Positions 1-64,000 are shown, numbered from the stretch's first letter. The stretch: 64,000 nucleotides of DNA from Clostridium sp. CAG:768 (GCA_000437435.1 FR899629.1:171572-235571); one strand, 5' to 3'. Notes: generated by a model not told the origin, from the letters alone. Translations and numbers: made by a program.

Positions 1-1
1 T

Positions 2-376
2 ATCCAAACAAGAGAACAACATATCAAAAGAGAAAAAGCAACAAGTAATATTTGCTCTAACCAAGCATTAATAGGACTTTGTGCAACTTTATATCTAACA
101 GTAATGGGAGAAAAAGGATTAAGACAAGCATCATACTTATCTACTAAAAATGCACACCTTTTATCTAAAAAACTTGCAAATAAAGGGATTAAAACTCTTA
201 ATTCACAATTTTACAACGAGTTTGTAATCCAAGTTGATAATACAGATAAAGCATTAAAAAATCTGAAAGAACACAATATTATCGGTGGTTTAAAAATTGA
301 TAATAATAAAATTCTTGTATCTACAACAGAAATGATTACAGAAGAAGATATTGAAAATTATATCAAATATATTTAG
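2..376 (+). CDS. gcvPA: Glycine dehydrogenase (decarboxylating) subunit 1, C-terminal fragment; the gene runs off the window start
   Basis: The frame is open from nt 2. The translation QTREQHIKREKATSNICSNQAL... matches the conserved P-protein motif REQHIRREKA(T/N)SNICT and ends in a typical GcvPA C-terminus. Confidence 0.8.
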   Translation: MQTREQHIKREKATSNICSNQALIGLCATLYLTVMGEKGLRQASYLSTKNAHLLSKKLANKGIKTLNSQFYNEFVIQVDNTDKALKNLKEHNIIGGLKIDNNKILVSTTEMITEEDIENYIKYI

Positions 377-717
377 GCTTCTTTAAAAGTATTATAAAAA
401 ATAGTAAAAGCTTTCTTGGGTGTTTCAAAACGTTTGATGGAACACCCTTTTATTAAATACATATGCTCATCAGTTTCAACCATTAAATTAATTCTTTTTC
501 TTGTTTTATTCCATTTTTGAACAAAGTTAGAAATGGTTTCATTAGGATTTGCTAATTTTACTTCCAATAGTCCATTTACCTGAGATACAGTAGGTCTTTT
601 TACCTCTTTTTCATCAACGTAAACAGTAGTAAAACTATGTTTTACTTCAGGAGGATTATCTATTGATGCTTTAAAAGATAAATTCGTATCTAATTCCATA
701 ATAATAACATCTTGCAT
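373..717 (-). CDS. Hypothetical protein
   Basis: ORF of 114 aa with no recognisable motif. Confidence 0.3.
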   Translation of the reverse strand: MQDVIIMELDTNLSFKASIDNPPEVKHSFTTVYVDEKEVKRPTVSQVNGLLEVKLANPNETISNFVQKWNKTRKRINLMVETDEHMYLIKGCSIKRFETPKKAFTIFYNTFKEA

Positions 718-762
718 AAGATTAAGTCCTCAAATTTAATATACTAACATTATTGAAAAAAC

Positions 763-835
763 TGGGCGATACGTGACTCGAACACGTGACCCCCACAACG
801 TCAATGTGGTGCGCTACCAACTGCGCTAATCGCCC
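763..835 (-). tRNA. tRNA-Val (anticodon GAC)
   Basis: The reverse complement folds as a 73-nt cloverleaf: acceptor GGGCGAT/ATCGCCC, D-arm GCGC-AGTTGGTA-GCGC, anticodon loop TTGACGT, T-arm ACGTG-TTCGAGT-CACGT. CCA is not encoded. Confidence 0.85.
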
Positions 836-1042
836 GAAGTATATTCAATTGTCAATCAAAAACTTCGTTTTTGATTGGGTCGCTCCCCCTCTCGAAAAAA
901 GATTATCAATCTTTTTTCTCGGCAGAGTGCTAATTGCCCGAGTTTTTAATTACTTAGATTGATAAAACTCTACTTTAAATAGTTAAATTAGCAAAGAATC
1001 AACCTGAAATATTTTCAATAAATCAATTATAGCACAATATTT

Positions 1043-1744
1043 CTAAAAATGCATAGCATCGACTTGTTTTAAAATATTTTGAATATCTTTTACTAACTCA
1101 GCTTCAATAAATAATAATTCTTGTTTAGTATAATCTTCATTTTCATATCTGACTTTTGCAATTTTTGACATTACAATCTTATTGAAAGACAGATAATTTG
1201 AAGCAAATTCAATGATATCAACAGCTCTGTATGGAACAGCACTATCATGAAGTCTTAATACTGATCTAAAAATAACTAGCAAAGTCTTTATTACATTGTT
1301 TAAGAGCTTTTTCATTTCTCTATCAGATTTTACATTCATTAAGAAATTATTTTTATATTTTAACAAAAGGCTTTTCAACTCAGATTCACACTGCAAACGT
1401 AAAAAGTATTTATTTATGCTAATTGTAGGAATTAAATCTTCCCCATATATAATTCGATAATTTTCCTTAATATCTGCATATTCAATTGCGTAAACATCAA
1501 AAGATGAATACCATTCGTCTCTGTTCATAATTACAGGAATAGGATTTTTCCCTTTTACCCATTTTTTTACAGGTTTAGATATATCGTATAAATTTTCAGC
1601 AGTTAATTCATTGGTTACAATCATTAAATTAAGATTAGATTTTGCATCTTCAACATTAGCTTGTGAGCCAAATGCTATAACTGATAAAAGATTTTCACCC
1701 AAAGTATTTTTTAATTCTTCAACAAATTTATCTAAATTTTTCAT
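1043..1744 (-). CDS. Predicted nucleotidyltransferase (pol-beta superfamily fold) with a helical C-terminal domain
   Basis: The N-terminus IAFGSQANVEDAKSNLNLMIV resembles the GS...D.D nucleotidyltransferase motif of KNTase/MNT-like proteins. The C-terminal half looks helical. Confidence 0.4.
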   Translation of the reverse strand: MKNLDKFVEELKNTLGENLLSVIAFGSQANVEDAKSNLNLMIVTNELTAENLYDISKPVKKWVKGKNPIPVIMNRDEWYSSFDVYAIEYADIKENYRIIYGEDLIPTISINKYFLRLQCESELKSLLLKYKNNFLMNVKSDREMKKLLNNVIKTLLVIFRSVLRLHDSAVPYRAVDIIEFASNYLSFNKIVMSKIAKVRYENEDYTKQELLFIEAELVKDIQNILKQVDAMHF

Positions 1745-1779
1745 TTTTAATCCTTTTTTATGATTTGTTATTTACACAA

Positions 1780-2478
1780 CTACCAACTACCTGAACAACC
1801 GGATCCACCAAAGCCGCCGCCACCACCGAAGCCGCCAAAACTTCCAGAATTAAATCTTCGTCTCGGAGATATAATTGCCATTATTATTGCCAAAGGAAAT
1901 GCCCACCAAGGCATATTTTCTGAATCAGAACTGCTTCTAGAATTATTACTTTTTGATAATTGAGGAGGACAATACCCTTGAGTTTTCAAACTAACTTTTT
2001 CAGCCTCTGCAACTGTTTTTGCCAAAACATAAGCTCCACGAGTAATACCTTTTTCATACTCTTCACGCTTATAATATGGAAAAATATCATTATCTCTGAT
2101 ATTTTCTAAAGTTTGAATACTTATTTTATCCTCAAGACCAGTACCCAATTCAATTCTCATTCTACGCTCATTTGGCGCAGTTAAAAATACCATTCCGTTA
2201 TTTTTACCAACAGCCCCTAATTTATAAGAACGTCCTATATCAAGAGCAACTTCTTCAACAGTTCTGCCATTCAATGATGGCAGAGTAACAACAACTAAAT
2301 CTGCTCCAGATTTTTTTTGTAAATCCCAAAGTGTCATGTTCAAGTCATTTTCCACTTGTGGAGATAAGACATTTGCCTCATCAGCAATGAAACCTGTAAA
2401 CTTCAATGTAATTGCATTTGCAGATAAACAGTTTATAATTAATAAACTTACAATTAATAACCAGCACCTTTTTAACAT
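1780..2478 (-). CDS. TPM-domain (TLP18.3/Psb32/MOLO-1 family) protein with signal peptide, C-terminal TM segment and Gly-rich tail
   Basis: Signal peptide, then FIADEANVLSPQ...LQKKSGADLVVVTLPSLNG...GMVFL typical of TPM phosphatase domains, then a TM helix and a GGFGGGGGFGGSG tail. Confidence 0.65.
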   Translation of the reverse strand: MLKRCWLLIVSLLIINCLSANAITLKFTGFIADEANVLSPQVENDLNMTLWDLQKKSGADLVVVTLPSLNGRTVEEVALDIGRSYKLGAVGKNNGMVFLTAPNERRMRIELGTGLEDKISIQTLENIRDNDIFPYYKREEYEKGITRGAYVLAKTVAEAEKVSLKTQGYCPPQLSKSNNSRSSSDSENMPWWAFPLAIIMAIISPRRRFNSGSFGGFGGGGGFGGSGCSGSW

Positions 2479-2524
2479 AATTTGATACTAGCATTGATTT
2501 TAAAATTTGTCAATTGAAAAAATT

Positions 2525-2761
2525 TTAAAAGATTTTATAATTTTTCAAAACAGTATCTAAATTACAAAAGAAATATGGGTTTAAATTAGTCTTTACAGGC
2601 TTTTTTTTCATATTATAAATGGGTTCAGCAGCCTTAAAAGTATCAATCTGAAATTTTGAATGTTTTTTCATCTGAGGAGCAGAACTTTTCTTAATTGAAA
2701 GAAATTTAAAATTCCTAACAAAAAAATTATTATTTCCCCCGCCAATAATTTTTAATAACAT
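2525..2761 (-). CDS. Small Lys-rich hypothetical protein (doubtful)
   Basis: ORF only, 78 aa. Confidence 0.15.
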   Translation of the reverse strand: MLLKIIGGGNNNFFVRNFKFLSIKKSSAPQMKKHSKFQIDTFKAAEPIYNMKKKPVKTNLNPYFFCNLDTVLKNYKIF

Positions 2762-2780
2762 ATCAACACCTCATAAAAAA

Positions 2781-2852
2781 AGGCGACACCCAGATTCGAA
2801 CTGGGGGATAAGAGCTTTGCAGGCTCCTGCCTTACCACTTGGCCATGTCGCC
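2781..2852 (-). tRNA. tRNA-Cys (anticodon GCA)
   Basis: The reverse complement is GGCGACATGGCCAAGTGGTAAGGCAGGAGCCTGCAAAGCTCTTATCCCCAGTTCGAATCTGGGTGTCGCC(T). It has a 3-bp D-stem, anticodon loop CTGCAAA and discriminator U, all typical of tRNA-Cys. Confidence 0.85.
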
Positions 2853-2903
2853 ACTTCGTTACTTTATAATACGAAACAAATAATAAAAAGTCAAGATATA
2901 GAA

Positions 2904-2936
2904 TAAAAAAATAACCGCTATTTCTAGCGGTTATTT
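2904..2936 (-). terminator. Rho-independent terminator of adhE (palindromic, usable in both directions)
   Basis: AACCGCTA-TTTC-TAGCGGTT hairpin flanked by an A-run and a T-run. Confidence 0.6.
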
Positions 2937-2956
2937 TAGTTATTTATTTCTAATAC

Positions 2957-5629
2957 TTATTTTGTTGCATAGTAATCTCTTACAACACCTTCATAAGCAT
3001 CTTTGTAGATAGCTTTAATATCTTCCATCAATGGATATGCTGGGTTAGCACCTGTACATTGATCATCGAATGCAAGTTCTACCATTTCATCTAACTTAGC
3101 GTTAAAGTCAGCTTCTGATACACCAAAATCTTTGATAGAATTTGGTAAGTTGATTGATTTCATCAATTTATCAATTGCTTCAATTAACAATTCAACTTTT
3201 TCATCATCATTTTTACCGCCTAAGCCAAGTTCATCTGCAATTTGACCATATTTAGCTTTTGCATTAGGGAACTTGTATTGAGGGAAGATACATTGTTTTT
3301 TAGGACAATCAACTGCGTTGTATTTAATTACTTGTCTGATTAACAATGCGTTAGCTACACCGTGAGGTACATTAAACATAGCACCTAATTTGTGAGCCAT
3401 TGAGTGACATAATCCTAAGAATGAGTTAGCAAATGCCATACCTGCAATTGTTGCAGCATAGTGCATTTTTTCTCTGGCGATAGGATCATTAGCACCTTCA
3501 TTGTAAGATCTTTCTAAGTATCTGAATACCAATTTAGTTGCTTCTAAAGCATTTGAATTTGTGAAGTTTGTAGCTAAAGCAGATACATAAGCTTCTGTTG
3601 CGTGAACTAAAGCATCAATACCAGATGCAGCTGTCAAACCTTTTGGCATACCATCTACAAAGTTTGGATCGATAATTGCCATATTTGGAGTTAATGCGTA
3701 ATCTGCAATCGCATATTTTACGTGAGTTTCATCATCTGTAATAATTGCGAATGGAGTAACTTCTGAACCAGTACCTGAAGTTGTAGGGATAGCAACCATT
3801 GTAGCTTTTTTACCTAATTCAGGGATACGGCAAATTCTTTTTCTAATATCCATAAATCTCATAGAGATATCTTCGAATACTGTATCTGGTTGTTCATACA
3901 TTAACCACATAATTTTAGCAGCATCCATTGGAGATCCACCACCTAATGAAATGATTACATCAGGTTCATAAGGTCTGATAATTTCCATTGCTTGGTTAAT
4001 TGTAGATAATGTAGGATCTGGCTTTACATCAAAGAAGATTTGGTGATCAATACCTACTTCATCTAATACTTTAACGATGCTGTCTACTGCACCTGAATTG
4101 AATAAGAATCTGTCAGTTACGATAAAGGCACGTTTTTTACCTTCAAGTTCACGAAGTGCAAGATCAACTGCTCCTCTTTTGAAGTAAACTTTTGGTGGAA
4201 CCTTGAACCAAAGCATATTTTCTCTCCTTTCTGCAACTGTTTTGTAGTTCAATAAATTTTCTACACCGATGTTACCAGATACGGCGTTTTTACCCCAAGA
4301 ACCACAACCAAGAGAAAGTGAAGGTTCTAATTTGAAGTTATATAAATCACCGATACCACCTTGAGCTGATGGAGAGTTGATTAATACTCTACATGCAGGC
4401 ATTTTTTCTGCGAATTTGTCAACTCTTTCTTGACTACGAGTATCTGTATAAAGGTCTGCAGAGTGACCAGCGCCACCTTTTGATACTAATTCATAAGTCA
4501 TTTCTGTTGCTTCTTCGAAATCTTTTGCTCTGTACATAGTTAATACAGGAGATAATTTTTCTCTAGAGAATGGGTCATTCCAATCTACTGAAGGTCTTTC
4601 AGCTAAAATAATTTTTGCAGTTTTTGGAATGCTGAATCCAGCTAATTCTGCAATTCTCCAAGCTGGTTGACCAACGATATCAGGGTGAGCAGTACCACGT
4701 TTTGGATCAATGAATGGAAGATCGATCATTTTCTTTTCTTCAGCTTCATTAATTAAGTATGCACCTCTATAGATAAATTCTTTTTTAACTTCTTCATATA
4801 CTTTATCAACTACAACAACTGATTGTTCAGATGCACAAATCATACCGTTGTCGAAAGTTTTTGACATAAGGATTGAAGATACTGCCATTTTAATATCAGC
4901 AGTTTCATCAATTACTGCAGCTGCGTTACCAGGACCAACACCTAATGCAGGGTTTCCAGATGAATAAGCAGCTTTAACCATACCAGGACCACCTGTAGCT
5001 AAGATACAAGCAATGTCAGGGTGTTTCATTAATTGGTTTGATAAATCGATAGATGGGATATCAATCCAACCAATAATATCTTCAGGAGCACCAGCTTTAA
5101 CTGCAGCTTCTAAAACAATTTTAGCAGCTTCAATTGTACATTTTGTTGCTCTTGGGTGTGGTGAAAAGATAATTGCGTTTCTTGTTTTTAAAGCAATTAA
5201 TGATTTAAAGATTGCTGTAGATGTAGGGTTTGTTGTAGGAACGATACCTGCAATAACACCTAGAGGTTCTGCAACTGTTTTAATACCATTTGCTTTATCT
5301 TCTTTTATAATTCCACAAGTTTTTACATTTTTATGTTTGTTATAAATGTATTCTGATGCAAAGTGGTTTTTAATAATTTTATCTTCTAAAACGCCCATAC
5401 CAGTTTCTTCAACAGCCATTTTAGCTAGAGGAATACGAGCTTTGTCTGCAGCTGTAGCTGCTGCTTTGAAAATTGCATCTACTTGTTCTTGAGTAAAATT
5501 AGAATAAATTTTTTGAGCTTTTTTTACTCTTGCAATTAGCATTTCTAATTTTTCAGCACTGTCAACCACTGTAGACTGATTTAAAGCCTTTTCTAGGTTT
5601 TCAACAGTTTTTTTGTTTTTTGTTGTCAT
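2957..5629 (-). CDS. adhE: Bifunctional acetaldehyde-CoA/alcohol dehydrogenase
   Basis: 890 aa. N-terminal aldehyde dehydrogenase domain and C-terminal iron-containing alcohol dehydrogenase domain (GGGSPMDAAK, HSMAHKLG) give the AdhE architecture. Confidence 0.95.
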   Translation of the reverse strand: MTTKNKKTVENLEKALNQSTVVDSAEKLEMLIARVKKAQKIYSNFTQEQVDAIFKAAATAADKARIPLAKMAVEETGMGVLEDKIIKNHFASEYIYNKHKNVKTCGIIKEDKANGIKTVAEPLGVIAGIVPTTNPTSTAIFKSLIALKTRNAIIFSPHPRATKCTIEAAKIVLEAAVKAGAPEDIIGWIDIPSIDLSNQLMKHPDIACILATGGPGMVKAAYSSGNPALGVGPGNAAAVIDETADIKMAVSSILMSKTFDNGMICASEQSVVVVDKVYEEVKKEFIYRGAYLINEAEEKKMIDLPFIDPKRGTAHPDIVGQPAWRIAELAGFSIPKTAKIILAERPSVDWNDPFSREKLSPVLTMYRAKDFEEATEMTYELVSKGGAGHSADLYTDTRSQERVDKFAEKMPACRVLINSPSAQGGIGDLYNFKLEPSLSLGCGSWGKNAVSGNIGVENLLNYKTVAERRENMLWFKVPPKVYFKRGAVDLALRELEGKKRAFIVTDRFLFNSGAVDSIVKVLDEVGIDHQIFFDVKPDPTLSTINQAMEIIRPYEPDVIISLGGGSPMDAAKIMWLMYEQPDTVFEDISMRFMDIRKRICRIPELGKKATMVAIPTTSGTGSEVTPFAIITDDETHVKYAIADYALTPNMAIIDPNFVDGMPKGLTAASGIDALVHATEAYVSALATNFTNSNALEATKLVFRYLERSYNEGANDPIAREKMHYAATIAGMAFANSFLGLCHSMAHKLGAMFNVPHGVANALLIRQVIKYNAVDCPKKQCIFPQYKFPNAKAKYGQIADELGLGGKNDDEKVELLIEAIDKLMKSINLPNSIKDFGVSEADFNAKLDEMVELAFDDQCTGANPAYPLMEDIKAIYKDAYEGVVRDYYATK

Positions 5630-5788
5630 AAATTTATATCTCCTATTTTATTCGTGATTTATTTCACAATTATATTATAAAATAAAGTTATTCCAAAAGC
5701 AAGTGTATTTTTTACAATCTTTATACAAATTTAATATTTCATTTATTTAGATGAAAGACTTAATTATAAAGTAAGATATACTTTTAAT

Positions 5789-6490
5789 ATGAATATTTTT
5801 CAACAAATTATATATTACTTTTTAGAAAAACAAGAAAAAGCTTTATCTAAAAAATTAAGCAAGCATCTTAAAATTTCAAGTTCAAACAAAACATCTAAAA
5901 CTATTGTCTCAAAAGATGTTACCGTTACTTTTAATGCAGAAACTGAAAAGAGTAAAGAATTAGTAAAGAAAAATGTTACTGATATCATAAAATCGTGCAA
6001 CAACGATCCTGCAAAGCTTTTAGCCTTTGTAGAAAGTAAAGGAACAAAAGTAATTAAAATCGATAACGCAGACAAAGTATTATCAATAATAAAAGAAGAA
6101 GAAGGGCTTATAACTGAACTTGAAGGAATAGAAGCTTTATATATAAATATTATTACAAATTCAGGTTTTTCTTTCAGATCTAAACCTATGTTTATTATGC
6201 GAAACGGACAAATCGATCCATATTACATGGCTCATCAATTTTACAAATGGTATGCTCTAAAAATGGGATTACCCGGATTTGATTTCATGTCACAAAAAAT
6301 ATTTAAAATATCCTTAAATTCTAACGGAGCAGTTTTTTCAAACTTAAATTTAGATGAAATGACAGGACTAAAAGAAGCAATTGCAAGAGATCAAGAGGCT
6401 ACATCATTTGCTCTCGAACTTGCGAAATCAAAAGAAGGAAGCAAAAACGTTATAGATAAAATTAAAAATGACGGAGGCGCAAATATATAA
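5789..6490 (+). CDS. Hypothetical protein
   Basis: 233-aa ORF with no recognisable domain. Confidence 0.45.
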   Translation: MNIFQQIIYYFLEKQEKALSKKLSKHLKISSSNKTSKTIVSKDVTVTFNAETEKSKELVKKNVTDIIKSCNNDPAKLLAFVESKGTKVIKIDNADKVLSIIKEEEGLITELEGIEALYINIITNSGFSFRSKPMFIMRNGQIDPYYMAHQFYKWYALKMGLPGFDFMSQKIFKISLNSNGAVFSNLNLDEMTGLKEAIARDQEATSFALELAKSKEGSKNVIDKIKNDGGANI

Positions 6491-6513
6491 AAATTAGGAT
6501 AGCTCTAACTATC

Positions 6514-6897
6514 CTAATTCGTAGTCGCAAACCTAAAGTCTTCGGTCCAAGTTCTAAATCCTCCTTCTAAAAGCATTGCAGGATAACCATATTCCACCAA
6601 AATCAAACAAGCTTCAATTCCTAAATGACATTGTTCATTATAACAATAAACAACAGTTATTTCTTCTTTTGATAACTTATTTGTGTTATCTGCTAATTCC
6701 TCTTTAGGGATTGAAATAGCCCCAGGTATATGAGAAACTTCATAATCTTCAAAACGTCTTACATCAACTAAATTAACTTTTCCTACATCTAATAAATCTT
6801 TTAGCTCAATCGGACCAATAGTATATGCTAAAAGTTCTTGAAAAAAGCATTGAGCTCTTTTGGTATCAAAACGAATTTCTTTAATTTTTTCATTCAT
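6514..6897 (-). CDS. Rhodanese-like domain protein
   Basis: DVRRFEDYEVSHIPGAISIP...VVYCYNEQCHLG...GGFRTW matches a single rhodanese/sulfurtransferase domain. Confidence 0.55.
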   Translation of the reverse strand: MNEKIKEIRFDTKRAQCFFQELLAYTIGPIELKDLLDVGKVNLVDVRRFEDYEVSHIPGAISIPKEELADNTNKLSKEEITVVYCYNEQCHLGIEACLILVEYGYPAMLLEGGFRTWTEDFRFATTN

Positions 6898-7030
6898 AAA
6901 TAATATATCCTTTCTGTTTTATACAGAAAGGATATATCAAGTTATAAAATAAATACTTAGCAACATGTTTATATTTATGTAGTAAGTTTTGGGGTGGGGT
7001 AAGTGTAGAACAGGCAATCGTCTTATTTCA

Positions 7031-7318
7031 TTAACCTAAAAATGAAATATGTTTTGGACTTTTGCTTGCTCTATCATAATCAGGTGAAAATAGTATATTA
7101 TAAGTCTTGCGAAGTTTTGCGCCTAAAGCGTTTAGCATATTTGGATTTTGAACCATATCTGCTTTTTGAGTACGATTCAAATCATTTTCGAAATTGATTT
7201 TCGCATTTGGGTTTTGTAGTGATAAAATCGCTACATTTGGGGTTAGGTTATTAAGATTACCTTCTCCAAAAGAGATAGGTTTTACTGTATTAAATTTTAC
7301 TGGATTTACTGTTATCAT
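7031..7318 (-). CDS. Hypothetical small protein
   Basis: 95-aa ORF preceded by a GGAGGAAG Shine-Dalgarno sequence. Confidence 0.4.
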   Translation of the reverse strand: MITVNPVKFNTVKPISFGEGNLNNLTPNVAILSLQNPNAKINFENDLNRTQKADMVQNPNMLNALGAKLRKTYNILFSPDYDRASKSPKHISFLG

Positions 7319-7727
7319 TTTCTTCCTCCTCTCGTGAGGTTTTTCTTATTAAGTGTTTTTTGAACACTTCATTTAACACTTTTACTATAAACTATAAAAA
7401 ATATTTTGTCAACCCCTACTATAAAGTTTTATTAAGAAAATAAAAACTATTGATTTATAAGGCTTTTAGCATTAAGTGCAACGTTTACACTTAATCAATA
7501 ATGAATTATTTGTGCTTATCAGATTAAATATAGAAGCATGGGTAATATATAAAAAAATATATAGTCCAACTGGATTTTTTCATATTAGACTAATAGGTAA
7601 TTGTAAAAATAACACTTATTCCGTTAAATATAATCATTAAATCTTTTTCATACTTCCAGCTATTCTTAATTCCAACGGGGCTTACACTCTAAATTAGTTA
7701 GAGATCCGAGCTCCTTTTTTTTATTTG

Positions 7728-7768
7728 TTAAAAATTAAAAAGGACTGTATTAAATACAGCCCTTTTTA
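7728..7768 (-). terminator. Rho-independent terminator downstream of lysC
   Basis: GGACTGTAT-TAA-ATACAGCC hairpin flanked by T-rich runs on both strands. Confidence 0.5.
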
Positions 7769-7792
7769 ATAATAATATCAATTTGCTAAAGA

Positions 7793-9067
7793 TTAGATAT
7801 TAGGCAAATCGCCTTTTACTTCAGCTATTTCAGAACTTTCCAATTCAAACACCTCATGTAAAGCTTTAACAGCCTTTTGAGCTTGATCTTTATCTACAAG
7901 ACAACTAATTTTAATTTCACTTGTAGAAATCATTCTAATATTTATTCCTTGCTCTGCTAAAGTTTCAAACATAGTCGAAGCAACTCCAGGTCTATCAATC
8001 ATACCAGCTCCAACTATTGAGACTTTTGCAATATTTTCATCAACTTGAATATCACCGGTTGCACCTATTTCAGCTTTTAGAGCATCTAAAGCTTCGACAG
8101 TTTTAGGCAAATCAGATGCATCTACAGTGAATGCAATATCATTTGTATTTGAAACTTTTCTTGCATATGATTGAATAATCATATCAACAGAAATATTTTC
8201 TTTTGCTAATTTGCTAAACAATTTAGCTGCCACACCAGGTTTATCAGGAACATCACAAACTACAATTCTTGCCTGAGATAAATCCGCTGCAACACCTGCT
8301 ACCGGTTTATAAATTTCCATTTTATCAACTCCTAATATTAAAGTACCTAAATTATCTAATTTAAAACTACTTCTTACTCGCATTGGAACATTAAATTGTT
8401 TTGCAGTTTCAACACTTCTTGGGTGTAATACATTCGCACCTGCATGTGCCAACTCAAGCATTTCTTCATAAGATATTTCATCTAATCTGGATGCATTAGG
8501 AACAACACGAGGATCTGTTGTATAAACACCTTCCACATCTGTATAAATATCGCATCTTTCAGCATTTAATGCTGCTGCTAGAGCTACTGCGGAGGTATCA
8601 GAGCCACCTCTACCTAGAGTTGTGATTTCACCATCTTCGGTTACACCTTGAAATCCTGCTACTACAATAATTTTCCCCTGTTTTAAATTTTCTTTTAATT
8701 TATCTGTTTTTATATCTATAATTCGAGCTTTTGAATGAATATTTTCTGTCATAATACCAATTTGCATAGCATTAAAACTTATTGCATCATAACCTTGAGC
8801 TTGAATTGCCATTGCTAAAAGAGCAATTGATACACCTTCACCTGTAGACAAAAGCATATCCATCTCACGGCTTGAAGGATTAGGACTTAAATCTTTAGCC
8901 ATTTTAACAAGATAATCAGTTGTATGACCCATTGCAGAAACTACAACTACGACATCGTTTCCGTTTTCTTTTTCCCTAATCACTGTTTTAGCAACATTTT
9001 TTATCTTTTCTGTATCAGCTACTGAGGTTCCGCCAAATTTTTGTACAATAATTTTTCTCAATTTCAA
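7793..9067 (-). CDS. lysC: Aspartate kinase
   Basis: KFGGTSVADTEKI..VVVVSAMGHTTD kinase signature plus C-terminal paired ACT domains. Confidence 0.95.
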   Translation of the reverse strand: MKLRKIIVQKFGGTSVADTEKIKNVAKTVIREKENGNDVVVVVSAMGHTTDYLVKMAKDLSPNPSSREMDMLLSTGEGVSIALLAMAIQAQGYDAISFNAMQIGIMTENIHSKARIIDIKTDKLKENLKQGKIIVVAGFQGVTEDGEITTLGRGGSDTSAVALAAALNAERCDIYTDVEGVYTTDPRVVPNASRLDEISYEEMLELAHAGANVLHPRSVETAKQFNVPMRVRSSFKLDNLGTLILGVDKMEIYKPVAGVAADLSQARIVVCDVPDKPGVAAKLFSKLAKENISVDMIIQSYARKVSNTNDIAFTVDASDLPKTVEALDALKAEIGATGDIQVDENIAKVSIVGAGMIDRPGVASTMFETLAEQGINIRMISTSEIKISCLVDKDQAQKAVKALHEVFELESSEIAEVKGDLPNI

Positions 9068-10557
9068 TCTCTTTCTGAACTATTTTGCAAAATTGCTGTC
9101 AATTCAGCTTTTTGCTCAGGGTATTCAAACAAGTCTTTATTTAGATTTTCAATCTTTTCCGCGAAGGAAATTGTTTCTTTTACATTATATTCACAAAGGT
9201 TTTCTTTGACAAGTATGTAACTCACATAAAACATTAAATTTAACAATGTTAAATTATTCTCATCTGCTTTTATAGCCTTGCGAAGTTTCCTTTGCGCTTC
9301 AGCATAATCATTTTGGGATATCAGATATTTTGCATAATCAGTAAAAGCTGCAATATACTTAGGATTATGCAATATTGCATTTTCGTAATAATCTTTTACT
9401 TTAGTATCATTTTTAAGTTTTTCATAACACTTTGCAAGATAATATGAATTTACAGAATCTTCATCATCAGCTCTTAAAAGTTCTATAGATTTTTCTATAT
9501 CATCTTTTTCATATGAAATTATGCCTAGTGCTTGTTTGACAATTTTATTTCCAGGCTCTTTTTCCAATACTTTTTCTAAAATAGGTTGAGCTTCTTCTAC
9601 TTCATTACGCGCTGCACAACATAAACCTAAATAAGACAAAATTTCCAAATTCTCCGGTTCATATTCCAGAGCTTTCAAAAGTTTAAATTTTGCACCTTCA
9701 TAATCTTCAAATTTTTCCAATACTTTGCCCCATTCAAGATATAAAGCAGCATTAGTTAATTCTTTTTCCTGAGCTTGAACAAAACATTTTAAAGATGCTT
9801 CTTTATCAAACTTAATAGCATACAACTGTCCTAATAAAATATAAGATGGGAGCATTTTTGAATTATAATCCAAAGATTTTTGCGCATAATGAATTGCACT
9901 TTCATAATCATTTTTCAAATATTTTAATCTTGCAAATTCATATGTATTATTAGCATTTGGACAGACATTAGCTAAAAAAGTCAACTTCATTTCAGCTTTA
10001 TCATACATTTCTAGCTTAATTTCCATTACTGCACACAAAAATACTGCTGAAAAATTATATTTATTATGTTTTGCAGCTTCAATAAATTTATCATGGGCTT
10101 GTGCGTATTTTTTCTGTTTCATTAATGCCATACCCCAACCGGTATATGTATCCGAATTGTTTGGTTGTATTTTATTCGCATTCTCAAAAGATTTTACTGC
10201 GTTTTCAAATTTTCCTACAGAAATCAAAGAAAAACCCAATCTTTGCCAAATGTGCCTATCTTGAGGATTCAAATCTGCAGAAATTTGGTAATTTTCAACG
10301 GATTTTTCAAAATCACCTAATCTTTCATACACAGTCCCAAGATATTTATACACAAGAGCATCTTTTTGAGGTAATTCTAAAGCCTTCAACAAAATATCTA
10401 AAGCCTCATTATATTTATTTTGTTCTATCAACAATTTTGCTCTATTTACATAAGTATAAGACGGTAAAGACTGAATTACGGTCTCTTGCTTATACTTATC
10501 TACAGAGCTATTCAAACTTTTAACTTTATCAATTATATTTTTTAACCAATCAGACAA
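9064..10557 (-). CDS. TPR repeat protein; overlaps lysC by 4 nt so translationally coupled
   Basis: Multiple 34-aa TPR motifs (A..Y..LG.....G....A...Y..A). Confidence 0.7.
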   Translation of the reverse strand: MSDWLKNIIDKVKSLNSSVDKYKQETVIQSLPSYTYVNRAKLLIEQNKYNEALDILLKALELPQKDALVYKYLGTVYERLGDFEKSVENYQISADLNPQDRHIWQRLGFSLISVGKFENAVKSFENANKIQPNNSDTYTGWGMALMKQKKYAQAHDKFIEAAKHNKYNFSAVFLCAVMEIKLEMYDKAEMKLTFLANVCPNANNTYEFARLKYLKNDYESAIHYAQKSLDYNSKMLPSYILLGQLYAIKFDKEASLKCFVQAQEKELTNAALYLEWGKVLEKFEDYEGAKFKLLKALEYEPENLEILSYLGLCCAARNEVEEAQPILEKVLEKEPGNKIVKQALGIISYEKDDIEKSIELLRADDEDSVNSYYLAKCYEKLKNDTKVKDYYENAILHNPKYIAAFTDYAKYLISQNDYAEAQRKLRKAIKADENNLTLLNLMFYVSYILVKENLCEYNVKETISFAEKIENLNKDLFEYPEQKAELTAILQNSSERD

Positions 10558-11024
10558 TCTACTACCTCTCTAAATGCTCCACTTCCAGCTTGATTTTCTG
10601 TTACTTGAATACCTTCTACTTCTTTTACTTTTTGAATAGAATGAGGAACTGTAATTTTATATTTAGCAAAATTTAAACATTCAATATCATTAATATCATC
10701 ACCAATATATAAAAATTCTTCCTTTGACAAATTATATCTTTCAACTATATCTTTTAACACATCGATTTTTATTCTTATATTTTGATGAATTTCTTCTATT
10801 TGAAATTTTTTAGCAAGCGTTTCTATTGCAGCATTTTGCTCTCCGGAAATAATTCCGATTTTATAACCGTTTTTTCTTAAAATAGAAAATGCCATTATAT
10901 CTTTAAAATTAAGTTTTCTAGACATAGTAAAGTCATTTGCAATATACACACAATTATCTGTTACAACTCCATCAAAATCGGTTATAACCATTTTTATTGT
11001 TTTAGGTAATTTTAATTTGCCCAT
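10542..11024 (-). CDS. kdsC: 3-deoxy-D-manno-octulosonate 8-phosphate phosphatase (HAD family, KdsC/YrbI)
   Basis: HAD motif I ITDFDGVVTD, then YIGDDINDIECL...VPHS...GSGAFREVVDCLI, which aligns with KdsC. The ORF track starts at a TTG; an ATG lies at 11024. Confidence 0.7.
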   Translation of the reverse strand: MGKLKLPKTIKMVITDFDGVVTDNCVYIANDFTMSRKLNFKDIMAFSILRKNGYKIGIISGEQNAAIETLAKKFQIEEIHQNIRIKIDVLKDIVERYNLSKEEFLYIGDDINDIECLNFAKYKITVPHSIQKVKEVEGIQVTENQAGSGAFREVVDCLIG

Positions 11025-11078
11025 ATACAAAATACCCCTTATCTGCTATAATTTTAACATAAAGAGAGGGAAAAACAA

Positions 11079-12350
11079 ATGCTTTGGTATTTATTAAATT
11101 TAAGCATCATTCTGGTATTCATTATATTGTTTCTTATTGCAAGACAAACAAACAAAAGATGGTCTAAAATCAATGATTATTTAGGAATGGTTACAAACAC
11201 AGTAAACTCTGTAAGATATGGTAATTTATCTACGAAAATAGAGGAGATAAATCATCCTACATACCAAAATGTAACAGACAGTATTAACCGAATGGTAGAA
11301 ACTCTTAATGACAGGGAAAAAATGATTGTTGAGTACCAAACAGAATTAATGCGTCAAAATAAATTATTAGAATCTGTTATTAACTCTCTTTCTGACGGAA
11401 TTTTAATTATAAATGATAAATATGCTATTTTACGTGCTACACCACAAATTAGTGAATGGTTTGGAGCTAAAGGGCAAGAAATCATAGGAACAAACATTTT
11501 TGATTATATACAAATCAGCGATGATACTCCTATTGAAAGATTAAAAAATAAAGATGTTTTTGTAAAACACACACCTACCAATAACTTTGTAATGCATTCA
11601 ATTAAATTGTCTTTAGATGACGATAAAAAAAGATACGTAATTCTTATAAAAGATGTGACTAAAGAAAGAGAAATTGAAACATTAAAAGAAGATTTTGTTG
11701 CAACATTAACACATGACTTAAAAGTTCCTATTGTCGCAGAATCAAATATTATCAATTTTCTACTCAACGGAACTTTTGGAGAAATAACAGAAAAACAACA
11801 AGTTGCTCTTTTAAACATGAAAAAATCAAATGAAGAACTTGTAGATCTTGTACAAATTATTCTTGAAACATACAAAATAAAAGAAACAGGAATAAAATTA
11901 TTAAAAGAAAATATTATGCTTAACAAATTCATATCAGACATAGTTGCCAGCACTCAACCAATTGCAAATAATTCCGGAATTACAATATATTTCACACCAG
12001 CAAGAGATATTAAAGTAACTGCTGACTCTATGCAATTAGAAAGAGTTATTAAAAACTTAATTTCAAATGCTATATCTCATAGCAATACAAAAGATAGAAT
12101 TGACATTAAAACTGGAGAAATCCCAGGATACATAACTATTTCAATAATAGATTACGGACAGGGAATTCCGGAAAAAGAATTACAGTTAATTTTTAATAAA
12201 TACTATTCTGCAGCTAAAAAATTCAGAAAAATAGGAACAGGCCTTGGACTTTATCTGTCACAACAAATCATTAAATCTCATGGTGGCGAAATAACAGTCC
12301 AAAGTGAAGAAAATGTTCGCACTGAATTTTGTATAAAATTACCACTATAA
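11079..12350 (+). CDS. Sensor histidine kinase (N-terminal TM, PAS, HisKA, HATPase_c); no cognate response regulator adjacent
   Basis: H-box LTHDLKVP, then N, G1 and G2 boxes (DYGQGIP, GTGLGLYLS). Confidence 0.85.
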   Translation: MLWYLLNLSIILVFIILFLIARQTNKRWSKINDYLGMVTNTVNSVRYGNLSTKIEEINHPTYQNVTDSINRMVETLNDREKMIVEYQTELMRQNKLLESVINSLSDGILIINDKYAILRATPQISEWFGAKGQEIIGTNIFDYIQISDDTPIERLKNKDVFVKHTPTNNFVMHSIKLSLDDDKKRYVILIKDVTKEREIETLKEDFVATLTHDLKVPIVAESNIINFLLNGTFGEITEKQQVALLNMKKSNEELVDLVQIILETYKIKETGIKLLKENIMLNKFISDIVASTQPIANNSGITIYFTPARDIKVTADSMQLERVIKNLISNAISHSNTKDRIDIKTGEIPGYITISIIDYGQGIPEKELQLIFNKYYSAAKKFRKIGTGLGLYLSQQIIKSHGGEITVQSEENVRTEFCIKLPL

Positions 12351-12997
12351 ATATGCTAAAAAAATTAGAAAGTTTACTCGATTGGATATATAAAAAGAAA
12401 TGCTACTTTTGTAAAAGTTCAAAAGAAGCTGTAAGAATGTGTTCAAAATGTTACTCCCAAATGGATTATTTGCCAATTGAAATAAACAGAACAATTAATG
12501 GAACAAACATATATTGCGCAGGAATATATTCTAAAAATCTTCAAAAATTAATAAGAGGACTAAAATACCATAATCAAAGAGATTTAGCTTACTATCTGGC
12601 AAAATTCATGGCAGAGTATTTTAATCAAATTACAAATAGAACAGATTTAGAAATTATCCCTGTTCCAATATTCCCCAAAAGAGAAAAGAAACGAAAATAC
12701 AATCATATGAATTTAGTGGGAAAAGAATTTTGTAGAATAACATCAAATACACTGAATACAGAGCTTATTACAAGAATAAAAGACACAAAACCTCAATATA
12801 AATTAAAAAGAGAAGAACGTATAAAAAATCTATCTAATGCTTTTAAAGTTGATAAAAGCAAATTTAATGGGAAAACATTACTGATAATTGATGACATTTG
12901 TACAACAGGCTCAACTTTTGAAGAAATGATAAAAGAATTGCAAAAAAATGGCATAAATGATATCATATGCCTTGCAGCTACAACCCCATTTGAGTAA
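12329..12997 (+). CDS. comFC: ComF-family phosphoribosyltransferase-like competence protein
   Basis: N-terminal Cys4 zinc finger (CYFCKSS...CSKCY) and C-terminal PRTase motif LLIIDDICTTGST. Confidence 0.7.
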   Translation: MYKITTINMLKKLESLLDWIYKKKCYFCKSSKEAVRMCSKCYSQMDYLPIEINRTINGTNIYCAGIYSKNLQKLIRGLKYHNQRDLAYYLAKFMAEYFNQITNRTDLEIIPVPIFPKREKKRKYNHMNLVGKEFCRITSNTLNTELITRIKDTKPQYKLKREERIKNLSNAFKVDKSKFNGKTLLIIDDICTTGSTFEEMIKELQKNGINDIICLAATTPFE

Positions 12998-13008
12998 TAA
13001 TTTTACTA

Positions 13009-13328
13009 TGATATTAAATGAATTTTCAAAATATATACAGTCTAAAAACGAAGACATAACATCCGGTAAATCTACGGGTACAAAAATTCTCTGCGATTGG
13101 ATTAAAATTGTAATTAACAAAAATCCCAAAAATCACGTAGACAAAATTGTTCATAAAGAAATTATGCTTGCTGAAAATAAGTCAGGAGATTTTTTAATAG
13201 TAGGCAAATCCGAAAGTGGAAGAACTCTTGTAAATGCACTATATAATTATGCCCTAAGTTACGAACACTACATTATGAGTAAATGGCTCAAAAACAAAAA
13301 ACCTCAAGACTTTAACTCACAAAATTAA
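13009..13328 (+). CDS. Hypothetical protein
   Basis: ORF of about 106 aa taken from the first ATG after comFC. No motif recognised. Confidence 0.3.
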
Positions 13329-13437
13329 ATTTTTATATTAAATAGCATTGATTAATAATATATTACCCTATAGGTGAATTTCTTTTTAATTTTTTGATTT
13401 ATAAAATAATGATAAATTAAAAAGGAGTTAAAATTAT

Positions 13438-14295
13438 ATGAAAAATTCTATTTTACAAACACCTATATGCCAATTAAAATCATTAAACAATCTTTTTATT
13501 GAATTAACTGAAAAAAACTGCAACCAGCATTGCAAACACTGTTACATTGATTTTCCATTAAGCAAAAACGTTAAAGATTTTATATCTTTGGATACTATAA
13601 GAGAAGCAATAAATGATACTAAAAATGAAAGCATTGAATGTATATATTTAACTGGTGCCGAACCAATGACTCACCCTGATTTTAACTCAATTTTAAGAAT
13701 GTGCCTAAAACGCTCAAATGTATGTATATTCACAAATGGAACATTCATTAATGAAAAAAAAGTAAGATTTTTAAAAAGAGTAGAAGATGAAAGCTCTTTT
13801 GAAATAATATTTAAACTAAGTTTTGACCATTATGACGAAGTAAAAAATGACGATATAAGAGGCAGAGGCTCATACAGACAAACTGTTCATGCAATAAAAA
13901 GCCTTGCAAAATATGGTTTTAACCCTATTCTATGTATAACAAATTATTATAATGAAGATAAAATAACTCTTATTGATGAATTCAAAAAAATATGTTTAAA
14001 AAACGGATATGAAGCAAATGAAAACAATTTCACGATAAACTTGTATCACGATAAAAATAAAAAAACAGATGATATTTCAGAGTGGAATTGGAAAAGCCTT
14101 GACTGCGAATACGGTAGAATTTTAACCTCTAAAGGTATTTACAGTTGCCCATTTTTAGCAAATGATCACAGAGGCAGATGCGGTTCTGATTTTAAAGACT
14201 TTGCCAGACATAATACACTTGAAACATCATTCTGTTCAACTTGTATAAAAAATAAAGAAAAATTATTTGGTATCAATTTTCAATTATTTGAATAA
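13438..14295 (+). CDS. Radical SAM protein with C-terminal Cys-rich (SPASM/twitch-like) extension
   Basis: CNQHCKHC gives the CX3CX2C motif near the N-terminus. A GAEP-like glycine-rich SAM motif follows (LTGAEPMTHPDF). The C-terminus carries at least five Cys (C..SCPF...RGRCGS...FCSTC). Confidence 0.7.
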   Translation: MKNSILQTPICQLKSLNNLFIELTEKNCNQHCKHCYIDFPLSKNVKDFISLDTIREAINDTKNESIECIYLTGAEPMTHPDFNSILRMCLKRSNVCIFTNGTFINEKKVRFLKRVEDESSFEIIFKLSFDHYDEVKNDDIRGRGSYRQTVHAIKSLAKYGFNPILCITNYYNEDKITLIDEFKKICLKNGYEANENNFTINLYHDKNKKTDDISEWNWKSLDCEYGRILTSKGIYSCPFLANDHRGRCGSDFKDFARHNTLETSFCSTCIKNKEKLFGINFQLFE

Positions 14296-14297
14296 AA

Positions 14298-15020
14298 TTA
14301 TTGAGCAGCCTCAGGAGAAACTCCACCCTCGGCAGATGCAGGTGTAGGAGATGGAGGAGTTGCATTGCCAGATGCATCAGCTTGACCATCACCACTATTT
14401 GCAGCAGGAGCTGGAGTTTCCACTACTGTTGAAGGATCTCTTTGAGCATATAATTTTATTTGCAAACTAATTAATAAAATTCTTTTATTTTTTTCATATG
14501 GAGCTATTTCAATTTTTGAAATTTCTAAAAAGTGTTCATGCTTATATAACTCTCTCAAGAAATTCGCAAAATTAGAATAACTTGCAATCATCTCTGCAGT
14601 AACCCTGCAAACTTGATATCTGTTACCAGCATTTTTTACGAAATTATCATCCTGAGGATCATAGTCATATTTTACAGATCTCATTTTAATCTTATTTTCT
14701 CTTACAATCTGTAATATTTCACCAAATTCATCAGAAATAGCTGCTTCAGTATCAAGCCCTTCACTTATTGGTTTAAAAAATATTTTTTGAATATTTTCAT
14801 TTTCGGCTTCTTTTCTTCTTGCTGCATCTTTCAAATCCTGTAATTTTCTTTCTGAATCAGCTAATGCAGAAGATTGTGTTTTATAATCGTTTTGAATTTG
14901 AGAAATTTTCTGAACTTCAGGTATTACTTTTGAAACTAAGAAAATAAATACGATGAGAGATAAAGCAAAAATTCCTAAAGCTATTTGAAACTTTTTCATA
15001 TATATAGTATACTTGTCCAC
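14298..15020 (-). CDS. pilO: Type IV pilus assembly protein PilO-like (N-terminal TM, coiled coil, PilO fold, Pro/Ala/Ser-rich tail)
   Basis: The topology and the core segment ...RYQVCRVTAEMIASYSNFANFLRELYK..ISKIEI are consistent with PilO. It sits immediately downstream of the pilMN gene. Confidence 0.5.
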   Translation of the reverse strand: MDKYTIYMKKFQIALGIFALSLIVFIFLVSKVIPEVQKISQIQNDYKTQSSALADSERKLQDLKDAARRKEAENENIQKIFFKPISEGLDTEAAISDEFGEILQIVRENKIKMRSVKYDYDPQDDNFVKNAGNRYQVCRVTAEMIASYSNFANFLRELYKHEHFLEISKIEIAPYEKNKRILLISLQIKLYAQRDPSTVVETPAPAANSGDGQADASGNATPPSPTPASAEGGVSPEAAQ

Positions 15021-15031
15021 GTTTTCACTCC

Positions 15032-16738
15032 CTATTTATTTCCTTTTCCAAAATTTAACAACAGTTTAGGTACGCCACTATTTTTATTTTCTTCGGCCTG
15101 CTGATCTTGTTGTTGCTGAGCATTTGGATCAGGTGGCGGTGGCGGATTTAATTCTGTTGCTGTCATATTAGTTACTTCAAACTCGTAATCAGTTGGCTGA
15201 TTAGGATCAATTGTTACAGCATCATCTACAGAATCAGATTTCATTTCTAATTTATGGAGTCTTAATTTTGTACTAATCAATGAATCCTTCATATTGCGGA
15301 AGAATAAATATATATCTTCAACATTTGAAGAATCACCTTTTATATCGAATTTCCCATCATCTTTTGCAACAAAATAAGTTACCCATAAATTTTTAGGAAC
15401 AGCTTCTCCTAATGCAGTATATGCCATAAGTTTAGCCCTATTATCAGTTAAAACTTTTTTAATTTCAGCATTTACGTCAAAATCATTTTGTTTGTTTTGC
15501 TCTTCTTGCAATCTTTTTATCTCTGCATCAGTTTGCTGTAATCGTGAATTTACATCATCTAATAAAGCTTGCTTTTTATTTGCAATCATTGGCACAACCA
15601 AAAATGCAATAATAGCAGGGATTAAAATCACTATTGCAAAAGCAACTGCAATGTTTCTTGCTGCATTTGGAGAAATATCAAACTCAGAAGAGCCCAAAAC
15701 AACATGAACAGGTTCATTTGGATCATCTGACAAACCTTCTGAAGAAGAACCACTCATAAAATTGAATTTAATCGGCATATTTACATTATTACCAACGGCA
15801 ACACCAATTGCTTCCAATGAAATTTTATGAGCTGTTTCTTCTAAAACTTCTAAACTTACAGGCAAAGCATCCTGCTTTTTAAAAGTATTATTTTCCCAGA
15901 AATTAATAATACCATCTGCCTGTAATCTTTTTGATAAAAGTTCTGCACTTACCATATCAGTTTCTGATATTACATATAAATAATTTGCGGGATAACTCAT
16001 CAACGTAATTTGGGCAGATGCGTTAATTGCATTATATATTTCGTCGCCTTCAAATGATTTTATTGCCAAAGGTTCTTCATAATAATCTACAATATTTTTA
16101 CCTATCATAGAACATATTGAATATCCATTTTGTGATATCAACATTAAATTCCAAGAAACATTATCTTTCATTTGTTCTGCAGCAAGACCAGTAAAAGCCA
16201 ATGCTTTTAGAATTGATGTTAAAGATGTCTCTATCCCTGCAAGAGTTATTCCCAATTCATTTAATGCGTTTTTTATATCATCAATAACATTTTTTTGAAT
16301 TGCAGAATAAAATAATTTTCTTAAATCTCCAGACTGGGAATTACTAGCATCTGTCCAACTAATAACAGGTTCATAACGTTTAAAAATATAAGATTGTTCT
16401 ACTTCAGAAGTTAAAGCTTCTGTTACGGCATCATCTGCTAAAAGTAAAGGTAACTCTTTACTTCCAAAAAGAACCATTGGTAAATTCAATACAACACTAC
16501 TTTTCAATGGTACTTTCAATTCATTAAAAAGTTCAGTAACTGCATTTTTAAACCCTTCAATATCTGAAAGCTCTCTTAATGCTTCATTATATTCTAAAGG
16601 TCTATATGCATAATTTTTAACAGTTCTGCTTTGGATATCCAACTGAATAAGTTCCAAGCCAATACCAGGAGTTACTGATAAATATACTGTATCTTTACTA
16701 CCAACACCTAATTGCGATAAAATACTATTTAAATCCAT
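15032..16738 (-). CDS. pilMN: Fused PilM (actin-like ATPase)–PilN type IV pilus assembly protein
   Basis: The N-terminal roughly 340 aa look PilM/FtsA-like. A single TM (IAVAFAIVILIPAIIAFLVV) follows, then a coiled coil and a periplasmic PilN-like domain. Confidence 0.55.
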   Translation of the reverse strand: MDLNSILSQLGVGSKDTVYLSVTPGIGLELIQLDIQSRTVKNYAYRPLEYNEALRELSDIEGFKNAVTELFNELKVPLKSSVVLNLPMVLFGSKELPLLLADDAVTEALTSEVEQSYIFKRYEPVISWTDASNSQSGDLRKLFYSAIQKNVIDDIKNALNELGITLAGIETSLTSILKALAFTGLAAEQMKDNVSWNLMLISQNGYSICSMIGKNIVDYYEEPLAIKSFEGDEIYNAINASAQITLMSYPANYLYVISETDMVSAELLSKRLQADGIINFWENNTFKKQDALPVSLEVLEETAHKISLEAIGVAVGNNVNMPIKFNFMSGSSSEGLSDDPNEPVHVVLGSSEFDISPNAARNIAVAFAIVILIPAIIAFLVVPMIANKKQALLDDVNSRLQQTDAEIKRLQEEQNKQNDFDVNAEIKKVLTDNRAKLMAYTALGEAVPKNLWVTYFVAKDDGKFDIKGDSSNVEDIYLFFRNMKDSLISTKLRLHKLEMKSDSVDDAVTIDPNQPTDYEFEVTNMTATELNPPPPPDPNAQQQQDQQAEENKNSGVPKLLLNFGKGNK

Positions 16739-16851
16739 AATAATCTTTTTCTTACTAATTATTTACTCTAATACATTTTTATTATACAATATATTTTATA
16801 AAGTTTCTAAATTTAACATAAATTTACACTAAATGGAGGAAGAGCGACTCA

Positions 16852-17760
16852 ATGAATTACATAACCGAAGTAAATAAACTAAAAAAAGAAAAGAATGCTG
16901 TAGTACTGGCACATTGTTACCAAAATATAGAGATAGACCAAGTCGCTGATTATGTTGGAGACTCTCTTTATTTAAGCCAAATGGCTAAAAAAACTGATGC
17001 AGATATAATTATTTTTGCAGGAGTTTATTTCATGGCTCAAACAGCAAAAATTCTTAATCCAAATAAAAAAGTTATTATGCCAAATCTTAAAGCAGGCTGC
17101 GCAATGGCTGATATGATAAACTTACAACAATTAAGAGAATTTAAAAGCAAATACCCGAATATTCCGACAGTATGCTATATAAATTCAACAGCTGAAGTTA
17201 AATCAGAATGCGATATTTGTTGCACAAGTTCAAATGCTGTACAAATTGTAAAAAGCTTAAACGCTCCAAAAGTGTTATTTTTGCCTGATAAAAATCTCGG
17301 CAGATGGGTAGAAAAACAACTTGGAAATGTTGAAGTTATAACATACAACGGCTATTGCCCGGTTCATGCTAAATTTGACCCATTCAGCATACGAGAAACT
17401 GCATATGTATATCGGAATGCACTTGTAATCGCACACCCTGAATGTCCTGAAGACTTTTCTTCTCGAGCAGATTATGTCGGTAGCACCTCAGGAATTATGA
17501 ATTTTGTTAAAAACAGCAATGAAAAACAATTTATTGTTGCAACAGAAAAAGGTGTGATTGATAGATTAAAACGCGATAATCCAAACAAACAATTCTATTA
17601 CATTCATGATGTACCTTCAATTTGTCAAAGCATGAAATTAAATACCGTTTTGGATATTTATTACGCCTTGAAAAATGAAACTCCTGAAATCGAAGTTGAT
17701 AAAGAAATTTCTGAAAAAGCTCTAAAATGTATTAACCGAATGCTTGAAGTCTCAAAATAG
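16852..17760 (+). CDS. nadA: Quinolinate synthase A
   Basis: VLAHCYQ..EIDQVADYVGDSL...three conserved Cys; 302 aa, matching the NadA family. Confidence 0.9.
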   Translation: MNYITEVNKLKKEKNAVVLAHCYQNIEIDQVADYVGDSLYLSQMAKKTDADIIIFAGVYFMAQTAKILNPNKKVIMPNLKAGCAMADMINLQQLREFKSKYPNIPTVCYINSTAEVKSECDICCTSSNAVQIVKSLNAPKVLFLPDKNLGRWVEKQLGNVEVITYNGYCPVHAKFDPFSIRETAYVYRNALVIAHPECPEDFSSRADYVGSTSGIMNFVKNSNEKQFIVATEKGVIDRLKRDNPNKQFYYIHDVPSICQSMKLNTVLDIYYALKNETPEIEVDKEISEKALKCINRMLEVSK

Positions 17761-17769
17761 GAATAGGAA

Positions 17770-18504
17770 ATGGATAATATAATTTTTGGTAAAAATGCAA
17801 TAACAGAAGCTCTAATTAGTGGGGAACGAGAAATCAATAAGATTTTAATTTCCAAAAATATCCACTCTGATGCAAAATTAAACAAAATAAAAGAACTGGC
17901 AAAAGAACGTGACATTGTTTTTCAATTTGTAGCAAAAGAAAAGTTTCAACCTTATGCTGAATACAATCATCAAGGAATTATTGCTCAAATTTCACCTATC
18001 AGATACAAAGATTTAGATGAATTCTTAGAAGAAAAACATGAAAATGATTCTGTCGTAATTTTAGATGGGATAGAAGACTCTCATAACTTAGGTGCAATTA
18101 TTAGAACTTGTGTATGTGCAGGAGTATCAGGAATTATTATACCTTCAAGACGTAATGTACAAGTCAACGCAACAGTTGAAAAGACTAGCGCCGGAGCTAT
18201 TAATCATATCCCAATAATAAAAGTAAACAGTCTTATAAATGCAGTACAAAAATTAAAAAATTCCGACTGGTGGGTAGTTGCAACTGACGCAAGTGCAAAA
18301 GATAATTATTATGATGTTAAATACAACGATATGAATTTTGCACTAATAATGGGAGCAGAGCATGCAGGAGTGTCAAAATCTTTATTAAAAGCATCAGATT
18401 TTATTGTAAAAATACCAATGCTTAAAGAATTTAACTCTCTAAATGTTTCAAATGCTCTAAGTGCAATAATTTTTGAAACAGTTAGACAAAAATTAAAAAA
18501 TTAA
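17770..18504 (+). CDS. SpoU/TrmH-family RNA 2'-O-methyltransferase (RlmB-like)
   Basis: ILDGIEDSHNLGAIIRT, ALIMGAEHAGVS and NVSNALSAI are SPOUT motifs. Confidence 0.8.
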   Translation: MDNIIFGKNAITEALISGEREINKILISKNIHSDAKLNKIKELAKERDIVFQFVAKEKFQPYAEYNHQGIIAQISPIRYKDLDEFLEEKHENDSVVILDGIEDSHNLGAIIRTCVCAGVSGIIIPSRRNVQVNATVEKTSAGAINHIPIIKVNSLINAVQKLKNSDWWVVATDASAKDNYYDVKYNDMNFALIMGAEHAGVSKSLLKASDFIVKIPMLKEFNSLNVSNALSAIIFETVRQKLKN

Positions 18505-18554
18505 CTATAATAATTACATAAATTTATCATATTGATGTGATACAGGAGAGAGAA

Positions 18555-19553
18555 ATGAAAAAAGAACTTGAAAAATACGGTCTGCTGACTGAAGAAATAT
18601 CTGATGAAGATGTAAATTTTCATGAACTTGAAATTCCGGAAGAAGAAGATGTTTTAGAAACAGTAGAAGACCCTAAAGTTCAAGAAAATCTATCATCTGT
18701 AAATTCTGATGACAGCGTTAGAATATATTTACAACAAATAGGGAAAATACCTCTATTATCAAGTGAACAAGAATTAGATCTTGCAAAAAAAATATACGAA
18801 GACCACGATGATTTCTCTAAAAATTTATTAGTAAACGCAAACTTAAGATTAGTAGTAAGTATTGCAAAAAAATACATCGGTCGCGGACTTTCTTTTCTTG
18901 ATTTAATCCAAGAAGGAAATATGGGACTAATGAAAGCTGCAGGAAGATTTGATTACACAAAAGGTTATAAATTTTCTACATATGCAACTTGGTGGATTCA
19001 ACAATCAATAACTAGAGCAATAGCTGATAAAGCAAGAATTATCCGCTTACCTATACATATGATTGAATCTCTTGGGAAAATCAGACGTGCAACTATTGAT
19101 TTGACAACAGAATTAGGTCATACTCCAACAAAACAAGAAATTGCATATCGCTTAGGCGTTCCAGTGAACAAATTAACTCAAATAATAAAATCAGCTCAAT
19201 CTACAATTAGCATGGAAACTCCAGCTAATTCATCTGAAGATTCTTCAAAAATTGCAGATTTTATTGTAGATGAAGATTCTATAACTCCTGACAGCAGAGT
19301 ATCTCAAGAAAATTTATTCGAAGATATCAGAAAAATGTTAAATCAATTAAGTCCAAAAGAAAGAGATGTACTAATCCTTCGCTACGGGCTTGATAATAAC
19401 GGAAACAAAAAAACTCTTGATGAAATCGGATCTCAATATGGAGTTTCAAGAGAACGTATAAGACAAATTGAGAATAGAGCAATAGCAAAACTAAAAAAAC
19501 TTTGTAAAAATAAAAAATTAGCAGTAGGCTTAAAAAATTATTTTGGAGAATAA
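18555..19553 (+). CDS. rpoD: RNA polymerase sigma-70 primary-like sigma factor
   Basis: Regions 1.2, 2 (DLIQEGNMGLMKA..FDYTKGYKFSTYATWWI), 3 and 4 are present. The ATG at 18555 has an AGGAG ribosome-binding site; the ORF track begins at a GTG at 18537. Confidence 0.9.
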   Translation: MKKELEKYGLLTEEISDEDVNFHELEIPEEEDVLETVEDPKVQENLSSVNSDDSVRIYLQQIGKIPLLSSEQELDLAKKIYEDHDDFSKNLLVNANLRLVVSIAKKYIGRGLSFLDLIQEGNMGLMKAAGRFDYTKGYKFSTYATWWIQQSITRAIADKARIIRLPIHMIESLGKIRRATIDLTTELGHTPTKQEIAYRLGVPVNKLTQIIKSAQSTISMETPANSSEDSSKIADFIVDEDSITPDSRVSQENLFEDIRKMLNQLSPKERDVLILRYGLDNNGNKKTLDEIGSQYGVSRERIRQIENRAIAKLKKLCKNKKLAVGLKNYFGE

Positions 19554-19586
19554 AAAAAGGAGATTTTAAAATCTCCTTTTTTAATA
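19552..19586 (+). terminator. Palindromic rho-independent terminator between rpoD and pilin gene 1
   Basis: AAAAAAAGGAGATTTTAAAATCTCCTTTTTT. Confidence 0.7.
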
Positions 19587-20317
19587 TGTCATTTCCCAAT
19601 TGTCATTTAATAATTTTCCAAAACAGCCATGAATATTTACACCACTGCCGGCCATACAATATCTATTAAATTTCTCTTCTCTTAACTCCTTAGATAAAGG
19701 CACATTAGCATATCCTGTAACATTATCATCAGCATCATTTTGACTATTTAAATCATCTAGTACACCATTATTGTATAAAAACATAACAAACATATCTCTA
19801 CCAATAATATTAGGGCCTTTAGCACCATTGGTATCAACCCATATTTCCATAATTAAGCCAGATCTAGCATTGTAATAAGTTGCAATTGATGCACCACTCG
19901 CTAATACAAAATGACGTTTGCCATACCAAAAAGTCACTTTATCTCCAGAAATTTTCTTATAATTATCTTTTTCAGGGAAACACATTGCTGCATCTGTACC
20001 ACAATCTTTGACAATCTTGAAATAAGTTTTAACAAAATTGCCAGCAGCATCATCACTATTAAGACCTGCCTCAGATAAATTAAGAGCATTTTTATCAGTC
20101 ATTAATTGTAAAGCAGCTTGTTGAAACTCATTATAAACTTTATGCAACTGAACGACATAAGACTTTCTTTGATAATTTTGCATCAAAGTAGGTACTGTCA
20201 TTGCAGATACTACACCAATAATTCCTAAAGTTACTAAAACTTCGGCAAGGGTGAATCCCTTATAGGAGCTTAAATTATGCCCCCCCCCCGAGTTACATTA
20301 CTTAACAATCCAAACAT
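19581..20317 (-). CDS. Prepilin-like (class III signal peptide) protein, paralog 1; as assembled it is out of frame at a 10-G tract in the leader coding sequence
   Basis: RBS AAAGGAG, ATG at 20317, leader MFGLLSNVTR, then the G-tract. In the -1/+2 frame the sequence continues ...HNLSSYKG|FTLAEVLVTLGIIGVVSAMTVPTLMQ, which is a pilin N-terminus. The ORF track only sees the Met inside the hydrophobic segment. Confidence 0.6.
20280..20289 (-). repeat. Poly-C(+)/poly-G(−) homopolymeric tract (10 nt) inside the pilin-1 leader; putative slipped-strand phase-variation switch
   Basis: ccccccccccg read directly; the only other tracts of this kind in the window are in the other pilin genes. Confidence 0.8.
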
Positions 20318-20344
20318 AAACGCTCCTTTCGTATTTATATAGTA

Positions 20345-20353
20345 ATTATAACA
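20345..20353 (-). promoter_or_regulatory. Extended -10 (TGnTATAAT) candidate promoter for pilin gene 1
   Basis: The minus strand reads TTGTTATAAT about 30 nt upstream of the ATG. Confidence 0.35.
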
Positions 20354-20357
20354 AATA

Positions 20358-20385
20358 TGCCCGAACTTTTCAAGTTCGGGCATAT
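20358..20385 (-). terminator. Hairpin terminator downstream of rpsA
   Basis: GCCCGAAC-TTGAAA-GTTCGGGC. Confidence 0.45.
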
Positions 20386-20400
20386 TTTATAATATATCAA

Positions 20401-21477
20401 TTATTCAGCATCTTTATTAATATCTTTAATACTCAATGCAATTCTATGTTCTTGTGGGGTGAATTTTTTAATAAGAACTTCTACACTGTCACCAACTTTA
20501 AATGTATTGAATGGGTTTACATTTTCTTCAGCCATTTCTGAAACTGGTAATAATGCTTCTACTCCAGGGAAAATGTTAATAAATGCACCAAATCCTGTTA
20601 CTTTATTAACAGTACCTGTAATTACTTGTCCTTCTTCAAATTGACCTTCAATTTGTTGCCATGGATCTTCGCCCATTCTTTTTAAAGACAATGAAATTCT
20701 TTTTAATTCATTATCAATTTTGATAATTTTAACTTCAATAGTTTCACCTAAAGAAATTACATCTGAAGGGTGTTTAATTCTTGACCAAGAAATTTCAGAA
20801 ATTGGAAGAAGACCATCGATACCATTAATATCAACAAAAGCACCGAAATCTGCAATTCTTACAACTTCACCTTTTACAACTTGGTCTTCTTGAAGTTCTG
20901 ATAAAATATTATCTACAACTTGATCACGTTGTTCTGCAACAGCTTGTCTTTGAGATAAGATAAGTTTGTTTTTCTTAGGATCAGCTTCTAGAACTTTAAC
21001 TTCAATTTTTGTATCAATTAAACCGTCAAAAGGAGTTCCTGTTCTTAATTGAGAAGATGGAATAAATCCTTTTAAATCAGCAACGTCAACTAATACACCG
21101 CCTTTAACAATTGATACAACTTTAGCTAAAATTGTATCACCTTGAACTTTTGCATCATTTAATTGAGCCCAAGCTTGAGCGAATGCTAAACGTTTCAATG
21201 ATAAAAGCATTCCTTCTTCATCATTTTCTTCTTTTAATACATAGAATTCTTTTTCTTCTCCGATTTCTAAATTGTCGATACCTTCAGAAGCTGGAATTTC
21301 TTTAACAGGTAAAAATGCTTCAGTTTTAGCACCTTTAACGCTAATTAAATATCCATCACTTTCTTTTTTTACAACAGTACCTTCTACAATATCAGCTACT
21401 GAGTAAGATTTAGCGAAAGATTCTTCTAATAATCTTTCGAATTCATCTAAATTTGTTTTTTCTAATGTTGTTGTCAT
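20401..21477 (-). CDS. rpsA: 30S ribosomal protein S1 (short form with four S1 domains)
   Basis: Repeated S1 motifs (G.V..I.DFGAFV.I). Confidence 0.85.
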   Translation of the reverse strand: MTTTLEKTNLDEFERLLEESFAKSYSVADIVEGTVVKKESDGYLISVKGAKTEAFLPVKEIPASEGIDNLEIGEEKEFYVLKEENDEEGMLLSLKRLAFAQAWAQLNDAKVQGDTILAKVVSIVKGGVLVDVADLKGFIPSSQLRTGTPFDGLIDTKIEVKVLEADPKKNKLILSQRQAVAEQRDQVVDNILSELQEDQVVKGEVVRIADFGAFVDINGIDGLLPISEISWSRIKHPSDVISLGETIEVKIIKIDNELKRISLSLKRMGEDPWQQIEGQFEEGQVITGTVNKVTGFGAFINIFPGVEALLPVSEMAEENVNPFNTFKVGDSVEVLIKKFTPQEHRIALSIKDINKDAE

Positions 21478-21482
21478 GTTTT

Positions 21483-22361
21483 TTATATTTCCTTTCTAAG
21501 TTTTTCAATTACATTTTCTATGATATTCTGCGGAGTAGATGCTCCTGCAGTAACTGAAATATGATTTGAACTGACAATCAAATCTTTGTAATTATCAAGT
21601 TCATCATCTTTTTCAATATGAATAGTTTTAGTAATATCTTTTAAAATTTCAGCCAAGTGAGTTGTATTCGCACTTTTTTTAGAGCCTACAACTATAACTA
21701 AATCACTTTCATCGGCTAATTCTCTAGCTTCTTTTTGACGCATAGATGTACTTTGGCAAATAGTATTTGCAATATGAATTTCTTTTGCAATTGACGTTAA
21801 ATATTCAACAATAGAATTTAAAGTCACAAGTCTTTGAGTTGTCTGAACAACAACCCCTACTTTTTTATGACTTTTAATTCTAGCTTCAAACTCTTTTAAC
21901 TGTTCCACAGATGCAGCAACTACAACATTATCACTCCACAGTTCAGCATTTGCTCTTATTGCAATAACTTCAGGGTGCTCTGATTTCCCGACAATAACTA
22001 CAAAATACCCATCTTTTGCAAGTTCTACAGCTTTTTGTTGAACTTTTTTAACATCAGGGCAAGTCAAATCAACAGGTTCAAACCCTGCTTGTTTAATCTT
22101 TTCAATCACTTGAGGGCTCTCACCATGACTTCTGATTACACAAATTCCCTCACCTTTTTCAGGAATTTCATTCAAAGTCTTAATTCCCAAACTTTCAAGC
22201 TCATGAATAACTTGAGTATTGTGGATAAGTTCCCCTAATACAAAAACTTTTTTATCAGGATTTTCATTTTTTAATTTTTTAACAGTTTCAACGGCTCTTT
22301 TTACACCGTAACAAAAACCTGCATATTTGGCTAATTTAATTTCTTTTTTATTTTCAGGCAA
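21483..22361 (-). CDS. ispH: 4-hydroxy-3-methylbut-2-enyl diphosphate reductase
   Basis: GFCYGVKRAV, SHGESP, LTCPDV, QTTQ and VVGSKKSANT are LytB signatures. Confidence 0.9.
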   Translation of the reverse strand: MPENKKEIKLAKYAGFCYGVKRAVETVKKLKNENPDKKVFVLGELIHNTQVIHELESLGIKTLNEIPEKGEGICVIRSHGESPQVIEKIKQAGFEPVDLTCPDVKKVQQKAVELAKDGYFVVIVGKSEHPEVIAIRANAELWSDNVVVAASVEQLKEFEARIKSHKKVGVVVQTTQRLVTLNSIVEYLTSIAKEIHIANTICQSTSMRQKEARELADESDLVIVVGSKKSANTTHLAEILKDITKTIHIEKDDELDNYKDLIVSSNHISVTAGASTPQNIIENVIEKLRKEI

Positions 22362-22445
22362 TGTATAATTGTCTTCTTTCTATAGAACTCGCGCTTTTAT
22401 ACGCTGTACAAATATTAAAATATAAACAATATAAAAAATCAACAG

Positions 22446-22478
22446 AAAAAAGCCTCTTTTTACAAAGAGACTCGTTTC
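22446..22478 (-). terminator. Rho-independent terminator of the 945-aa gene
   Basis: The minus strand reads GTCTCTTTGTAAAAAGAGGC followed by TTTTTTCTG. Confidence 0.55.
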
Positions 22479-22501
22479 TTAACCACTACAAATTTCGTAC
22501 C

Positions 22502-25339
22502 TTAAACCACTAGGTTACCATTTTTGTCTTTACGATACAATTCTTTTGAATCAAAACCATAAGGATTTGTATTATATGAAACATGATTTTGTTTATCTTG
22601 ATTTTTATAATCAATATCGTGTTTTTTTGCAATATTTTGATAACCGATATCTGATACAGCCAAGAATTTAACAACATTTGCAATTTTGTTATTTACATCA
22701 TTAGGTAATCCCATAGATAATAATGCATCCGCTCTATCTTTATCTTTCATTATTGCATTAAACAAATTAGAATCAGTTCTTGCAATCATAACGTAAATAG
22801 TTTTCTTTTGTGCTCCATTAGGAATAGATGATAATAATTTAATCTTTTGTTCTAATGGTAATTTTTTGAAATAATTTGTAAAATATTCTTTTTTCTCAGC
22901 AGAAGAAAGATTATTATATTCACTAGGTGTTAAAGAAGCACCACTTGCAATTTTTGATTTTAAACTTACATTTGAATCAGAATCTGTTGTTATAATATTT
23001 AATAAAGCCTGACTATTTCTTGCTGCAGTTTCTCCAATAATTCTAGGAAGTTCAGCTTCTTGAATATAGCTAGGAGCATTTTCAAGACTTGTAACCGCTT
23101 TTTCTATAGCTTTTTCATTCCCTGATGTGTATACGACATCTAAAGCTTGAGATTGAACAGTTGGATCATAGTCTTTAATGTTTCCTGCTGCATGTTCTTG
23201 AACTTCTGAATATTTAGATTGCATAATATTTTTGTGCATATCTAATTGATTATCTTTATGACAATTTTTAATTTGGTCAGCTAATGCATTTGAATATTTA
23301 ATAGCGTCCTCTTTTTCAAATTGTTGCTCAATTCTATTATGAACAATTGAAAAAGCTTCTGTTTGATTTTCTTTATCTAATTTTGCAACAATACCATTTT
23401 CAGCAGCTACTGCTGTTGCTTTTTCAGATTTTTCAGTTGCAAGATCTAAAGAAGTAATTTGATTTTTACCTTTTAATTTATCAGCATTATTGACAGCATA
23501 TACTTGCAATTCTTCTTTTGCATTTTTATGATTTTGCAATTCAATAACAGCAGTTCCTTGTTTTTCTTCATCATTAATAGTTGTAGTAACTTCAAAACCT
23601 AATTTTTGAATTTCTACATCATCATTACCAGCAGCAATATCAGAAGAATAAATAACTTTTTTATCATCATGTTCTGCACCAGCACAACTTTTTGATGTTA
23701 AAATAATACCGCTTGTTTTTACAGCTGCCAAAGCATCTTCTTTTTCAAACTCATTATTTGACATTGATGCTTCTTTTGTAGCTTTTGCTAACTTTTTATA
23801 TTGCTCAGCATCTAAGTCTTTTGTAGCAAGAGCACCTTTTCCAACTAAAGATACATCATCCAATAATTCAGGATATTGTTTTGAATAAATTGCAAATAAT
23901 TTTGAAGATGCAGAACCATTATAAAATTTAATCGCAGTTTTAATATATTCTGCACGTTGTTCAGGATTCATATCTTTGCATTTTTTATCAATAAATGCTT
24001 TAGCGGCAACTGCTTCCATATCAGAACCTTTAATATGTTCTTTTATTTCTGAAGTAAATGTTTCAAAATCGCTAACAACAGCTTTTTCAAAATCTGTTTC
24101 AGGTTTAGGCATAGATTTTGCAAACGCTTTTAATTCTTCCAATTCTTTTTTGGCTTTTTCATCAGTAGGATTTAATTTTGTCTCTAAAATATTTAACACT
24201 CCTAATTCTTCTGATGTTAAATTTTCACCATTTGCTTTTTTAGCTTTTATTGAATCATATTCAGCTTGTAATTTTTCAAGATTTGCAGCTTTTAATTTTT
24301 TAATTTCTCTTTGTCCAGCTGGAGTATTTACATAACGACTTAAATCAGCTAACTTATTTTCTTCTTCTTTAGTTAAATTTAAACCTTTATCCTTTTTAGA
24401 TTTTAATGCATCATATAATAATTGTTCTTCATTTAAATTATAATATTTAATATATTGTCTTGCATCTGAAGGACATAATTCTACATCTTCAAGCCCTTTT
24501 TCTTTTGCAACAATATCTGCAACTTGAGAAGAAACTAATTTCCAATGAGCAATATATTTTTTATCATTTTCATTTAATGAATTAGGGTCTAGCATTTCTG
24601 CTTCTGCTAAATATTCATCAATTGCATTATAACGAGTAGCATCATCTTGATGCATAAATTCCACATAAGAAATTCCAACTCTGCTAGCAGATTGAATTCC
24701 ATTCATTACAACATCAGCAGCACTATCAATTGCAGAAGCATTTTCTAAATTTTCACTTGTAGATAAATTAATTAAAGCTTTTAAACTTTCAAATTTATCG
24801 CTATTATTTATACCTGTTTTAAATTTTTCAATTAATTGCTGTTTTTGTTCTGGAGTTAATGCATTCCATTGTTCTTCTGAATGTGGTTGAGAGATATAAC
24901 CACCATCATGATTTTTAGTACCATAAATATATTGGCTTTTTACAAACTCTGTAATACAAGCATTTATCTTTTCCTTAGTTGATAATTTATTATATTCTGC
25001 TTTATTAAAAACTCCAAAAGAATCTTCTGAATCAGAAGCTACTTCAGTAGTTTCAGGTTCAAGACTTAAATCTTCAACTTTTTGTTCAGCAGTTTGTTTA
25101 ACTTCTGCTTTTAATTGATTAACTAATTCAGTTTGTTTATTAGCTTCTAAGTTTAGAAAATCAGGATGTTTGTTAATTAAAACCATTAATTCATCTTGTG
25201 AAATATTTAATTTCTTTAATAACTTATCGAAATCCTGATTTTTAACCATTATGGAATTCAATGAAGAAGTATTAGTACTAGAAGTTTGACTTCCAACACT
25301 TGAAACTTTGTTATTAACATTTACTGAATTAACGTTCAT
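22502..25339 (-). CDS. Large hypothetical protein (945 aa), Lys/Glu-rich, predicted coiled-coil, no signal peptide
   Basis: Long ORF with no recognisable enzymatic motif. Confidence 0.55.
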   Translation of the reverse strand: MNVNSVNVNNKVSSVGSQTSSTNTSSLNSIMVKNQDFDKLLKKLNISQDELMVLINKHPDFLNLEANKQTELVNQLKAEVKQTAEQKVEDLSLEPETTEVASDSEDSFGVFNKAEYNKLSTKEKINACITEFVKSQYIYGTKNHDGGYISQPHSEEQWNALTPEQKQQLIEKFKTGINNSDKFESLKALINLSTSENLENASAIDSAADVVMNGIQSASRVGISYVEFMHQDDATRYNAIDEYLAEAEMLDPNSLNENDKKYIAHWKLVSSQVADIVAKEKGLEDVELCPSDARQYIKYYNLNEEQLLYDALKSKKDKGLNLTKEEENKLADLSRYVNTPAGQREIKKLKAANLEKLQAEYDSIKAKKANGENLTSEELGVLNILETKLNPTDEKAKKELEELKAFAKSMPKPETDFEKAVVSDFETFTSEIKEHIKGSDMEAVAAKAFIDKKCKDMNPEQRAEYIKTAIKFYNGSASSKLFAIYSKQYPELLDDVSLVGKGALATKDLDAEQYKKLAKATKEASMSNNEFEKEDALAAVKTSGIILTSKSCAGAEHDDKKVIYSSDIAAGNDDVEIQKLGFEVTTTINDEEKQGTAVIELQNHKNAKEELQVYAVNNADKLKGKNQITSLDLATEKSEKATAVAAENGIVAKLDKENQTEAFSIVHNRIEQQFEKEDAIKYSNALADQIKNCHKDNQLDMHKNIMQSKYSEVQEHAAGNIKDYDPTVQSQALDVVYTSGNEKAIEKAVTSLENAPSYIQEAELPRIIGETAARNSQALLNIITTDSDSNVSLKSKIASGASLTPSEYNNLSSAEKKEYFTNYFKKLPLEQKIKLLSSIPNGAQKKTIYVMIARTDSNLFNAIMKDKDRADALLSMGLPNDVNNKIANVVKFLAVSDIGYQNIAKKHDIDYKNQDKQNHVSYNTNPYGFDSKELYRKDKNGNLVV

Positions 25340-25437
25340 AGCTACTCTCTGATTTTTATATACTATACATGTAAAAACATACCCTAATGGGCTATTTCAA
25401 CATGTTTGCAAAATGTTACATATGTTTACATAGAATA

Positions 25438-26532
25438 TTATTTAATATCTTTGATAGGCATCAAAACACCTTTTTTAGTTGTCATATATTCTGAATCTAA
25501 TTCCATCACATATGTATTTTTCGTAGCATTCTTGAACTGACTATCACATAAAACTTGAACTAAAACATTTGCCAAATTATCATCAATTAATGAATACCCT
25601 TTGTTTTCAGCACCTTCAAGTCTCACCAATGTATACTTAAACTTTTGAGGATTTGAAGATTCTGGGTTTATTGTTGCATTATAAAATACAATCCCACGTA
25701 CACATAATTCAGGATTACCATTCTTTCTCACAGTAATCAATTCCGCATCTTTAGGATTATCATCTGTTGAATAGTATCCTAAAACATATTTATCATTACC
25801 AATCTCTACTTCTTGTTCACCTTCTAAATTTCCATATGATGTTTTAGGAATTGCATCTTTCATTATATTATTATTTGCAATATTTTGCATTCCGAATAGA
25901 TCATGACGCAAAGTTCTTCTATATTTATGTACCTCAACATCCGTTTTGTTATTTGGTGATTTTATTGCAGATTCAACATAAGCAACTTTTTCCTTGTCAA
26001 AAAATGGTTTAGAATTACCTTCAACATTTATACTTTTAACATTAAAAGATAAACCTTTTGTTCCATCATCCGAAATCAAATCAAATACAATATCACTATA
26101 ATCTGTTACAGGTTTTTCATCATAAGAAGACTCTAAAAATCCACCCATATTAACAGTTGAGGATACTCCATACATAATTTTATCAAAATTTCGACTATTA
26201 TCTTTGGTATTTACAAGACCTATAGTTGTAGTCATATTCAAAGAACTAGCATCAGAATCAATAAAAGTTTTCTCATCAATTTTTCTACCATTTAAATCAT
26301 TACTGTCAACCATTTCAATTGAATTAACATTATCTAAAGGCACCTGAATTCCCTTTCCTGAAGAAACCATTGGACTCATTGCCAAAACAGTTGCAGCCAA
26401 AGGCACTGCAAGCTTATGAGATACCGTATTTGTTGAATGATGACTATTACTATTTTTCTTTTTTCTACCTTCAAAATTTAACTGATTTAAGTTACTTACT
26501 AAAGTTGCAGATGTCACAGGTCTGATTGTCAT
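25438..26532 (-). CDS. Hypothetical protein (364 aa), likely co-transcribed with the 945-aa gene
   Basis: ORF only. An internal hydrophobic stretch (LAVPLAATVLAMSPMV) suggests secretion. Confidence 0.45.
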   Translation of the reverse strand: MTIRPVTSATLVSNLNQLNFEGRKKKNSNSHHSTNTVSHKLAVPLAATVLAMSPMVSSGKGIQVPLDNVNSIEMVDSNDLNGRKIDEKTFIDSDASSLNMTTTIGLVNTKDNSRNFDKIMYGVSSTVNMGGFLESSYDEKPVTDYSDIVFDLISDDGTKGLSFNVKSINVEGNSKPFFDKEKVAYVESAIKSPNNKTDVEVHKYRRTLRHDLFGMQNIANNNIMKDAIPKTSYGNLEGEQEVEIGNDKYVLGYYSTDDNPKDAELITVRKNGNPELCVRGIVFYNATINPESSNPQKFKYTLVRLEGAENKGYSLIDDNLANVLVQVLCDSQFKNATKNTYVMELDSEYMTTKKGVLMPIKDIK

Positions 26533-26821
26533 AGTCTATACTCCATTTTTTCATAAGTCACACTTGCTTTTTTTAAAGCAAGTAGAAAATTTTTTTTGCT
26601 ACCTAAATTATTCATTAATTCCCTTATAAGCGTATTATATCAACTCGTATCAGGTTTTGTAAAATAGTATATACGATATTAATATTTCTTTACACTTGCA
26701 CCGTTTCTTTGTTTGTTGTACTTTACATGTGTATAATAAATGTACCCAAATAAGGGTTTTTCCTAAAATTAAAAATATCTGACAAGTGTCAGTAAGAAAA
26801 ATAAAAAGAAGGAGAACTCAA

Positions 26822-27781
26822 ATGAGTGAAAGAAAATTAGTTGGAACAGGCGAAATGTTCAAAAAAGCACTAGCAGGCGGATATGCTATCGGTGCTTACA
26901 ACGTTAACAACATGGAAATTTTGCAAGGTATTGCAGAAGCAGCTGAAGAAACTCAATCACCTATTATTTTACAAGTTTCTGCAGGTGCTAGAAAATATGC
27001 AAACCAAACTTACTTGATTAAATTAGTTGAAGCTGCTTTAGCTACAACTACAGTTCCTATCGCTTTACACTTAGATCACGGTGCTGATTTTGAAATTTGT
27101 AAAGCTTGTATTGATGGAGGATTCTCATCTGTAATGATCGATGGTTCAAGATTCCCATTAGAAGAAAACATTAAATTAACAAAACAAGTTGTTGACTATG
27201 CTCATCCACGTGGAGTTTCTGTTGAAGCTGAACTTGGTAAACTTGCAGGTGTTGAAGATGATGTTAAAGTTCATGCAAAAGATTCAACATATACAGATCC
27301 AGAAGAAGCAGCTAGATTCGTAAAAGAAACTGGTTGTGATTCTTTAGCAGTTGCAATCGGTACTTCACACGGTGCTTATAAATTCTCAGGCGAAGCTAAA
27401 TTAGACTTCGAAAGACTTGCTGAAATTAAAAAAGCAGTAAATGAAGCTGTAGGATATGACTTCCCATTAGTATTACATGGATCATCTTCAGTTCCTGCTG
27501 AATTCGTTGCTAAATGTAATCAATTTGGTGGTCAATTACCAAATGCTCAAGGTGTTCCAGAAGATATGTTAAATTATGCTTCTAAACACGGCGTAGCTAA
27601 AATTAACATCGATACAGATTTAAGATTAGCTATGACTTCAACAATCAGAGAATTCTTTGTTGAACACCCTGAAAAATTCGACCCACGTGAATATATGGGA
27701 CCTGGTAGAACTGCTGTTAAAGAAATGGTTATGCACAAAATGCGTGACGTTCTTGGTACAGCAGGACACGCTAAAGACTAA
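26822..27781 (+). CDS. fba: Fructose-bisphosphate aldolase, class II
   Basis: Class II FBA family fit: YAIGAYNVNNME, HLDHG, Zn-ligand His residues; AAGGAG RBS before the ATG at 26822. Confidence 0.9.
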   Translation: MSERKLVGTGEMFKKALAGGYAIGAYNVNNMEILQGIAEAAEETQSPIILQVSAGARKYANQTYLIKLVEAALATTTVPIALHLDHGADFEICKACIDGGFSSVMIDGSRFPLEENIKLTKQVVDYAHPRGVSVEAELGKLAGVEDDVKVHAKDSTYTDPEEAARFVKETGCDSLAVAIGTSHGAYKFSGEAKLDFERLAEIKKAVNEAVGYDFPLVLHGSSSVPAEFVAKCNQFGGQLPNAQGVPEDMLNYASKHGVAKINIDTDLRLAMTSTIREFFVEHPEKFDPREYMGPGRTAVKEMVMHKMRDVLGTAGHAKD

Positions 27782-27802
27782 TTTTATATTAGGATACAAA
27801 AC

Positions 27803-27840
27803 AAAAAAGCTTTTTGCATATGCAAAAAGCTTTTTTGTTT
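27803..27840 (+). terminator. fba terminator
   Basis: AAAAAGCTTTTTGCA/TGCAAAAAGCTTTTT perfect hairpin followed by a T-run. Confidence 0.7.
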
Positions 27841-27922
27841 GCTTCTTTAAACCATAAAAAAGGAAATGATTATAAAATCATTTCCTTTTTACTTTTTCAT
27901 CTTCCAACTTAGTTAGTGTGAT

Positions 27923-29110
27923 TTATTTTTTTAAGAAATCTGGAATTTCAATATTTGTGAAACTTGGAGAAACTTCTGGCATTGAAGTTCTTCTAACTGT
28001 TTGCTGTGGTTGAGCATTTGAATTAGTATTTGAATTAAATGTTCCAGCAAAGAAGTCAGATGCACTTAATTGTTTCACATCTGTTTTTACTTCAGGCTGT
28101 TGATTTTTCATTTCAAAACCTGTTGCAATTACAGTAATTTGAATTTCACCTTGAATATTTTCATTTACAGCAGTACCAATAATAACTGTTGCATCATCAT
28201 TTACAGCATCATGGATAATATTAGCTGCATCTGATATTTCATGAAGAGTCATATCAGGTCCACCTGTAATATTAACAATTACACCAGTAGCTCCATTGAT
28301 TGAAGATTCAAGAAGTTGAGAGTTAATAGCAATTTCTGCAGCTTTAATAGCTCTGCCTTCACCTTGACCACGACCAATACCCATAAGAGCTGAACCTGAA
28401 GCTTGCATAACACATTTAACATCAGCGAAGTCAACGTTGATAAGTCCAGGAACTGTAATGATATCAGAAATACCTTGAACACCTCTTAGTAACACTTCAT
28501 CTACTATGATGAATGATTCTGTTAATGAAACTTGTCTATCAACTACTTGAAGTAATTTATCATTTGGAACAACAATTACAGCATCTACAGCTTCTCTTAG
28601 TTTTTCTAAACCTTGATTAGCTTGATTTTGTCTTTTACGACCTTCCCAAGTAAATGGTTTAGTAACTACAGCAATTGTTAAAATTCCTAATTCTTTAGCA
28701 ATTTTTGCAACTACAGGAGCAGCACCAGTACCAGTTCCACCACCCATACCTGCTGTGATAAATACCATATCAGCGCCATCTAATGCTTCAGTAATTTCTT
28801 GTTGAGCTTCTTCAGCAGCTTTTTCTCCTACTGAAGGATCTCCACCAGCACCAAGACCAGCTGTAGATTTAGCACCTAATTGAATTCTATTTTTAGTTTG
28901 ACCATATTCTAAAACTTGTAAATCTGTATTCATTAACCAGAACTCAACACCTGAAAGTCCTGCTTTAATCATTCGGTTAACAGCATTTCCGCCGCCGCCA
29001 CCAACACCGATTACTTTAATATTAGTAGGATTAATTGGAGACCTTTGAGTTTGATCATTGCTTGTTGTTTCATCTTTTTTAGCAAAGATATCTGATACGA
29101 AATTTTCCAC
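27923..29110 (-). CDS. ftsZ: Cell division GTPase FtsZ
   Basis: [21 protein letters not shown] and the tubulin signature. There is no ftsA upstream. Confidence 0.95.
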
Positions 29111-29276
29111 TTTTTTACCTCTTTTATATAATTGTATAGTTGTCTATCTACAATAGTATAATAACATACTATTTTAAATAGAAAAAAAGTACAATAATTT
29201 ACCTGTAATTATGAACAAAATTTAATATAAATCGCTGTATTGCAAATATAATAAGAAAAACGGCATACCTTTAATA

Positions 29277-30077
29277 TTATTTAACATAAGCCGGAGGCAT
29301 TGCCCAGTGAAGTTTATTTCTTAAAATCGAATAAAACTCAGAATTTTCAAGCAGAGCAAGTTTTGCGGTATAATCGGATTTTGTAATTTCAATTTCCGAA
29401 CTGAATTCGTACAGTTCCTGTCCGTCTGTGGATAAAACATATTTAGCCTTATCATCCGTGCATACCGTAATTTTTTCGCAATCAGGAACTACAATCGGTC
29501 TTGCAGTAAGGGTATGCGGGCATATAGGAACAATTACAAAGGCTTTTAAAGCAGGATTTAATACAGGTCCGCCTGCTGAAAGTCCGTATGCAGTAGAGCC
29601 TGTAGGGGTAGCAACAATTATTCCGTCTGCCAGATAATCGCAAACGTATTTACCGTTTATTTTTAATGAAAATCTTGAAGTTCTGCCAAAATCGCGGCCT
29701 TTGATTACAAAATCATTCAATGCCGTAAAATCAGAGCTTTGCAGCATTATTCTGTCCTCAACGACAAACTTTCCGTCTAAAATTTCATCAACAGATTTTT
29801 CTATATCTTCTTTTGAGGACTGTGAAAGAAACCCCAGGCGCCCGAGATTAATCCCGAAAATCGGCGTCTTATATTTTGCATAAAATCTTGCGGTTTTTAA
29901 AATTGTTCCGTCGCCTCCGATTACAAAGACAAAATCAAAACCCTCTTTAAGACCGTCAATATTTAAAACTGTTGTATTTATGCCTTTACTTGAAAGGATT
30001 GTGACGAGTTTATCTTTTACTTCAACAGAATGTGATATTTCCTGATTATAACAAACTGCAAAATTTTTCATTTCCAT
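29277..30077 (-). CDS. nadK: NAD kinase
   Basis: GGDGTIL, NxGxLGFL and DGxxxxTPTGSTAYS motifs. Confidence 0.85.
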   Translation of the reverse strand: MEMKNFAVCYNQEISHSVEVKDKLVTILSSKGINTTVLNIDGLKEGFDFVFVIGGDGTILKTARFYAKYKTPIFGINLGRLGFLSQSSKEDIEKSVDEILDGKFVVEDRIMLQSSDFTALNDFVIKGRDFGRTSRFSLKINGKYVCDYLADGIIVATPTGSTAYGLSAGGPVLNPALKAFVIVPICPHTLTARPIVVPDCEKITVCTDDKAKYVLSTDGQELYEFSSEIEITKSDYTAKLALLENSEFYSILRNKLHWAMPPAYVK

Positions 30078-30124
30078 AACGAAGAAAATATAGCATAATA
30101 TTTAATTTTAAGCAAATTGAATAT

Positions 30125-30813
30125 CTAGTAATTCATCTCCCAGTTATCGTTAAGAATTTGTCCGAAAGGCTTCCAGTTAGCATCCGCACTATTTCTTTCA
30201 TCTTCCGTCAAAGGAAGCGAAACAGCATTGTAATTAAAAGTATCAATTGCCCCGCTGCTGTATACTGCCATATAAAAAGTATCTCTGCCAAGTATATTAG
30301 GACCTTTTTGCCCGTTAGTATCGACAAGAATATTCATAACTTTGCTTATTTTACCGTCATTTACATAAATTGGACGTACTGACGCACCGTTTGCCAGAAC
30401 AAAAGATGTACTGCTGTGACCATCCAAAACATTTACGTCATCAGTTGAATTTAAGTATTTATATGAATTCGCGAAGCAAGGAGTTAATGAATTTTCGCAA
30501 GTTTGAACAATCTTAAAGTAATCAGTAATAAATTCCTGTGCTTTAGCATTCGAATTAATACCTGCCTCGGCAAGATTTAGAGCATTTTTATCGGTCAAAT
30601 ACATCGTTACCGCCTGCGAAATCTCATTATAAACTTTATGTAGTTGAGTTACATAAGTCTTTTTTTGATGATTTTGCATTAAAGAAGGCACTGTCATTGC
30701 GGAGACAACACCTATAATCCCAAGTGTTACTAACACTTCTGCCAGTGTAAACGCGTGAGAAGAAGCTAAGAAACGCCCCCCCCCCGACATTTAAATAATC
30801 TAAAAAATTTCAT
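30125..30813 (-). CDS. Prepilin-like protein, paralog 2; the RBS-proximal ATG (30813) is out of frame at the 10-G tract, while an internal ATG (30790) is in frame
   Basis: RBS AAAGGAG, ATG, leader MKFFRLFKC, G-tract, then ...RFLASSHA|FTLAEVLVTLGIIGVVSAMTVPSLMQ. The C-terminus NDNWEMNY is shared with paralog 1 (NDNWEMTY). Confidence 0.6.
30776..30785 (-). repeat. Poly-G (minus-strand) tract of 10 nt in the pilin-2 leader
   Basis: gcccccccccccg read directly. Confidence 0.8.
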
Positions 30814-30834
30814 AAATAGCTCCTTTCTTTATTT

Positions 30835-30863
30835 ATTATATCAAAAGTTCCTGACTATTTCAA
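30835..30863 (-). promoter_or_regulatory. Sigma70-like promoter for pilin gene 2 (-35 TTGAAA, 17 nt spacer, -10 TATAAT)
   Basis: Read on the minus strand, about 31 nt upstream of the ATG. Confidence 0.4.
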
Positions 30864-30869
30864 TAATAT

Positions 30870-30900
30870 AAATAAAAAAAAGAGGCATTAAATGCCTCCT
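30870..30900 (-). terminator. Terminator of the sepF–yggS operon
   Basis: GAGGCATT-TAA-ATGCCTC hairpin followed by T8 on the minus strand. Confidence 0.65.
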
Positions 30901-30935
30901 ATTCAACTATCTCTCTCTTTCTCATATTATTTTGA

Positions 30936-31439
30936 CTATTGTAAAGGAGCTCTCCACAATGAGTCATTAAATTTATTCTGGTTAGCATTAACGTCAACAG
31001 ACAAAGTAACGTTGCTCGGAGTAAATACAAATACTAAATCACCGACTTTTTGAGGTTTGCCGTCAAGAGCGTGAGCAGCACCGCAAACAAAGTCAATTGT
31101 TCTTTGTGATTGTTCTTTATCTAAAAGATGAAGGTTTAAAACGATTGTCTTTCTGTTTCTGAGATGTTGAACAATAGTAGCAGCATCTTCGAAAGAACGC
31201 GGTTCCATAACTTTAACTTCATAACCTTTAAAGTTAGGATGACTTACAACTTTAATATCGTTTGTTCTGTCAACTGAAGGCTGTTGGAATGAATACTCGG
31301 GCTGAAGTGCCAAATTATCCTGAACAGGATAATCTTCATCAACTTCCTGAGCCATTTCATCAAAAATAGTTTCTCTCGGTTCAAATCCTTTTACTAAAAA
31401 ATCTACTACTGATTTAATTTTGTCTGTTACTACTGCCAC
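30936..31439 (-). CDS. sepF: Cell division protein SepF
   Basis: The C-terminal SepF/YlmF domain reads ...TIVLNL..LDKEQSQRTIDFVCGAAHALDG....V.VFTP. Confidence 0.7.
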   Translation of the reverse strand: MAVVTDKIKSVVDFLVKGFEPRETIFDEMAQEVDEDYPVQDNLALQPEYSFQQPSVDRTNDIKVVSHPNFKGYEVKVMEPRSFEDAATIVQHLRNRKTIVLNLHLLDKEQSQRTIDFVCGAAHALDGKPQKVGDLVFVFTPSNVTLSVDVNANQNKFNDSLWRAPLQ

Positions 31440-31458
31440 CGTTTTTCCTCCGTTTATC

Positions 31459-32124
31459 TTACTTTATAAATAATTTTCTACCAATCCTAAGCATTGTCGC
31501 ACCGTGTTTTACTGCGATTTTGTAATCCTGGCTCATCCCCATAGACAATTCTTTTAATTTGTAATTAAATTCTTTTTCAAGTTTCAATTTAATTTGTAAA
31601 ATATCTTCAAATAAATAATTTAATTCTTCATCAGTTGCCCCTAAAGGTGCCATATTCATTAACCCGCAAATTTCAATATTAGGAAGTTCTTTTATTGAAT
31701 TAAAGACCTCAAATATTTCATCTTTAGAAAATCCAAATTTTTGTTCTTCATTCGCATTATTTACTTGAAGAAGAATTTTTTGAACTATCCCAGCATTACA
31801 AGCTTCATCAGATATTACTTTTGCGAGCTTATATGAATCTACAGAGTGAATATAATCAAAATGACCTATAACTTTTTTCACTTTATTTGTTTGAAGATGT
31901 CCGATAAAATGAAATTTTGAATTATTTTTCACATCTGTAGGAAGATTATTTATCTTCTCAATTGCCTCAATTACTCTTGATTCTGCGAAATTCCTTAATC
32001 CTGCATTATATGCATCAATCATTGCACTTTCGTCAAAATACTTTGTAACCGCTATGATATTTGGTGTATAAGGTGCGATTTCTTCCTGTATCCGTAAAAG
32101 ATTTTGTCTAACTGTATTGTCCAT
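31459..32124 (-). CDS. yggS: YggS-family pyridoxal-phosphate homeostasis protein
   Basis: IIAVTKYF, GHLQTNKVK and the overall YggS/YlmE fold. The yggS–sepF pairing is the conserved ylmE–ylmF arrangement. Confidence 0.8.
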   Translation of the reverse strand: MDNTVRQNLLRIQEEIAPYTPNIIAVTKYFDESAMIDAYNAGLRNFAESRVIEAIEKINNLPTDVKNNSKFHFIGHLQTNKVKKVIGHFDYIHSVDSYKLAKVISDEACNAGIVQKILLQVNNANEEQKFGFSKDEIFEVFNSIKELPNIEICGLMNMAPLGATDEELNYLFEDILQIKLKLEKEFNYKLKELSMGMSQDYKIAVKHGATMLRIGRKLFIK

Positions 32125-32449
32125 AAATAATCATCCTACCTCTACAAGAAGTTGAATATATTATTAATTGTACTCTATACATCTAAGGTGGACAACTTTT
32201 TTATTTTAAACCGTTCCTCCGCTTTTAAATTTTCCCCGAAACCATGATGATGACATGTTTTCAGCTAATTTTACATTTCTTCAAGTTTGGTTAATATTTT
32301 GTAATATTGTCTCTTTTAGGGCATGCTTTTTAGTATTTTTACCACACACCTGATGTATATTCATAGAATAAACTACATTTTCACATATTTTATCCTTTAA
32401 ATGCATGAGATTTTTTGATTTTTTTAAAGAAATCTGTATATAATCGATT

Positions 32450-33919
32450 ATGGATATTTTAGAAAAAGAAAAATTTAATAAAGCTTTTAAATTACACTCT
32501 GATGGAATATTAGAGCAAGCAGAAACTGTTTATAACGAAATATTAGGAGAAAACCCTAAGAATGCAGAAGTTTTAAACTTATTAGGAGTTTTAAAATTAT
32601 CACAAAACAAATTAGAAGAAGCTGAAACATTTATTACAAAAGCTTTATCTATAAAAAAGGATACTTACTTCTATGAAAATTTAGCAAAAGTGTATGAAGC
32701 CAAAAAAGATGTTACAAAAGAAATAGAAATTCTTGAAGAAGCTATTAATACACTAACTTGCGGGTTTGAAATATACTTCTTATTAGGACTTGCGTATAAA
32801 AACAATATAGAATACGAAAAAGCTGAAAAAGCATATCTTAAAGCTATAGAAATTAACCCGAAATCAGAAAAAGCTTGTTATAACTTAGCGAGTCTGTATC
32901 TATTTTTAAATAACCCGCAAAAAGCAATAGAATATTTTCAAAAATGTCATGAAATAAACCCTGAAGACAAAGAAGTTTTATATTTCTTATCATTAGGCTA
33001 TTTAAGAATAAAAGATTACCAAACAGGACTAAAATATTTTGAAAACAGACTATGCAGAAATACTGCAATTATATCTCAGCAAGTAACATATCCAAATATC
33101 CTAAAAAAAGCTCCAATATGGCAGGGCGAAGATATTTCTGATAAAACATTATACACATACTATGAAGCCGGATTTGGCGATATGATTATGTTTGCAAGAT
33201 ATTTACCTGAACTGCAAAAAAGATGTAAAAAAATAATTCTAAAACCTCAAAAAGCTTTAGTACAACTATTTAAAGATAATTTCCCTGACGTAGAAATTAT
33301 GAATTTATTTTACGAAGAAGACAAAATCAATTTTGATGTCCATCTTCCTTTTTTTAGCCTTCCATACGTTTTAGGGCTTAATAATGAAGAAGTATTTATG
33401 CATCACGATAAATATTTAAAAGCTGTACCTGAAAAAGTTCAGTATTATAAAGAAAACTTCTTTAACAATGATAAATTTAAAATCGCAATAAAATGGCAAG
33501 GGAACACTTATTACGAAACAGATAGGGTAATAAATGTAGAAGCTTTTGCCCCACTATTTGACCTCACAAATGTAAAAATATATTCAGCTCAGACATTTGA
33601 AGGTTCTGAAGAATTTGAAAAATTATCTTCAAAATACGATATAACTGATTTAGCAAGCAGTTTTAAGAATTTTTCAGACACAGCAGGGGCTTTAGAAAAT
33701 GTTGACCTTGTAATATGTAGTGACACTTCTTTAGCTCACCTTGCAGGAGCCATGGGTAAACCTTGCATTGTACTGTTACCTTACAACTACAACTGGAGAT
33801 GGCACATGGATTTAACTCACTGCGACTGGTATGACAGCGTTAAGTTATTCCGCTTAGGCAAAAAAGAAACTTGGAATGAATTAATGCTGAGAGTAGTTAA
33901 TTCTTTGAATATAAAATAG
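32450..33919 (+). CDS. TPR-repeat protein with C-terminal glycosyltransferase family 9 (heptosyltransferase-like) domain
   Basis: N-terminal TPRs. The C-terminal ...YEAGFGDMIMFARY and ...ICSDTSLAHLAGAMGKPCIVL resemble GT9 donor-binding motifs. Confidence 0.55.
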   Translation: MDILEKEKFNKAFKLHSDGILEQAETVYNEILGENPKNAEVLNLLGVLKLSQNKLEEAETFITKALSIKKDTYFYENLAKVYEAKKDVTKEIEILEEAINTLTCGFEIYFLLGLAYKNNIEYEKAEKAYLKAIEINPKSEKACYNLASLYLFLNNPQKAIEYFQKCHEINPEDKEVLYFLSLGYLRIKDYQTGLKYFENRLCRNTAIISQQVTYPNILKKAPIWQGEDISDKTLYTYYEAGFGDMIMFARYLPELQKRCKKIILKPQKALVQLFKDNFPDVEIMNLFYEEDKINFDVHLPFFSLPYVLGLNNEEVFMHHDKYLKAVPEKVQYYKENFFNNDKFKIAIKWQGNTYYETDRVINVEAFAPLFDLTNVKIYSAQTFEGSEEFEKLSSKYDITDLASSFKNFSDTAGALENVDLVICSDTSLAHLAGAMGKPCIVLLPYNYNWRWHMDLTHCDWYDSVKLFRLGKKETWNELMLRVVNSLNIK

Positions 33920-33930
33920 CAAAAAATATA

Positions 33931-34899
33931 TTGTTCAAACTTAAACTAAACATGAATAATATAACTATTTGTGTATTAAATCATTCTAAAAACATACCAT
34001 TCTTTGGAAACAGCCAGCAGTTTAGAAAAGAATATTCTCAAAAAGTACAAAAAAATCAATTATCAGAAACAAATATTTCAAATCTACAAGGACTCACAAA
34101 GCTATTCTCAAATGAAGGTCTAACCTATAATGATACTTTGAAAGCTGCAAAAAAGAACCCATTTATGTTATTTCATAAACCGGAAACAATGGAATATAAC
34201 ATAAAAGAAATTGTCAAAAGGTTTCAAGGATTTGGGCTTACTAATGAAAAATATTTAAAATGCGCACTAAATCAAAGTGTATTATTCTCAATTTCTCCAA
34301 ACACCGTTGAAAGAAACATAAATGAAACTGTTAAATTTTTTGAAAAAGATGGGCTTTCAACTGAAAAATATCTAAATTGTGCAGAGTTAAATCCTTCTAT
34401 ATTTACGTTAAAACCACAAACAATAAAAAACAAAATATTTCAAATTGCTAAAAAAATAAATATCCCGACAGATGAAATTCTTCATCTCTTTCTAAAACAA
34501 CCATACTTATTTGCTTGCAGTGAAAAAGAAACTATCAAAAAATTCGAAATATTCAAATACATTGAAGAAAACAAGTATTTTGATCAAAAAAAATCACTAC
34601 CAGACTTAGATGAATTTAACAAATCAATTTTAAGAAAAAAATATACGAACTCAACAAATACTTGTTTTATGCAGCTGCTTCGAAACAAAATTTCCAATAA
34701 CCTAAAAAAAGGAACAAAATTACCTCATTTCAATCTTGAAAATAGCTTAAAAAATTTTATTATATTCAATCAAAACAATAAAATTGGATTTACAATACTT
34801 GACGGCAAATATGCTGATGATTTTATTAAATTTGCAGCCAAATTATCAAGATCAGTAATCCATAAAAATATATTCCAAATAACAACTATAGTAAAATAG
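33931..34899 (+). CDS. Hypothetical protein made of at least four tandem ~36-aa helical repeats resembling mTERF motifs
   Basis: Repeats GLT(Y/N).(D/E)KYLK.A..NP..F...P.T.E.NI.E.VK.F. recur at a period of about 37 aa. Confidence 0.4.
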   Translation: MFKLKLNMNNITICVLNHSKNIPFFGNSQQFRKEYSQKVQKNQLSETNISNLQGLTKLFSNEGLTYNDTLKAAKKNPFMLFHKPETMEYNIKEIVKRFQGFGLTNEKYLKCALNQSVLFSISPNTVERNINETVKFFEKDGLSTEKYLNCAELNPSIFTLKPQTIKNKIFQIAKKINIPTDEILHLFLKQPYLFACSEKETIKKFEIFKYIEENKYFDQKKSLPDLDEFNKSILRKKYTNSTNTCFMQLLRNKISNNLKKGTKLPHFNLENSLKNFIIFNQNNKIGFTILDGKYADDFIKFAAKLSRSVIHKNIFQITTIVK

Positions 34900-34900
34900 C

Positions 34901-35776
34901 TTATTTAACTTTTTGGAATATCATTACATATTCGTGCTTAAAGATGAAGAAGCCACCTGCTAGTGCTCTATATCGCCATAAATTAGCAGTTTTACCCTTT
35001 GCACGTTCATTCCCTTGAATATCTTTTACAATGATTCCTTTTAGCCTAAAACCTAAATTCATCATTCTTGCCATACATTCAAAACCTAGAGGCTGTACTT
35101 CGGAATTTTTATAACTGTCACCAATAATTAATGCTGCAAAACGACCTTTTTCAAGCATATCGTAACCATTTTTTGCAACTTTTGCAAACAAATCATAAAA
35201 TTCTTCAGTAGATTCACAGTTAGATAAATCTTCTTTTTTATCAGAAAACTTGATAATATCATCATAAGGCGGATGAAGAATTAAGAATTGAGCTTTTTCT
35301 TCTCTCATAATATCAAGACTTGCCTGAACTTTTTCTTTCGCTTCTTCTGAAGCAGAATCCGCACAAATAATACGAACATCTGTTACTAATTGTTTTGGTG
35401 TAAATTTTTGAGATACACTCTCTGCTAATTCATCTTTTAATTCAACACCAATACATCTTCTGCCCATATTAACAGCTTCAATTCCAGATGTTCCTGAGCC
35501 GAAAAATAAATCTAGTACAACATCATTTTTCTTTGTAAATCTTTCATATAATTGTTGAGCGATTTGAGGAATATAATTTCCATGATATTCGTTTGAATGT
35601 CCACCTTCTCTCAAGCGACTTGGAAATTCCCACAATGTATCAGTTTTTACATGGTCATATGCTTTCCAGTTATTCAAATCAATATCGCTATATTTAGTTG
35701 TTTTGACAGGTTTTACAACCTGCAAATCTGCTTTTTTTGAAGGTTTTAATTTTGTATTAATTCTCGCTCTTACCAA
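34901..35776 (-). CDS. Site-specific DNA methyltransferase (N6-adenine/N4-cytosine class); no restriction enzyme adjacent
   Basis: AdoMet motif I LDLFFGSGTSG and catalytic motif IV HPPY (D/N/S-PP-Y family). Confidence 0.65.
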   Translation of the reverse strand: MVRARINTKLKPSKKADLQVVKPVKTTKYSDIDLNNWKAYDHVKTDTLWEFPSRLREGGHSNEYHGNYIPQIAQQLYERFTKKNDVVLDLFFGSGTSGIEAVNMGRRCIGVELKDELAESVSQKFTPKQLVTDVRIICADSASEEAKEKVQASLDIMREEKAQFLILHPPYDDIIKFSDKKEDLSNCESTEEFYDLFAKVAKNGYDMLEKGRFAALIIGDSYKNSEVQPLGFECMARMMNLGFRLKGIIVKDIQGNERAKGKTANLWRYRALAGGFFIFKHEYVMIFQKVK

Positions 35777-35894
35777 GTCTATATCTCCCTATAAAAAATT
35801 TTCTCTTTATAGCATCTTATAGAAATGTTTCAAATTTGTAATCAAACATTTAGATGAATTTGTGTTTGTTGTAGATTGAAAAATAGATGGAGGT

Positions 35895-36920
35895 ATGATG
35901 TTCGAGGGAGCATTTACACTAAGCGATTTTTATAGAATAGCAGGATTTTTACTTTCAATGTACGCCTGCGTATCAAACGATATTATTCAAACTTTAGGTA
36001 CTTTTTTAAGTGCCAACAAGAAAACCCCTTTTTATTATTTATGGGCATTTTCTGTTATAGTTTTAGTTTTAACAATTGGAATAGGCTGGGTAGTCAATGA
36101 CGGTGATATGTCATTCGGGCTTTTAACAAGAATTCCGGTAACTGAAAATTATACATTTTTATACTTGCTACCACCTATTATTTTAATTCTTTTAACAAGA
36201 TGGGGAATTCCAGTTGCAACAACTTTTTTAGTTCTGAGTGTATTTTCAGTAAGCGATGTATCTGTTATTTGGATGATGCTTACAAAATCTGTACTCGGAT
36301 ATGTCATAGCATTTATTGTAGCAATTATTATTTACAATATCATTGGACGTCCTGTTGAAAGATATTTTTACTATACACAAAAACGCTCTGGGGATACTAA
36401 AATCTCAAAATGGTGGATGGTTGCAAAATGGTGTTCTACAGCATTCATCTGGTCACAATGGTTAATGCAGGATTCTGCAAAATTATTCATTTACCTGCCT
36501 AGAAAAGCGTCCATTTGGGAATTATTATTTGTACTTGTATGTTTCACAATATTCTTAGGAATACTTACATACAAACGAGGCGGTGATATTCAAAAAATCG
36601 TTAAAATGAAAACAAATGTACAAGATCCTCGTTCCGCAACTATTATTGATATTATTTACGCATTTTTATTAATGTATTTTATAAACCTAAACAATGTTCC
36701 AATGTCTACGACTTGGGTATTCATAGGACTTTTAGCAGGTAGAGAAATTGCTCTGTACCAAAGATTAAGATTTGAATCACCTAAAAAAATGTATAAACAC
36801 ATTATCAAAGACTTGTACAAAGTAACATTAGGTTTGATTGTATCAATTGTTGTTGTAGTACTATTAACTCAATTTGATTATGTAAAACATTTCTTTTTCT
36901 CTCACTTCATAGGAGGCTAA
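35895..36920 (+). CDS. Polytopic membrane protein, function unknown
   Basis: At least eight hydrophobic helices. Confidence 0.5.
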   Translation: MMFEGAFTLSDFYRIAGFLLSMYACVSNDIIQTLGTFLSANKKTPFYYLWAFSVIVLVLTIGIGWVVNDGDMSFGLLTRIPVTENYTFLYLLPPIILILLTRWGIPVATTFLVLSVFSVSDVSVIWMMLTKSVLGYVIAFIVAIIIYNIIGRPVERYFYYTQKRSGDTKISKWWMVAKWCSTAFIWSQWLMQDSAKLFIYLPRKASIWELLFVLVCFTIFLGILTYKRGGDIQKIVKMKTNVQDPRSATIIDIIYAFLLMYFINLNNVPMSTTWVFIGLLAGREIALYQRLRFESPKKMYKHIIKDLYKVTLGLIVSIVVVVLLTQFDYVKHFFFSHFIGG

Positions 36921-36921
36921 T

Positions 36922-38706
36922 ATGGCTAGAATTCAACAGTTATCAAAGCATTTAATAAACCAAATTGCAGCGGGAGAAGTAATTGAAAGACCGGCATCTG
37001 TTGTAAAAGAACTTGTAGAAAACTCTGTTGATGCAGGCTCATCTAAAATAAGCATTGAAATTAATAATGATTGTAGAGATATAAGAGTTGCAGATAACGG
37101 CTGCGGAATTCACCCTGATGATATTATGCTTGCTTTCTCAAAACATGCAACAAGCAAAATTACGTCAGATGAAGATTTATTCAATATTCATACTCTCGGA
37201 TTTAGAGGGGAAGCTCTATCAAGTATTATTTCTATTTCAAAATTAACTTGTACCACAAGAACCGCTGATTTTGATACAGGTACAAAAGTTAAATGTGAGA
37301 ATTCTGAAGTAAAGCAAGTTGAGACTGGCTGTGCAGTAGGCACAATTATGGATATAAAAGACCTCTTTTACAATCTTCCTGCACGTTTAAAATTCTTAAA
37401 AAGTTCCAATACTGAATTTTCTTATATTCAAGAACTCGTTCAAGCAATAGCTCTTGCACATCCTGAATGTTCTTTTGAACTTAAAAAGAACGGAAAAACA
37501 ATGCTTAAAACAGCTGGGCAAAATAACCTTTTACAAACAATAAAAGAAGTTTACTCAGCAGATGTAATAGCGAATTTAAAAGAAGTCTTAAAAACTGACA
37601 ATCTTGCAGGCTTAAAAATATCAGGATATGTAAGTACCCCTGATTATACTCGTTCAAGCAAAAAAAGTTATCATATCTACATAAATTCAAGAACGGTTAA
37701 ATGTCCGATTTTCCAAAAAGCAATAGATACAGCTTATAAAAGTCTTATTGCAAACGGGAAATATCCTTTTGTGGTATTGAATTTAGAAATTCCACCATCA
37801 GATGTTGATGTGAATGTCCACCCGACAAAAAAAGAAGTAAGATACAAAAATACAAACCAAATATTCAATTTTATCTACACTTCAATTCAAGCTGGACTTG
37901 CAAATTATGTTGAAAAAAATACAATTAATCCGCAACAATATACTCCAAATGAAAATTTTCAACAAAACAATATTATTGATTTTGTTCAGCCAAAAATGGA
38001 ACAATCTGGAGATATTTTCTTTGATAAGCAAGACGATACAATCTATGTATCTGATAAATTAATGGAGCGAGAAACCAAAGAATTAGAAAAAACTCAAATT
38101 GAACAAACAGAACAAAAACAATTTTTTGTACCAGTTGAAAAGGAGACTGAACCAGAAGAAAATATTGTAGGGCAATACAAAAACACATATATTCTTGTAG
38201 AAAAAGAAGACGGACTTGAAATAGTTGACCAACACATAGCAGAAGAAAGATACATCTATGAAAAATTGATGTCTGAAAAAAATATTGTATCTCAAATGCT
38301 TTTTGTATCAGACGTTGTACCTGTATCAAGTTCTGAAGCAGAACTTATAAAAGAAAACATTGATAAATTTGAAAAATTCGGATATGGAATAGAATTTTTG
38401 AAAGATAATGAACTTATTTTCCGCAAAGTTCCACAAATGATTGCAAAAGTAAATCCTAAAGAAATTTTAGCAGACATTTTAGAAAATATAGACGGAAACA
38501 TTGACAGATTAGAAGAAAAAATTCTAATCACAACCTCTTGCAAAGCATCAGTAAAAGCCGGTCAAAAGCTTTCAACTTGGCAAATGCAAGAAATTATCAA
38601 AAAATGGCGTACAACAAAAATGCCATACACTTGTCCTCATGGTCGTCCAATTGTAAAATTCTTCCCGCATAAAGAAATTGCAGGATTTTTCCAAAGGAAT
38701 TTCTAA
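36922..38706 (+). CDS. mutL: DNA mismatch repair protein MutL
   Basis: GHKL ATPase motifs (ELVENSVDAG, DNGCGI, GFRGEAL) and a C-terminal dimerisation domain. Confidence 0.9.
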   Translation: MARIQQLSKHLINQIAAGEVIERPASVVKELVENSVDAGSSKISIEINNDCRDIRVADNGCGIHPDDIMLAFSKHATSKITSDEDLFNIHTLGFRGEALSSIISISKLTCTTRTADFDTGTKVKCENSEVKQVETGCAVGTIMDIKDLFYNLPARLKFLKSSNTEFSYIQELVQAIALAHPECSFELKKNGKTMLKTAGQNNLLQTIKEVYSADVIANLKEVLKTDNLAGLKISGYVSTPDYTRSSKKSYHIYINSRTVKCPIFQKAIDTAYKSLIANGKYPFVVLNLEIPPSDVDVNVHPTKKEVRYKNTNQIFNFIYTSIQAGLANYVEKNTINPQQYTPNENFQQNNIIDFVQPKMEQSGDIFFDKQDDTIYVSDKLMERETKELEKTQIEQTEQKQFFVPVEKETEPEENIVGQYKNTYILVEKEDGLEIVDQHIAEERYIYEKLMSEKNIVSQMLFVSDVVPVSSSEAELIKENIDKFEKFGYGIEFLKDNELIFRKVPQMIAKVNPKEILADILENIDGNIDRLEEKILITTSCKASVKAGQKLSTWQMQEIIKKWRTTKMPYTCPHGRPIVKFFPHKEIAGFFQRNF

Positions 38707-38735
38707 AAAAGAAGCTCTAATGAGCTTCTTTTTTA
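38705..38735 (+). terminator. Bidirectional terminator between mutL and the DAHP synthase gene
   Basis: AAAAAAGAAGCTC-TAAT-GAGCTTCTTTTTT. Confidence 0.7.
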
Positions 38736-39782
38736 ATCTACATTTACTGATAAACAAGTCTTTTCATAATGTAATCTGTTATTAAACTGATTAATTCGAC
38801 CCATAACTTCCTTAAACATTGGAATAGGCAAACTCTGTTTACCATCTGATAGAGCATTTTCAGGATCATGGTGTACTTCAATCATAATACCATCTGCACC
38901 AACTACAAGTCCTGCTTTCGCCATAGGTTCAATTAAATATCTTTGTCCAGTACCATGACTTGGATCAACAATTATAGGCAAATGAGAATATTTTTTGATA
39001 ACAGGAATTGATGCTATATCCATTACATTACGAGTAAATGCGCTATCAAAGCTTCTTATTCCTCGTTCACATAGTATTACATTTGGATTACCGTTATACA
39101 TAATATGTTCCGCTGCAAGTAAAAATTCTCTAATTGTGCTTGCTAAACCTCTTTTTAAAATAACAGGTTTTCTGCATCTACCTACTGCATGCAATAATTT
39201 AAAGTTTTGAACATTTCTGGCTCCAATTTGCAATACATCAACATATTCGCACATCATATCCAAATCAGAAGCGTCCATTACCTCTGATACTGTCAAAAGA
39301 CCAGTTTCTTCACTTGCTCTTTTTAAATATTTTAATGCTTTTTCGCCATAACCTTGGAAATCATACGGAGAAGTTCTAGGCTTAAACGCGCCACCACGCA
39401 AGAATTCACAACCCATTTCTTTTGCGGCTAAAGCAACTTTAATAAGTCCGTCATAATCTTCTTCTACAGAACATGGACCTACCATTGATACCGGTTTATT
39501 GTCTCCTCCGATTTTTACACCATTTGCAAATTCTATTACCGTATCATCAGCTTTTCTATCTCTTGATGCTAATCTAAAAGGTTCTCTAATTACTTTTACC
39601 TCTTTTACACCATCAAAAGCTGCAACTCTACCTGGAGTAACTGTTGTTTTATCTCCAATTGCATCTATTACAGAATGTACCTGACCTTGATTAAATCTGA
39701 TATCAAAGCCATTATCTTTCAAAAAATCAATTACACGTTGAATTTGAACTTTGGTAGCATTACGCTCCATAATTATAATCAT
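38733..39782 (-). CDS. aroF: 3-deoxy-7-phosphoheptulonate synthase, type I-beta (AroA/KDO8PS family), with N-terminal regulatory domain
   Basis: ...MVGPCSVE...GGAFKPRTSPY.FQG...IGARN.QNF...RG....DPSH core, preceded by a roughly 75-aa ferredoxin-like domain. Confidence 0.85.
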   Translation of the reverse strand: MIIIMERNATKVQIQRVIDFLKDNGFDIRFNQGQVHSVIDAIGDKTTVTPGRVAAFDGVKEVKVIREPFRLASRDRKADDTVIEFANGVKIGGDNKPVSMVGPCSVEEDYDGLIKVALAAKEMGCEFLRGGAFKPRTSPYDFQGYGEKALKYLKRASEETGLLTVSEVMDASDLDMMCEYVDVLQIGARNVQNFKLLHAVGRCRKPVILKRGLASTIREFLLAAEHIMYNGNPNVILCERGIRSFDSAFTRNVMDIASIPVIKKYSHLPIIVDPSHGTGQRYLIEPMAKAGLVVGADGIMIEVHHDPENALSDGKQSLPIPMFKEVMGRINQFNNRLHYEKTCLSVNVD

Positions 39783-39846
39783 AGTTTTCTCCTATTTTTA
39801 ATAATCGGCAAAAATAAGTGTACCACGAACAATTTATCTTAACAAA

Positions 39847-40449
39847 TTATTTTATTTCACTCTTAATCTTTTTTAGCAAACTCTCTGCAGGGAAATAATC
39901 AGGTAGAATCTTTATACAATCCTCTAATGCTTTTTGTGCTTTTTCAATTTGATTATTATTGTAATAAATATAAGCTAACAAATAATGTAGTTCAGGATCA
40001 TGATAAAAATAACTCTTTGCTCTATCTAAAAAAAACATTCCTTGCTCTAAATAACCGTTATTATATAATACACGACCGATAAACTTATGAACTTCAGGAT
40101 TTATGGTAAACATAAAATCAGCATACCTTACAATTTTTTCAACATAATCACCCTTAAAATAGTGAATCAAAATATTCAAATCTATCTCTAAAAAATTTCT
40201 CAACTCAAAATAAGACGGATATTCCCTTACATTTGCCTCAATCATTGAAATCATAAAACAAGCCCAATGAGCTCGAATATCATTATTTTTTATTGCACTA
40301 AACAAATTTTTTGCTTTTTCTAGATTATCAGACAAAAGTTCATAATAAGCATTCTCTAAAATATACCCCTTTTTAACGAAAAATTGCTGACAGTCATAAT
40401 CTAATTCTGTCAACAATTCTTCTTTAGCTTTTTTATAATCTAGAATCAT
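39847..40449 (-). CDS. TPR-like helical repeat protein
   Basis: Weak TPR-like periodicity. Confidence 0.4.
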   Translation of the reverse strand: MILDYKKAKEELLTELDYDCQQFFVKKGYILENAYYELLSDNLEKAKNLFSAIKNNDIRAHWACFMISMIEANVREYPSYFELRNFLEIDLNILIHYFKGDYVEKIVRYADFMFTINPEVHKFIGRVLYNNGYLEQGMFFLDRAKSYFYHDPELHYLLAYIYYNNNQIEKAQKALEDCIKILPDYFPAESLLKKIKSEIK

Positions 40450-40459
40450 AATAAAATTA

Positions 40460-41479
40460 TTATTTGTTATTATCGTTATTGAAACTAAAATCAGCCATCA
40501 TTGAATTCATCATCATAGCTTGCATAACTCTTGGATCAATATTTTCGCCCTTTTGAGCCTGAGTCATCAACATTGGCAACATATTCATCATACTATTACC
40601 ATTGTTATTATTATTTCCTAACAACATACTCATTTCTGCCATTTGAGGATTTTGATATTGCATCATCTGAGCATAAGGATTTTCTGATTGAACAGATATT
40701 GATAAGCCAGCATCCTTTAATGTTTTAATAGCATTTAATACATCCTCATCACTCACTTGTGCTATTTTTTCATTTTCTACATCTTTTGATGTTGATTTAT
40801 TACTATCAAAATCTTTTATTCTTTGAATATCTTTATGTTCCAATTCTTCTTTTTGATTTATTGTTTCTTTAATATTAATTAATTGTTTTTGCTTAATTTC
40901 TTGATTTAATTCTGGAGATAAACCGTTTCCATAAGGAGCTCTAATAAATTTATCCAAATCATCTAATTCTTCAACAGGCTTTTTCTCTACAACAGGCTGA
41001 CAAGCAGGTCCATCTGTTAAACAATCACGACCTTTTGTAGCATATTGAACTAAATATTCATTTGGATTTAATGCAATAACTTTTTCATAAGCTTCAATAG
41101 CTTCATTTTTCATATCAACATGAGTATAAGCCATTGCCATATAATAATAAGCAAGAGCATTTGAAGGATCTTTTTTAGTTAAAGAAAATAATTCTTGCAA
41201 ACATCCAGCATAATTTCCAAATTTATACTTTGCAACTGCACTTTTTATATTAGCATTTGGATAGTAAATTGTATCTTTATCCAACTTTAAAGAAGATGCA
41301 CTTTTTGCATCTTCTTTATCACCTGAAAATGCATTACTTGGAGCATTCGCAATTTGTCTATTCGATTGCTGAGAATTACTCTTATTAATTGGTTCTAATT
41401 TATCTATACTTGAAGAATATGCCTTAATTGTACTTAGAGTAAGTAATAAAGCTAATATCCAAATAAACTTCTTATTCAT
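40460..41479 (-). CDS. Secreted TPR-repeat protein with Met/Asn-rich C-terminus
   Basis: Signal peptide, TPR motifs (ALAYYYMAMAYTHVDMKNEAIEAYEKVIALNP), and a low-complexity M/N/Q-rich tail. Confidence 0.5.
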   Translation of the reverse strand: MNKKFIWILALLLTLSTIKAYSSSIDKLEPINKSNSQQSNRQIANAPSNAFSGDKEDAKSASSLKLDKDTIYYPNANIKSAVAKYKFGNYAGCLQELFSLTKKDPSNALAYYYMAMAYTHVDMKNEAIEAYEKVIALNPNEYLVQYATKGRDCLTDGPACQPVVEKKPVEELDDLDKFIRAPYGNGLSPELNQEIKQKQLINIKETINQKEELEHKDIQRIKDFDSNKSTSKDVENEKIAQVSDEDVLNAIKTLKDAGLSISVQSENPYAQMMQYQNPQMAEMSMLLGNNNNNGNSMMNMLPMLMTQAQKGENIDPRVMQAMMMNSMMADFSFNNDNNK

Positions 41480-41583
41480 ACATGCATCCTTTTTTTTACT
41501 TATTTAATTATTTTTTTACATAAATCAAGCTTTTACTTTATTATATAACATTTTTTTTAATAATCATAGTGTAAATATATGAT

Positions 41584-42129
41584 TTATCTTAAAGCAAATT
41601 TACAACCACAATAATTCTGTCGATACAAACCAAGCTCTTTTGATATTTTATTTGTTTTCAAAAAACCATCCTTTTTCTTAAAATCTATTGCCAAATAATT
41701 TAAATCAAACTCATTTGCAATACGCTCTCCTATAGAAGTTAATTTTTGAAAATTCTTATGAGGACTTATAACCATTGATGTTGTAATATATTGAATTCCA
41801 TTCTCTTTAGCGAATTTAGCAGTTTTTAACAATCTTAATTCAAAACATTTGTCACATCTTATACCTTTTTCAGGTTCATTTTCTAATCCTGCAACAGATT
41901 CATAATATAAATCCGTTTCATAATCTCCTACAACCAACTCACAACCTAAATGCTTACAAAGACTAATTTCAGCGTCTAATCTTTTTTGGTATTCCTCTAT
42001 CGGATAAATATTAGGATTATAAAAATAAGCAATAACTTGATATCCCATATCTTTTAATAAAGATATAGGATATCCTGAACATATTGCACAACAAGTGTGT
42101 AAAACTATTTTATCTTTTTTCTGCTCCAA
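41584..42129 (-). CDS. queH: Epoxyqueuosine reductase QueH (DUF208)
   Basis: LHTCCAICS near the N-terminus and NYCGCKFA at the C-terminus are the QueH Cys signatures. Confidence 0.75.
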   Translation of the reverse strand: MEQKKDKIVLHTCCAICSGYPISLLKDMGYQVIAYFYNPNIYPIEEYQKRLDAEISLCKHLGCELVVGDYETDLYYESVAGLENEPEKGIRCDKCFELRLLKTAKFAKENGIQYITTSMVISPHKNFQKLTSIGERIANEFDLNYLAIDFKKKDGFLKTNKISKELGLYRQNYCGCKFALR

Positions 42130-43303
42130 GTTTTTCCACCCATTCTTGGTATTCTTTATATGTTTTTATACCAATATAAACTTCATTATTTATCATTGTA
42201 GAAGGCGTACCTTGAATACCTCTTTTATAAGCGTCATCAATTTGATCTTTAATCTCTTTTTGAGTTTCTGGGCTATTTGCATCTTCTTGCAATTTTTCCA
42301 TATCAAAGCCCATATCTGCAGCATATTTTAAGACATCTTCTTCAGTTTGAGGTTTTTTCTCAAATAACATATTATTCATATCCCATAACTTTCCTTGTTT
42401 TTCTGCTGCAATTGAATATCTAGCATCAATACAAGATCCATAATGGAAAGGTCCTTGCAAATATTTATTACAATCTGTATCTAAAGGAAGATTTCTATGA
42501 ACAATCTTAATTCCTTTCATTTCTTTTGCCAATTTATGCATCATTGAATTATGAACAGGACAAATTGGGCATTGATAATCGGAATATGTATAGATTATAA
42601 CCTTAGCGTCTTCATCTCCTAAAAGATTACCTTTTACTGCATATTTATTCTTTTTATGTGTAAATTCTTTAAATTCATACTGTCTCTTGACTTGAGGTGC
42701 AAATACAAAAGTAATTCTTGTATAAGCTAAAAATCCACCTGCAATAAGCATAACTATTATAAAAGCTATTAAATATTTTTTGATTTTAACCGCATCTAAA
42801 AAGTCGATAAAACTTTGTTTTATAGATTTTACAAAACCACCGTCTTTGAAATTTGTAGCTATACAACCTATCAAAAGATTTAATATGTATGTAAATGCAC
42901 AAAGTACACATAATTTTTTGATTTCAAATAAACTTAAACATAACAAAATCATTGAAATCAAAAAAGAAATTAGGCCTAAAGAAGCGATATAATCCAATGG
43001 ATTTTTAAACACTTCCAAAAATTTTAACAACTTAAAGTTTTTCAACTTTTGAGCAAACAACATTAACAAGACGAAAGAATAGAAAAATAATCCCCAATAA
43101 GCTAGAGGAATTCCTAAAAATTGAGCTTCTGTTGTTTTTGCAATACCATCACAATCAATAAATTCATTTATTGAACAAAAACTTGCTAATGCATATGGGT
43201 TAAAATTTGCATTATAATATATTATTGCAAGTTTAATAGTTGTTATAATTCCAATTAAAGAAATTACGCCAATCGCAACCTTTTTCTTTGTTTCTTTTTG
43301 CAT
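42110..43303 (-). CDS. Vitamin K epoxide reductase (VKOR) domain fused to a DsbA-like thioredoxin domain
   Basis: The N-terminal multi-TM region carries a CxxC in TM4 (LCVLCAF). The C-terminal Trx fold has a CPIC active site (YSDYQCPICPV). The probable start is MQKET at 43303. Confidence 0.65.
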   Translation of the reverse strand: MQKETKKKVAIGVISLIGIITTIKLAIIYYNANFNPYALASFCSINEFIDCDGIAKTTEAQFLGIPLAYWGLFFYSFVLLMLFAQKLKNFKLLKFLEVFKNPLDYIASLGLISFLISMILLCLSLFEIKKLCVLCAFTYILNLLIGCIATNFKDGGFVKSIKQSFIDFLDAVKIKKYLIAFIIVMLIAGGFLAYTRITFVFAPQVKRQYEFKEFTHKKNKYAVKGNLLGDEDAKVIIYTYSDYQCPICPVHNSMMHKLAKEMKGIKIVHRNLPLDTDCNKYLQGPFHYGSCIDARYSIAAEKQGKLWDMNNMLFEKKPQTEEDVLKYAADMGFDMEKLQEDANSPETQKEIKDQIDDAYKRGIQGTPSTMINNEVYIGIKTYKEYQEWVEKLGAEKR

Positions 43304-43474
43304 ACATACCTCTCCTATTATAAATCTATAATACAATTTTAATGAATATAAATCAATAGCATAAAGCAGAATAAAAAATAACCTTTGGGTAGTATCAATA
43401 AATCCTTAGCTTGAATAAATTTAAAATATATGATATAATAATATACATACGTAGATTATTTATGAGAGGTTGAT

Positions 43475-44230
43475 TTGAAAAAGAATATTCTTGATTTGTT
43501 TTTAGAAAAAGTATTAAATGTACCCTTATGGATTAAACAAGTAATTTATTTAAAATTAGAAAAAGAAATGAAAGAAATGGCTTGTGATAATTTTCTAAAA
43601 GAACATCCAAATGACATTTTTTCAACATTTGTACCAACATTGACATTTAAAGGAAAAACAGAATTAACTGAAAGAAAATGTGGTCTCGATAATAATATAT
43701 ATAATTTTTTACAAGGGTGTGCTAACGAATATTCAATGCTTGAAATTTCAGTTAATACATTCCTTTCTATGGAAGAAGTTGCTAAATATTATGAACTATG
43801 CCTTGAACAAAATTTTATAAAAGTACCTGACTCAAAAGAAATTCATGCAATGGCAGGATTTATTGCCGGAAAATTCAGAATAGGCGAATATTTCAAACAA
43901 AAAGGAGTCTTATCTGTAGATCAACTACAACAAGCTATCTTAGCTAACAGAGATGCACAAGAATCAGGTAATCCTAAAAAATTCGGAGAAATTCTTATTG
44001 GATTAGGTTTTATTAAAGAAGATGATATAAAAGCTCTAGTTATTTTAAAAGAAGAAGCTAAAAAACGTTTCATACTTGATTATAATACTGTTCCAAAACC
44101 GGAAACTACATTTACAAATGATAATCAAAAATATGAAGAAGAAATAGCAAATCTAAAAGATGAAAACTTAAAATTAAAAAGAAAAATGCTTCAACTTTTA
44201 GAATTAGTAAAAAGAAACGGTCATCAATAA
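43475..44230 (+). CDS. Hypothetical protein with GspE-N/MshEN-like repeat and C-terminal coiled coil
   Basis: IGEYFKQKGVLSVDQLQQAI...FGEILIGLGFIKEDDIKALV resembles the paired half-repeats of the T2SS-E N-terminal (MshEN) domain. Confidence 0.35.
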   Translation: MKKNILDLFLEKVLNVPLWIKQVIYLKLEKEMKEMACDNFLKEHPNDIFSTFVPTLTFKGKTELTERKCGLDNNIYNFLQGCANEYSMLEISVNTFLSMEEVAKYYELCLEQNFIKVPDSKEIHAMAGFIAGKFRIGEYFKQKGVLSVDQLQQAILANRDAQESGNPKKFGEILIGLGFIKEDDIKALVILKEEAKKRFILDYNTVPKPETTFTNDNQKYEEEIANLKDENLKLKRKMLQLLELVKRNGHQ

Positions 44231-44239
44231 TTTTATTGA

Positions 44240-45526
44240 TTATTTCATTTTTATTTTACCATCAAACCAATCATTCACCAAAATATTAAAATCAGCTTTT
44301 ATATTTTGATATGCTTGTTGCGGATAAGTCCTGTTCTGAGTTTCAATACTCAGAAAATATAATCCTCTATTATATAAATTTTGAGCAGAAGATATTATTT
44401 CTTTAGGAATATTATTTTTATATATTTTACTTGCATGAGCAATTTCAAATAATCTACGTTTATCAAGGCCACTTAAATATTTTTTCAATGTTTTGCCATC
44501 TTTTTCGACAACAAAAATTCTTTTATCTTTAAATTTTGCCACATATGCATTTAATTCAGCTTTAGAATTAAACTTCATTATTGAATAATCTGTATCCATT
44601 TTTAAAATAGCAGATTTATAATCACCTTTTTGTAAACTGCTAATCAAATCTTTTTTATTTTCAAATACAGTTTCGCCTCTATTAAATACAAAATCCATCA
44701 CTGAATCTTTTACTGGTTGAGGCATTTTTTTATAAGTAGCATCACCTATAAGAAGTTTTATATTTTGTTCTCTATCAACCAAATCCTGAGCTAACATTGT
44801 ATATATTTGAGCATCTGAAAATGTTTTACCTGCAATTTTTTTTGCTTCTGAATTAGACAATGCATGTCCAATACCTATCGTTTTTACACCATTTCTGTCA
44901 GTATAAATTTTATTATGTTTGTCTTCAAGAATCTCAAGAGATTTTAAATATTCCAAACTCAGACCAGTAGCTTTTGCTACATCATTTATATTTTTTACAT
45001 TTCTGACAGTTCTTGTTTCAGGAATTTTAATTACCGTACCAATTTTTAAAATTTTTTCATCTAAAGAATTCAGAGCAATAATTGCATCTGGCGATACATT
45101 AAACTTTTTAGCAATTAATTCTGCTGTATCTCCTTCTTTTATCGTATAAGGAGGATTTTTTGTTATTTTTACAAATTTATTTCTAGCATTTTCTCTTGCT
45201 ATTTCTTCATCAGAAATTTCTCTATACATTTGAAAACCTGAATTATCTGCTTTTTTAGTTTTTGGAAATATAGTTTCAGAAGATTTTGACGGAATTTTTA
45301 AATTTTGACCAACAGACAACATATCACCTTTTATTCCATTAGCAGATTTCAATGACTCAACTGAAACTCCATGAGATTTTGCAATAGAATACAAGGTTTC
45401 TCCTTGCTTTACCTTATGGTAAACAACAGGTGATTGTTTTTTGTTTGAATTTTTCTGCTCTACTTTTTTATCAGAAGAAAAACCAAATAAATCTGCTATA
45501 AAATCTAAAAAACCTAAACCAAACAT
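44240..45526 (-). CDS. LysM-domain protein (two LysM motifs) with an uncharacterised C-terminal domain
   Basis: YHKVKQGETLYSIAKSHGVSVESLKSANGI and YTIKEGDTAELIAKKFNVSPDAIIALNSL are LysM motifs. Confidence 0.55.
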   Translation of the reverse strand: MFGLGFLDFIADLFGFSSDKKVEQKNSNKKQSPVVYHKVKQGETLYSIAKSHGVSVESLKSANGIKGDMLSVGQNLKIPSKSSETIFPKTKKADNSGFQMYREISDEEIARENARNKFVKITKNPPYTIKEGDTAELIAKKFNVSPDAIIALNSLDEKILKIGTVIKIPETRTVRNVKNINDVAKATGLSLEYLKSLEILEDKHNKIYTDRNGVKTIGIGHALSNSEAKKIAGKTFSDAQIYTMLAQDLVDREQNIKLLIGDATYKKMPQPVKDSVMDFVFNRGETVFENKKDLISSLQKGDYKSAILKMDTDYSIMKFNSKAELNAYVAKFKDKRIFVVEKDGKTLKKYLSGLDKRRLFEIAHASKIYKNNIPKEIISSAQNLYNRGLYFLSIETQNRTYPQQAYQNIKADFNILVNDWFDGKIKMK

Positions 45527-45535
45527 ATTATTACC

Positions 45536-47350
45536 TTAATTATTCATAGTCTCTTCAATCGCATCAGCGACACACTTCATATATTTTTTTTGATCGTAAC
45601 TGGATAATAGAGAATTTGTAATATCTCCATTTGCAATATTACCAATTTCTAATAATGAAGACGGTACACCTTTAGTAGCATTATTTACATATAAATTATC
45701 GTGCGTAACATCTGGAGTTAAAGCCATAAAACCTTTTTTTAAATGTTTATTTATGTTATCAGACAATTCTTTATCGATATCTTTTGAATATCTCACTGTA
45801 CACATTCTTGAATTAGGTCTTTCTTTTGCAGATTCTACATGGACAGAAAGAAACAACATATCTGATTTATCTGTATCACTAATTAATTCTCTAACCTCAT
45901 CTGATCCTTTTTTACCGGCAATTAAATTTTCTAGGTAATGTTGTTTCGCCATACCGCCATTTCTTACAGCACCTGAAACAAAAATAACATTTGCCCCTCT
46001 GCTTCTTAATTCATCTGATAATTTATCAACAAAACTTTGGGCAACACGCCATTCTTCAATTGGCATTTCGTTACCTTCAGCATTTTTAACAGACAAAACA
46101 GTTCCAGGATCAAAATATCCGTTGTTTTGCTGATAACCGCCATGCCCGGAGTTTAAAATTATTACTTTACCATTCAAATCACCATTACGAGTAGGTTCTC
46201 TTAACTCAGTTAGAGCCTCAATTTTTTTAGTTTCAGTATTATAATTTGGTAAAGGTCTTACAATATAAGGATTTTCTACCTTACTAAAACCTTTATCATT
46301 TTTACCGCTACTTATAGCCCATTTTTTTAATGTACCAGCAGTCACATAATTACCACTGCCGTCTTTTATATTAGTTAAAGTAGAACTTGTAATATCTTCA
46401 CTACTACCGCCATTTGAACTTTTCATAATTTCCATAGGAGTAGATGATGATGCTCCTTTAGATTTTGATGGTACAGCTTGATGATTAATCAGACTATTAA
46501 TCATCGAATCCAATTTTTCAGTATTTACCATACCAATAAATTTTCCAAATTGTTTATCTAATTCTGTTTTAAATTCTTGTCTTTTTGCAGCATTGACTGT
46601 TTTAGTTTGCTTTGCCAAATTATCATAGACATTCATTATTGCATCTTTTCGTAAATCTTTAGAACTCCATATCTCAGAAGATATCGCATTTATTAAAGAT
46701 TCATCATTATCAGGCAATTCATCATAAGCTTTGATTACTTGTTTTACATTTTTTTCATTTATTTGCAAAAATGCTTTACTAAAATCTTCTTTTCCTACAG
46801 CACCATAATTTGAAGATACTGCATCTCTAATTTGTTCTGCAATTTTTTGAGGACTTACAGAAGGTGTATCTTTTTTTCGAACATTACCGTTATCTATTTT
46901 CTTTACTTGTTTGGGCTTTGTTTTTTGTATTGTTTTTCCCGATTTTTCTTGGACAATTGTGTCTTTAGGATAAACATAAAAATACTCACCTTTTGCAGGC
47001 TGATAATTTTTAGGTAAACCATTTAACTTTAACAATTCATCTAAAGTCATTCCGTTCTTTTCTGCTAAATATTTTAAACCTTTACCATCAGGAATTTTTT
47101 CGTGCGGAACATTTTTTATAACCTGACCTTTTGTTAAAGTATCTTTTGTAAGTCCTGTAAGTTTTTTAAAATCACTCAAAGACATATTAAATTTACGAGC
47201 AATAGCAGTTAATCCTGTTTCATTACCACTTACTGTAACGACATATTCACCTTTAGTTCTAGCTTCTTTTTTTAATTTTTCAATATCTTTTTTCGCTTCA
47301 GTTGAACCGTTATTTGTACTTGCATTTACACTCGTAATTTGAAAATCCAT
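45536..47350 (-). CDS. N-acetylmuramoyl-L-alanine amidase (Amidase_3) with N-terminal LysM-like domains
   Basis: The C-terminal domain has ILNSGHGG....DPG and SVHVESA, matching AmiC-type amidase_3. Confidence 0.75.
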   Translation of the reverse strand: MDFQITSVNASTNNGSTEAKKDIEKLKKEARTKGEYVVTVSGNETGLTAIARKFNMSLSDFKKLTGLTKDTLTKGQVIKNVPHEKIPDGKGLKYLAEKNGMTLDELLKLNGLPKNYQPAKGEYFYVYPKDTIVQEKSGKTIQKTKPKQVKKIDNGNVRKKDTPSVSPQKIAEQIRDAVSSNYGAVGKEDFSKAFLQINEKNVKQVIKAYDELPDNDESLINAISSEIWSSKDLRKDAIMNVYDNLAKQTKTVNAAKRQEFKTELDKQFGKFIGMVNTEKLDSMINSLINHQAVPSKSKGASSSTPMEIMKSSNGGSSEDITSSTLTNIKDGSGNYVTAGTLKKWAISSGKNDKGFSKVENPYIVRPLPNYNTETKKIEALTELREPTRNGDLNGKVIILNSGHGGYQQNNGYFDPGTVLSVKNAEGNEMPIEEWRVAQSFVDKLSDELRSRGANVIFVSGAVRNGGMAKQHYLENLIAGKKGSDEVRELISDTDKSDMLFLSVHVESAKERPNSRMCTVRYSKDIDKELSDNINKHLKKGFMALTPDVTHDNLYVNNATKGVPSSLLEIGNIANGDITNSLLSSYDQKKYMKCVADAIEETMNN

Positions 47351-47454
47351 ATAATAATATTCCTATTTCTTACACACATAAAAAATAACGGTATATTTCA
47401 AAACATTCTTTAAAAAATACCGTTATCTATCTTTATATTTATTTACAAATCAAA

Positions 47455-48105
47455 TTATGTATTAAAAATTCTATCTCCTGCATCACCCATGCCTGGGACA
47501 ATATAACCTTTTTCATTTAAGCATTCATCAACAGCTGCTGTAATAATTTCAATATCAGGATAATGTTTTTGAATATTCTCAATTCCCTGAGGAGCTGCAA
47601 TAATACAAATTACTTTAATATTGTCAATAGGAATTCCTTTATCTGCATATAATTTTATTGCTTCAATCAAAGAATTTCCTGTAGCTAACATCGGATCTGT
47701 TATATATATATAAAATTTTTCAGGATTAGGCGCTTCCATTGGAACTTTATTGTAATACCAAACAGGTTTTAAAGTCTTTTCATCTCTATACATTCCAATA
47801 TGTCTTATACAAGCTTGAGGCAAAATATCAATAGCTTCATCTGTAAAAATAAGTCCGGCACGTAAAATTGGAGAAATAATTAAATTTATATTCGGATCAA
47901 CCGTTTTAGCTGTAAATGTAGTCAATGGAGTGGTTACCTGAGTATCAACAAGCGGTAAATTTTTTGCAGCTTCATACAAAAGACATCTTGTTATTTTTCT
48001 TGTCGCAATTCGAACCCCTTGACTATCTGTATTTTTATCACGCATTGTGCATAAATTTAATAACACAACAGGATTATTTATTATTCTGACTTTCTCTTTG
48101 TTCAT
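47455..48105 (-). CDS. upp: Uracil phosphoribosyltransferase
   Basis: ITDPMLATGNS PRPP-binding loop and the C-terminal YIVPGMGDAGDR motif. Confidence 0.9.
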   Translation of the reverse strand: MNKEKVRIINNPVVLLNLCTMRDKNTDSQGVRIATRKITRCLLYEAAKNLPLVDTQVTTPLTTFTAKTVDPNINLIISPILRAGLIFTDEAIDILPQACIRHIGMYRDEKTLKPVWYYNKVPMEAPNPEKFYIYITDPMLATGNSLIEAIKLYADKGIPIDNIKVICIIAAPQGIENIQKHYPDIEIITAAVDECLNEKGYIVPGMGDAGDRIFNT

Positions 48106-48742
48106 ATTTTACCCCTTCTTTTTTAAAAGTAGAAAACTCTTTTAACCATTTATCTAAAAGTCCCATATTACTTTGAATTTCTCCAACATTAATACCTTTT
48201 CCCATTTCAACTGCTCCAGTTTCTTTTGCAAAAAATGAAAGTTTTGTAGATATAGAACCTATTTTATCAAACATATCATTCAACAAACCTAAAGAATCAT
48301 GTAATCGTTTAGGAGATTGAACAACAATCAATTTATTTTTTGCAATACTTTCATCTGTCGGAGGATAAATTTCTAAAGATTTGGATCCGCCCATACCGTT
48401 AAACTCAACAGTTGCGATAGAACCTTTTGGTAACTCAACATCGTTAGCAGTTATAACAATTTTTAAATAAACTTCATTAGAAACGATTTTAACTTTCTCA
48501 ATATATCCGACCGGAACCCCCATAAACTTGACAGGAGAACCAACAATTAATCCATCAACATCAGGCATAAAAATCTGATATGTCACAAGCTCTTTTTCCT
48601 TGTGATAATGGTGAATTTTAATACCTGCCACAGCAACACATAATATAAAAAACCAAATAACGAATTCTATTAAAATATATTTGTGAATTCCGTCAAAAAT
48701 TTTCATAAGCCAATTATACAACAATTCATATTTTTTTGCCAC
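48074..48742 (-). CDS. MCE/MlaD-family protein (N-terminal TM plus MCE domain)
   Basis: LIVGSPVKFMGVPVGYIEKVKI is an MCE signature. It overlaps upp by 32 nt. Confidence 0.55.
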   Translation of the reverse strand: MAKKYELLYNWLMKIFDGIHKYILIEFVIWFFILCVAVAGIKIHHYHKEKELVTYQIFMPDVDGLIVGSPVKFMGVPVGYIEKVKIVSNEVYLKIVITANDVELPKGSIATVEFNGMGGSKSLEIYPPTDESIAKNKLIVVQSPKRLHDSLGLLNDMFDKIGSISTKLSFFAKETGAVEMGKGINVGEIQSNMGLLDKWLKEFSTFKKEGVKYEQRESQNNK

Positions 48743-48807
48743 TTGCCAAAATTTTTTTTGTATTATAGTATTAAATATATATTAAACAAAAAGTGAGGTT
48801 TTAACTT

Positions 48808-49050
48808 ATGATGGATCAAATAATAAGAGTTGCATGGGATTTAAACGAAAATACCGACAACAGATATCAATTAGTATATGAAATTGCAGAGCTTGCAAAA
48901 AAACTTGTAGATGAAAACCAAGCTAAAAAAGCTCATGATGATTTCAATTTTGAAGAAAATTTTGACACAACTTATAAAAAAGAAAATCCTGTGGAACATG
49001 CCATAATGGTTAAAGCTGCAGAAGCTGATGATGACCGTTTAGTAGGTTAA
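48808..49050 (+). CDS. Small acidic hypothetical protein
   Basis: ORF of 80 aa. Confidence 0.3.
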   Translation: MMDQIIRVAWDLNENTDNRYQLVYEIAELAKKLVDENQAKKAHDDFNFEENFDTTYKKENPVEHAIMVKAAEADDDRLVG

Positions 49051-49131
49051 TTTCACTAAACAAAAGGATAAAGTTTTATAAAAAAGTTAGAGTAATCTCT
49101 AACTTTTTTAATGGGGAAAAGGAGTTTATAT

Positions 49132-49932
49132 ATGCAAAACACAATCGAATTTATCAGGGAAAAAACTAACAATTTTAAACCGGAAATAGCTATTGTTCTT
49201 GGTTCAGGACTTGGAGAACTAGCTGATGAATACTGTGATTATGCTATTCCTTATAATGAAATTCCTGACTTTATCAAATCTACCGTACATGGACATAAAG
49301 GAAGATTAGTTTTTGCAGAAATTCAAGGCAAAAAAGTTGTAATGATGCAAGGACGTAACCATTTTTATGAAGGACATTCAATGCAGGAAATAACTTATCC
49401 AATAAAAGTTATGAAAGCTCTTGGTATAAAAACTCTAATTCTTACAAACGCAGCAGGAGCTGTAAACGAAGAATACAGACCTGCAGATTTAATGTTAATA
49501 ACCGATCATATAAATCATATGGGCTCAAATCCTCTTATAGGTCCAAATGATGAAAAATTAGGTGAACGTTTCCCTGATATGACAGAAGTCTATAAAAAAT
49601 CATTAATTGAAATAGCAGAAAAATGTGCTAATGATCTAAATATAGATATTAAAAAAGGCGTATATTGGGCAAATTCCGGACCGTCTTATGAAACACCTGC
49701 AGAAATAAAAATGATTAGAAAACTCGGCGGAGATGCTGTTGGAATGTCTACTGTACCGGAAGCTATCGTAGGAAATTATTGCGGATTAAATATCTTAGGA
49801 ATAAGTTGCATTACAAATGCTGCAAGTTCTGAAACAAGTGGAAAATTATCTCATGAAGAAGTTATTGAAGCCGCAAATAGCGCAAAAATAAAATTTAAAA
49901 GCCTTATTTTATCAGTATTACAGCATTTATAA
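49132..49932 (+). CDS. punA: Purine nucleoside phosphorylase (PNP-I / PunA type)
   Basis: IVLGSGLG..., HGHKGRLVF, NAAGA and M...VPE motifs. AAGGAG RBS before the ATG at 49132. Confidence 0.85.
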   Translation: MQNTIEFIREKTNNFKPEIAIVLGSGLGELADEYCDYAIPYNEIPDFIKSTVHGHKGRLVFAEIQGKKVVMMQGRNHFYEGHSMQEITYPIKVMKALGIKTLILTNAAGAVNEEYRPADLMLITDHINHMGSNPLIGPNDEKLGERFPDMTEVYKKSLIEIAEKCANDLNIDIKKGVYWANSGPSYETPAEIKMIRKLGGDAVGMSTVPEAIVGNYCGLNILGISCITNAASSETSGKLSHEEVIEAANSAKIKFKSLILSVLQHL

Positions 49933-50024
49933 AAAATTTGTTAAATACTGTAAATTTTGTATATACTGCCACTTGTCAAAAAAACATGTTCAGTTAAAAA
50001 TACATGACGGGAAGGAAAAAGACA

Positions 50025-52532
50025 ATGCTTATAGGAAGATTAACGAACTACGACACAGTGAAACAACGACAAAAGTCAGCAGGAGAATTATCTCCAAAAC
50101 ATGTTCCTCTTTCTTCCGAGTTCATGTCATCAAAAAATTTAATAAACGAGAGACCTTTAAAAAGTATTTCAAACGATTTATCTTTTAAAGGTCTTTCTTT
50201 TAATGGAGATAAAAAACAACCTCCAAAAGATGACAAAATGAAACCACTTCTTTACACTGTAGGAGCTTTAATAGCTACTGGTTTAGCTTTAAGATTTGCG
50301 CCAAGCTATAAAAAAGCTGGAGAATACAGCGTTAATGAATTCTTGCAATTTGCAAAAAAACATACAGGAATAGAAAAAATTGGCAAAAACGGAGAAAAAA
50401 TTCAATCTTCTATTGGCCAAGAATTATTTGAAAGTGTCAGAGATTCTGAACTTACAAAGAAAATGGTTGAAATCAACGGAGACAAAATCACTTTCAACAA
50501 AAAGACTATTCCACAACTTATATGGGACGGCTTAATTTATCCTGTAAAAATTCTACCTGCAGATATCCTAAACGGGATTGTCACATTAGCAGGGAAAATC
50601 AAACCCCTTAAAGGCTGGGCAGACAAAACTCTGCAACAACCATTCTTTAAATCTATAAGACAACGTTCAAAAATAGACGCTAAAGTAAACTCTTTACGCG
50701 GCTTATTTGAAACAATGAAAGGTTTGAAAGATAAATCTGATGCTGAAATTTCATCAAAAATATTCAGACAATCAGTAAAAATGTTTGACCCAAAAACTGG
50801 CAACTATGATACAAAACATGAAAGATCTCTAAACAGATTAGTATCAGGTCTTCCTCCTGCAATATTCCTTGCAAACGATGCTTATAACCTATCAAGAATG
50901 ATGGATGATGACAAAAAAGCAGCATCTCACGAACAAAAAGTAAGATTTAACCAAGAAATGGCAAGAATTGGCTTCAATGCATACATCACACTTGTAACAT
51001 TAGGTGCTTTAAATAAATACATCAACAATTCTAAAATGGGTATTATGTTGATGACAGCATTAACAACTCTTACAACAGAAGCTTTCTCTCGTGTAATCAA
51101 CGGTAAACACATTACAAGATTAACTCCAGAAGAAGCAAGAGCTGAAAATGAGAAAAATCACGCACCAGAAGCTAATATTAAACCTGATTTATCATTCAAA
51201 GCATCAGAAAATAAAGAAGATAAAGAAAAACAACAAAAGCCTCTACTATCTTTAAATACAGTACTTAAAGCAGTAGGTGTAATTATTGGTGGAGGATTTG
51301 CAGTAAAAGGACTTAGAAAAGTTTCTTCAATAGATAATGCTTGGAAATCATTCTCTGGCTACTTCAAAAGACATTATAATGATTTAACACAAATTAAGGA
51401 TTACAGAATTTCAAAAGAAAAATTCAATGAAATCACTAAAGTTCTTGATAAAAACGGCTTCAATAATTTAGCTGAAGAATATAGAAACATCGCAAAAACA
51501 GCAACAAATCCTGACGGAACAATAAGTCTTGGAGCAAAAGATAAGAAAATTAAACCATTCGTAAACTTCTTCTTAGCTCCATTCAAATTTGTATGGAAAT
51601 ACTGTACATTACCATACACAGTAATTGATGATGCAATTAAATCAATAAGTAAAAAATCAAGTTTCTTAAAATTAGACATAAGTGATAAAAATACTCTTAG
51701 CACAATTGTAGAAAATTATGCTAAAGAAAAAAATATTCCAAACACAAAAGCTCTTGAAGAATTTATACAAAATGTTTCAAACGGCAAAATTGCAAAAAAT
51801 ACAAAATTATCAGCTGATCAAGAAGAATTACTAAGAAGAATTTCAAACGTATCATCTCTTGCAACAAGTATTGAAAACATCGGACATCAAGCAGCTAAAA
51901 AGAACTTATCACCAAAAGAATTCCAAGATTATGTAAAAGACAATATCCTAAAATCTTTTAACGTTGATACAATGTCTAACGTATCTAACAGTGAATTATC
52001 AAATCTTGCAAAAAACGCAGCTCTGGCAGCTACAATCTGGTTCCTTATGACAGATAACTACAACATGGTAATGTTGAAATCAAACGGGAACGATGTCGAA
52101 GGGGCTAAAACAAAATTCAAAGAAAGATTTGTACAAGAAGGTTCAAGATTATTCTATCAAACATTATTAATTGACCTATTCAACAACACATTCAGCAAAC
52201 AATATCACCAATCATTATTCGGAATGAGCTGGATTACATTCACAAATACAACAATAGGTGAATGGTTGACAAGAAAATCAGTAGGTATTGCAGTAGGAAC
52301 ACACTCAAGAGATCAATTAATTGCTCTTGAAGAAAAACAAGACAAAGCAACAGGCTTCACTAGAAAATACTATGACTTTATGAAACGATTAACAGGTAAA
52401 CGTTCAATAAAATCTTACGAAGTTGCACCTAAAAATACAGAAACTAAAATAGATAATAATGAACAAGAAACTAAACAACAAAATATAAATTTTACAAATA
52501 ATTCAAAACTTTCAAAAATGATTAAAGGCTAA
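50025..52532 (+). CDS. Large hypothetical membrane-associated protein (about 835 aa)
   Basis: Long ORF. GGAAGG RBS before the ATG at 50025. Several hydrophobic segments, no known domain recognised. Confidence 0.5.
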   Translation: MLIGRLTNYDTVKQRQKSAGELSPKHVPLSSEFMSSKNLINERPLKSISNDLSFKGLSFNGDKKQPPKDDKMKPLLYTVGALIATGLALRFAPSYKKAGEYSVNEFLQFAKKHTGIEKIGKNGEKIQSSIGQELFESVRDSELTKKMVEINGDKITFNKKTIPQLIWDGLIYPVKILPADILNGIVTLAGKIKPLKGWADKTLQQPFFKSIRQRSKIDAKVNSLRGLFETMKGLKDKSDAEISSKIFRQSVKMFDPKTGNYDTKHERSLNRLVSGLPPAIFLANDAYNLSRMMDDDKKAASHEQKVRFNQEMARIGFNAYITLVTLGALNKYINNSKMGIMLMTALTTLTTEAFSRVINGKHITRLTPEEARAENEKNHAPEANIKPDLSFKASENKEDKEKQQKPLLSLNTVLKAVGVIIGGGFAVKGLRKVSSIDNAWKSFSGYFKRHYNDLTQIKDYRISKEKFNEITKVLDKNGFNNLAEEYRNIAKTATNPDGTISLGAKDKKIKPFVNFFLAPFKFVWKYCTLPYTVIDDAIKSISKKSSFLKLDISDKNTLSTIVENYAKEKNIPNTKALEEFIQNVSNGKIAKNTKLSADQEELLRRISNVSSLATSIENIGHQAAKKNLSPKEFQDYVKDNILKSFNVDTMSNVSNSELSNLAKNAALAATIWFLMTDNYNMVMLKSNGNDVEGAKTKFKERFVQEGSRLFYQTLLIDLFNNTFSKQYHQSLFGMSWITFTNTTIGEWLTRKSVGIAVGTHSRDQLIALEEKQDKATGFTRKYYDFMKRLTGKRSIKSYEVAPKNTETKIDNNEQETKQQNINFTNNSKLSKMIKG

Positions 52533-52536
52533 TAAA

Positions 52537-53007
52537 ATGATTCCAAAAATTAGTTCTTCAGACAATAAAAATAATCCAAAACAAAATATAATACTTGCAT
52601 CTACAGGTGGAATAGTTTGGGGAACAAAAGAAATTTTCAACACAAAAAACGAATTGCTTCAAAATAGAAATACTTACAAAGTTTGGCTAAAAACAGTTAC
52701 AGAAAGTAAAGAATCTGAATTAAAAAGAGAAGAGTTATATGAAAATATTTTATCACTTGCTAGAAAAGTCGATAAAATAAATACAAAACAAAATTGTGAA
52801 CAACACGAAAGAGAAATTATAAATAAACTAAAAAACGAACGTAAAAACTTTTTAACAAGAAATAAAGAGTGTTTCAAACAACAAAAAAACATCATAAAAA
52901 AAGAAGCTCCTTTTAAAATTGCACTAAAAACGCTAGGTGGTGCAACTATAGGATTAGGAATAAGCCTTTTAATCAACTATATTAAAGATAGAACAAAGAA
53001 GAAGTAA
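52537..53007 (+). CDS. Hypothetical protein with C-terminal TM segment
   Basis: ORF of 156 aa immediately after the 835-aa gene. Confidence 0.35.
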   Translation: MIPKISSSDNKNNPKQNIILASTGGIVWGTKEIFNTKNELLQNRNTYKVWLKTVTESKESELKREELYENILSLARKVDKINTKQNCEQHEREIINKLKNERKNFLTRNKECFKQQKNIIKKEAPFKIALKTLGGATIGLGISLLINYIKDRTKKK

Positions 53008-53188
53008 TATAACTTGTTTTTTGAGGATTAATCTCTTTATTGTTATTCTGCCAAAAGAAAAATCCGACAGCGATAGCTGCGACAAGAATTATAACCAAAA
53101 AGATTTTTGTTAAAATTGCAAAAATCTTTCCGATTATAAAAAGAACGATTATTATACCTAAACCTATTAATAAAAAAGTAAAATCCAT
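52982..53188 (-). CDS. Small two-TM membrane protein abutting the plsY stop codon
   Basis: 68 aa, highly hydrophobic, same strand as plsY. Confidence 0.3.
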   Translation of the reverse strand: MDFTFLLIGLGIIIVLFIIGKIFAILTKIFLVIILVAAIAVGFFFWQNNNKEINPQKTSYITSSLFYL

Positions 53189-53794
53189 TTATCTAACCTT
53201 ATTTTCTTCACCTTTAATAAGTCTTTGAATATTTGAACGATGAAGCCATATTATATACAAAGCTCCTAATGTGCAATAGCCTACATAAGCGATTGGAGCT
53301 TTAAACGCCCACATAATAAAAGGAGAAAGAGCTAAAGCGATAATAGAGCCTACAGATACATATCTTGAGAAAAATGTAATTACTGCCCATATCGCAGCAA
53401 TAATTAATCCAACCTGCCAATTTAGAGCCAAAATAGTTCCAACTCCTGATGCTACAGATTTACCACCTGTAAACTTTAAAAATATTGATTTACTGTGACC
53501 TAGAATTACAGCAATAGCAGCCAATACCGGCAACAATCCTATTCCTGTAAAAGATTTTGCAAACATTGCAGCCAATACAACAGGCAAAGCTCCTTTAAAA
53601 GCATCTAATAAAAGAGTTATAAAAAACCATTTTTTACCCATAACTCTTTTCACATTAGTGGCACCAGTAGAACCTGAACCAATAGTTCTAATATCTTCCC
53701 CGGTAAAAGCTTTTACAATTATATACCCTGTAGGTATAGATCCAATTATATATGCGCTGATTACAACCGCTAATAATTCCAATATTTTTTCCAT
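53189..53794 (-). CDS. plsY: Glycerol-3-phosphate acyltransferase PlsY
   Basis: GSIPTGY, GSGSTGATNV and KG..P motifs. Confidence 0.9.
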   Translation of the reverse strand: MEKILELLAVVISAYIIGSIPTGYIIVKAFTGEDIRTIGSGSTGATNVKRVMGKKWFFITLLLDAFKGALPVVLAAMFAKSFTGIGLLPVLAAIAVILGHSKSIFLKFTGGKSVASGVGTILALNWQVGLIIAAIWAVITFFSRYVSVGSIIALALSPFIMWAFKAPIAYVGYCTLGALYIIWLHRSNIQRLIKGEENKVR

Positions 53795-53869
53795 AATTCC
53801 CCTCTCTTGTATGACAGATTATAACAAAGATGTTGTAATAATTCAACAATCTATTATAATATATAAATA

Positions 53870-54700
53870 ATGAAAAAGTTTTTAATTTTAATTTTATGTT
53901 TTCAATTTATCTTTCTTCCTGCATTTGCTGAATATGATTTTTCAGACGAAGCTCAAGCAGAATTTGACAAGCAAAGATTTCAACAAACGAATTTTAATCA
54001 TACAGATTTTTCAAAAAAACGAAATAAAACAGAAATAAAAAACAACAATATAGAAAGATCTAATTACACACCAATAGAATTAAATCAAGAAAAACCTATT
54101 AATCTTGAAACACAAACAATACCCAATAAAACTCTCACAGGCTCTGTAATAGAAATTCCTGAAGGTACAACTTTTTATATAACATTTGATTCAGGAATTA
54201 ATTCAGGAAGTCTTGAAAAAAATGACAGACTAATTGCCTCTCTTACAAAAGATTTTGTATATAACGGACTACTTATTGCGCCTGCAGGAAGTCTTGTATA
54301 TGGGAATGCGACTTATGCAAAAAATGCAGGATATGCTTATGGAAGCGGAGCTTTAGAAATTAATTTCAATCAAATTATCACCACTGATGGTAATATAATT
54401 GCAATCTCTACAGAAAAAATTTATATAGAAGAAAAAAGTGAACGTGCAAAAAAAATGACAAGAGATATGCTAATCGGGGCATTAGGCAGTATGGTAGTAG
54501 GAACCATTTTTACTGCAATAGGCGGTGGTGATGACTGGGGTAGAAATATGTTAATATATGGTGGGCTTGGAGCTGCCGGTGGTAGCATTAGAGGAGCATT
54601 GCAAAGAGGCGAAGATGTTGATATCCCTGATGGTACTACAATTGAATTAAAGCTAAGTCAACCGCTAAATACAACTCCTTACAATAAATCATTGCAGTAA
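53870..54700 (+). CDS. Secreted protein with C-terminal glycine-zipper segment
   Basis: Signal peptide. C-terminal GALGSMVVGTIFTAIGGGDDWG...GGLGAAGGSIRGA. Confidence 0.45.
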   Translation: MKKFLILILCFQFIFLPAFAEYDFSDEAQAEFDKQRFQQTNFNHTDFSKKRNKTEIKNNNIERSNYTPIELNQEKPINLETQTIPNKTLTGSVIEIPEGTTFYITFDSGINSGSLEKNDRLIASLTKDFVYNGLLIAPAGSLVYGNATYAKNAGYAYGSGALEINFNQIITTDGNIIAISTEKIYIEEKSERAKKMTRDMLIGALGSMVVGTIFTAIGGGDDWGRNMLIYGGLGAAGGSIRGALQRGEDVDIPDGTTIELKLSQPLNTTPYNKSLQ

Positions 54701-54744
54701 GTCTAAAAATATGATATATTATTTTTAGCAAATAGTTTTTATAA

Positions 54745-55431
54745 TTGGACAACAATATGAAATTAAATAAAAGATTGGTTACATTAGGATTATTAATACT
54801 GATACTGTCAGTTGCTTTAAAATTTATCTGGACAGGATTAAAACAGATTAAAGTTGATGATTTTCATCCTGCAGCTGTTATTTTTGTTGTAGATTCATCT
54901 GCATCTAACCAAAAGTATTTACCTGATCAGAAAAAAACTTTAAGACAGATTTGTAACCTTTTAGATCCTGAGGATCAAATTAAAATTTTACGAGTATCAG
55001 AGGATGCATACCTTATTTATGAAGGAAGTCCAATGAATGGAAGCACTATTACAAAATCAATGGATGCTTTCACAAAATATGATGAAAAAGATTATGGCAC
55101 TGCATATGGCGTTGGTTTAAAAAAAGCTTTTTCTCATGCACTTACAATGAAAAAGAATGGTTATGTACCTGCTGTTGTTGTAATTGGTGATCTTGAAAAT
55201 GAGGGAGCTATTGAAAAACAAATTAACTGGGATATTTTACCTAAAAATGTTCAAAACGTAAAAAAATATGCACCTGACATCTCAATGATGTTTTTAGATG
55301 CACACCCTGCAAAACTTGATTTAGTAAAAGAAAAACTGACACCAGTTTTAGGAGAAAATCACTTGATTGTTGCTCCAAAACAAAACATTGATAAATCAAT
55401 TAGAAGATTTCTTCACGCATTAGGGAGATAA
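54745..55431 (+). CDS. Membrane-anchored von Willebrand factor A (VWA)-like protein
   Basis: N-terminal TM, then VIFVVDSSASN, which is a DxSxS MIDAS motif. Confidence 0.45.
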   Translation: MDNNMKLNKRLVTLGLLILILSVALKFIWTGLKQIKVDDFHPAAVIFVVDSSASNQKYLPDQKKTLRQICNLLDPEDQIKILRVSEDAYLIYEGSPMNGSTITKSMDAFTKYDEKDYGTAYGVGLKKAFSHALTMKKNGYVPAVVVIGDLENEGAIEKQINWDILPKNVQNVKKYAPDISMMFLDAHPAKLDLVKEKLTPVLGENHLIVAPKQNIDKSIRRFLHALGR

Positions 55432-55465
55432 AAAGTTTTAAATTAAAAACAAAAGAGGATAATTA

Positions 55466-57079
55466 ATGGCTATAGTAATATCAACTTCACAAGGTGAAAA
55501 AGTATTCAACAAAGATGTTATAAATGTTGGTACAAATCCAAACTGCGACATTATTTTAAATACAGGATATGATGTTTTATTAACACTCGAATATAAATTT
55601 TCAGAAAACAAATGTGTTATTATTAACACATTTAAAAGTGACAAAGTTTTATTCAAAGGCCAACCTATTAAACGTGTGGAGGTTAGTAGCGTTTGCAAGC
55701 TTATGTTTGCAGATACAGATGAATTTTTAAGTGTAAAAATTATCGCAGAAGCTCCTGTTAATAATACTAAAACAATAACCTCAATCGCTAAAGAAGATTT
55801 GACTGAAGAAGATATAAAAAAACTGTATGGAAAAGATGTAAATGCAATTACGAAAGTTAAACTTGAAAAACAAAAAGAAGATTTGGAAGATGCTCGTGTT
55901 GCAATTATCAAACAAGTAGCTTTCCATATCAATGATTTAAAACAAAAATTATCAACAAATTCAAAAACAAGCATCTTCTTACATATAGCTATGTTTTTAA
56001 GTTCTATGGTATGTGCATTTGGTGTTTCAAATTACCTTATGGGACTTGAAATCAAAGAATCAGCAAACTTTTTACATATGCCGACTAATATAAAAGTTTG
56101 GGGCGTATATACTATTTTGATTTATGGAATATGTTTGCTTTTAAAACAAGGAATTTATCTATATTTACAAAGTAATATTCAAAAAGAAATGTCTAAATCA
56201 GCAAAATTAGGACAAAGTTTTATGCTGATTTTCTCATTAATATTTGTACTTGGAATTTATGTCGTAAACCTTATTTATTATATGAATTTGAATGATTTTA
56301 TGACATTTGCAATTTTCATTTCGTTCTTTTTCTCAGGTATAATGGCAGTTCTTGCAATAAGCTGCGGATATTTCAAATGTAACGGTATGGAATGGGCAAT
56401 GACACTTGATAAATATGAATATAGAGAAGATTTTGAAAGTGTTATAAAATCATACAGACAATGGATTGAAAGATATATTAACAGTTTAAGTAATTCGAAA
56501 TTGCAATATATCAAAGATAAAATGTTTAATCTTCAATTAAAATCTGTAGGAGAAACTGTTGTAGGTATTTTGACAGCCCCATTTTTAGCTTATGGTGTAT
56601 CAAATACTCTTGCGATGTGCTTTCCTGAAGCAGCAGGTTGGGTAAGAATCTCAGGGTTAAGAATCAGTCCTGTATTTTTGACTCTTGCAACATTTTTAAT
56701 TATTTTTGCATTTTTCTCTTTTGTAAATGCATTTTTCTGTACTAAAAAAATTCAAGGCTCACAAGTAATTAAACAAGACGGTTTTTCTGATTACCAGCAC
56801 CACGGAGTTACAATATATGGACTTGAAGGTGTAAGAAAATTAAATTCTGAAAAAAACAGATCCCTTGCAATAGCTTGTGCAATTATATTTATTGAATTTG
56901 CAATGAACGTATCATATTTTATGACAGAAATTGGTGGAGATATGCAAGGAATGTTTTTAAGTTTAGTTGCTGCACTTGTACCAACAGCTCTATTAATTGC
57001 AGAGACACTTATGTTAAGCCAAACTAAATTTGATATCTACGCTTGTGATGAATTGTTAGCAAAAGTTGATAAAGATTAA
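55466..57079 (+). CDS. FHA-domain protein fused to a large polytopic membrane domain
   Basis: The N-terminal roughly 100 aa have FHA-like topology (VINVGTNPNCDIIL...KFSENKCVIINTFKSDKVLFKGQPI). At least eight TM helices follow. Confidence 0.5.
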   Translation: MAIVISTSQGEKVFNKDVINVGTNPNCDIILNTGYDVLLTLEYKFSENKCVIINTFKSDKVLFKGQPIKRVEVSSVCKLMFADTDEFLSVKIIAEAPVNNTKTITSIAKEDLTEEDIKKLYGKDVNAITKVKLEKQKEDLEDARVAIIKQVAFHINDLKQKLSTNSKTSIFLHIAMFLSSMVCAFGVSNYLMGLEIKESANFLHMPTNIKVWGVYTILIYGICLLLKQGIYLYLQSNIQKEMSKSAKLGQSFMLIFSLIFVLGIYVVNLIYYMNLNDFMTFAIFISFFFSGIMAVLAISCGYFKCNGMEWAMTLDKYEYREDFESVIKSYRQWIERYINSLSNSKLQYIKDKMFNLQLKSVGETVVGILTAPFLAYGVSNTLAMCFPEAAGWVRISGLRISPVFLTLATFLIIFAFFSFVNAFFCTKKIQGSQVIKQDGFSDYQHHGVTIYGLEGVRKLNSEKNRSLAIACAIIFIEFAMNVSYFMTEIGGDMQGMFLSLVAALVPTALLIAETLMLSQTKFDIYACDELLAKVDKD

Positions 57080-57081
57080 TT

Positions 57082-57888
57082 ATGGATTTTTTAAAAGTAT
57101 TTGTAATAATTTCATTTATTATTGTAACAATATTAACACTAAAATTTCATCCAGAAATGCATCATCCGTTAATTATTGAAGATGAACATTTTAAACTGAC
57201 AAGAATTAGTGATAATTTACCCAAAAACATGCCAGTAAATAAGGCTGTAAATGTAAAAGAAATCCAAACAGTTCCTAAACAATCTGAGATTAATATTCAA
57301 CAATCAAACCAACAAATAACAAAATTACCTGTACAACAAACTGAATCAAGAGAAATAAAAACAAAAACTACAAATATTAACCTAACTCAACCAAACAATG
57401 ATATCCAAAATAACAATAATAAAGAAATTAGTTTATCACAGATGGAACTTCTCAAACAAATTTTGAATGATGTTACTCCAGAACAAGATACTTTAAACCC
57501 AAACAGTACTTTAAAAAATCCTTACATGACAGAACAAGAAGAAATTATTGCTTGGAACAAATGGAGGAGTAATGTCCAAAATCAAATAATGAGAAATTCA
57601 AATATTGAATACGCGCCACTAGGCACAATGTTTACTTTCAACTTTGTAGTTGATAAATTCGGAAATGTTTCCAATATAAAAGTTGACTGTTCAAATCCTA
57701 ATTATATGGATGTTGCTAGAAATAATGTAAAAACAGCAATCTCAAAATTGCAAAAGCAGCCTATTCTAAATTTTCCAAAAGGAACTCAAAGAAAATCAAC
57801 AGTCGTACAAGGTTATTTCTTTATAGGACTAGAAGAAAGATATTCTACGCCTAACAATTTCTCTGATTTTGAAAGGATAACATATTAA
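57082..57888 (+). CDS. TM-anchored protein with C-terminal TonB_C-like domain
   Basis: N-terminal TM, Q/N-rich linker, then C-terminal ...FTFNFVVDKFGNVSNIKVDCSNPNYMDVARNNVKTAI....P. Confidence 0.45.
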   Translation: MDFLKVFVIISFIIVTILTLKFHPEMHHPLIIEDEHFKLTRISDNLPKNMPVNKAVNVKEIQTVPKQSEINIQQSNQQITKLPVQQTESREIKTKTTNINLTQPNNDIQNNNNKEISLSQMELLKQILNDVTPEQDTLNPNSTLKNPYMTEQEEIIAWNKWRSNVQNQIMRNSNIEYAPLGTMFTFNFVVDKFGNVSNIKVDCSNPNYMDVARNNVKTAISKLQKQPILNFPKGTQRKSTVVQGYFFIGLEERYSTPNNFSDFERITY

Positions 57889-58028
57889 TGAATGTGACGA
57901 AAATTGCAATAATTACAATTATTATTTTAATACTACTTGCTTTAGTAACAACAATTACTATGAGTATGAAACCTCAAATGCACAAAACAATTATGCTTGA
58001 AAAAATTATATTCAAAAGGAGTAAATAA
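57888..58028 (+). CDS. Mini membrane protein (46 aa) not in the ORF track; its start overlaps the preceding stop (TAATG)
   Basis: Translation MNVTKIAIITIIILILLALVTTITMSMKPQ... read from the sequence. Confidence 0.25.
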   Translation: MNVTKIAIITIIILILLALVTTITMSMKPQMHKTIMLEKIIFKRSK

Positions 58029-58209
58029 ATGCTTAAAATTATTTTAATATCCTTTTGTTTATTAATAGAAATCCCATTTATCTTTAAATATATTCAAGCA
58101 AAAAAAGAGTTTGAAATTATAAAACAAACTGCAATTATAATTATAATGATGATAATTGCAATAATATTTTTCGGGATTTATAAATTGAGTTTATTTATGA
58201 TAGGATAAT
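58029..58209 (+). CDS. Mini membrane protein (59 aa) not in the ORF track
   Basis: Translation MLKIILISFCLLIEIPFIFKYIQ...IIIIMMIIAIIFFGIYKLSLFMIG read from the sequence. Confidence 0.25.
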
Positions 58210-58215
58210 CTTGTT

Positions 58216-59016
58216 ATGTATAGATGTAGAGAATGTAAAACAGAATATAGAGAAAAAGTCGAATACTGCGATTGCGGGAATAACACATTTGATTATATTG
58301 AAGACAAAATTAGTGTAAAAAAAGAAAAAGCACCTCTTACACTTGAGCAGAAATCGGAACTTGTATCAAGAATATTTTTTGCGCTATGTATAATTTTATC
58401 AATTATAATATGGTCAATACCTATTGGTAATACTCCTACAAAAAAACAAAAAGCAGCTCAAACAAAACCACAAACAAATATTAACAAAACAATCCCAAAT
58501 ATCGATAAAATTTGGGATGACACTCCAATATATCAACCACAAACTCAAGGACAACAGTCGGAAGTTAACGCACAAAACACAATTCCGTTAACGTCAACGC
58601 CTGTTGACTATGCCAGGCGCATAAAAGATGTTTCTCAAAATAAAACCCCAAAAGTACAGAACATTTCACCAAAAACAGACATTCAAACAAAATCACAAAA
58701 GCCTTTATATAATCCTAATAGTCCAGAAATGTTAAGATATAAAAATCACTTACGCGCAGCTTTATTTTCTAAATTTGCAGTTGGGAGTATTCAAGGCTCA
58801 GGCGAGTGCTCTATCCAATTTTCAGTAGATAAATCAGGCAAGTTAATAAATAGAAAATTCACAAAAGAATCATCGAACAAAGGCCTTAATGACACTGTCT
58901 ATTATATGATGATGAGCGTGCCAAGATTTACACCTCCACCGGATGAATACAACGGGGAAACAATTAGAATGAATTTTAAAATTAATAATGGAGATTATGA
59001 AATTTCTATAAACTAA
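58216..59016 (+). CDS. Zinc-ribbon / TM / Pro-Gln-rich linker / TonB_C-like domain protein
   Basis: N-terminal CxxC...CDC zinc ribbon, a TM segment, then C-terminal ...SIQGSGECSIQFSVDKSGKLIN....MMSVPRFTPPPDEYNGE. Confidence 0.45.
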   Translation: MYRCRECKTEYREKVEYCDCGNNTFDYIEDKISVKKEKAPLTLEQKSELVSRIFFALCIILSIIIWSIPIGNTPTKKQKAAQTKPQTNINKTIPNIDKIWDDTPIYQPQTQGQQSEVNAQNTIPLTSTPVDYARRIKDVSQNKTPKVQNISPKTDIQTKSQKPLYNPNSPEMLRYKNHLRAALFSKFAVGSIQGSGECSIQFSVDKSGKLINRKFTKESSNKGLNDTVYYMMMSVPRFTPPPDEYNGETIRMNFKINNGDYEISIN

Positions 59017-59749
59017 AATTAAAATTCAAAATAATCACAATTTCATCATTAAAGAAATATTTTGGAAAAGGTTTAAATGGAGCAGCAGCCTTAATTGCAG
59101 CACCTGCATTATCATCAAGAGCTTTAATTTTTGATGATTTTAAAATTTTGCATTTTTTTACAGACCCGTCTTTATTAAGAGTCAATGCCATTTGAACTAA
59201 CAAATCTTTTTGTCCTTTTGCAAGAATATCTATTTGTTTTCTTGGAGGAACTTTCCAATTTTTTACAACTTTTTCTTTTACTTCTTTTACATAAGGAGTG
59301 TAATCAATATATTTACCATCAGAACTGAATACATAAGATTCCTTATCAGAGACAAAAACTTGTACTGCGTGCAAATTTCCAGATGGATAATCATATAAAA
59401 TTCTGCACTTCATAAGTTCAGGACGTCTGAAAGATATATATTTTAATTCATTTGTGTCAACATTATAAATTAACTCAGCATTACCATTTTTTACATAGTG
59501 ATATGCTTTATTTTGAGTTCCATCATCTTTTACCAAAGTAAAATCATGATAATATTTTGGGTACTTTTCAGTATTAATCACCGGTCTAATCTTGCTAAAA
59601 ATAACAGCTAGGGTCTCATTAACTTTCTCATAACTTGTCGTCTGAGTCGGCTGTAAAAATTCAGGAACAATTTTAACATATTTCCCTGCTGCATAAGCAC
59701 TAGAAGACATCATTAATAATATAGAACACAATATAAGTAACTTTTTCAT
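59006..59749 (-). CDS. Secreted protein with C-terminal TonB_C domain
   Basis: Signal peptide. C-terminal LVQMALTLNKDGSVKKCKILKSSKIKALDDNAGAAIKAAAPFKPFP matches the TonB C-terminal consensus. Confidence 0.5.
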   Translation of the reverse strand: MKKLLILCSILLMMSSSAYAAGKYVKIVPEFLQPTQTTSYEKVNETLAVIFSKIRPVINTEKYPKYYHDFTLVKDDGTQNKAYHYVKNGNAELIYNVDTNELKYISFRRPELMKCRILYDYPSGNLHAVQVFVSDKESYVFSSDGKYIDYTPYVKEVKEKVVKNWKVPPRKQIDILAKGQKDLLVQMALTLNKDGSVKKCKILKSSKIKALDDNAGAAIKAAAPFKPFPKYFFNDEIVIILNFNFSL

Positions 59750-59956
59750 AATATAACTCCATTAAAATCATAACACAAAAATACAGCTTTTACTATTTTC
59801 TGGAATTTGGCATCAAGTTAAATTTAAGAAATGTAAAATTATAATCTAAAATTATAAAGATTAAACCAAAATATCCGTCAATAATCTTGTCAAAAAAATT
59901 GACTTTAAGAAAAAAGTCATTAAACAAAAAGTAGAAAGTAAGAATATTGAAAGGAT

Positions 59957-60460
59957 GTGGGTATGTCATCTATCAGTTCAATCAGTAGTGCTCAAGCTGC
60001 CTCGATGTCAACCTATAAATGCGAAGAACTCAGTTCTTCTACCAAATTAAAACTGGAAGCATTAGGTATTAACCCGACAACTGTAACATCGGAAGCTCAA
60101 GCTCAAAGTTTAATAGCGCAAGCTGAAGCGACAAAACAGCAACAAAATTCAGGACAACAACAAGGAGGAGGTAATTCATCAGAACAAGAACTTCTATCAG
60201 AAGCAAAAACTCTTGCATCCGCAGTTGGAGTAAGCGTTTCATCTAATGACAGTTTAGACGATATTATAGATAATATTTCCGATCAAATTCAGGTTATGCT
60301 GGATTCAGGGGATCAATCTAAAATATCAGCTGCTCAAGGATATCAAGCTCAATTGGCAAGTCTTTCTGATAGAGTAGACTCTGTTCAAAATACACAACAA
60401 AATATTTTTAACGCAATGGATATGGTGTCTATAAGCAACAAATACGCTTTAGGATTATAG
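59957..60460 (+). CDS. Hypothetical Ser/Gln-rich protein
   Basis: ORF of 167 aa. Confidence 0.35.
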   Translation: MGMSSISSISSAQAASMSTYKCEELSSSTKLKLEALGINPTTVTSEAQAQSLIAQAEATKQQQNSGQQQGGGNSSEQELLSEAKTLASAVGVSVSSNDSLDDIIDNISDQIQVMLDSGDQSKISAAQGYQAQLASLSDRVDSVQNTQQNIFNAMDMVSISNKYALGL

Positions 60461-60492
60461 AAGAAAAATTTTCTAAAAATAACAATTATTGG

Positions 60493-60527
60493 AAGGCTTT
60501 CATAAAACTATGAAAGCCTTTTTGAAT
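60493..60527 (+). terminator. Bidirectional terminator
   Basis: AAGGCTTTCATA-AAAC-TATGAAAGCCTT 12-bp stem followed by TTTG. Confidence 0.65.
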
Positions 60528-60534
60528 ATTTTTA

Positions 60535-61282
60535 TTATTCCTTCCATTCATCAGCCCAATTAGGATAAGAATGATGTAAATAATCTACATTTTGATATTT
60601 TTGTATCCATTCAGAACATCTAAATCCATTCCGTCCAGAACCATTACCTTTTATATCACAACTACTGGCACCTAAATCCTTAACATTCCGAAGTGTACCA
60701 GTATTACTTATATAAAACTTAAACACATCATATCCTAAAGCATTAGGTCTTTGGGCACCATTAAAATCAACAGATAAAGTAAATCTATCTTCCCAACCAT
60801 CATCTCGACCATTTGGCATATTTAAACAAAATATCATACCGTTTTCAAGAATTCCGACTTGAGAATAAGTCCCACATACCTCTGCAGATTCTGTCTTTTT
60901 ATCCAAAGCATAAAATTTATATGGAACACAATCTTTATATGTTCCATATGGGATACACATTTTTAATAACTTAAAATATTGAGCATAAAAATCTTGATCT
61001 AAATGACGGAAATCATTCCAAGGACCAAATAAATTAGTTAATTGACCACCATTATCATTTGCCATTTGTGTAAAACCATTTGAAAAAATAGATACAGCTG
61101 CATTAAACTGTGAAAGAATCTGTCTATCCCTATAATGATTAATCAAACTTGGTAAAGTCATTGCTGCGACTATACCGATTATTCCTAATGTTATCAATAC
61201 CTCTGAAAGCGTAAACCCTAGTGTAGAGAGCCTTAAATTGCCCCCCCCCCCTGAAGTTTCCATATAATTTAATCTTTTCCAT
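60535..61282 (-). CDS. Prepilin-like protein, paralog 3 (tandem with paralog 4); the 11-G tract is in frame with a second ATG (61263) but out of frame with the RBS-proximal ATG (61282)
   Basis: RBS AAAGGAG, ATG, leader MEKIKLYGNF, G-tract, then NLRLSTLG|FTLSEVLITLGIIGIVAAMTLPSLIN. Confidence 0.6.
61241..61251 (-). repeat. Poly-G (minus-strand) tract of 11 nt in the pilin-3 leader
   Basis: gccccccccccct read directly. Confidence 0.8.
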
Positions 61283-61313
61283 CCACTGCTCCTTTCATAT
61301 TTATCCTTTAGAG

Positions 61314-61342
61314 ATTATACAATATTTTTCAAAACCTTACAA
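61314..61342 (-). promoter_or_regulatory. Sigma70-like promoter for pilin gene 3 (-35 TTGTAA, 17 nt, -10 TATAAT) inside a duplicated acetyltransferase 3' fragment
   Basis: The same elements with the same spacing occur upstream of pilin 4. Confidence 0.35.
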
Positions 61343-61387
61343 GGGTTACCAATTGCTACAACATTTGAGTGAATATCTTTTGTAACC
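61315..61387 (-). repeat. Non-functional duplicate of the 3' end of the acetyltransferase gene; it encodes ...VVAIGNPCKVLKNIV* and is a duplication scar that carries the pilin promoter
   Basis: Near-identical to 62196–62268. Confidence 0.7.
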
Positions 61388-61429
61388 TCAATATATTAAT
61401 ACAAAATCGTTGTATAAAAATTTTACATT

Positions 61430-62163
61430 TTAATAATGCTCACCTGATGTCCAATTAAGTTTCTCATAATGCAAATAATCAACATTTTGAAATTTTTGTA
61501 TCCACTCTGCACATTTATATCCATTATAAGGATTGCCTTTAAATCTTAATTCACAAACTCCTCCATCAGGAGCTTTTCTAGGATGAACTATTCCTGCATC
61601 CGTAATAAAAAACTTAAAAACATCATATCCCATAGTGTTAGGGCCTTTTGCGCCATTTAAATCTACAGATAATGTAAATTCATCCCCAACTCCAGGCATA
61701 CCTAAACAAAAAATCATACCATTTTCAAGAATTCCAACTTGCGTCCAAATACCACAAACATCATTATACGTTTCTGTTTTTTTATCTAGAGCATAAAATG
61801 TATAAGGAACACAATCCTTATACGAACCATATGGGATACACATTTTTAACAATTTAAAATATTGTGCATAAAAATCTTGACCTAAATGACGAAAATCATT
61901 CCAAGGACCATATAAATTTCTTAAATCCCCACCATTATCATTTGCCATTTGAGTAAATGCATTTGAAAATAATGATACTGCATGATTGAACTGTGAAAGA
62001 ATTTGCCGATCTCTATAATGATTAATCAAACTTGGTAAAGTCATTGCTGCGACTATACCGATTATTCCTAATGTTATCAATACCTCTGAAAGCGTAAACC
62101 CTAGTGTAGAAAGCCTTAAATTGCCCCCCCCCCGAGTTTTGCAAGTAATTTAATCTTTTTCAT
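61430..62163 (-). CDS. Prepilin-like protein, paralog 4; out of frame at the 10-G tract in the leader as assembled
   Basis: RBS AAAGGAG, ATG at 62163, leader MKKIKLLAKL, G-tract. With 11 G it continues ...GGGGNLRLSTLG|FTLSEVLITLGIIGIVAAMTLP. The ORF track sees only the internal Met. Confidence 0.6.
62124..62133 (-). repeat. Poly-G (minus-strand) tract of 10 nt in the pilin-4 leader
   Basis: tgccccccccccga read directly. Confidence 0.8.
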
Positions 62164-62194
62164 CTAATGCTCCTTTCACATATATACTTTACTG

Positions 62195-62223
62195 ATTATA
62201 CAATATTTTTCAAAACCTTACAA
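62195..62223 (-). promoter_or_regulatory. Sigma70-like promoter for pilin gene 4 (-35 TTGTAA, 17 nt, -10 TATAAT) lying inside the last codons of the acetyltransferase gene
   Basis: The -10 overlaps the acetyltransferase TAA stop codon and sits about 31 nt before the ATG. Confidence 0.35.
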
Positions 62224-62753
62224 GGGTTACCAACTGCTACAACATTTGATGGAATGTCTTTTGTTACAACACTTCCTGCACCTATCACTACATTATCTCC
62301 GATTGTTACACCAGGCATTACACATACATTTCCCCCAATCCAAACGTTGTTACCGACAGTTATAGGATAAGCATACTCAATTCCTGCATTTCGAGTTTTA
62401 ACATCTAAAGGATGACCTGCTGTATAAAATCCGCAATTTGGGCCAATAAATACATTATCACCAAATTTAACTTTTGCTGGATCTAAAATTACGCAATTGT
62501 GATTGGAATAAAAATTTTCACCAATTTCAATATTATAACCATAATCGCATCTAAAGTCAGGTTCAATTAAAAAATTTTCTCCGGATTTTCCTAATAATTG
62601 CTTTAATACAGATTTTCTTTCTTCCACATTATCAGGAGAAAGGTTATTATATTTATGACATAGACACTTACAATGCATTCTCTCATCTATTAACTCTTTA
62701 TCATAATTTGCATCATACAATTGACCACTTAACATTTTTTCTTTTTCGCTCAT
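62196..62753 (-). CDS. Maltose/galactoside O-acetyltransferase-like hexapeptide-repeat acetyltransferase
   Basis: Left-handed beta-helix hexapeptide repeats (IGDNVFIGPN, IGGNVCVMPGVTIGDNVVIGAGSVV). Confidence 0.8.
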   Translation of the reverse strand: MSEKEKMLSGQLYDANYDKELIDERMHCKCLCHKYNNLSPDNVEERKSVLKQLLGKSGENFLIEPDFRCDYGYNIEIGENFYSNHNCVILDPAKVKFGDNVFIGPNCGFYTAGHPLDVKTRNAGIEYAYPITVGNNVWIGGNVCVMPGVTIGDNVVIGAGSVVTKDIPSNVVAVGNPCKVLKNIV

Positions 62754-62874
62754 AATATTCTCTCCTTATTTGCAAAAAATAATATCACAAAAAATACCCT
62801 AACGAGTAATGCCATTTATTCATCAACAAAACACAATAATATGAAACCCAATCAGAAAACAAGTCAGGATAACA

Positions 62875-64000
62875 ATGTTAAAAAAAATTTTTATAACTCT
62901 AATCTTTTTACTAATTACAACAAACATCACCAACAGTGAAGAATTGATTAAACAACAAGGCAAAATTCCTGATTATTCATACATTTATTTAGGACCTGAT
63001 AAGTATGAAAAATTTAACAGAAAAGTTTTTGCATTTAACCTCGGATTAAACAAATATGCAATAAGACCAGTACATATTCTATGGTGTTCTATTTTACCTG
63101 AATACGGGATCGAAAGAATTCAAAGTGCATATCAAAACATAGAATACCCAAAAAGATTAGTTAGCAGCCTTATCCAAAAAGATTTTAAAACGACAAAAAG
63201 TGAAACTGCAAGATTTTTTACAAACACAACACTTGGATTAGGGGGAATGTTTGACCCAGCGAAAAAGATTTTTAAAATCGATCCAATAAATGAGGATATG
63301 GAACAAGCTCTTACAAAATGCAAATGTAATTCTGGCTCCTATCTTGTTCTCCCTGTAATGAATGGCACAACTGCAAGAGGGATTGCAGGGAAAATTCTTG
63401 ACACTTCACTAAACCCGACAACATACGTAGGGACTCCTGTATTAGCTATGGTAAAAGCAGGTTTAACAGTCAACAGAACAAGCAAAATGCAACCTCTTAT
63501 CAAAATGGTAGAATCGACATATGCTGACCCTTATGATATCGCAAAAAAAATGTATGGCGTTGAAAATCACATTAAATCAAATAACTTTGATAGAAAAGAA
63601 ATTTTAACAAAAGGATTTGAAACCGCACAAGAAGAAATTGCCAATAATAAAATTAATAATAATGAAAGTACTCTTGATATAAAAGAGCAAAATAAAAACG
63701 AAATAAATAACGAAGAAAAGCTGACTGTTGCAGAAATTTTAAAAGGCGGAACAAATATTGATAATATTATATTGAAAAGTTATAACCTTGAAAATTCTCA
63801 ACTTATGGCAGATATGCTCTTATTTGACTACAATCCTCAAAATCCAGTAGTTGATTCTATGAGGACTGCCTTATTTGATATTCCTGAGAAAGACAAATCC
63901 ATTTGGAATGAAATGTCGATTTGGAACAGATGTTTTACCAAACAAATAAAAACATCATCTGTGAATATTACTCCTGAAAAAGAAAATTATAAATTCAAAT
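62875..64000 (+). CDS. mlaA: MlaA/VacJ-family outer-membrane lipoprotein, partial; it runs off the window end and is absent from the ORF track because there is no stop
   Basis: The frame is open from the ATG at 62875 to nt 64000. Lipoprotein-like signal peptide. FNRKVFAFNLGLNKYAIRPV...YGIERIQSAYQNIEYP and ARFFTNTTLGLGGMFDPA are MlaA signature blocks. Confidence 0.7.
   Translation, partial: MLKKIFITLIFLLITTNITNSEELIKQQGKIPDYSYIYLGPDKYEKFNRKVFAFNLGLNKYAIRPVHILWCSILPEYGIERIQSAYQNIEYPKRLVSSLIQKDFKTTKSETARFFTNTTLGLGGMFDPAKKIFKIDPINEDMEQALTKCKCNSGSYLVLPVMNGTTARGIAGKILDTSLNPTTYVGTPVLAMVKAGLTVNRTSKMQPLIKMVESTYADPYDIAKKMYGVENHIKSNNFDRKEILTKGFETAQEEIANNKINNNESTLDIKEQNKNEINNEEKLTVAEILKGGTNIDNIILKSYNLENSQLMADMLLFDYNPQNPVVDSMRTALFDIPEKDKSIWNEMSIWNRCFTKQIKTSSVNITPEKENYKFK

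Follow-up and report, generated by a model that had tools for sequence, protein, structure and literature searches.

Four type IV pilin-like genes in a 64-kb stretch of DNA (the window, analysed over its whole length) each carry a poly-G tract inside the leader-peptide coding sequence, and comparison with related loci indicates that these tracts probably mediate slipped-strand phase variation of a pilin family of 10–16 members, in which the ON state corresponds to the modal tract length plus one. The host is an uncultured gut bacterium of the Gastranaerophilales (Melainabacteria), a lineage related to cyanobacteria, and is close to 'Clostridium sp. CAG:768'; the GC content of the window is 30.3%. 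An initial annotation had proposed such a contingency switch within the pilin genes, and this proposal is supported by the conservation of the homopolymer in relatives and by length differences between alleles. We found no earlier description of the arrangement for the Gastranaerophilales in the literature, in agreement with its suggested novelty for the lineage.

The tracts, which appear as poly-C on the plus strand, lie where they had been annotated, at positions 20280–20289 (10 nt), 30776–30785 (10 nt), 61241–61251 (11 nt) and 62124–62133 (10 nt). They are indeed the only homopolymers of 9 nt or longer, since no other G/C run in the window reaches 6 nt and A/T runs have a maximum of 8 nt. 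The number of such runs of at least 10 nt expected by chance for G or C in the window, as we estimate from the base composition, is about 0.001. Each of the four is an uninterrupted homopolymer inside the coding sequence, longer than the roughly 7 nt taken as the minimum for a contingency-locus repeat and far beyond chance, and in silico translation with tract lengths from G7 to G13 reveals that a change of one unit toggles between an intact ORF and early termination.

A six-frame scan detected exactly four FTLxEV prepilin N-termini in the window, with a tract upstream of each. The corresponding genes, pil1 to pil4, are members of a large type IV pilin-like family, with at least 10–16 copies per genome in the Gastranaerophilales sampled. 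The G11 reading of pil1 matches PF07963 with 26.1 bits (cut-off 21.2), the scores of pil2, pil3 and pil4 being slightly below this cut-off, and TIGR02532 (cut-off 16.3) is matched by pil1 (G11 reading, 22.7 bits) and pil4 (20.0 bits). The window pilins have a class III signal peptide (G/A↓F-x-x-x-E, followed by a hydrophobic helix). When in frame, the leader has about 21 aa, rather than the 5–7 aa of a short basic leader of type IVa style, and is similar in length to those of type IVb pilins; MKKA or MKKG leaders are found on tract-less paralogs. Among 40 family members C221 and C232 are invariant, as are C106 and C113, and the family probably has a C-terminal disulfide (D-region). Genes for a prepilin peptidase or for an assembly ATPase or platform protein were not found within the 64-kb window; pilB, pilC, pilD and pilT have been reported in the related Gastranaerophilus termiticola (PMC5877343).

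The same 5′ cassette is present on each gene of the family, and consists of a strong promoter, the extended Shine-Dalgarno (SD) sequence GAAAGGAGC, an ATG, 6–10 codons, a C-flanked G tract, 7–9 leader codons and the cleavage motif G/A↓FTLxEV. Within the window, the 9-mer GAAAGGAGC is confined to the pilin leaders, with one copy in each of the four, and both promoter and SD are conserved among related loci. Two details of the initial annotation had to be corrected: the distance between the −10 box and AAAGGAG is 8–18 nt and not about 24 nt, and the zero-frame stop is two codons beyond the last tract codon, not 5–7 codons past the tract. In the frame read at G10, a stop is found within three codons of the tract in 57/57 leaders, compared with 40/57 for the other off-frame, which suggests that the G10 frame is really translated. 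The tract is followed by a conserved GCTCC, in two codon phases, and GCUCC is complementary to the SD. The conserved stop and GCTCC count against a simple switch, for which they would be superfluous, and resemble the zero-frame stop of recoding sites.

The reading frames are as had been described. At G10, pil1, pil2 and pil4 are one base short; a tract of G11 (or G8) puts their pilin sequence in the frame of the RBS-proximal ATG. All pilin features are on the minus strand. The pil1 gene (19581–20317) extends from the RBS-proximal ATG (20317) to the stop, is out of frame at G10 and encodes 245 aa at G11, its ON length. It is preceded by the SD (20322–20330) and by a promoter-like site, TTGAAA-17-TATAAT with a TG extension (20345–20373), recognized solely from its match to the consensus (11/12). 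As assembled, the start codon opens a 15-codon leader ORF (20270–20317), which encodes MFGLLSNVTRGGGII and ends with a TAA just 5′ of GCTCC, and the mature pilin coding region (19581–20255) starts at the F of G↓FTLAEV. The exact G11 ON protein (P0122) is found on 1 contig and the OFF gene call on 64, a further G11 allele is present on 4 contigs, and one and the same allele has G12 in locus L006 and G10 in locus L087. The pil2 gene (30125–30813; RBS-proximal ATG at 30813, SD at 30819–30827) is likewise out of frame at G10 and encodes 229 aa at G11, and its exact G11 ON protein (P0136) is found on 2 contigs. At G10, pil2 is also in frame with an incidental second ATG at 30790 (MSGGGRFLASSHA↓FTL), which lacks an SD and is absent from the common allele P0139 (56 contigs).

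In pil3 (60535–61282; SD at 61288–61296), the RBS-proximal ATG would require G10, and the gene as found in the window, with an A followed by G11, is in frame solely with a second ATG at 61263, 19 nt downstream. This TTC-A-G11 form is atypical: it occurs on 2 contigs only, the A before the tract is missing in other assemblies, and in 9/9 other assemblies examined pil3 is TTC-G10, one base short like pil1, pil2 and pil4. The promoter-like site of pil3, TTGTAA-17-TATAAT (61314–61342), lies inside a duplicate of the 3′-terminal part of an acetyltransferase gene. That gene itself (62196–62753) is upstream of pil4 (61430–62163; RBS-proximal ATG at 62163, SD at 62169–62177), and its stop codon is overlapped by the −10 box of the pil4 promoter-like site, also TTGTAA-17-TATAAT (62195–62223). 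pil4 is out of frame at G10 and encodes 244 aa at G11; it is OFF on 113 contigs, ON with G11 on 3 and has G9 in locus L097. The exact G11 protein is P0165, and the DNA of its 3 contigs shows G11. In three assemblies, pil4 with G11 (ON) and pil3 with G10 are found 880 nt apart on one contig, which means that G10 does not stem from systematic miscounting.

When relatives were checked for mixed GGN codons, the uninterrupted homopolymer was found instead to be kept in more than 90 distinct leaders, about 85% of which have G10 and the remainder G8–G12 or C9–C10; interrupted tracts number only three (L022, L033, L080). Tract lengths differ on identical or near-identical alleles (G10, G11 or G12 for pil1, G10 or G11 for pil2, and G9, G10 or G11 for pil4), and adjacent paralogs vary independently on one contig. 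The in-frame length is almost always 11, although the spacings differ. Among G10 loci with a clear SD and ATG, 50 need one more base, 4 are in frame and none need two, whereas the ATG and the pilin share a frame in four of the five G11 loci, and the G9 and G12 loci need two. An independent metagenome scan gave the same +1 requirement for 16/16 G10 modules, and 27 of the 31 distinct spacing combinations need +1 at a length of 10. The state of being one nucleotide away from ON, initially ascribed to every paralog in the window, is near-universal at G10 loci and holds as a rule throughout the lineage, well beyond the four loci seen at first. Two of three C10 leaders obey it as well and need +1 (C9 needs +2), so what counts is the homopolymer rather than the base G itself. 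Of the 82 G/C runs of at least 7 nt found in 488 kb of related loci, 69 are located on the coding strand within 130 nt upstream of FTLxE, and most of the others are part of the same ATG-plus-tract module, placed before other pilin-like genes or a glycosyltransferase. Downstream of the tract, 70 of 71 leaders offer no alternative start for the pilin frame.

A true G11 everywhere, with all genes in frame and poly-G undercounted by one in short-read pipelines, would explain why nearly all loci are exactly one short and why the loci assembled with G11 are in frame; moreover, all data are metagenome assemblies, and scaffold breaks occur beside the tracts, with N gaps directly after G11 in loci L030 and L060. 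We consider such an artefact very unlikely, given that three assemblies distinguish G11 from G10 within one contig, that G10 is agreed upon by many independent projects and assemblers, including near-genome-length contigs of 1–2.2 Mb, that the frame rule holds for two of the three C10 leaders, and that the conserved stop favours the G10 frame specifically. In addition, four lineages (P0001, P0124, L049 and L076) have regained the frame through an indel or a substitution beside the tract with G10 kept, and a true G11 would break their frame. These alleles fit with G10 being the stable length.

As assembled, a usable in-frame start is lacking in three of the window's four genes and in about 85% of the related loci, as would be the case if the out-of-frame copies were decaying pseudogenes of a redundant family. 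This reading is largely refuted and we give it hardly any credence: the mature ORFs of OFF genes are intact, and their median length of 217 aa equals that of in-frame and tract-less paralogs; close pairs of OFF-assembled genes have dN/dS values of 0.05–0.21, indicating purifying selection; promoter and SD are conserved; and there is a single lesion, always the identical one-base offset at the tract. Judging from these sequence features, the OFF-assembled pilin genes are functional.

The region around the tract has other peculiarities. Orthologous mature pilins can have quite different leaders or an inserted promoter cassette, pil1 orthologs show locally concentrated change in the 20 nt that follow the tract, GCTCC is conserved in both codon phases, and the poly-C leaders may bear the same element of about 28 nt in inverted orientation (11–12/16 identities). 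The tract and the bases that follow it could then be a recombination or protein-binding element by which 5′ leader modules are swapped, with the frameshift being secondary. However, the inverted similarity is marginal, 11/16 being the 95th percentile for shuffled sequences, we saw neither a recombinase gene nor flanking inverted repeats, a glycosyltransferase gene, which belongs to a classic contingency type, is preceded by the same module, and the strict frame rule and the in-frame G11 loci would be left unexplained, so that we regard this possibility as highly improbable.

In the phase-variation model, the tract would be a hypermutable homopolymer, whose length is altered by one base through replication slippage. 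Only a tract of 11 nt (or 8, or 14) would connect the start codon with the pilin frame, and at the commonest length, 10, a peptide of 13–16 residues would be produced, with the stop two or three codons past the tract. By analogy with the poly-G tracts of Campylobacter jejuni, G10 may represent the mutational mode, with shorter tracts tending to gain and longer tracts to lose a base, and, with ON at the mode plus one, only a minority of cells would express a given pilin. Different cells would display different pilins, so that the pilus would undergo phase and antigenic variation. The tracts, their frames, the conserved cassette, the length differences between and within assemblies and the purifying selection are observations; how fast switching occurs, the mutational mode, heterogeneity within populations and the biological role are what we infer. 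The dominance of exactly G10 (about 85%, in paralogs of about 50% identity and across genera) is tighter than the range of G9–20 reported for the Neisseria pilC tract, which is also inside the reading frame (PMC5953494), and counts against this model; the explanation may be that a metagenome consensus reports the population mode. The organism encodes MutL, so mismatch repair may lower slippage rates in comparison with Campylobacter.

Cassettes for programmed transcriptional slippage or −1 frameshifting occur in IS elements, in dnaX and in endosymbiont poly(A) tracts, and the known bacterial cases involve, to our knowledge, A or T runs. Like these, the pilin leaders combine a conserved homopolymer of at least 9 nt, a downstream ORF one base off, in the frame restored by a shift, and a zero-frame stop right after the slippery run. 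A fixed G10 could be kept on purpose, with a fraction of ribosomes shifting −1 on G GGG GGG or RNA polymerase adding a G, in which case each pilin would be produced in all cells at a low, defined level together with a short zero-frame peptide. At G10 loci, the off-frame state is always one that ribosomes shifting −1 or a +1 insertion in the transcript could correct (50 loci, against 4 in frame and none needing +2), with the same direction of rescue in all 16 scan modules and in 27 of 31 spacing classes; the zero-frame stop within three codons in all 57 leaders, the unusually strong SD specific to the pilin genes, and the persistence of G10 even in alleles put back in frame by other mutations also point to this process. 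We nevertheless judge it unlikely. No conserved stimulatory RNA structure was found in the leader (RNAalifold gave −2.4 kcal/mol with four weak pairs), the complementarity between SD and GCUCC is not accompanied by covariation, and the leader RNA has no match in Rfam. [quoted passage not shown] A fixed site would also not predict the G9, G11 and G12 variants that are present at the DNA level and differ between adjacent loci of one contig. Recoding and DNA-level switching could coexist; the stricter view, that G10 is a selected recoding site and that across the Gastranaerophilales the cassette, with its perfect SD, about 8 codons, C-G10-C, zero-frame stop and GCUCC, yields pilins solely via a −1 shift or polymerase slippage, appears to us rather doubtful.

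Slipped-strand switching as proposed here has parallels in several systems. We know of no common 5′ cassette in the Campylobacter jejuni phasome, but C. jejuni resembles the present case in that long G/C runs in a low-GC genome are nearly confined to contingency genes. In C. jejuni, 80% of the tracts are poly-G on the coding strand, with a mode of G9, and their modal length is set by a length-dependent bias, towards insertion for G8/G9 and towards deletion for G10/G11; capA is switched on with G11, and off with G10 or G12 (PMC3401435). An absence of efficient repair of such indels has been suggested for C. jejuni (PMC3401435), in contrast to the MutL encoded here. Its targets are mostly glycosyltransferase, capsule and flagellar-modification genes, and its ON length is gene-specific, unlike the situation in the pilin family.

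Homopolymeric-tract phase variation of Neisseria pilC1 and pilC2 is said to have been described by Jonsson et al. in 1991. As in the pilin genes, a homopolymeric G (or C) tract is located near the 5′ end of the coding sequence of a gene for type IV pili, and one-base changes toggle translation. However, Neisseria PilC is a pilus-associated adhesin or retraction factor with a Sec signal peptide, not a pilin, and is encoded by two copies with widely varying tracts, whereas here there are 10–16 paralogs with a tract in the prepilin leader that is nearly always G10. The opa genes of Neisseria, in which the repeat is located in the leader-peptide coding region, are similar in being a scattered multigene family of surface proteins, with a promoter and a 5′ repeat for each copy. 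Opa copies switch independently so that cells show different subsets, and the pilin family may behave alike. The opa repeat is a CTTCT pentamer, present at 4–12 loci per genome (PMC5953494), and differs from the present tracts in its widely varying repeat numbers and in controlling outer-membrane adhesins instead of pilins.

In Streptococcus gallolyticus pil1, transcription is reportedly attenuated at a terminator, and the switch drives a sortase-dependent Gram-positive pilus. There too, a short repeat is found in a leader ORF upstream of a pilin gene and the position of the leader stop matters, but in our genes an in-frame leader ORF becomes continuous with the pilin itself, and no terminator was found. 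The S. gallolyticus system has been described as a leader-peptide switch of pilus expression (PMC3894217).

If G10 were a selected recoding site, many alternative pilins would be present at low stoichiometry in every cell, and this would be the first lineage-wide poly-G recoding signal in structural pilus genes, possibly atop DNA-level switching. The preferred reading, a poly-G pilin switch, would represent a new case, for the Gastranaerophilales, of the known slipped-strand on/off switching.

All four tracts lie where the initial annotation had placed them, within the leaders of the window's prepilin genes (minus strand; pil1, 19581-20317; pil2, 30125-30813; pil3, 60535-61282; pil4, 61430-62163): they read as poly-C on the plus strand at 20280-89, 30776-85 and 62124-33 (10 nt each) and at 61241-51 (11 nt). 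The rarity ascribed to them is also real, as they are the sole G/C runs of 6 nt or longer in the window, whose GC content is 30.3% and whose longest A/T runs reach 8 nt. A six-frame scan of the window gave exactly four prepilin N-termini with the FTLxEV motif, and one tract is found shortly upstream of each. Frames were tested by reading the minus strand and translating it at tract lengths 7-13. For pil1, pil2 and pil4 the RBS-proximal ATG leads into the pilin frame (ON) only with G11 or G8, which confirms that these genes are out of frame (OFF) as assembled; with G10, translation stops after 15 codons (MFGLLSNVTRGGGII, MKFFRLFKCRGGGVS and MKKIKLLAKLGGGAI, respectively). This zero-frame stop is two codons past the tract, and not five to seven as had been described, and the spacing from the -10 box to the Shine-Dalgarno (SD) sequence, put at about 24 nt, measures 8-18 nt. 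The account of pil3 holds, with G11 present where G10 is needed and a second ATG 19 nt downstream that gives the pilin frame. The window's pil3 is atypical, with TTC-A-G11 vs TTC-G10 in all nine other assemblies read. In pil2, the G10 tract also leaves a second ATG, at 30790 and without an SD, in the pilin frame; we rejected it as the real start, as it is not conserved and is missing in the allele present on 56 contigs.

The 9-mer GAAAGGAGC was counted four times in the 64 kb, once per pilin leader (minus strand, 20322-20330, 30819-30827, 61288-61296 and 62169-62177), and the SD is weak or absent in most other window genes. pil3 and pil4 form a tandem duplication that includes the 3'-terminal ~75 nt of the maltose/galactoside O-acetyltransferase-like gene lying upstream (62196-62753), the duplicated end being found at 61312-61388 and 62195-62270 on the minus strand. 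The stop codon of this gene is inside the TATAAT serving as the pil4 -10 box, and pil3 gets the same promoter-like site from the duplicated fragment.

A protein search returned 2613 relatives, every one metagenomic, whose N-termini (a hyphen marking the cleavage site) include short MKKA-FTL forms, many of the type ...GGG(G)xNL..K(G/A)-FTL, a few with PPP, and many truncated at an internal Met. We compared the DNA of 80 loci from species-representative genomes and of about 20 metagenome loci, the latter being the informative low-GC hits among 120 from a DNA-pattern scan that otherwise gave mostly unrelated contigs of ~50% GC. The arrangement proposed for the clade was recovered, as a promoter-like site, GAAAGGAGC, ATG, 6-10 codons, C-G(n)-C, 7-9 codons and G/A-FTLxEV. 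In 488 kb of related DNA, pilin leaders hold 69 of the 82 G/C runs of at least 7 nt, and most of the remainder belong to poly-C variants or to further copies of the module placed before GYTLAEI-type pilin-like genes or a GT2 glycosyltransferase. In the latter (L074, 6293-6450), G11 is found nine codons into the N-terminal extension of a GT2-type enzyme (…ILPVYNVEKYL…DDGSTD…), in frame as assembled, and the poly-G repertoire of the lineage therefore extends beyond pilins. The complete genome of MEL.A1 (CP017245), from another genus, has two such modules (L036, 2760-3030, and L061, 280-640), one with G10 that is one base short and one with G11 that is in frame, each with its ATG and tract before leaders of ~90-110 aa running in frame into FTLAEV pilins. 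Nearly all leaders have C on both tract flanks; GnT motifs are reported as substitution hotspots (PMC12344412), which would be a possible reason for this flanking.

The relation between tract length and frame is strict. About 85% of the distinct leaders have a G10 tract. For G10 loci whose SD-ATG is clear, the pilin frame lies one base away in 50, is already reached in four and is two bases away in none. Four of five G11 loci are in frame, and G9 and G12 loci need two more bases, so that the in-frame length is again 11. All 16 G10 modules of the metagenome set need one base. The same requirement holds in 27 of 31 spacing combinations (ATG to tract, 18-87 nt; tract to cleavage site, 19-121 nt), and the rule is thus not explicable by shared ancestry of one spacing. 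Some leaders have poly-C instead (C9-C10, encoding ...APPP...; L015 ~2965-3004, L027, L063 and L077): two of three C10 leaders need one base, the third needs two, and C9 needs two. Read as its reverse complement, the stretch of 16-18 nt preceding the C tract has a weak likeness to the bases that follow G tracts (11-12 of 16), which is marginal vs shuffles, and an inverted post-tract element was not relied on.

Tract lengths in relatives, which the annotation had suggested comparing, reveal variants of pil1, pil2 and pil4 that differ locus by locus. Exact-sequence look-ups among about 15 billion proteins, which collapse similar places and for which DNA was read for a few examples per allele, gave for pil1 the OFF call, truncated to 206 aa, on 64 contigs, the exact G11 ON protein (P0122) on one and another G11 allele (P0128) on four; for pil2 the G10 form called from the second ATG (P0135) on 35 and the exact G11 ON protein (P0136) on two; and for pil4 the 204-aa OFF call on 113 and the exact G11 ON protein (P0165) on three. 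G8 forms were absent from these look-ups. As gene callers truncate the proteins in this way or use incidental ATGs, the family is mis-annotated in most MAGs. At the DNA level, the same pil1 allele has G12 in L006 vs G10 in L087, and pil4 has G9 in L097. The most telling case is that of pil4 with G11 and adjacent pil3 with G10 on one contig in three independent assemblies. The frame can also be regained with the tract unchanged, by a spacer 1 nt longer in P0001 (five samples), an extra C ahead of the tract in P0124 (eight contigs), and flanking indels in L049 and L076. Scaffold gaps (N runs) begin a few bases past G11 tracts in the CAG:967 assembly (L030 ~6540 and L060 ~350), which hints at read heterogeneity or sequencing trouble there.

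If every tract were truly G11 and had been undercounted everywhere, the whole pattern would be accounted for. We consider this artefact unlikely, since neighbouring G10 and G11 tracts can be told apart on one and the same contig, G10 is the count across many projects and assemblers (contigs of 1-2.2 Mb among them), two of the three C10 leaders conform to the rule found for poly-G, and alleles in frame at G10 would break at G11. Furthermore, a TAA or TAG is present in the G10 frame within three codons past the tract in 57/57 leaders, vs 40/57 for the other off-frame.

The bases past the tract follow an order of conserved C, T-rich stretch, TAA/TAG and then GCTCC (L006-L101 leaders); in the window these segments are at 20265-20279, 30761-30775, 61226-61240 and 62109-62123 (minus strand), with GCTCC in pil1 and the variants GCTTC, GCTCT and GCTTT in pil2-pil4. 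GCTCC is found in two codon phases (20 vs 15 leaders), which indicates a constraint on nucleotides, and it is complementary to the GGAGC of the SD. Single-sequence folds joined the SD to the post-tract region in about 30 of 71 cases only; a helix between GCTCC and the SD, specified by hand, is 88% paired with no significant covariation, so it was rejected as an established element and stays an unexplained complementarity. RNAalifold on 32 leaders yielded just a 4-bp pairing of the G tract with CUCC (-2.4 kcal/mol), and no known RNA family matched in the leaders.

These features bear on whether programmed -1 frameshifting or transcriptional slippage occurs at the conserved out-of-frame tract, since such a homopolymer with a zero-frame stop right after it is a signature of recoding too. 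We regard this explanation, the main rival to a DNA-level switch, as rather improbable, because the leaders yielded no conserved stimulatory structure, slippage insertions in transcriptome data are confined to A/T runs (PMC5574713), and tract length varies in the DNA itself. Recoding could nevertheless act as a low constitutive leak on top of a switch.

The OFF copies are not pseudogenes: their mature ORFs are intact and, at a median of 217 aa, equal those of in-frame and tract-less paralogs in length, and dN/dS is 0.05-0.21 for close pairs. A downstream start was likewise rejected, as an ATG, GTG or TTG in the pilin frame is lacking from the segment that joins tract and cleavage site in 70 of 71 leaders. 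Only seven OFF leaders carry, upstream, an incidental ATG that is in frame.

Leaders also change by other routes. The pil1 orthologs of five samples (L001-L005) differ from window 20256-20279 by six substitutions and one extra base in the ~20 nt after the tract, giving HNLSSYKG vs RLTAPNKG between almost identical flanks and bringing G10 in frame. Distant paralogs contain these leader peptides too, a pattern that suggests, from sequence comparison, that leader segments may be exchanged. Elsewhere, a ~100-nt cassette comprising TTGTAA-17-TATAAT, an SD and a short MKKA/MKRxxA leader separates the G10 module from the sequence for the mature pilin (L097 2293-2400, L223 2413-2520; also L026, L028, L043, L044, L046 and L048), and some pil3/pil4 orthologs have unrelated tract-less leaders (MEHHYNDKQA-FTL and MLRHKIRSDKFG-FTL). 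Some leaders contain small palindromes (GCTACGCACGTAGC) as in-frame insertions, among them GGTGCTACGCACGTAGCC, read as ...EGATHVA..., and also CACAATTnTTGTG; the FTLAE motif is sometimes duplicated, and sometimes the site is just upstream of the tract (L030 ~3000-3100, L057, L069 and L081; L019, L022, L032, L040 and L060).

We propose, as the most likely mechanism, that slipped-strand mispairing at the tract would switch each pilin, with ON at 11. The poly-G tracts of C. jejuni have a modal length, short ones gaining and long ones losing a base, with 38.8 x 10^-4 mutations per division for G11 to G10 vs 3.7 x 10^-4 for G10 to G11, and for capA the ON length is G11, with G10 and G12 both OFF (PMC3401435). 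We infer that G10 is the mutational mode here; the rates, and the view that ON cells are the minority, are likewise our inference. Close to mutational equilibrium, a population would then always yield a G10 consensus, and uniform G10 in metagenome assemblies would follow. The reading frame appears to be set to place ON a single step beyond the mode, which would make each pilin a minority, short-lived state. Cells would display varied pilin sets, resembling the opa display of Neisseria (PMC5953494). At least 10-16 tract loci were sampled per genome, with 8 OFF and 2 ON in BRZ_LG bin75 and 14 OFF and 1 ON in BRZ_EH bin71.

Exact protein matches for the window (CDE45306, CDE45318, CDE45358 and CDE45359), together with related loci, assign it to 'Clostridium sp. 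CAG:768', a Candidatus Gastranaerophilales (Melainabacteria) gut bacterium. The window contains the housekeeping genes rpoD, S1, NAD kinase, ftsZ, aldolase and mutL, and no pilus machinery was found within it; type IV pilus genes are reported for a related Gastranaerophilus (PMC5877343). The MutL homolog (36922-38706, plus strand; DNA_mis_repair, MutL_C and HATPase_c) means that the organism, in contrast to Campylobacter, possesses mismatch repair at least in part, and is relevant to how mutable the tracts should be. A VKOR-DsbA/thioredoxin fusion protein (42110-43336, minus strand), a disulfide-forming system, could act on the pilins' conserved cysteine pairs. Large ORFs of 945, 842, 568 and 537 aa (22502-25339, minus; 50004-52532, plus; 15032-16738, minus; 55466-57079, plus) had no Pfam match at E<=1e-5.

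In keeping with the initial annotation, searches of the literature on Melainabacteria, Gastranaerophilales or Vampirovibrionia for phase variation, poly-G, slipped-strand or homopolymeric tracts revealed no account of such a system there, and pili and frameshifts go unmentioned in a 2026 preprint on gut Gastranaerophilales. The class of mechanism is well known; its probable occurrence in this lineage would be new. The design is unusually uniform, and some features could point to recoding. A design in which modal length plus one is ON offers a clean test case for the co-tuning of tract mutational bias and frame, and also a test of poly-G as a recoding signal. The Gastranaerophilales are uncultured non-photosynthetic relatives of cyanobacteria from human and animal guts, whose interaction with the host is almost wholly obscure. 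Our findings suggest that their pilus subunits have an extensive phase-variation system of their own, in which each of at least 10-16 pilin genes per genome, as sampled, could switch independently. This implies that selection on the cell surface is strong and fluctuates, with IgA, phages or changing attachment substrates as examples of its source.
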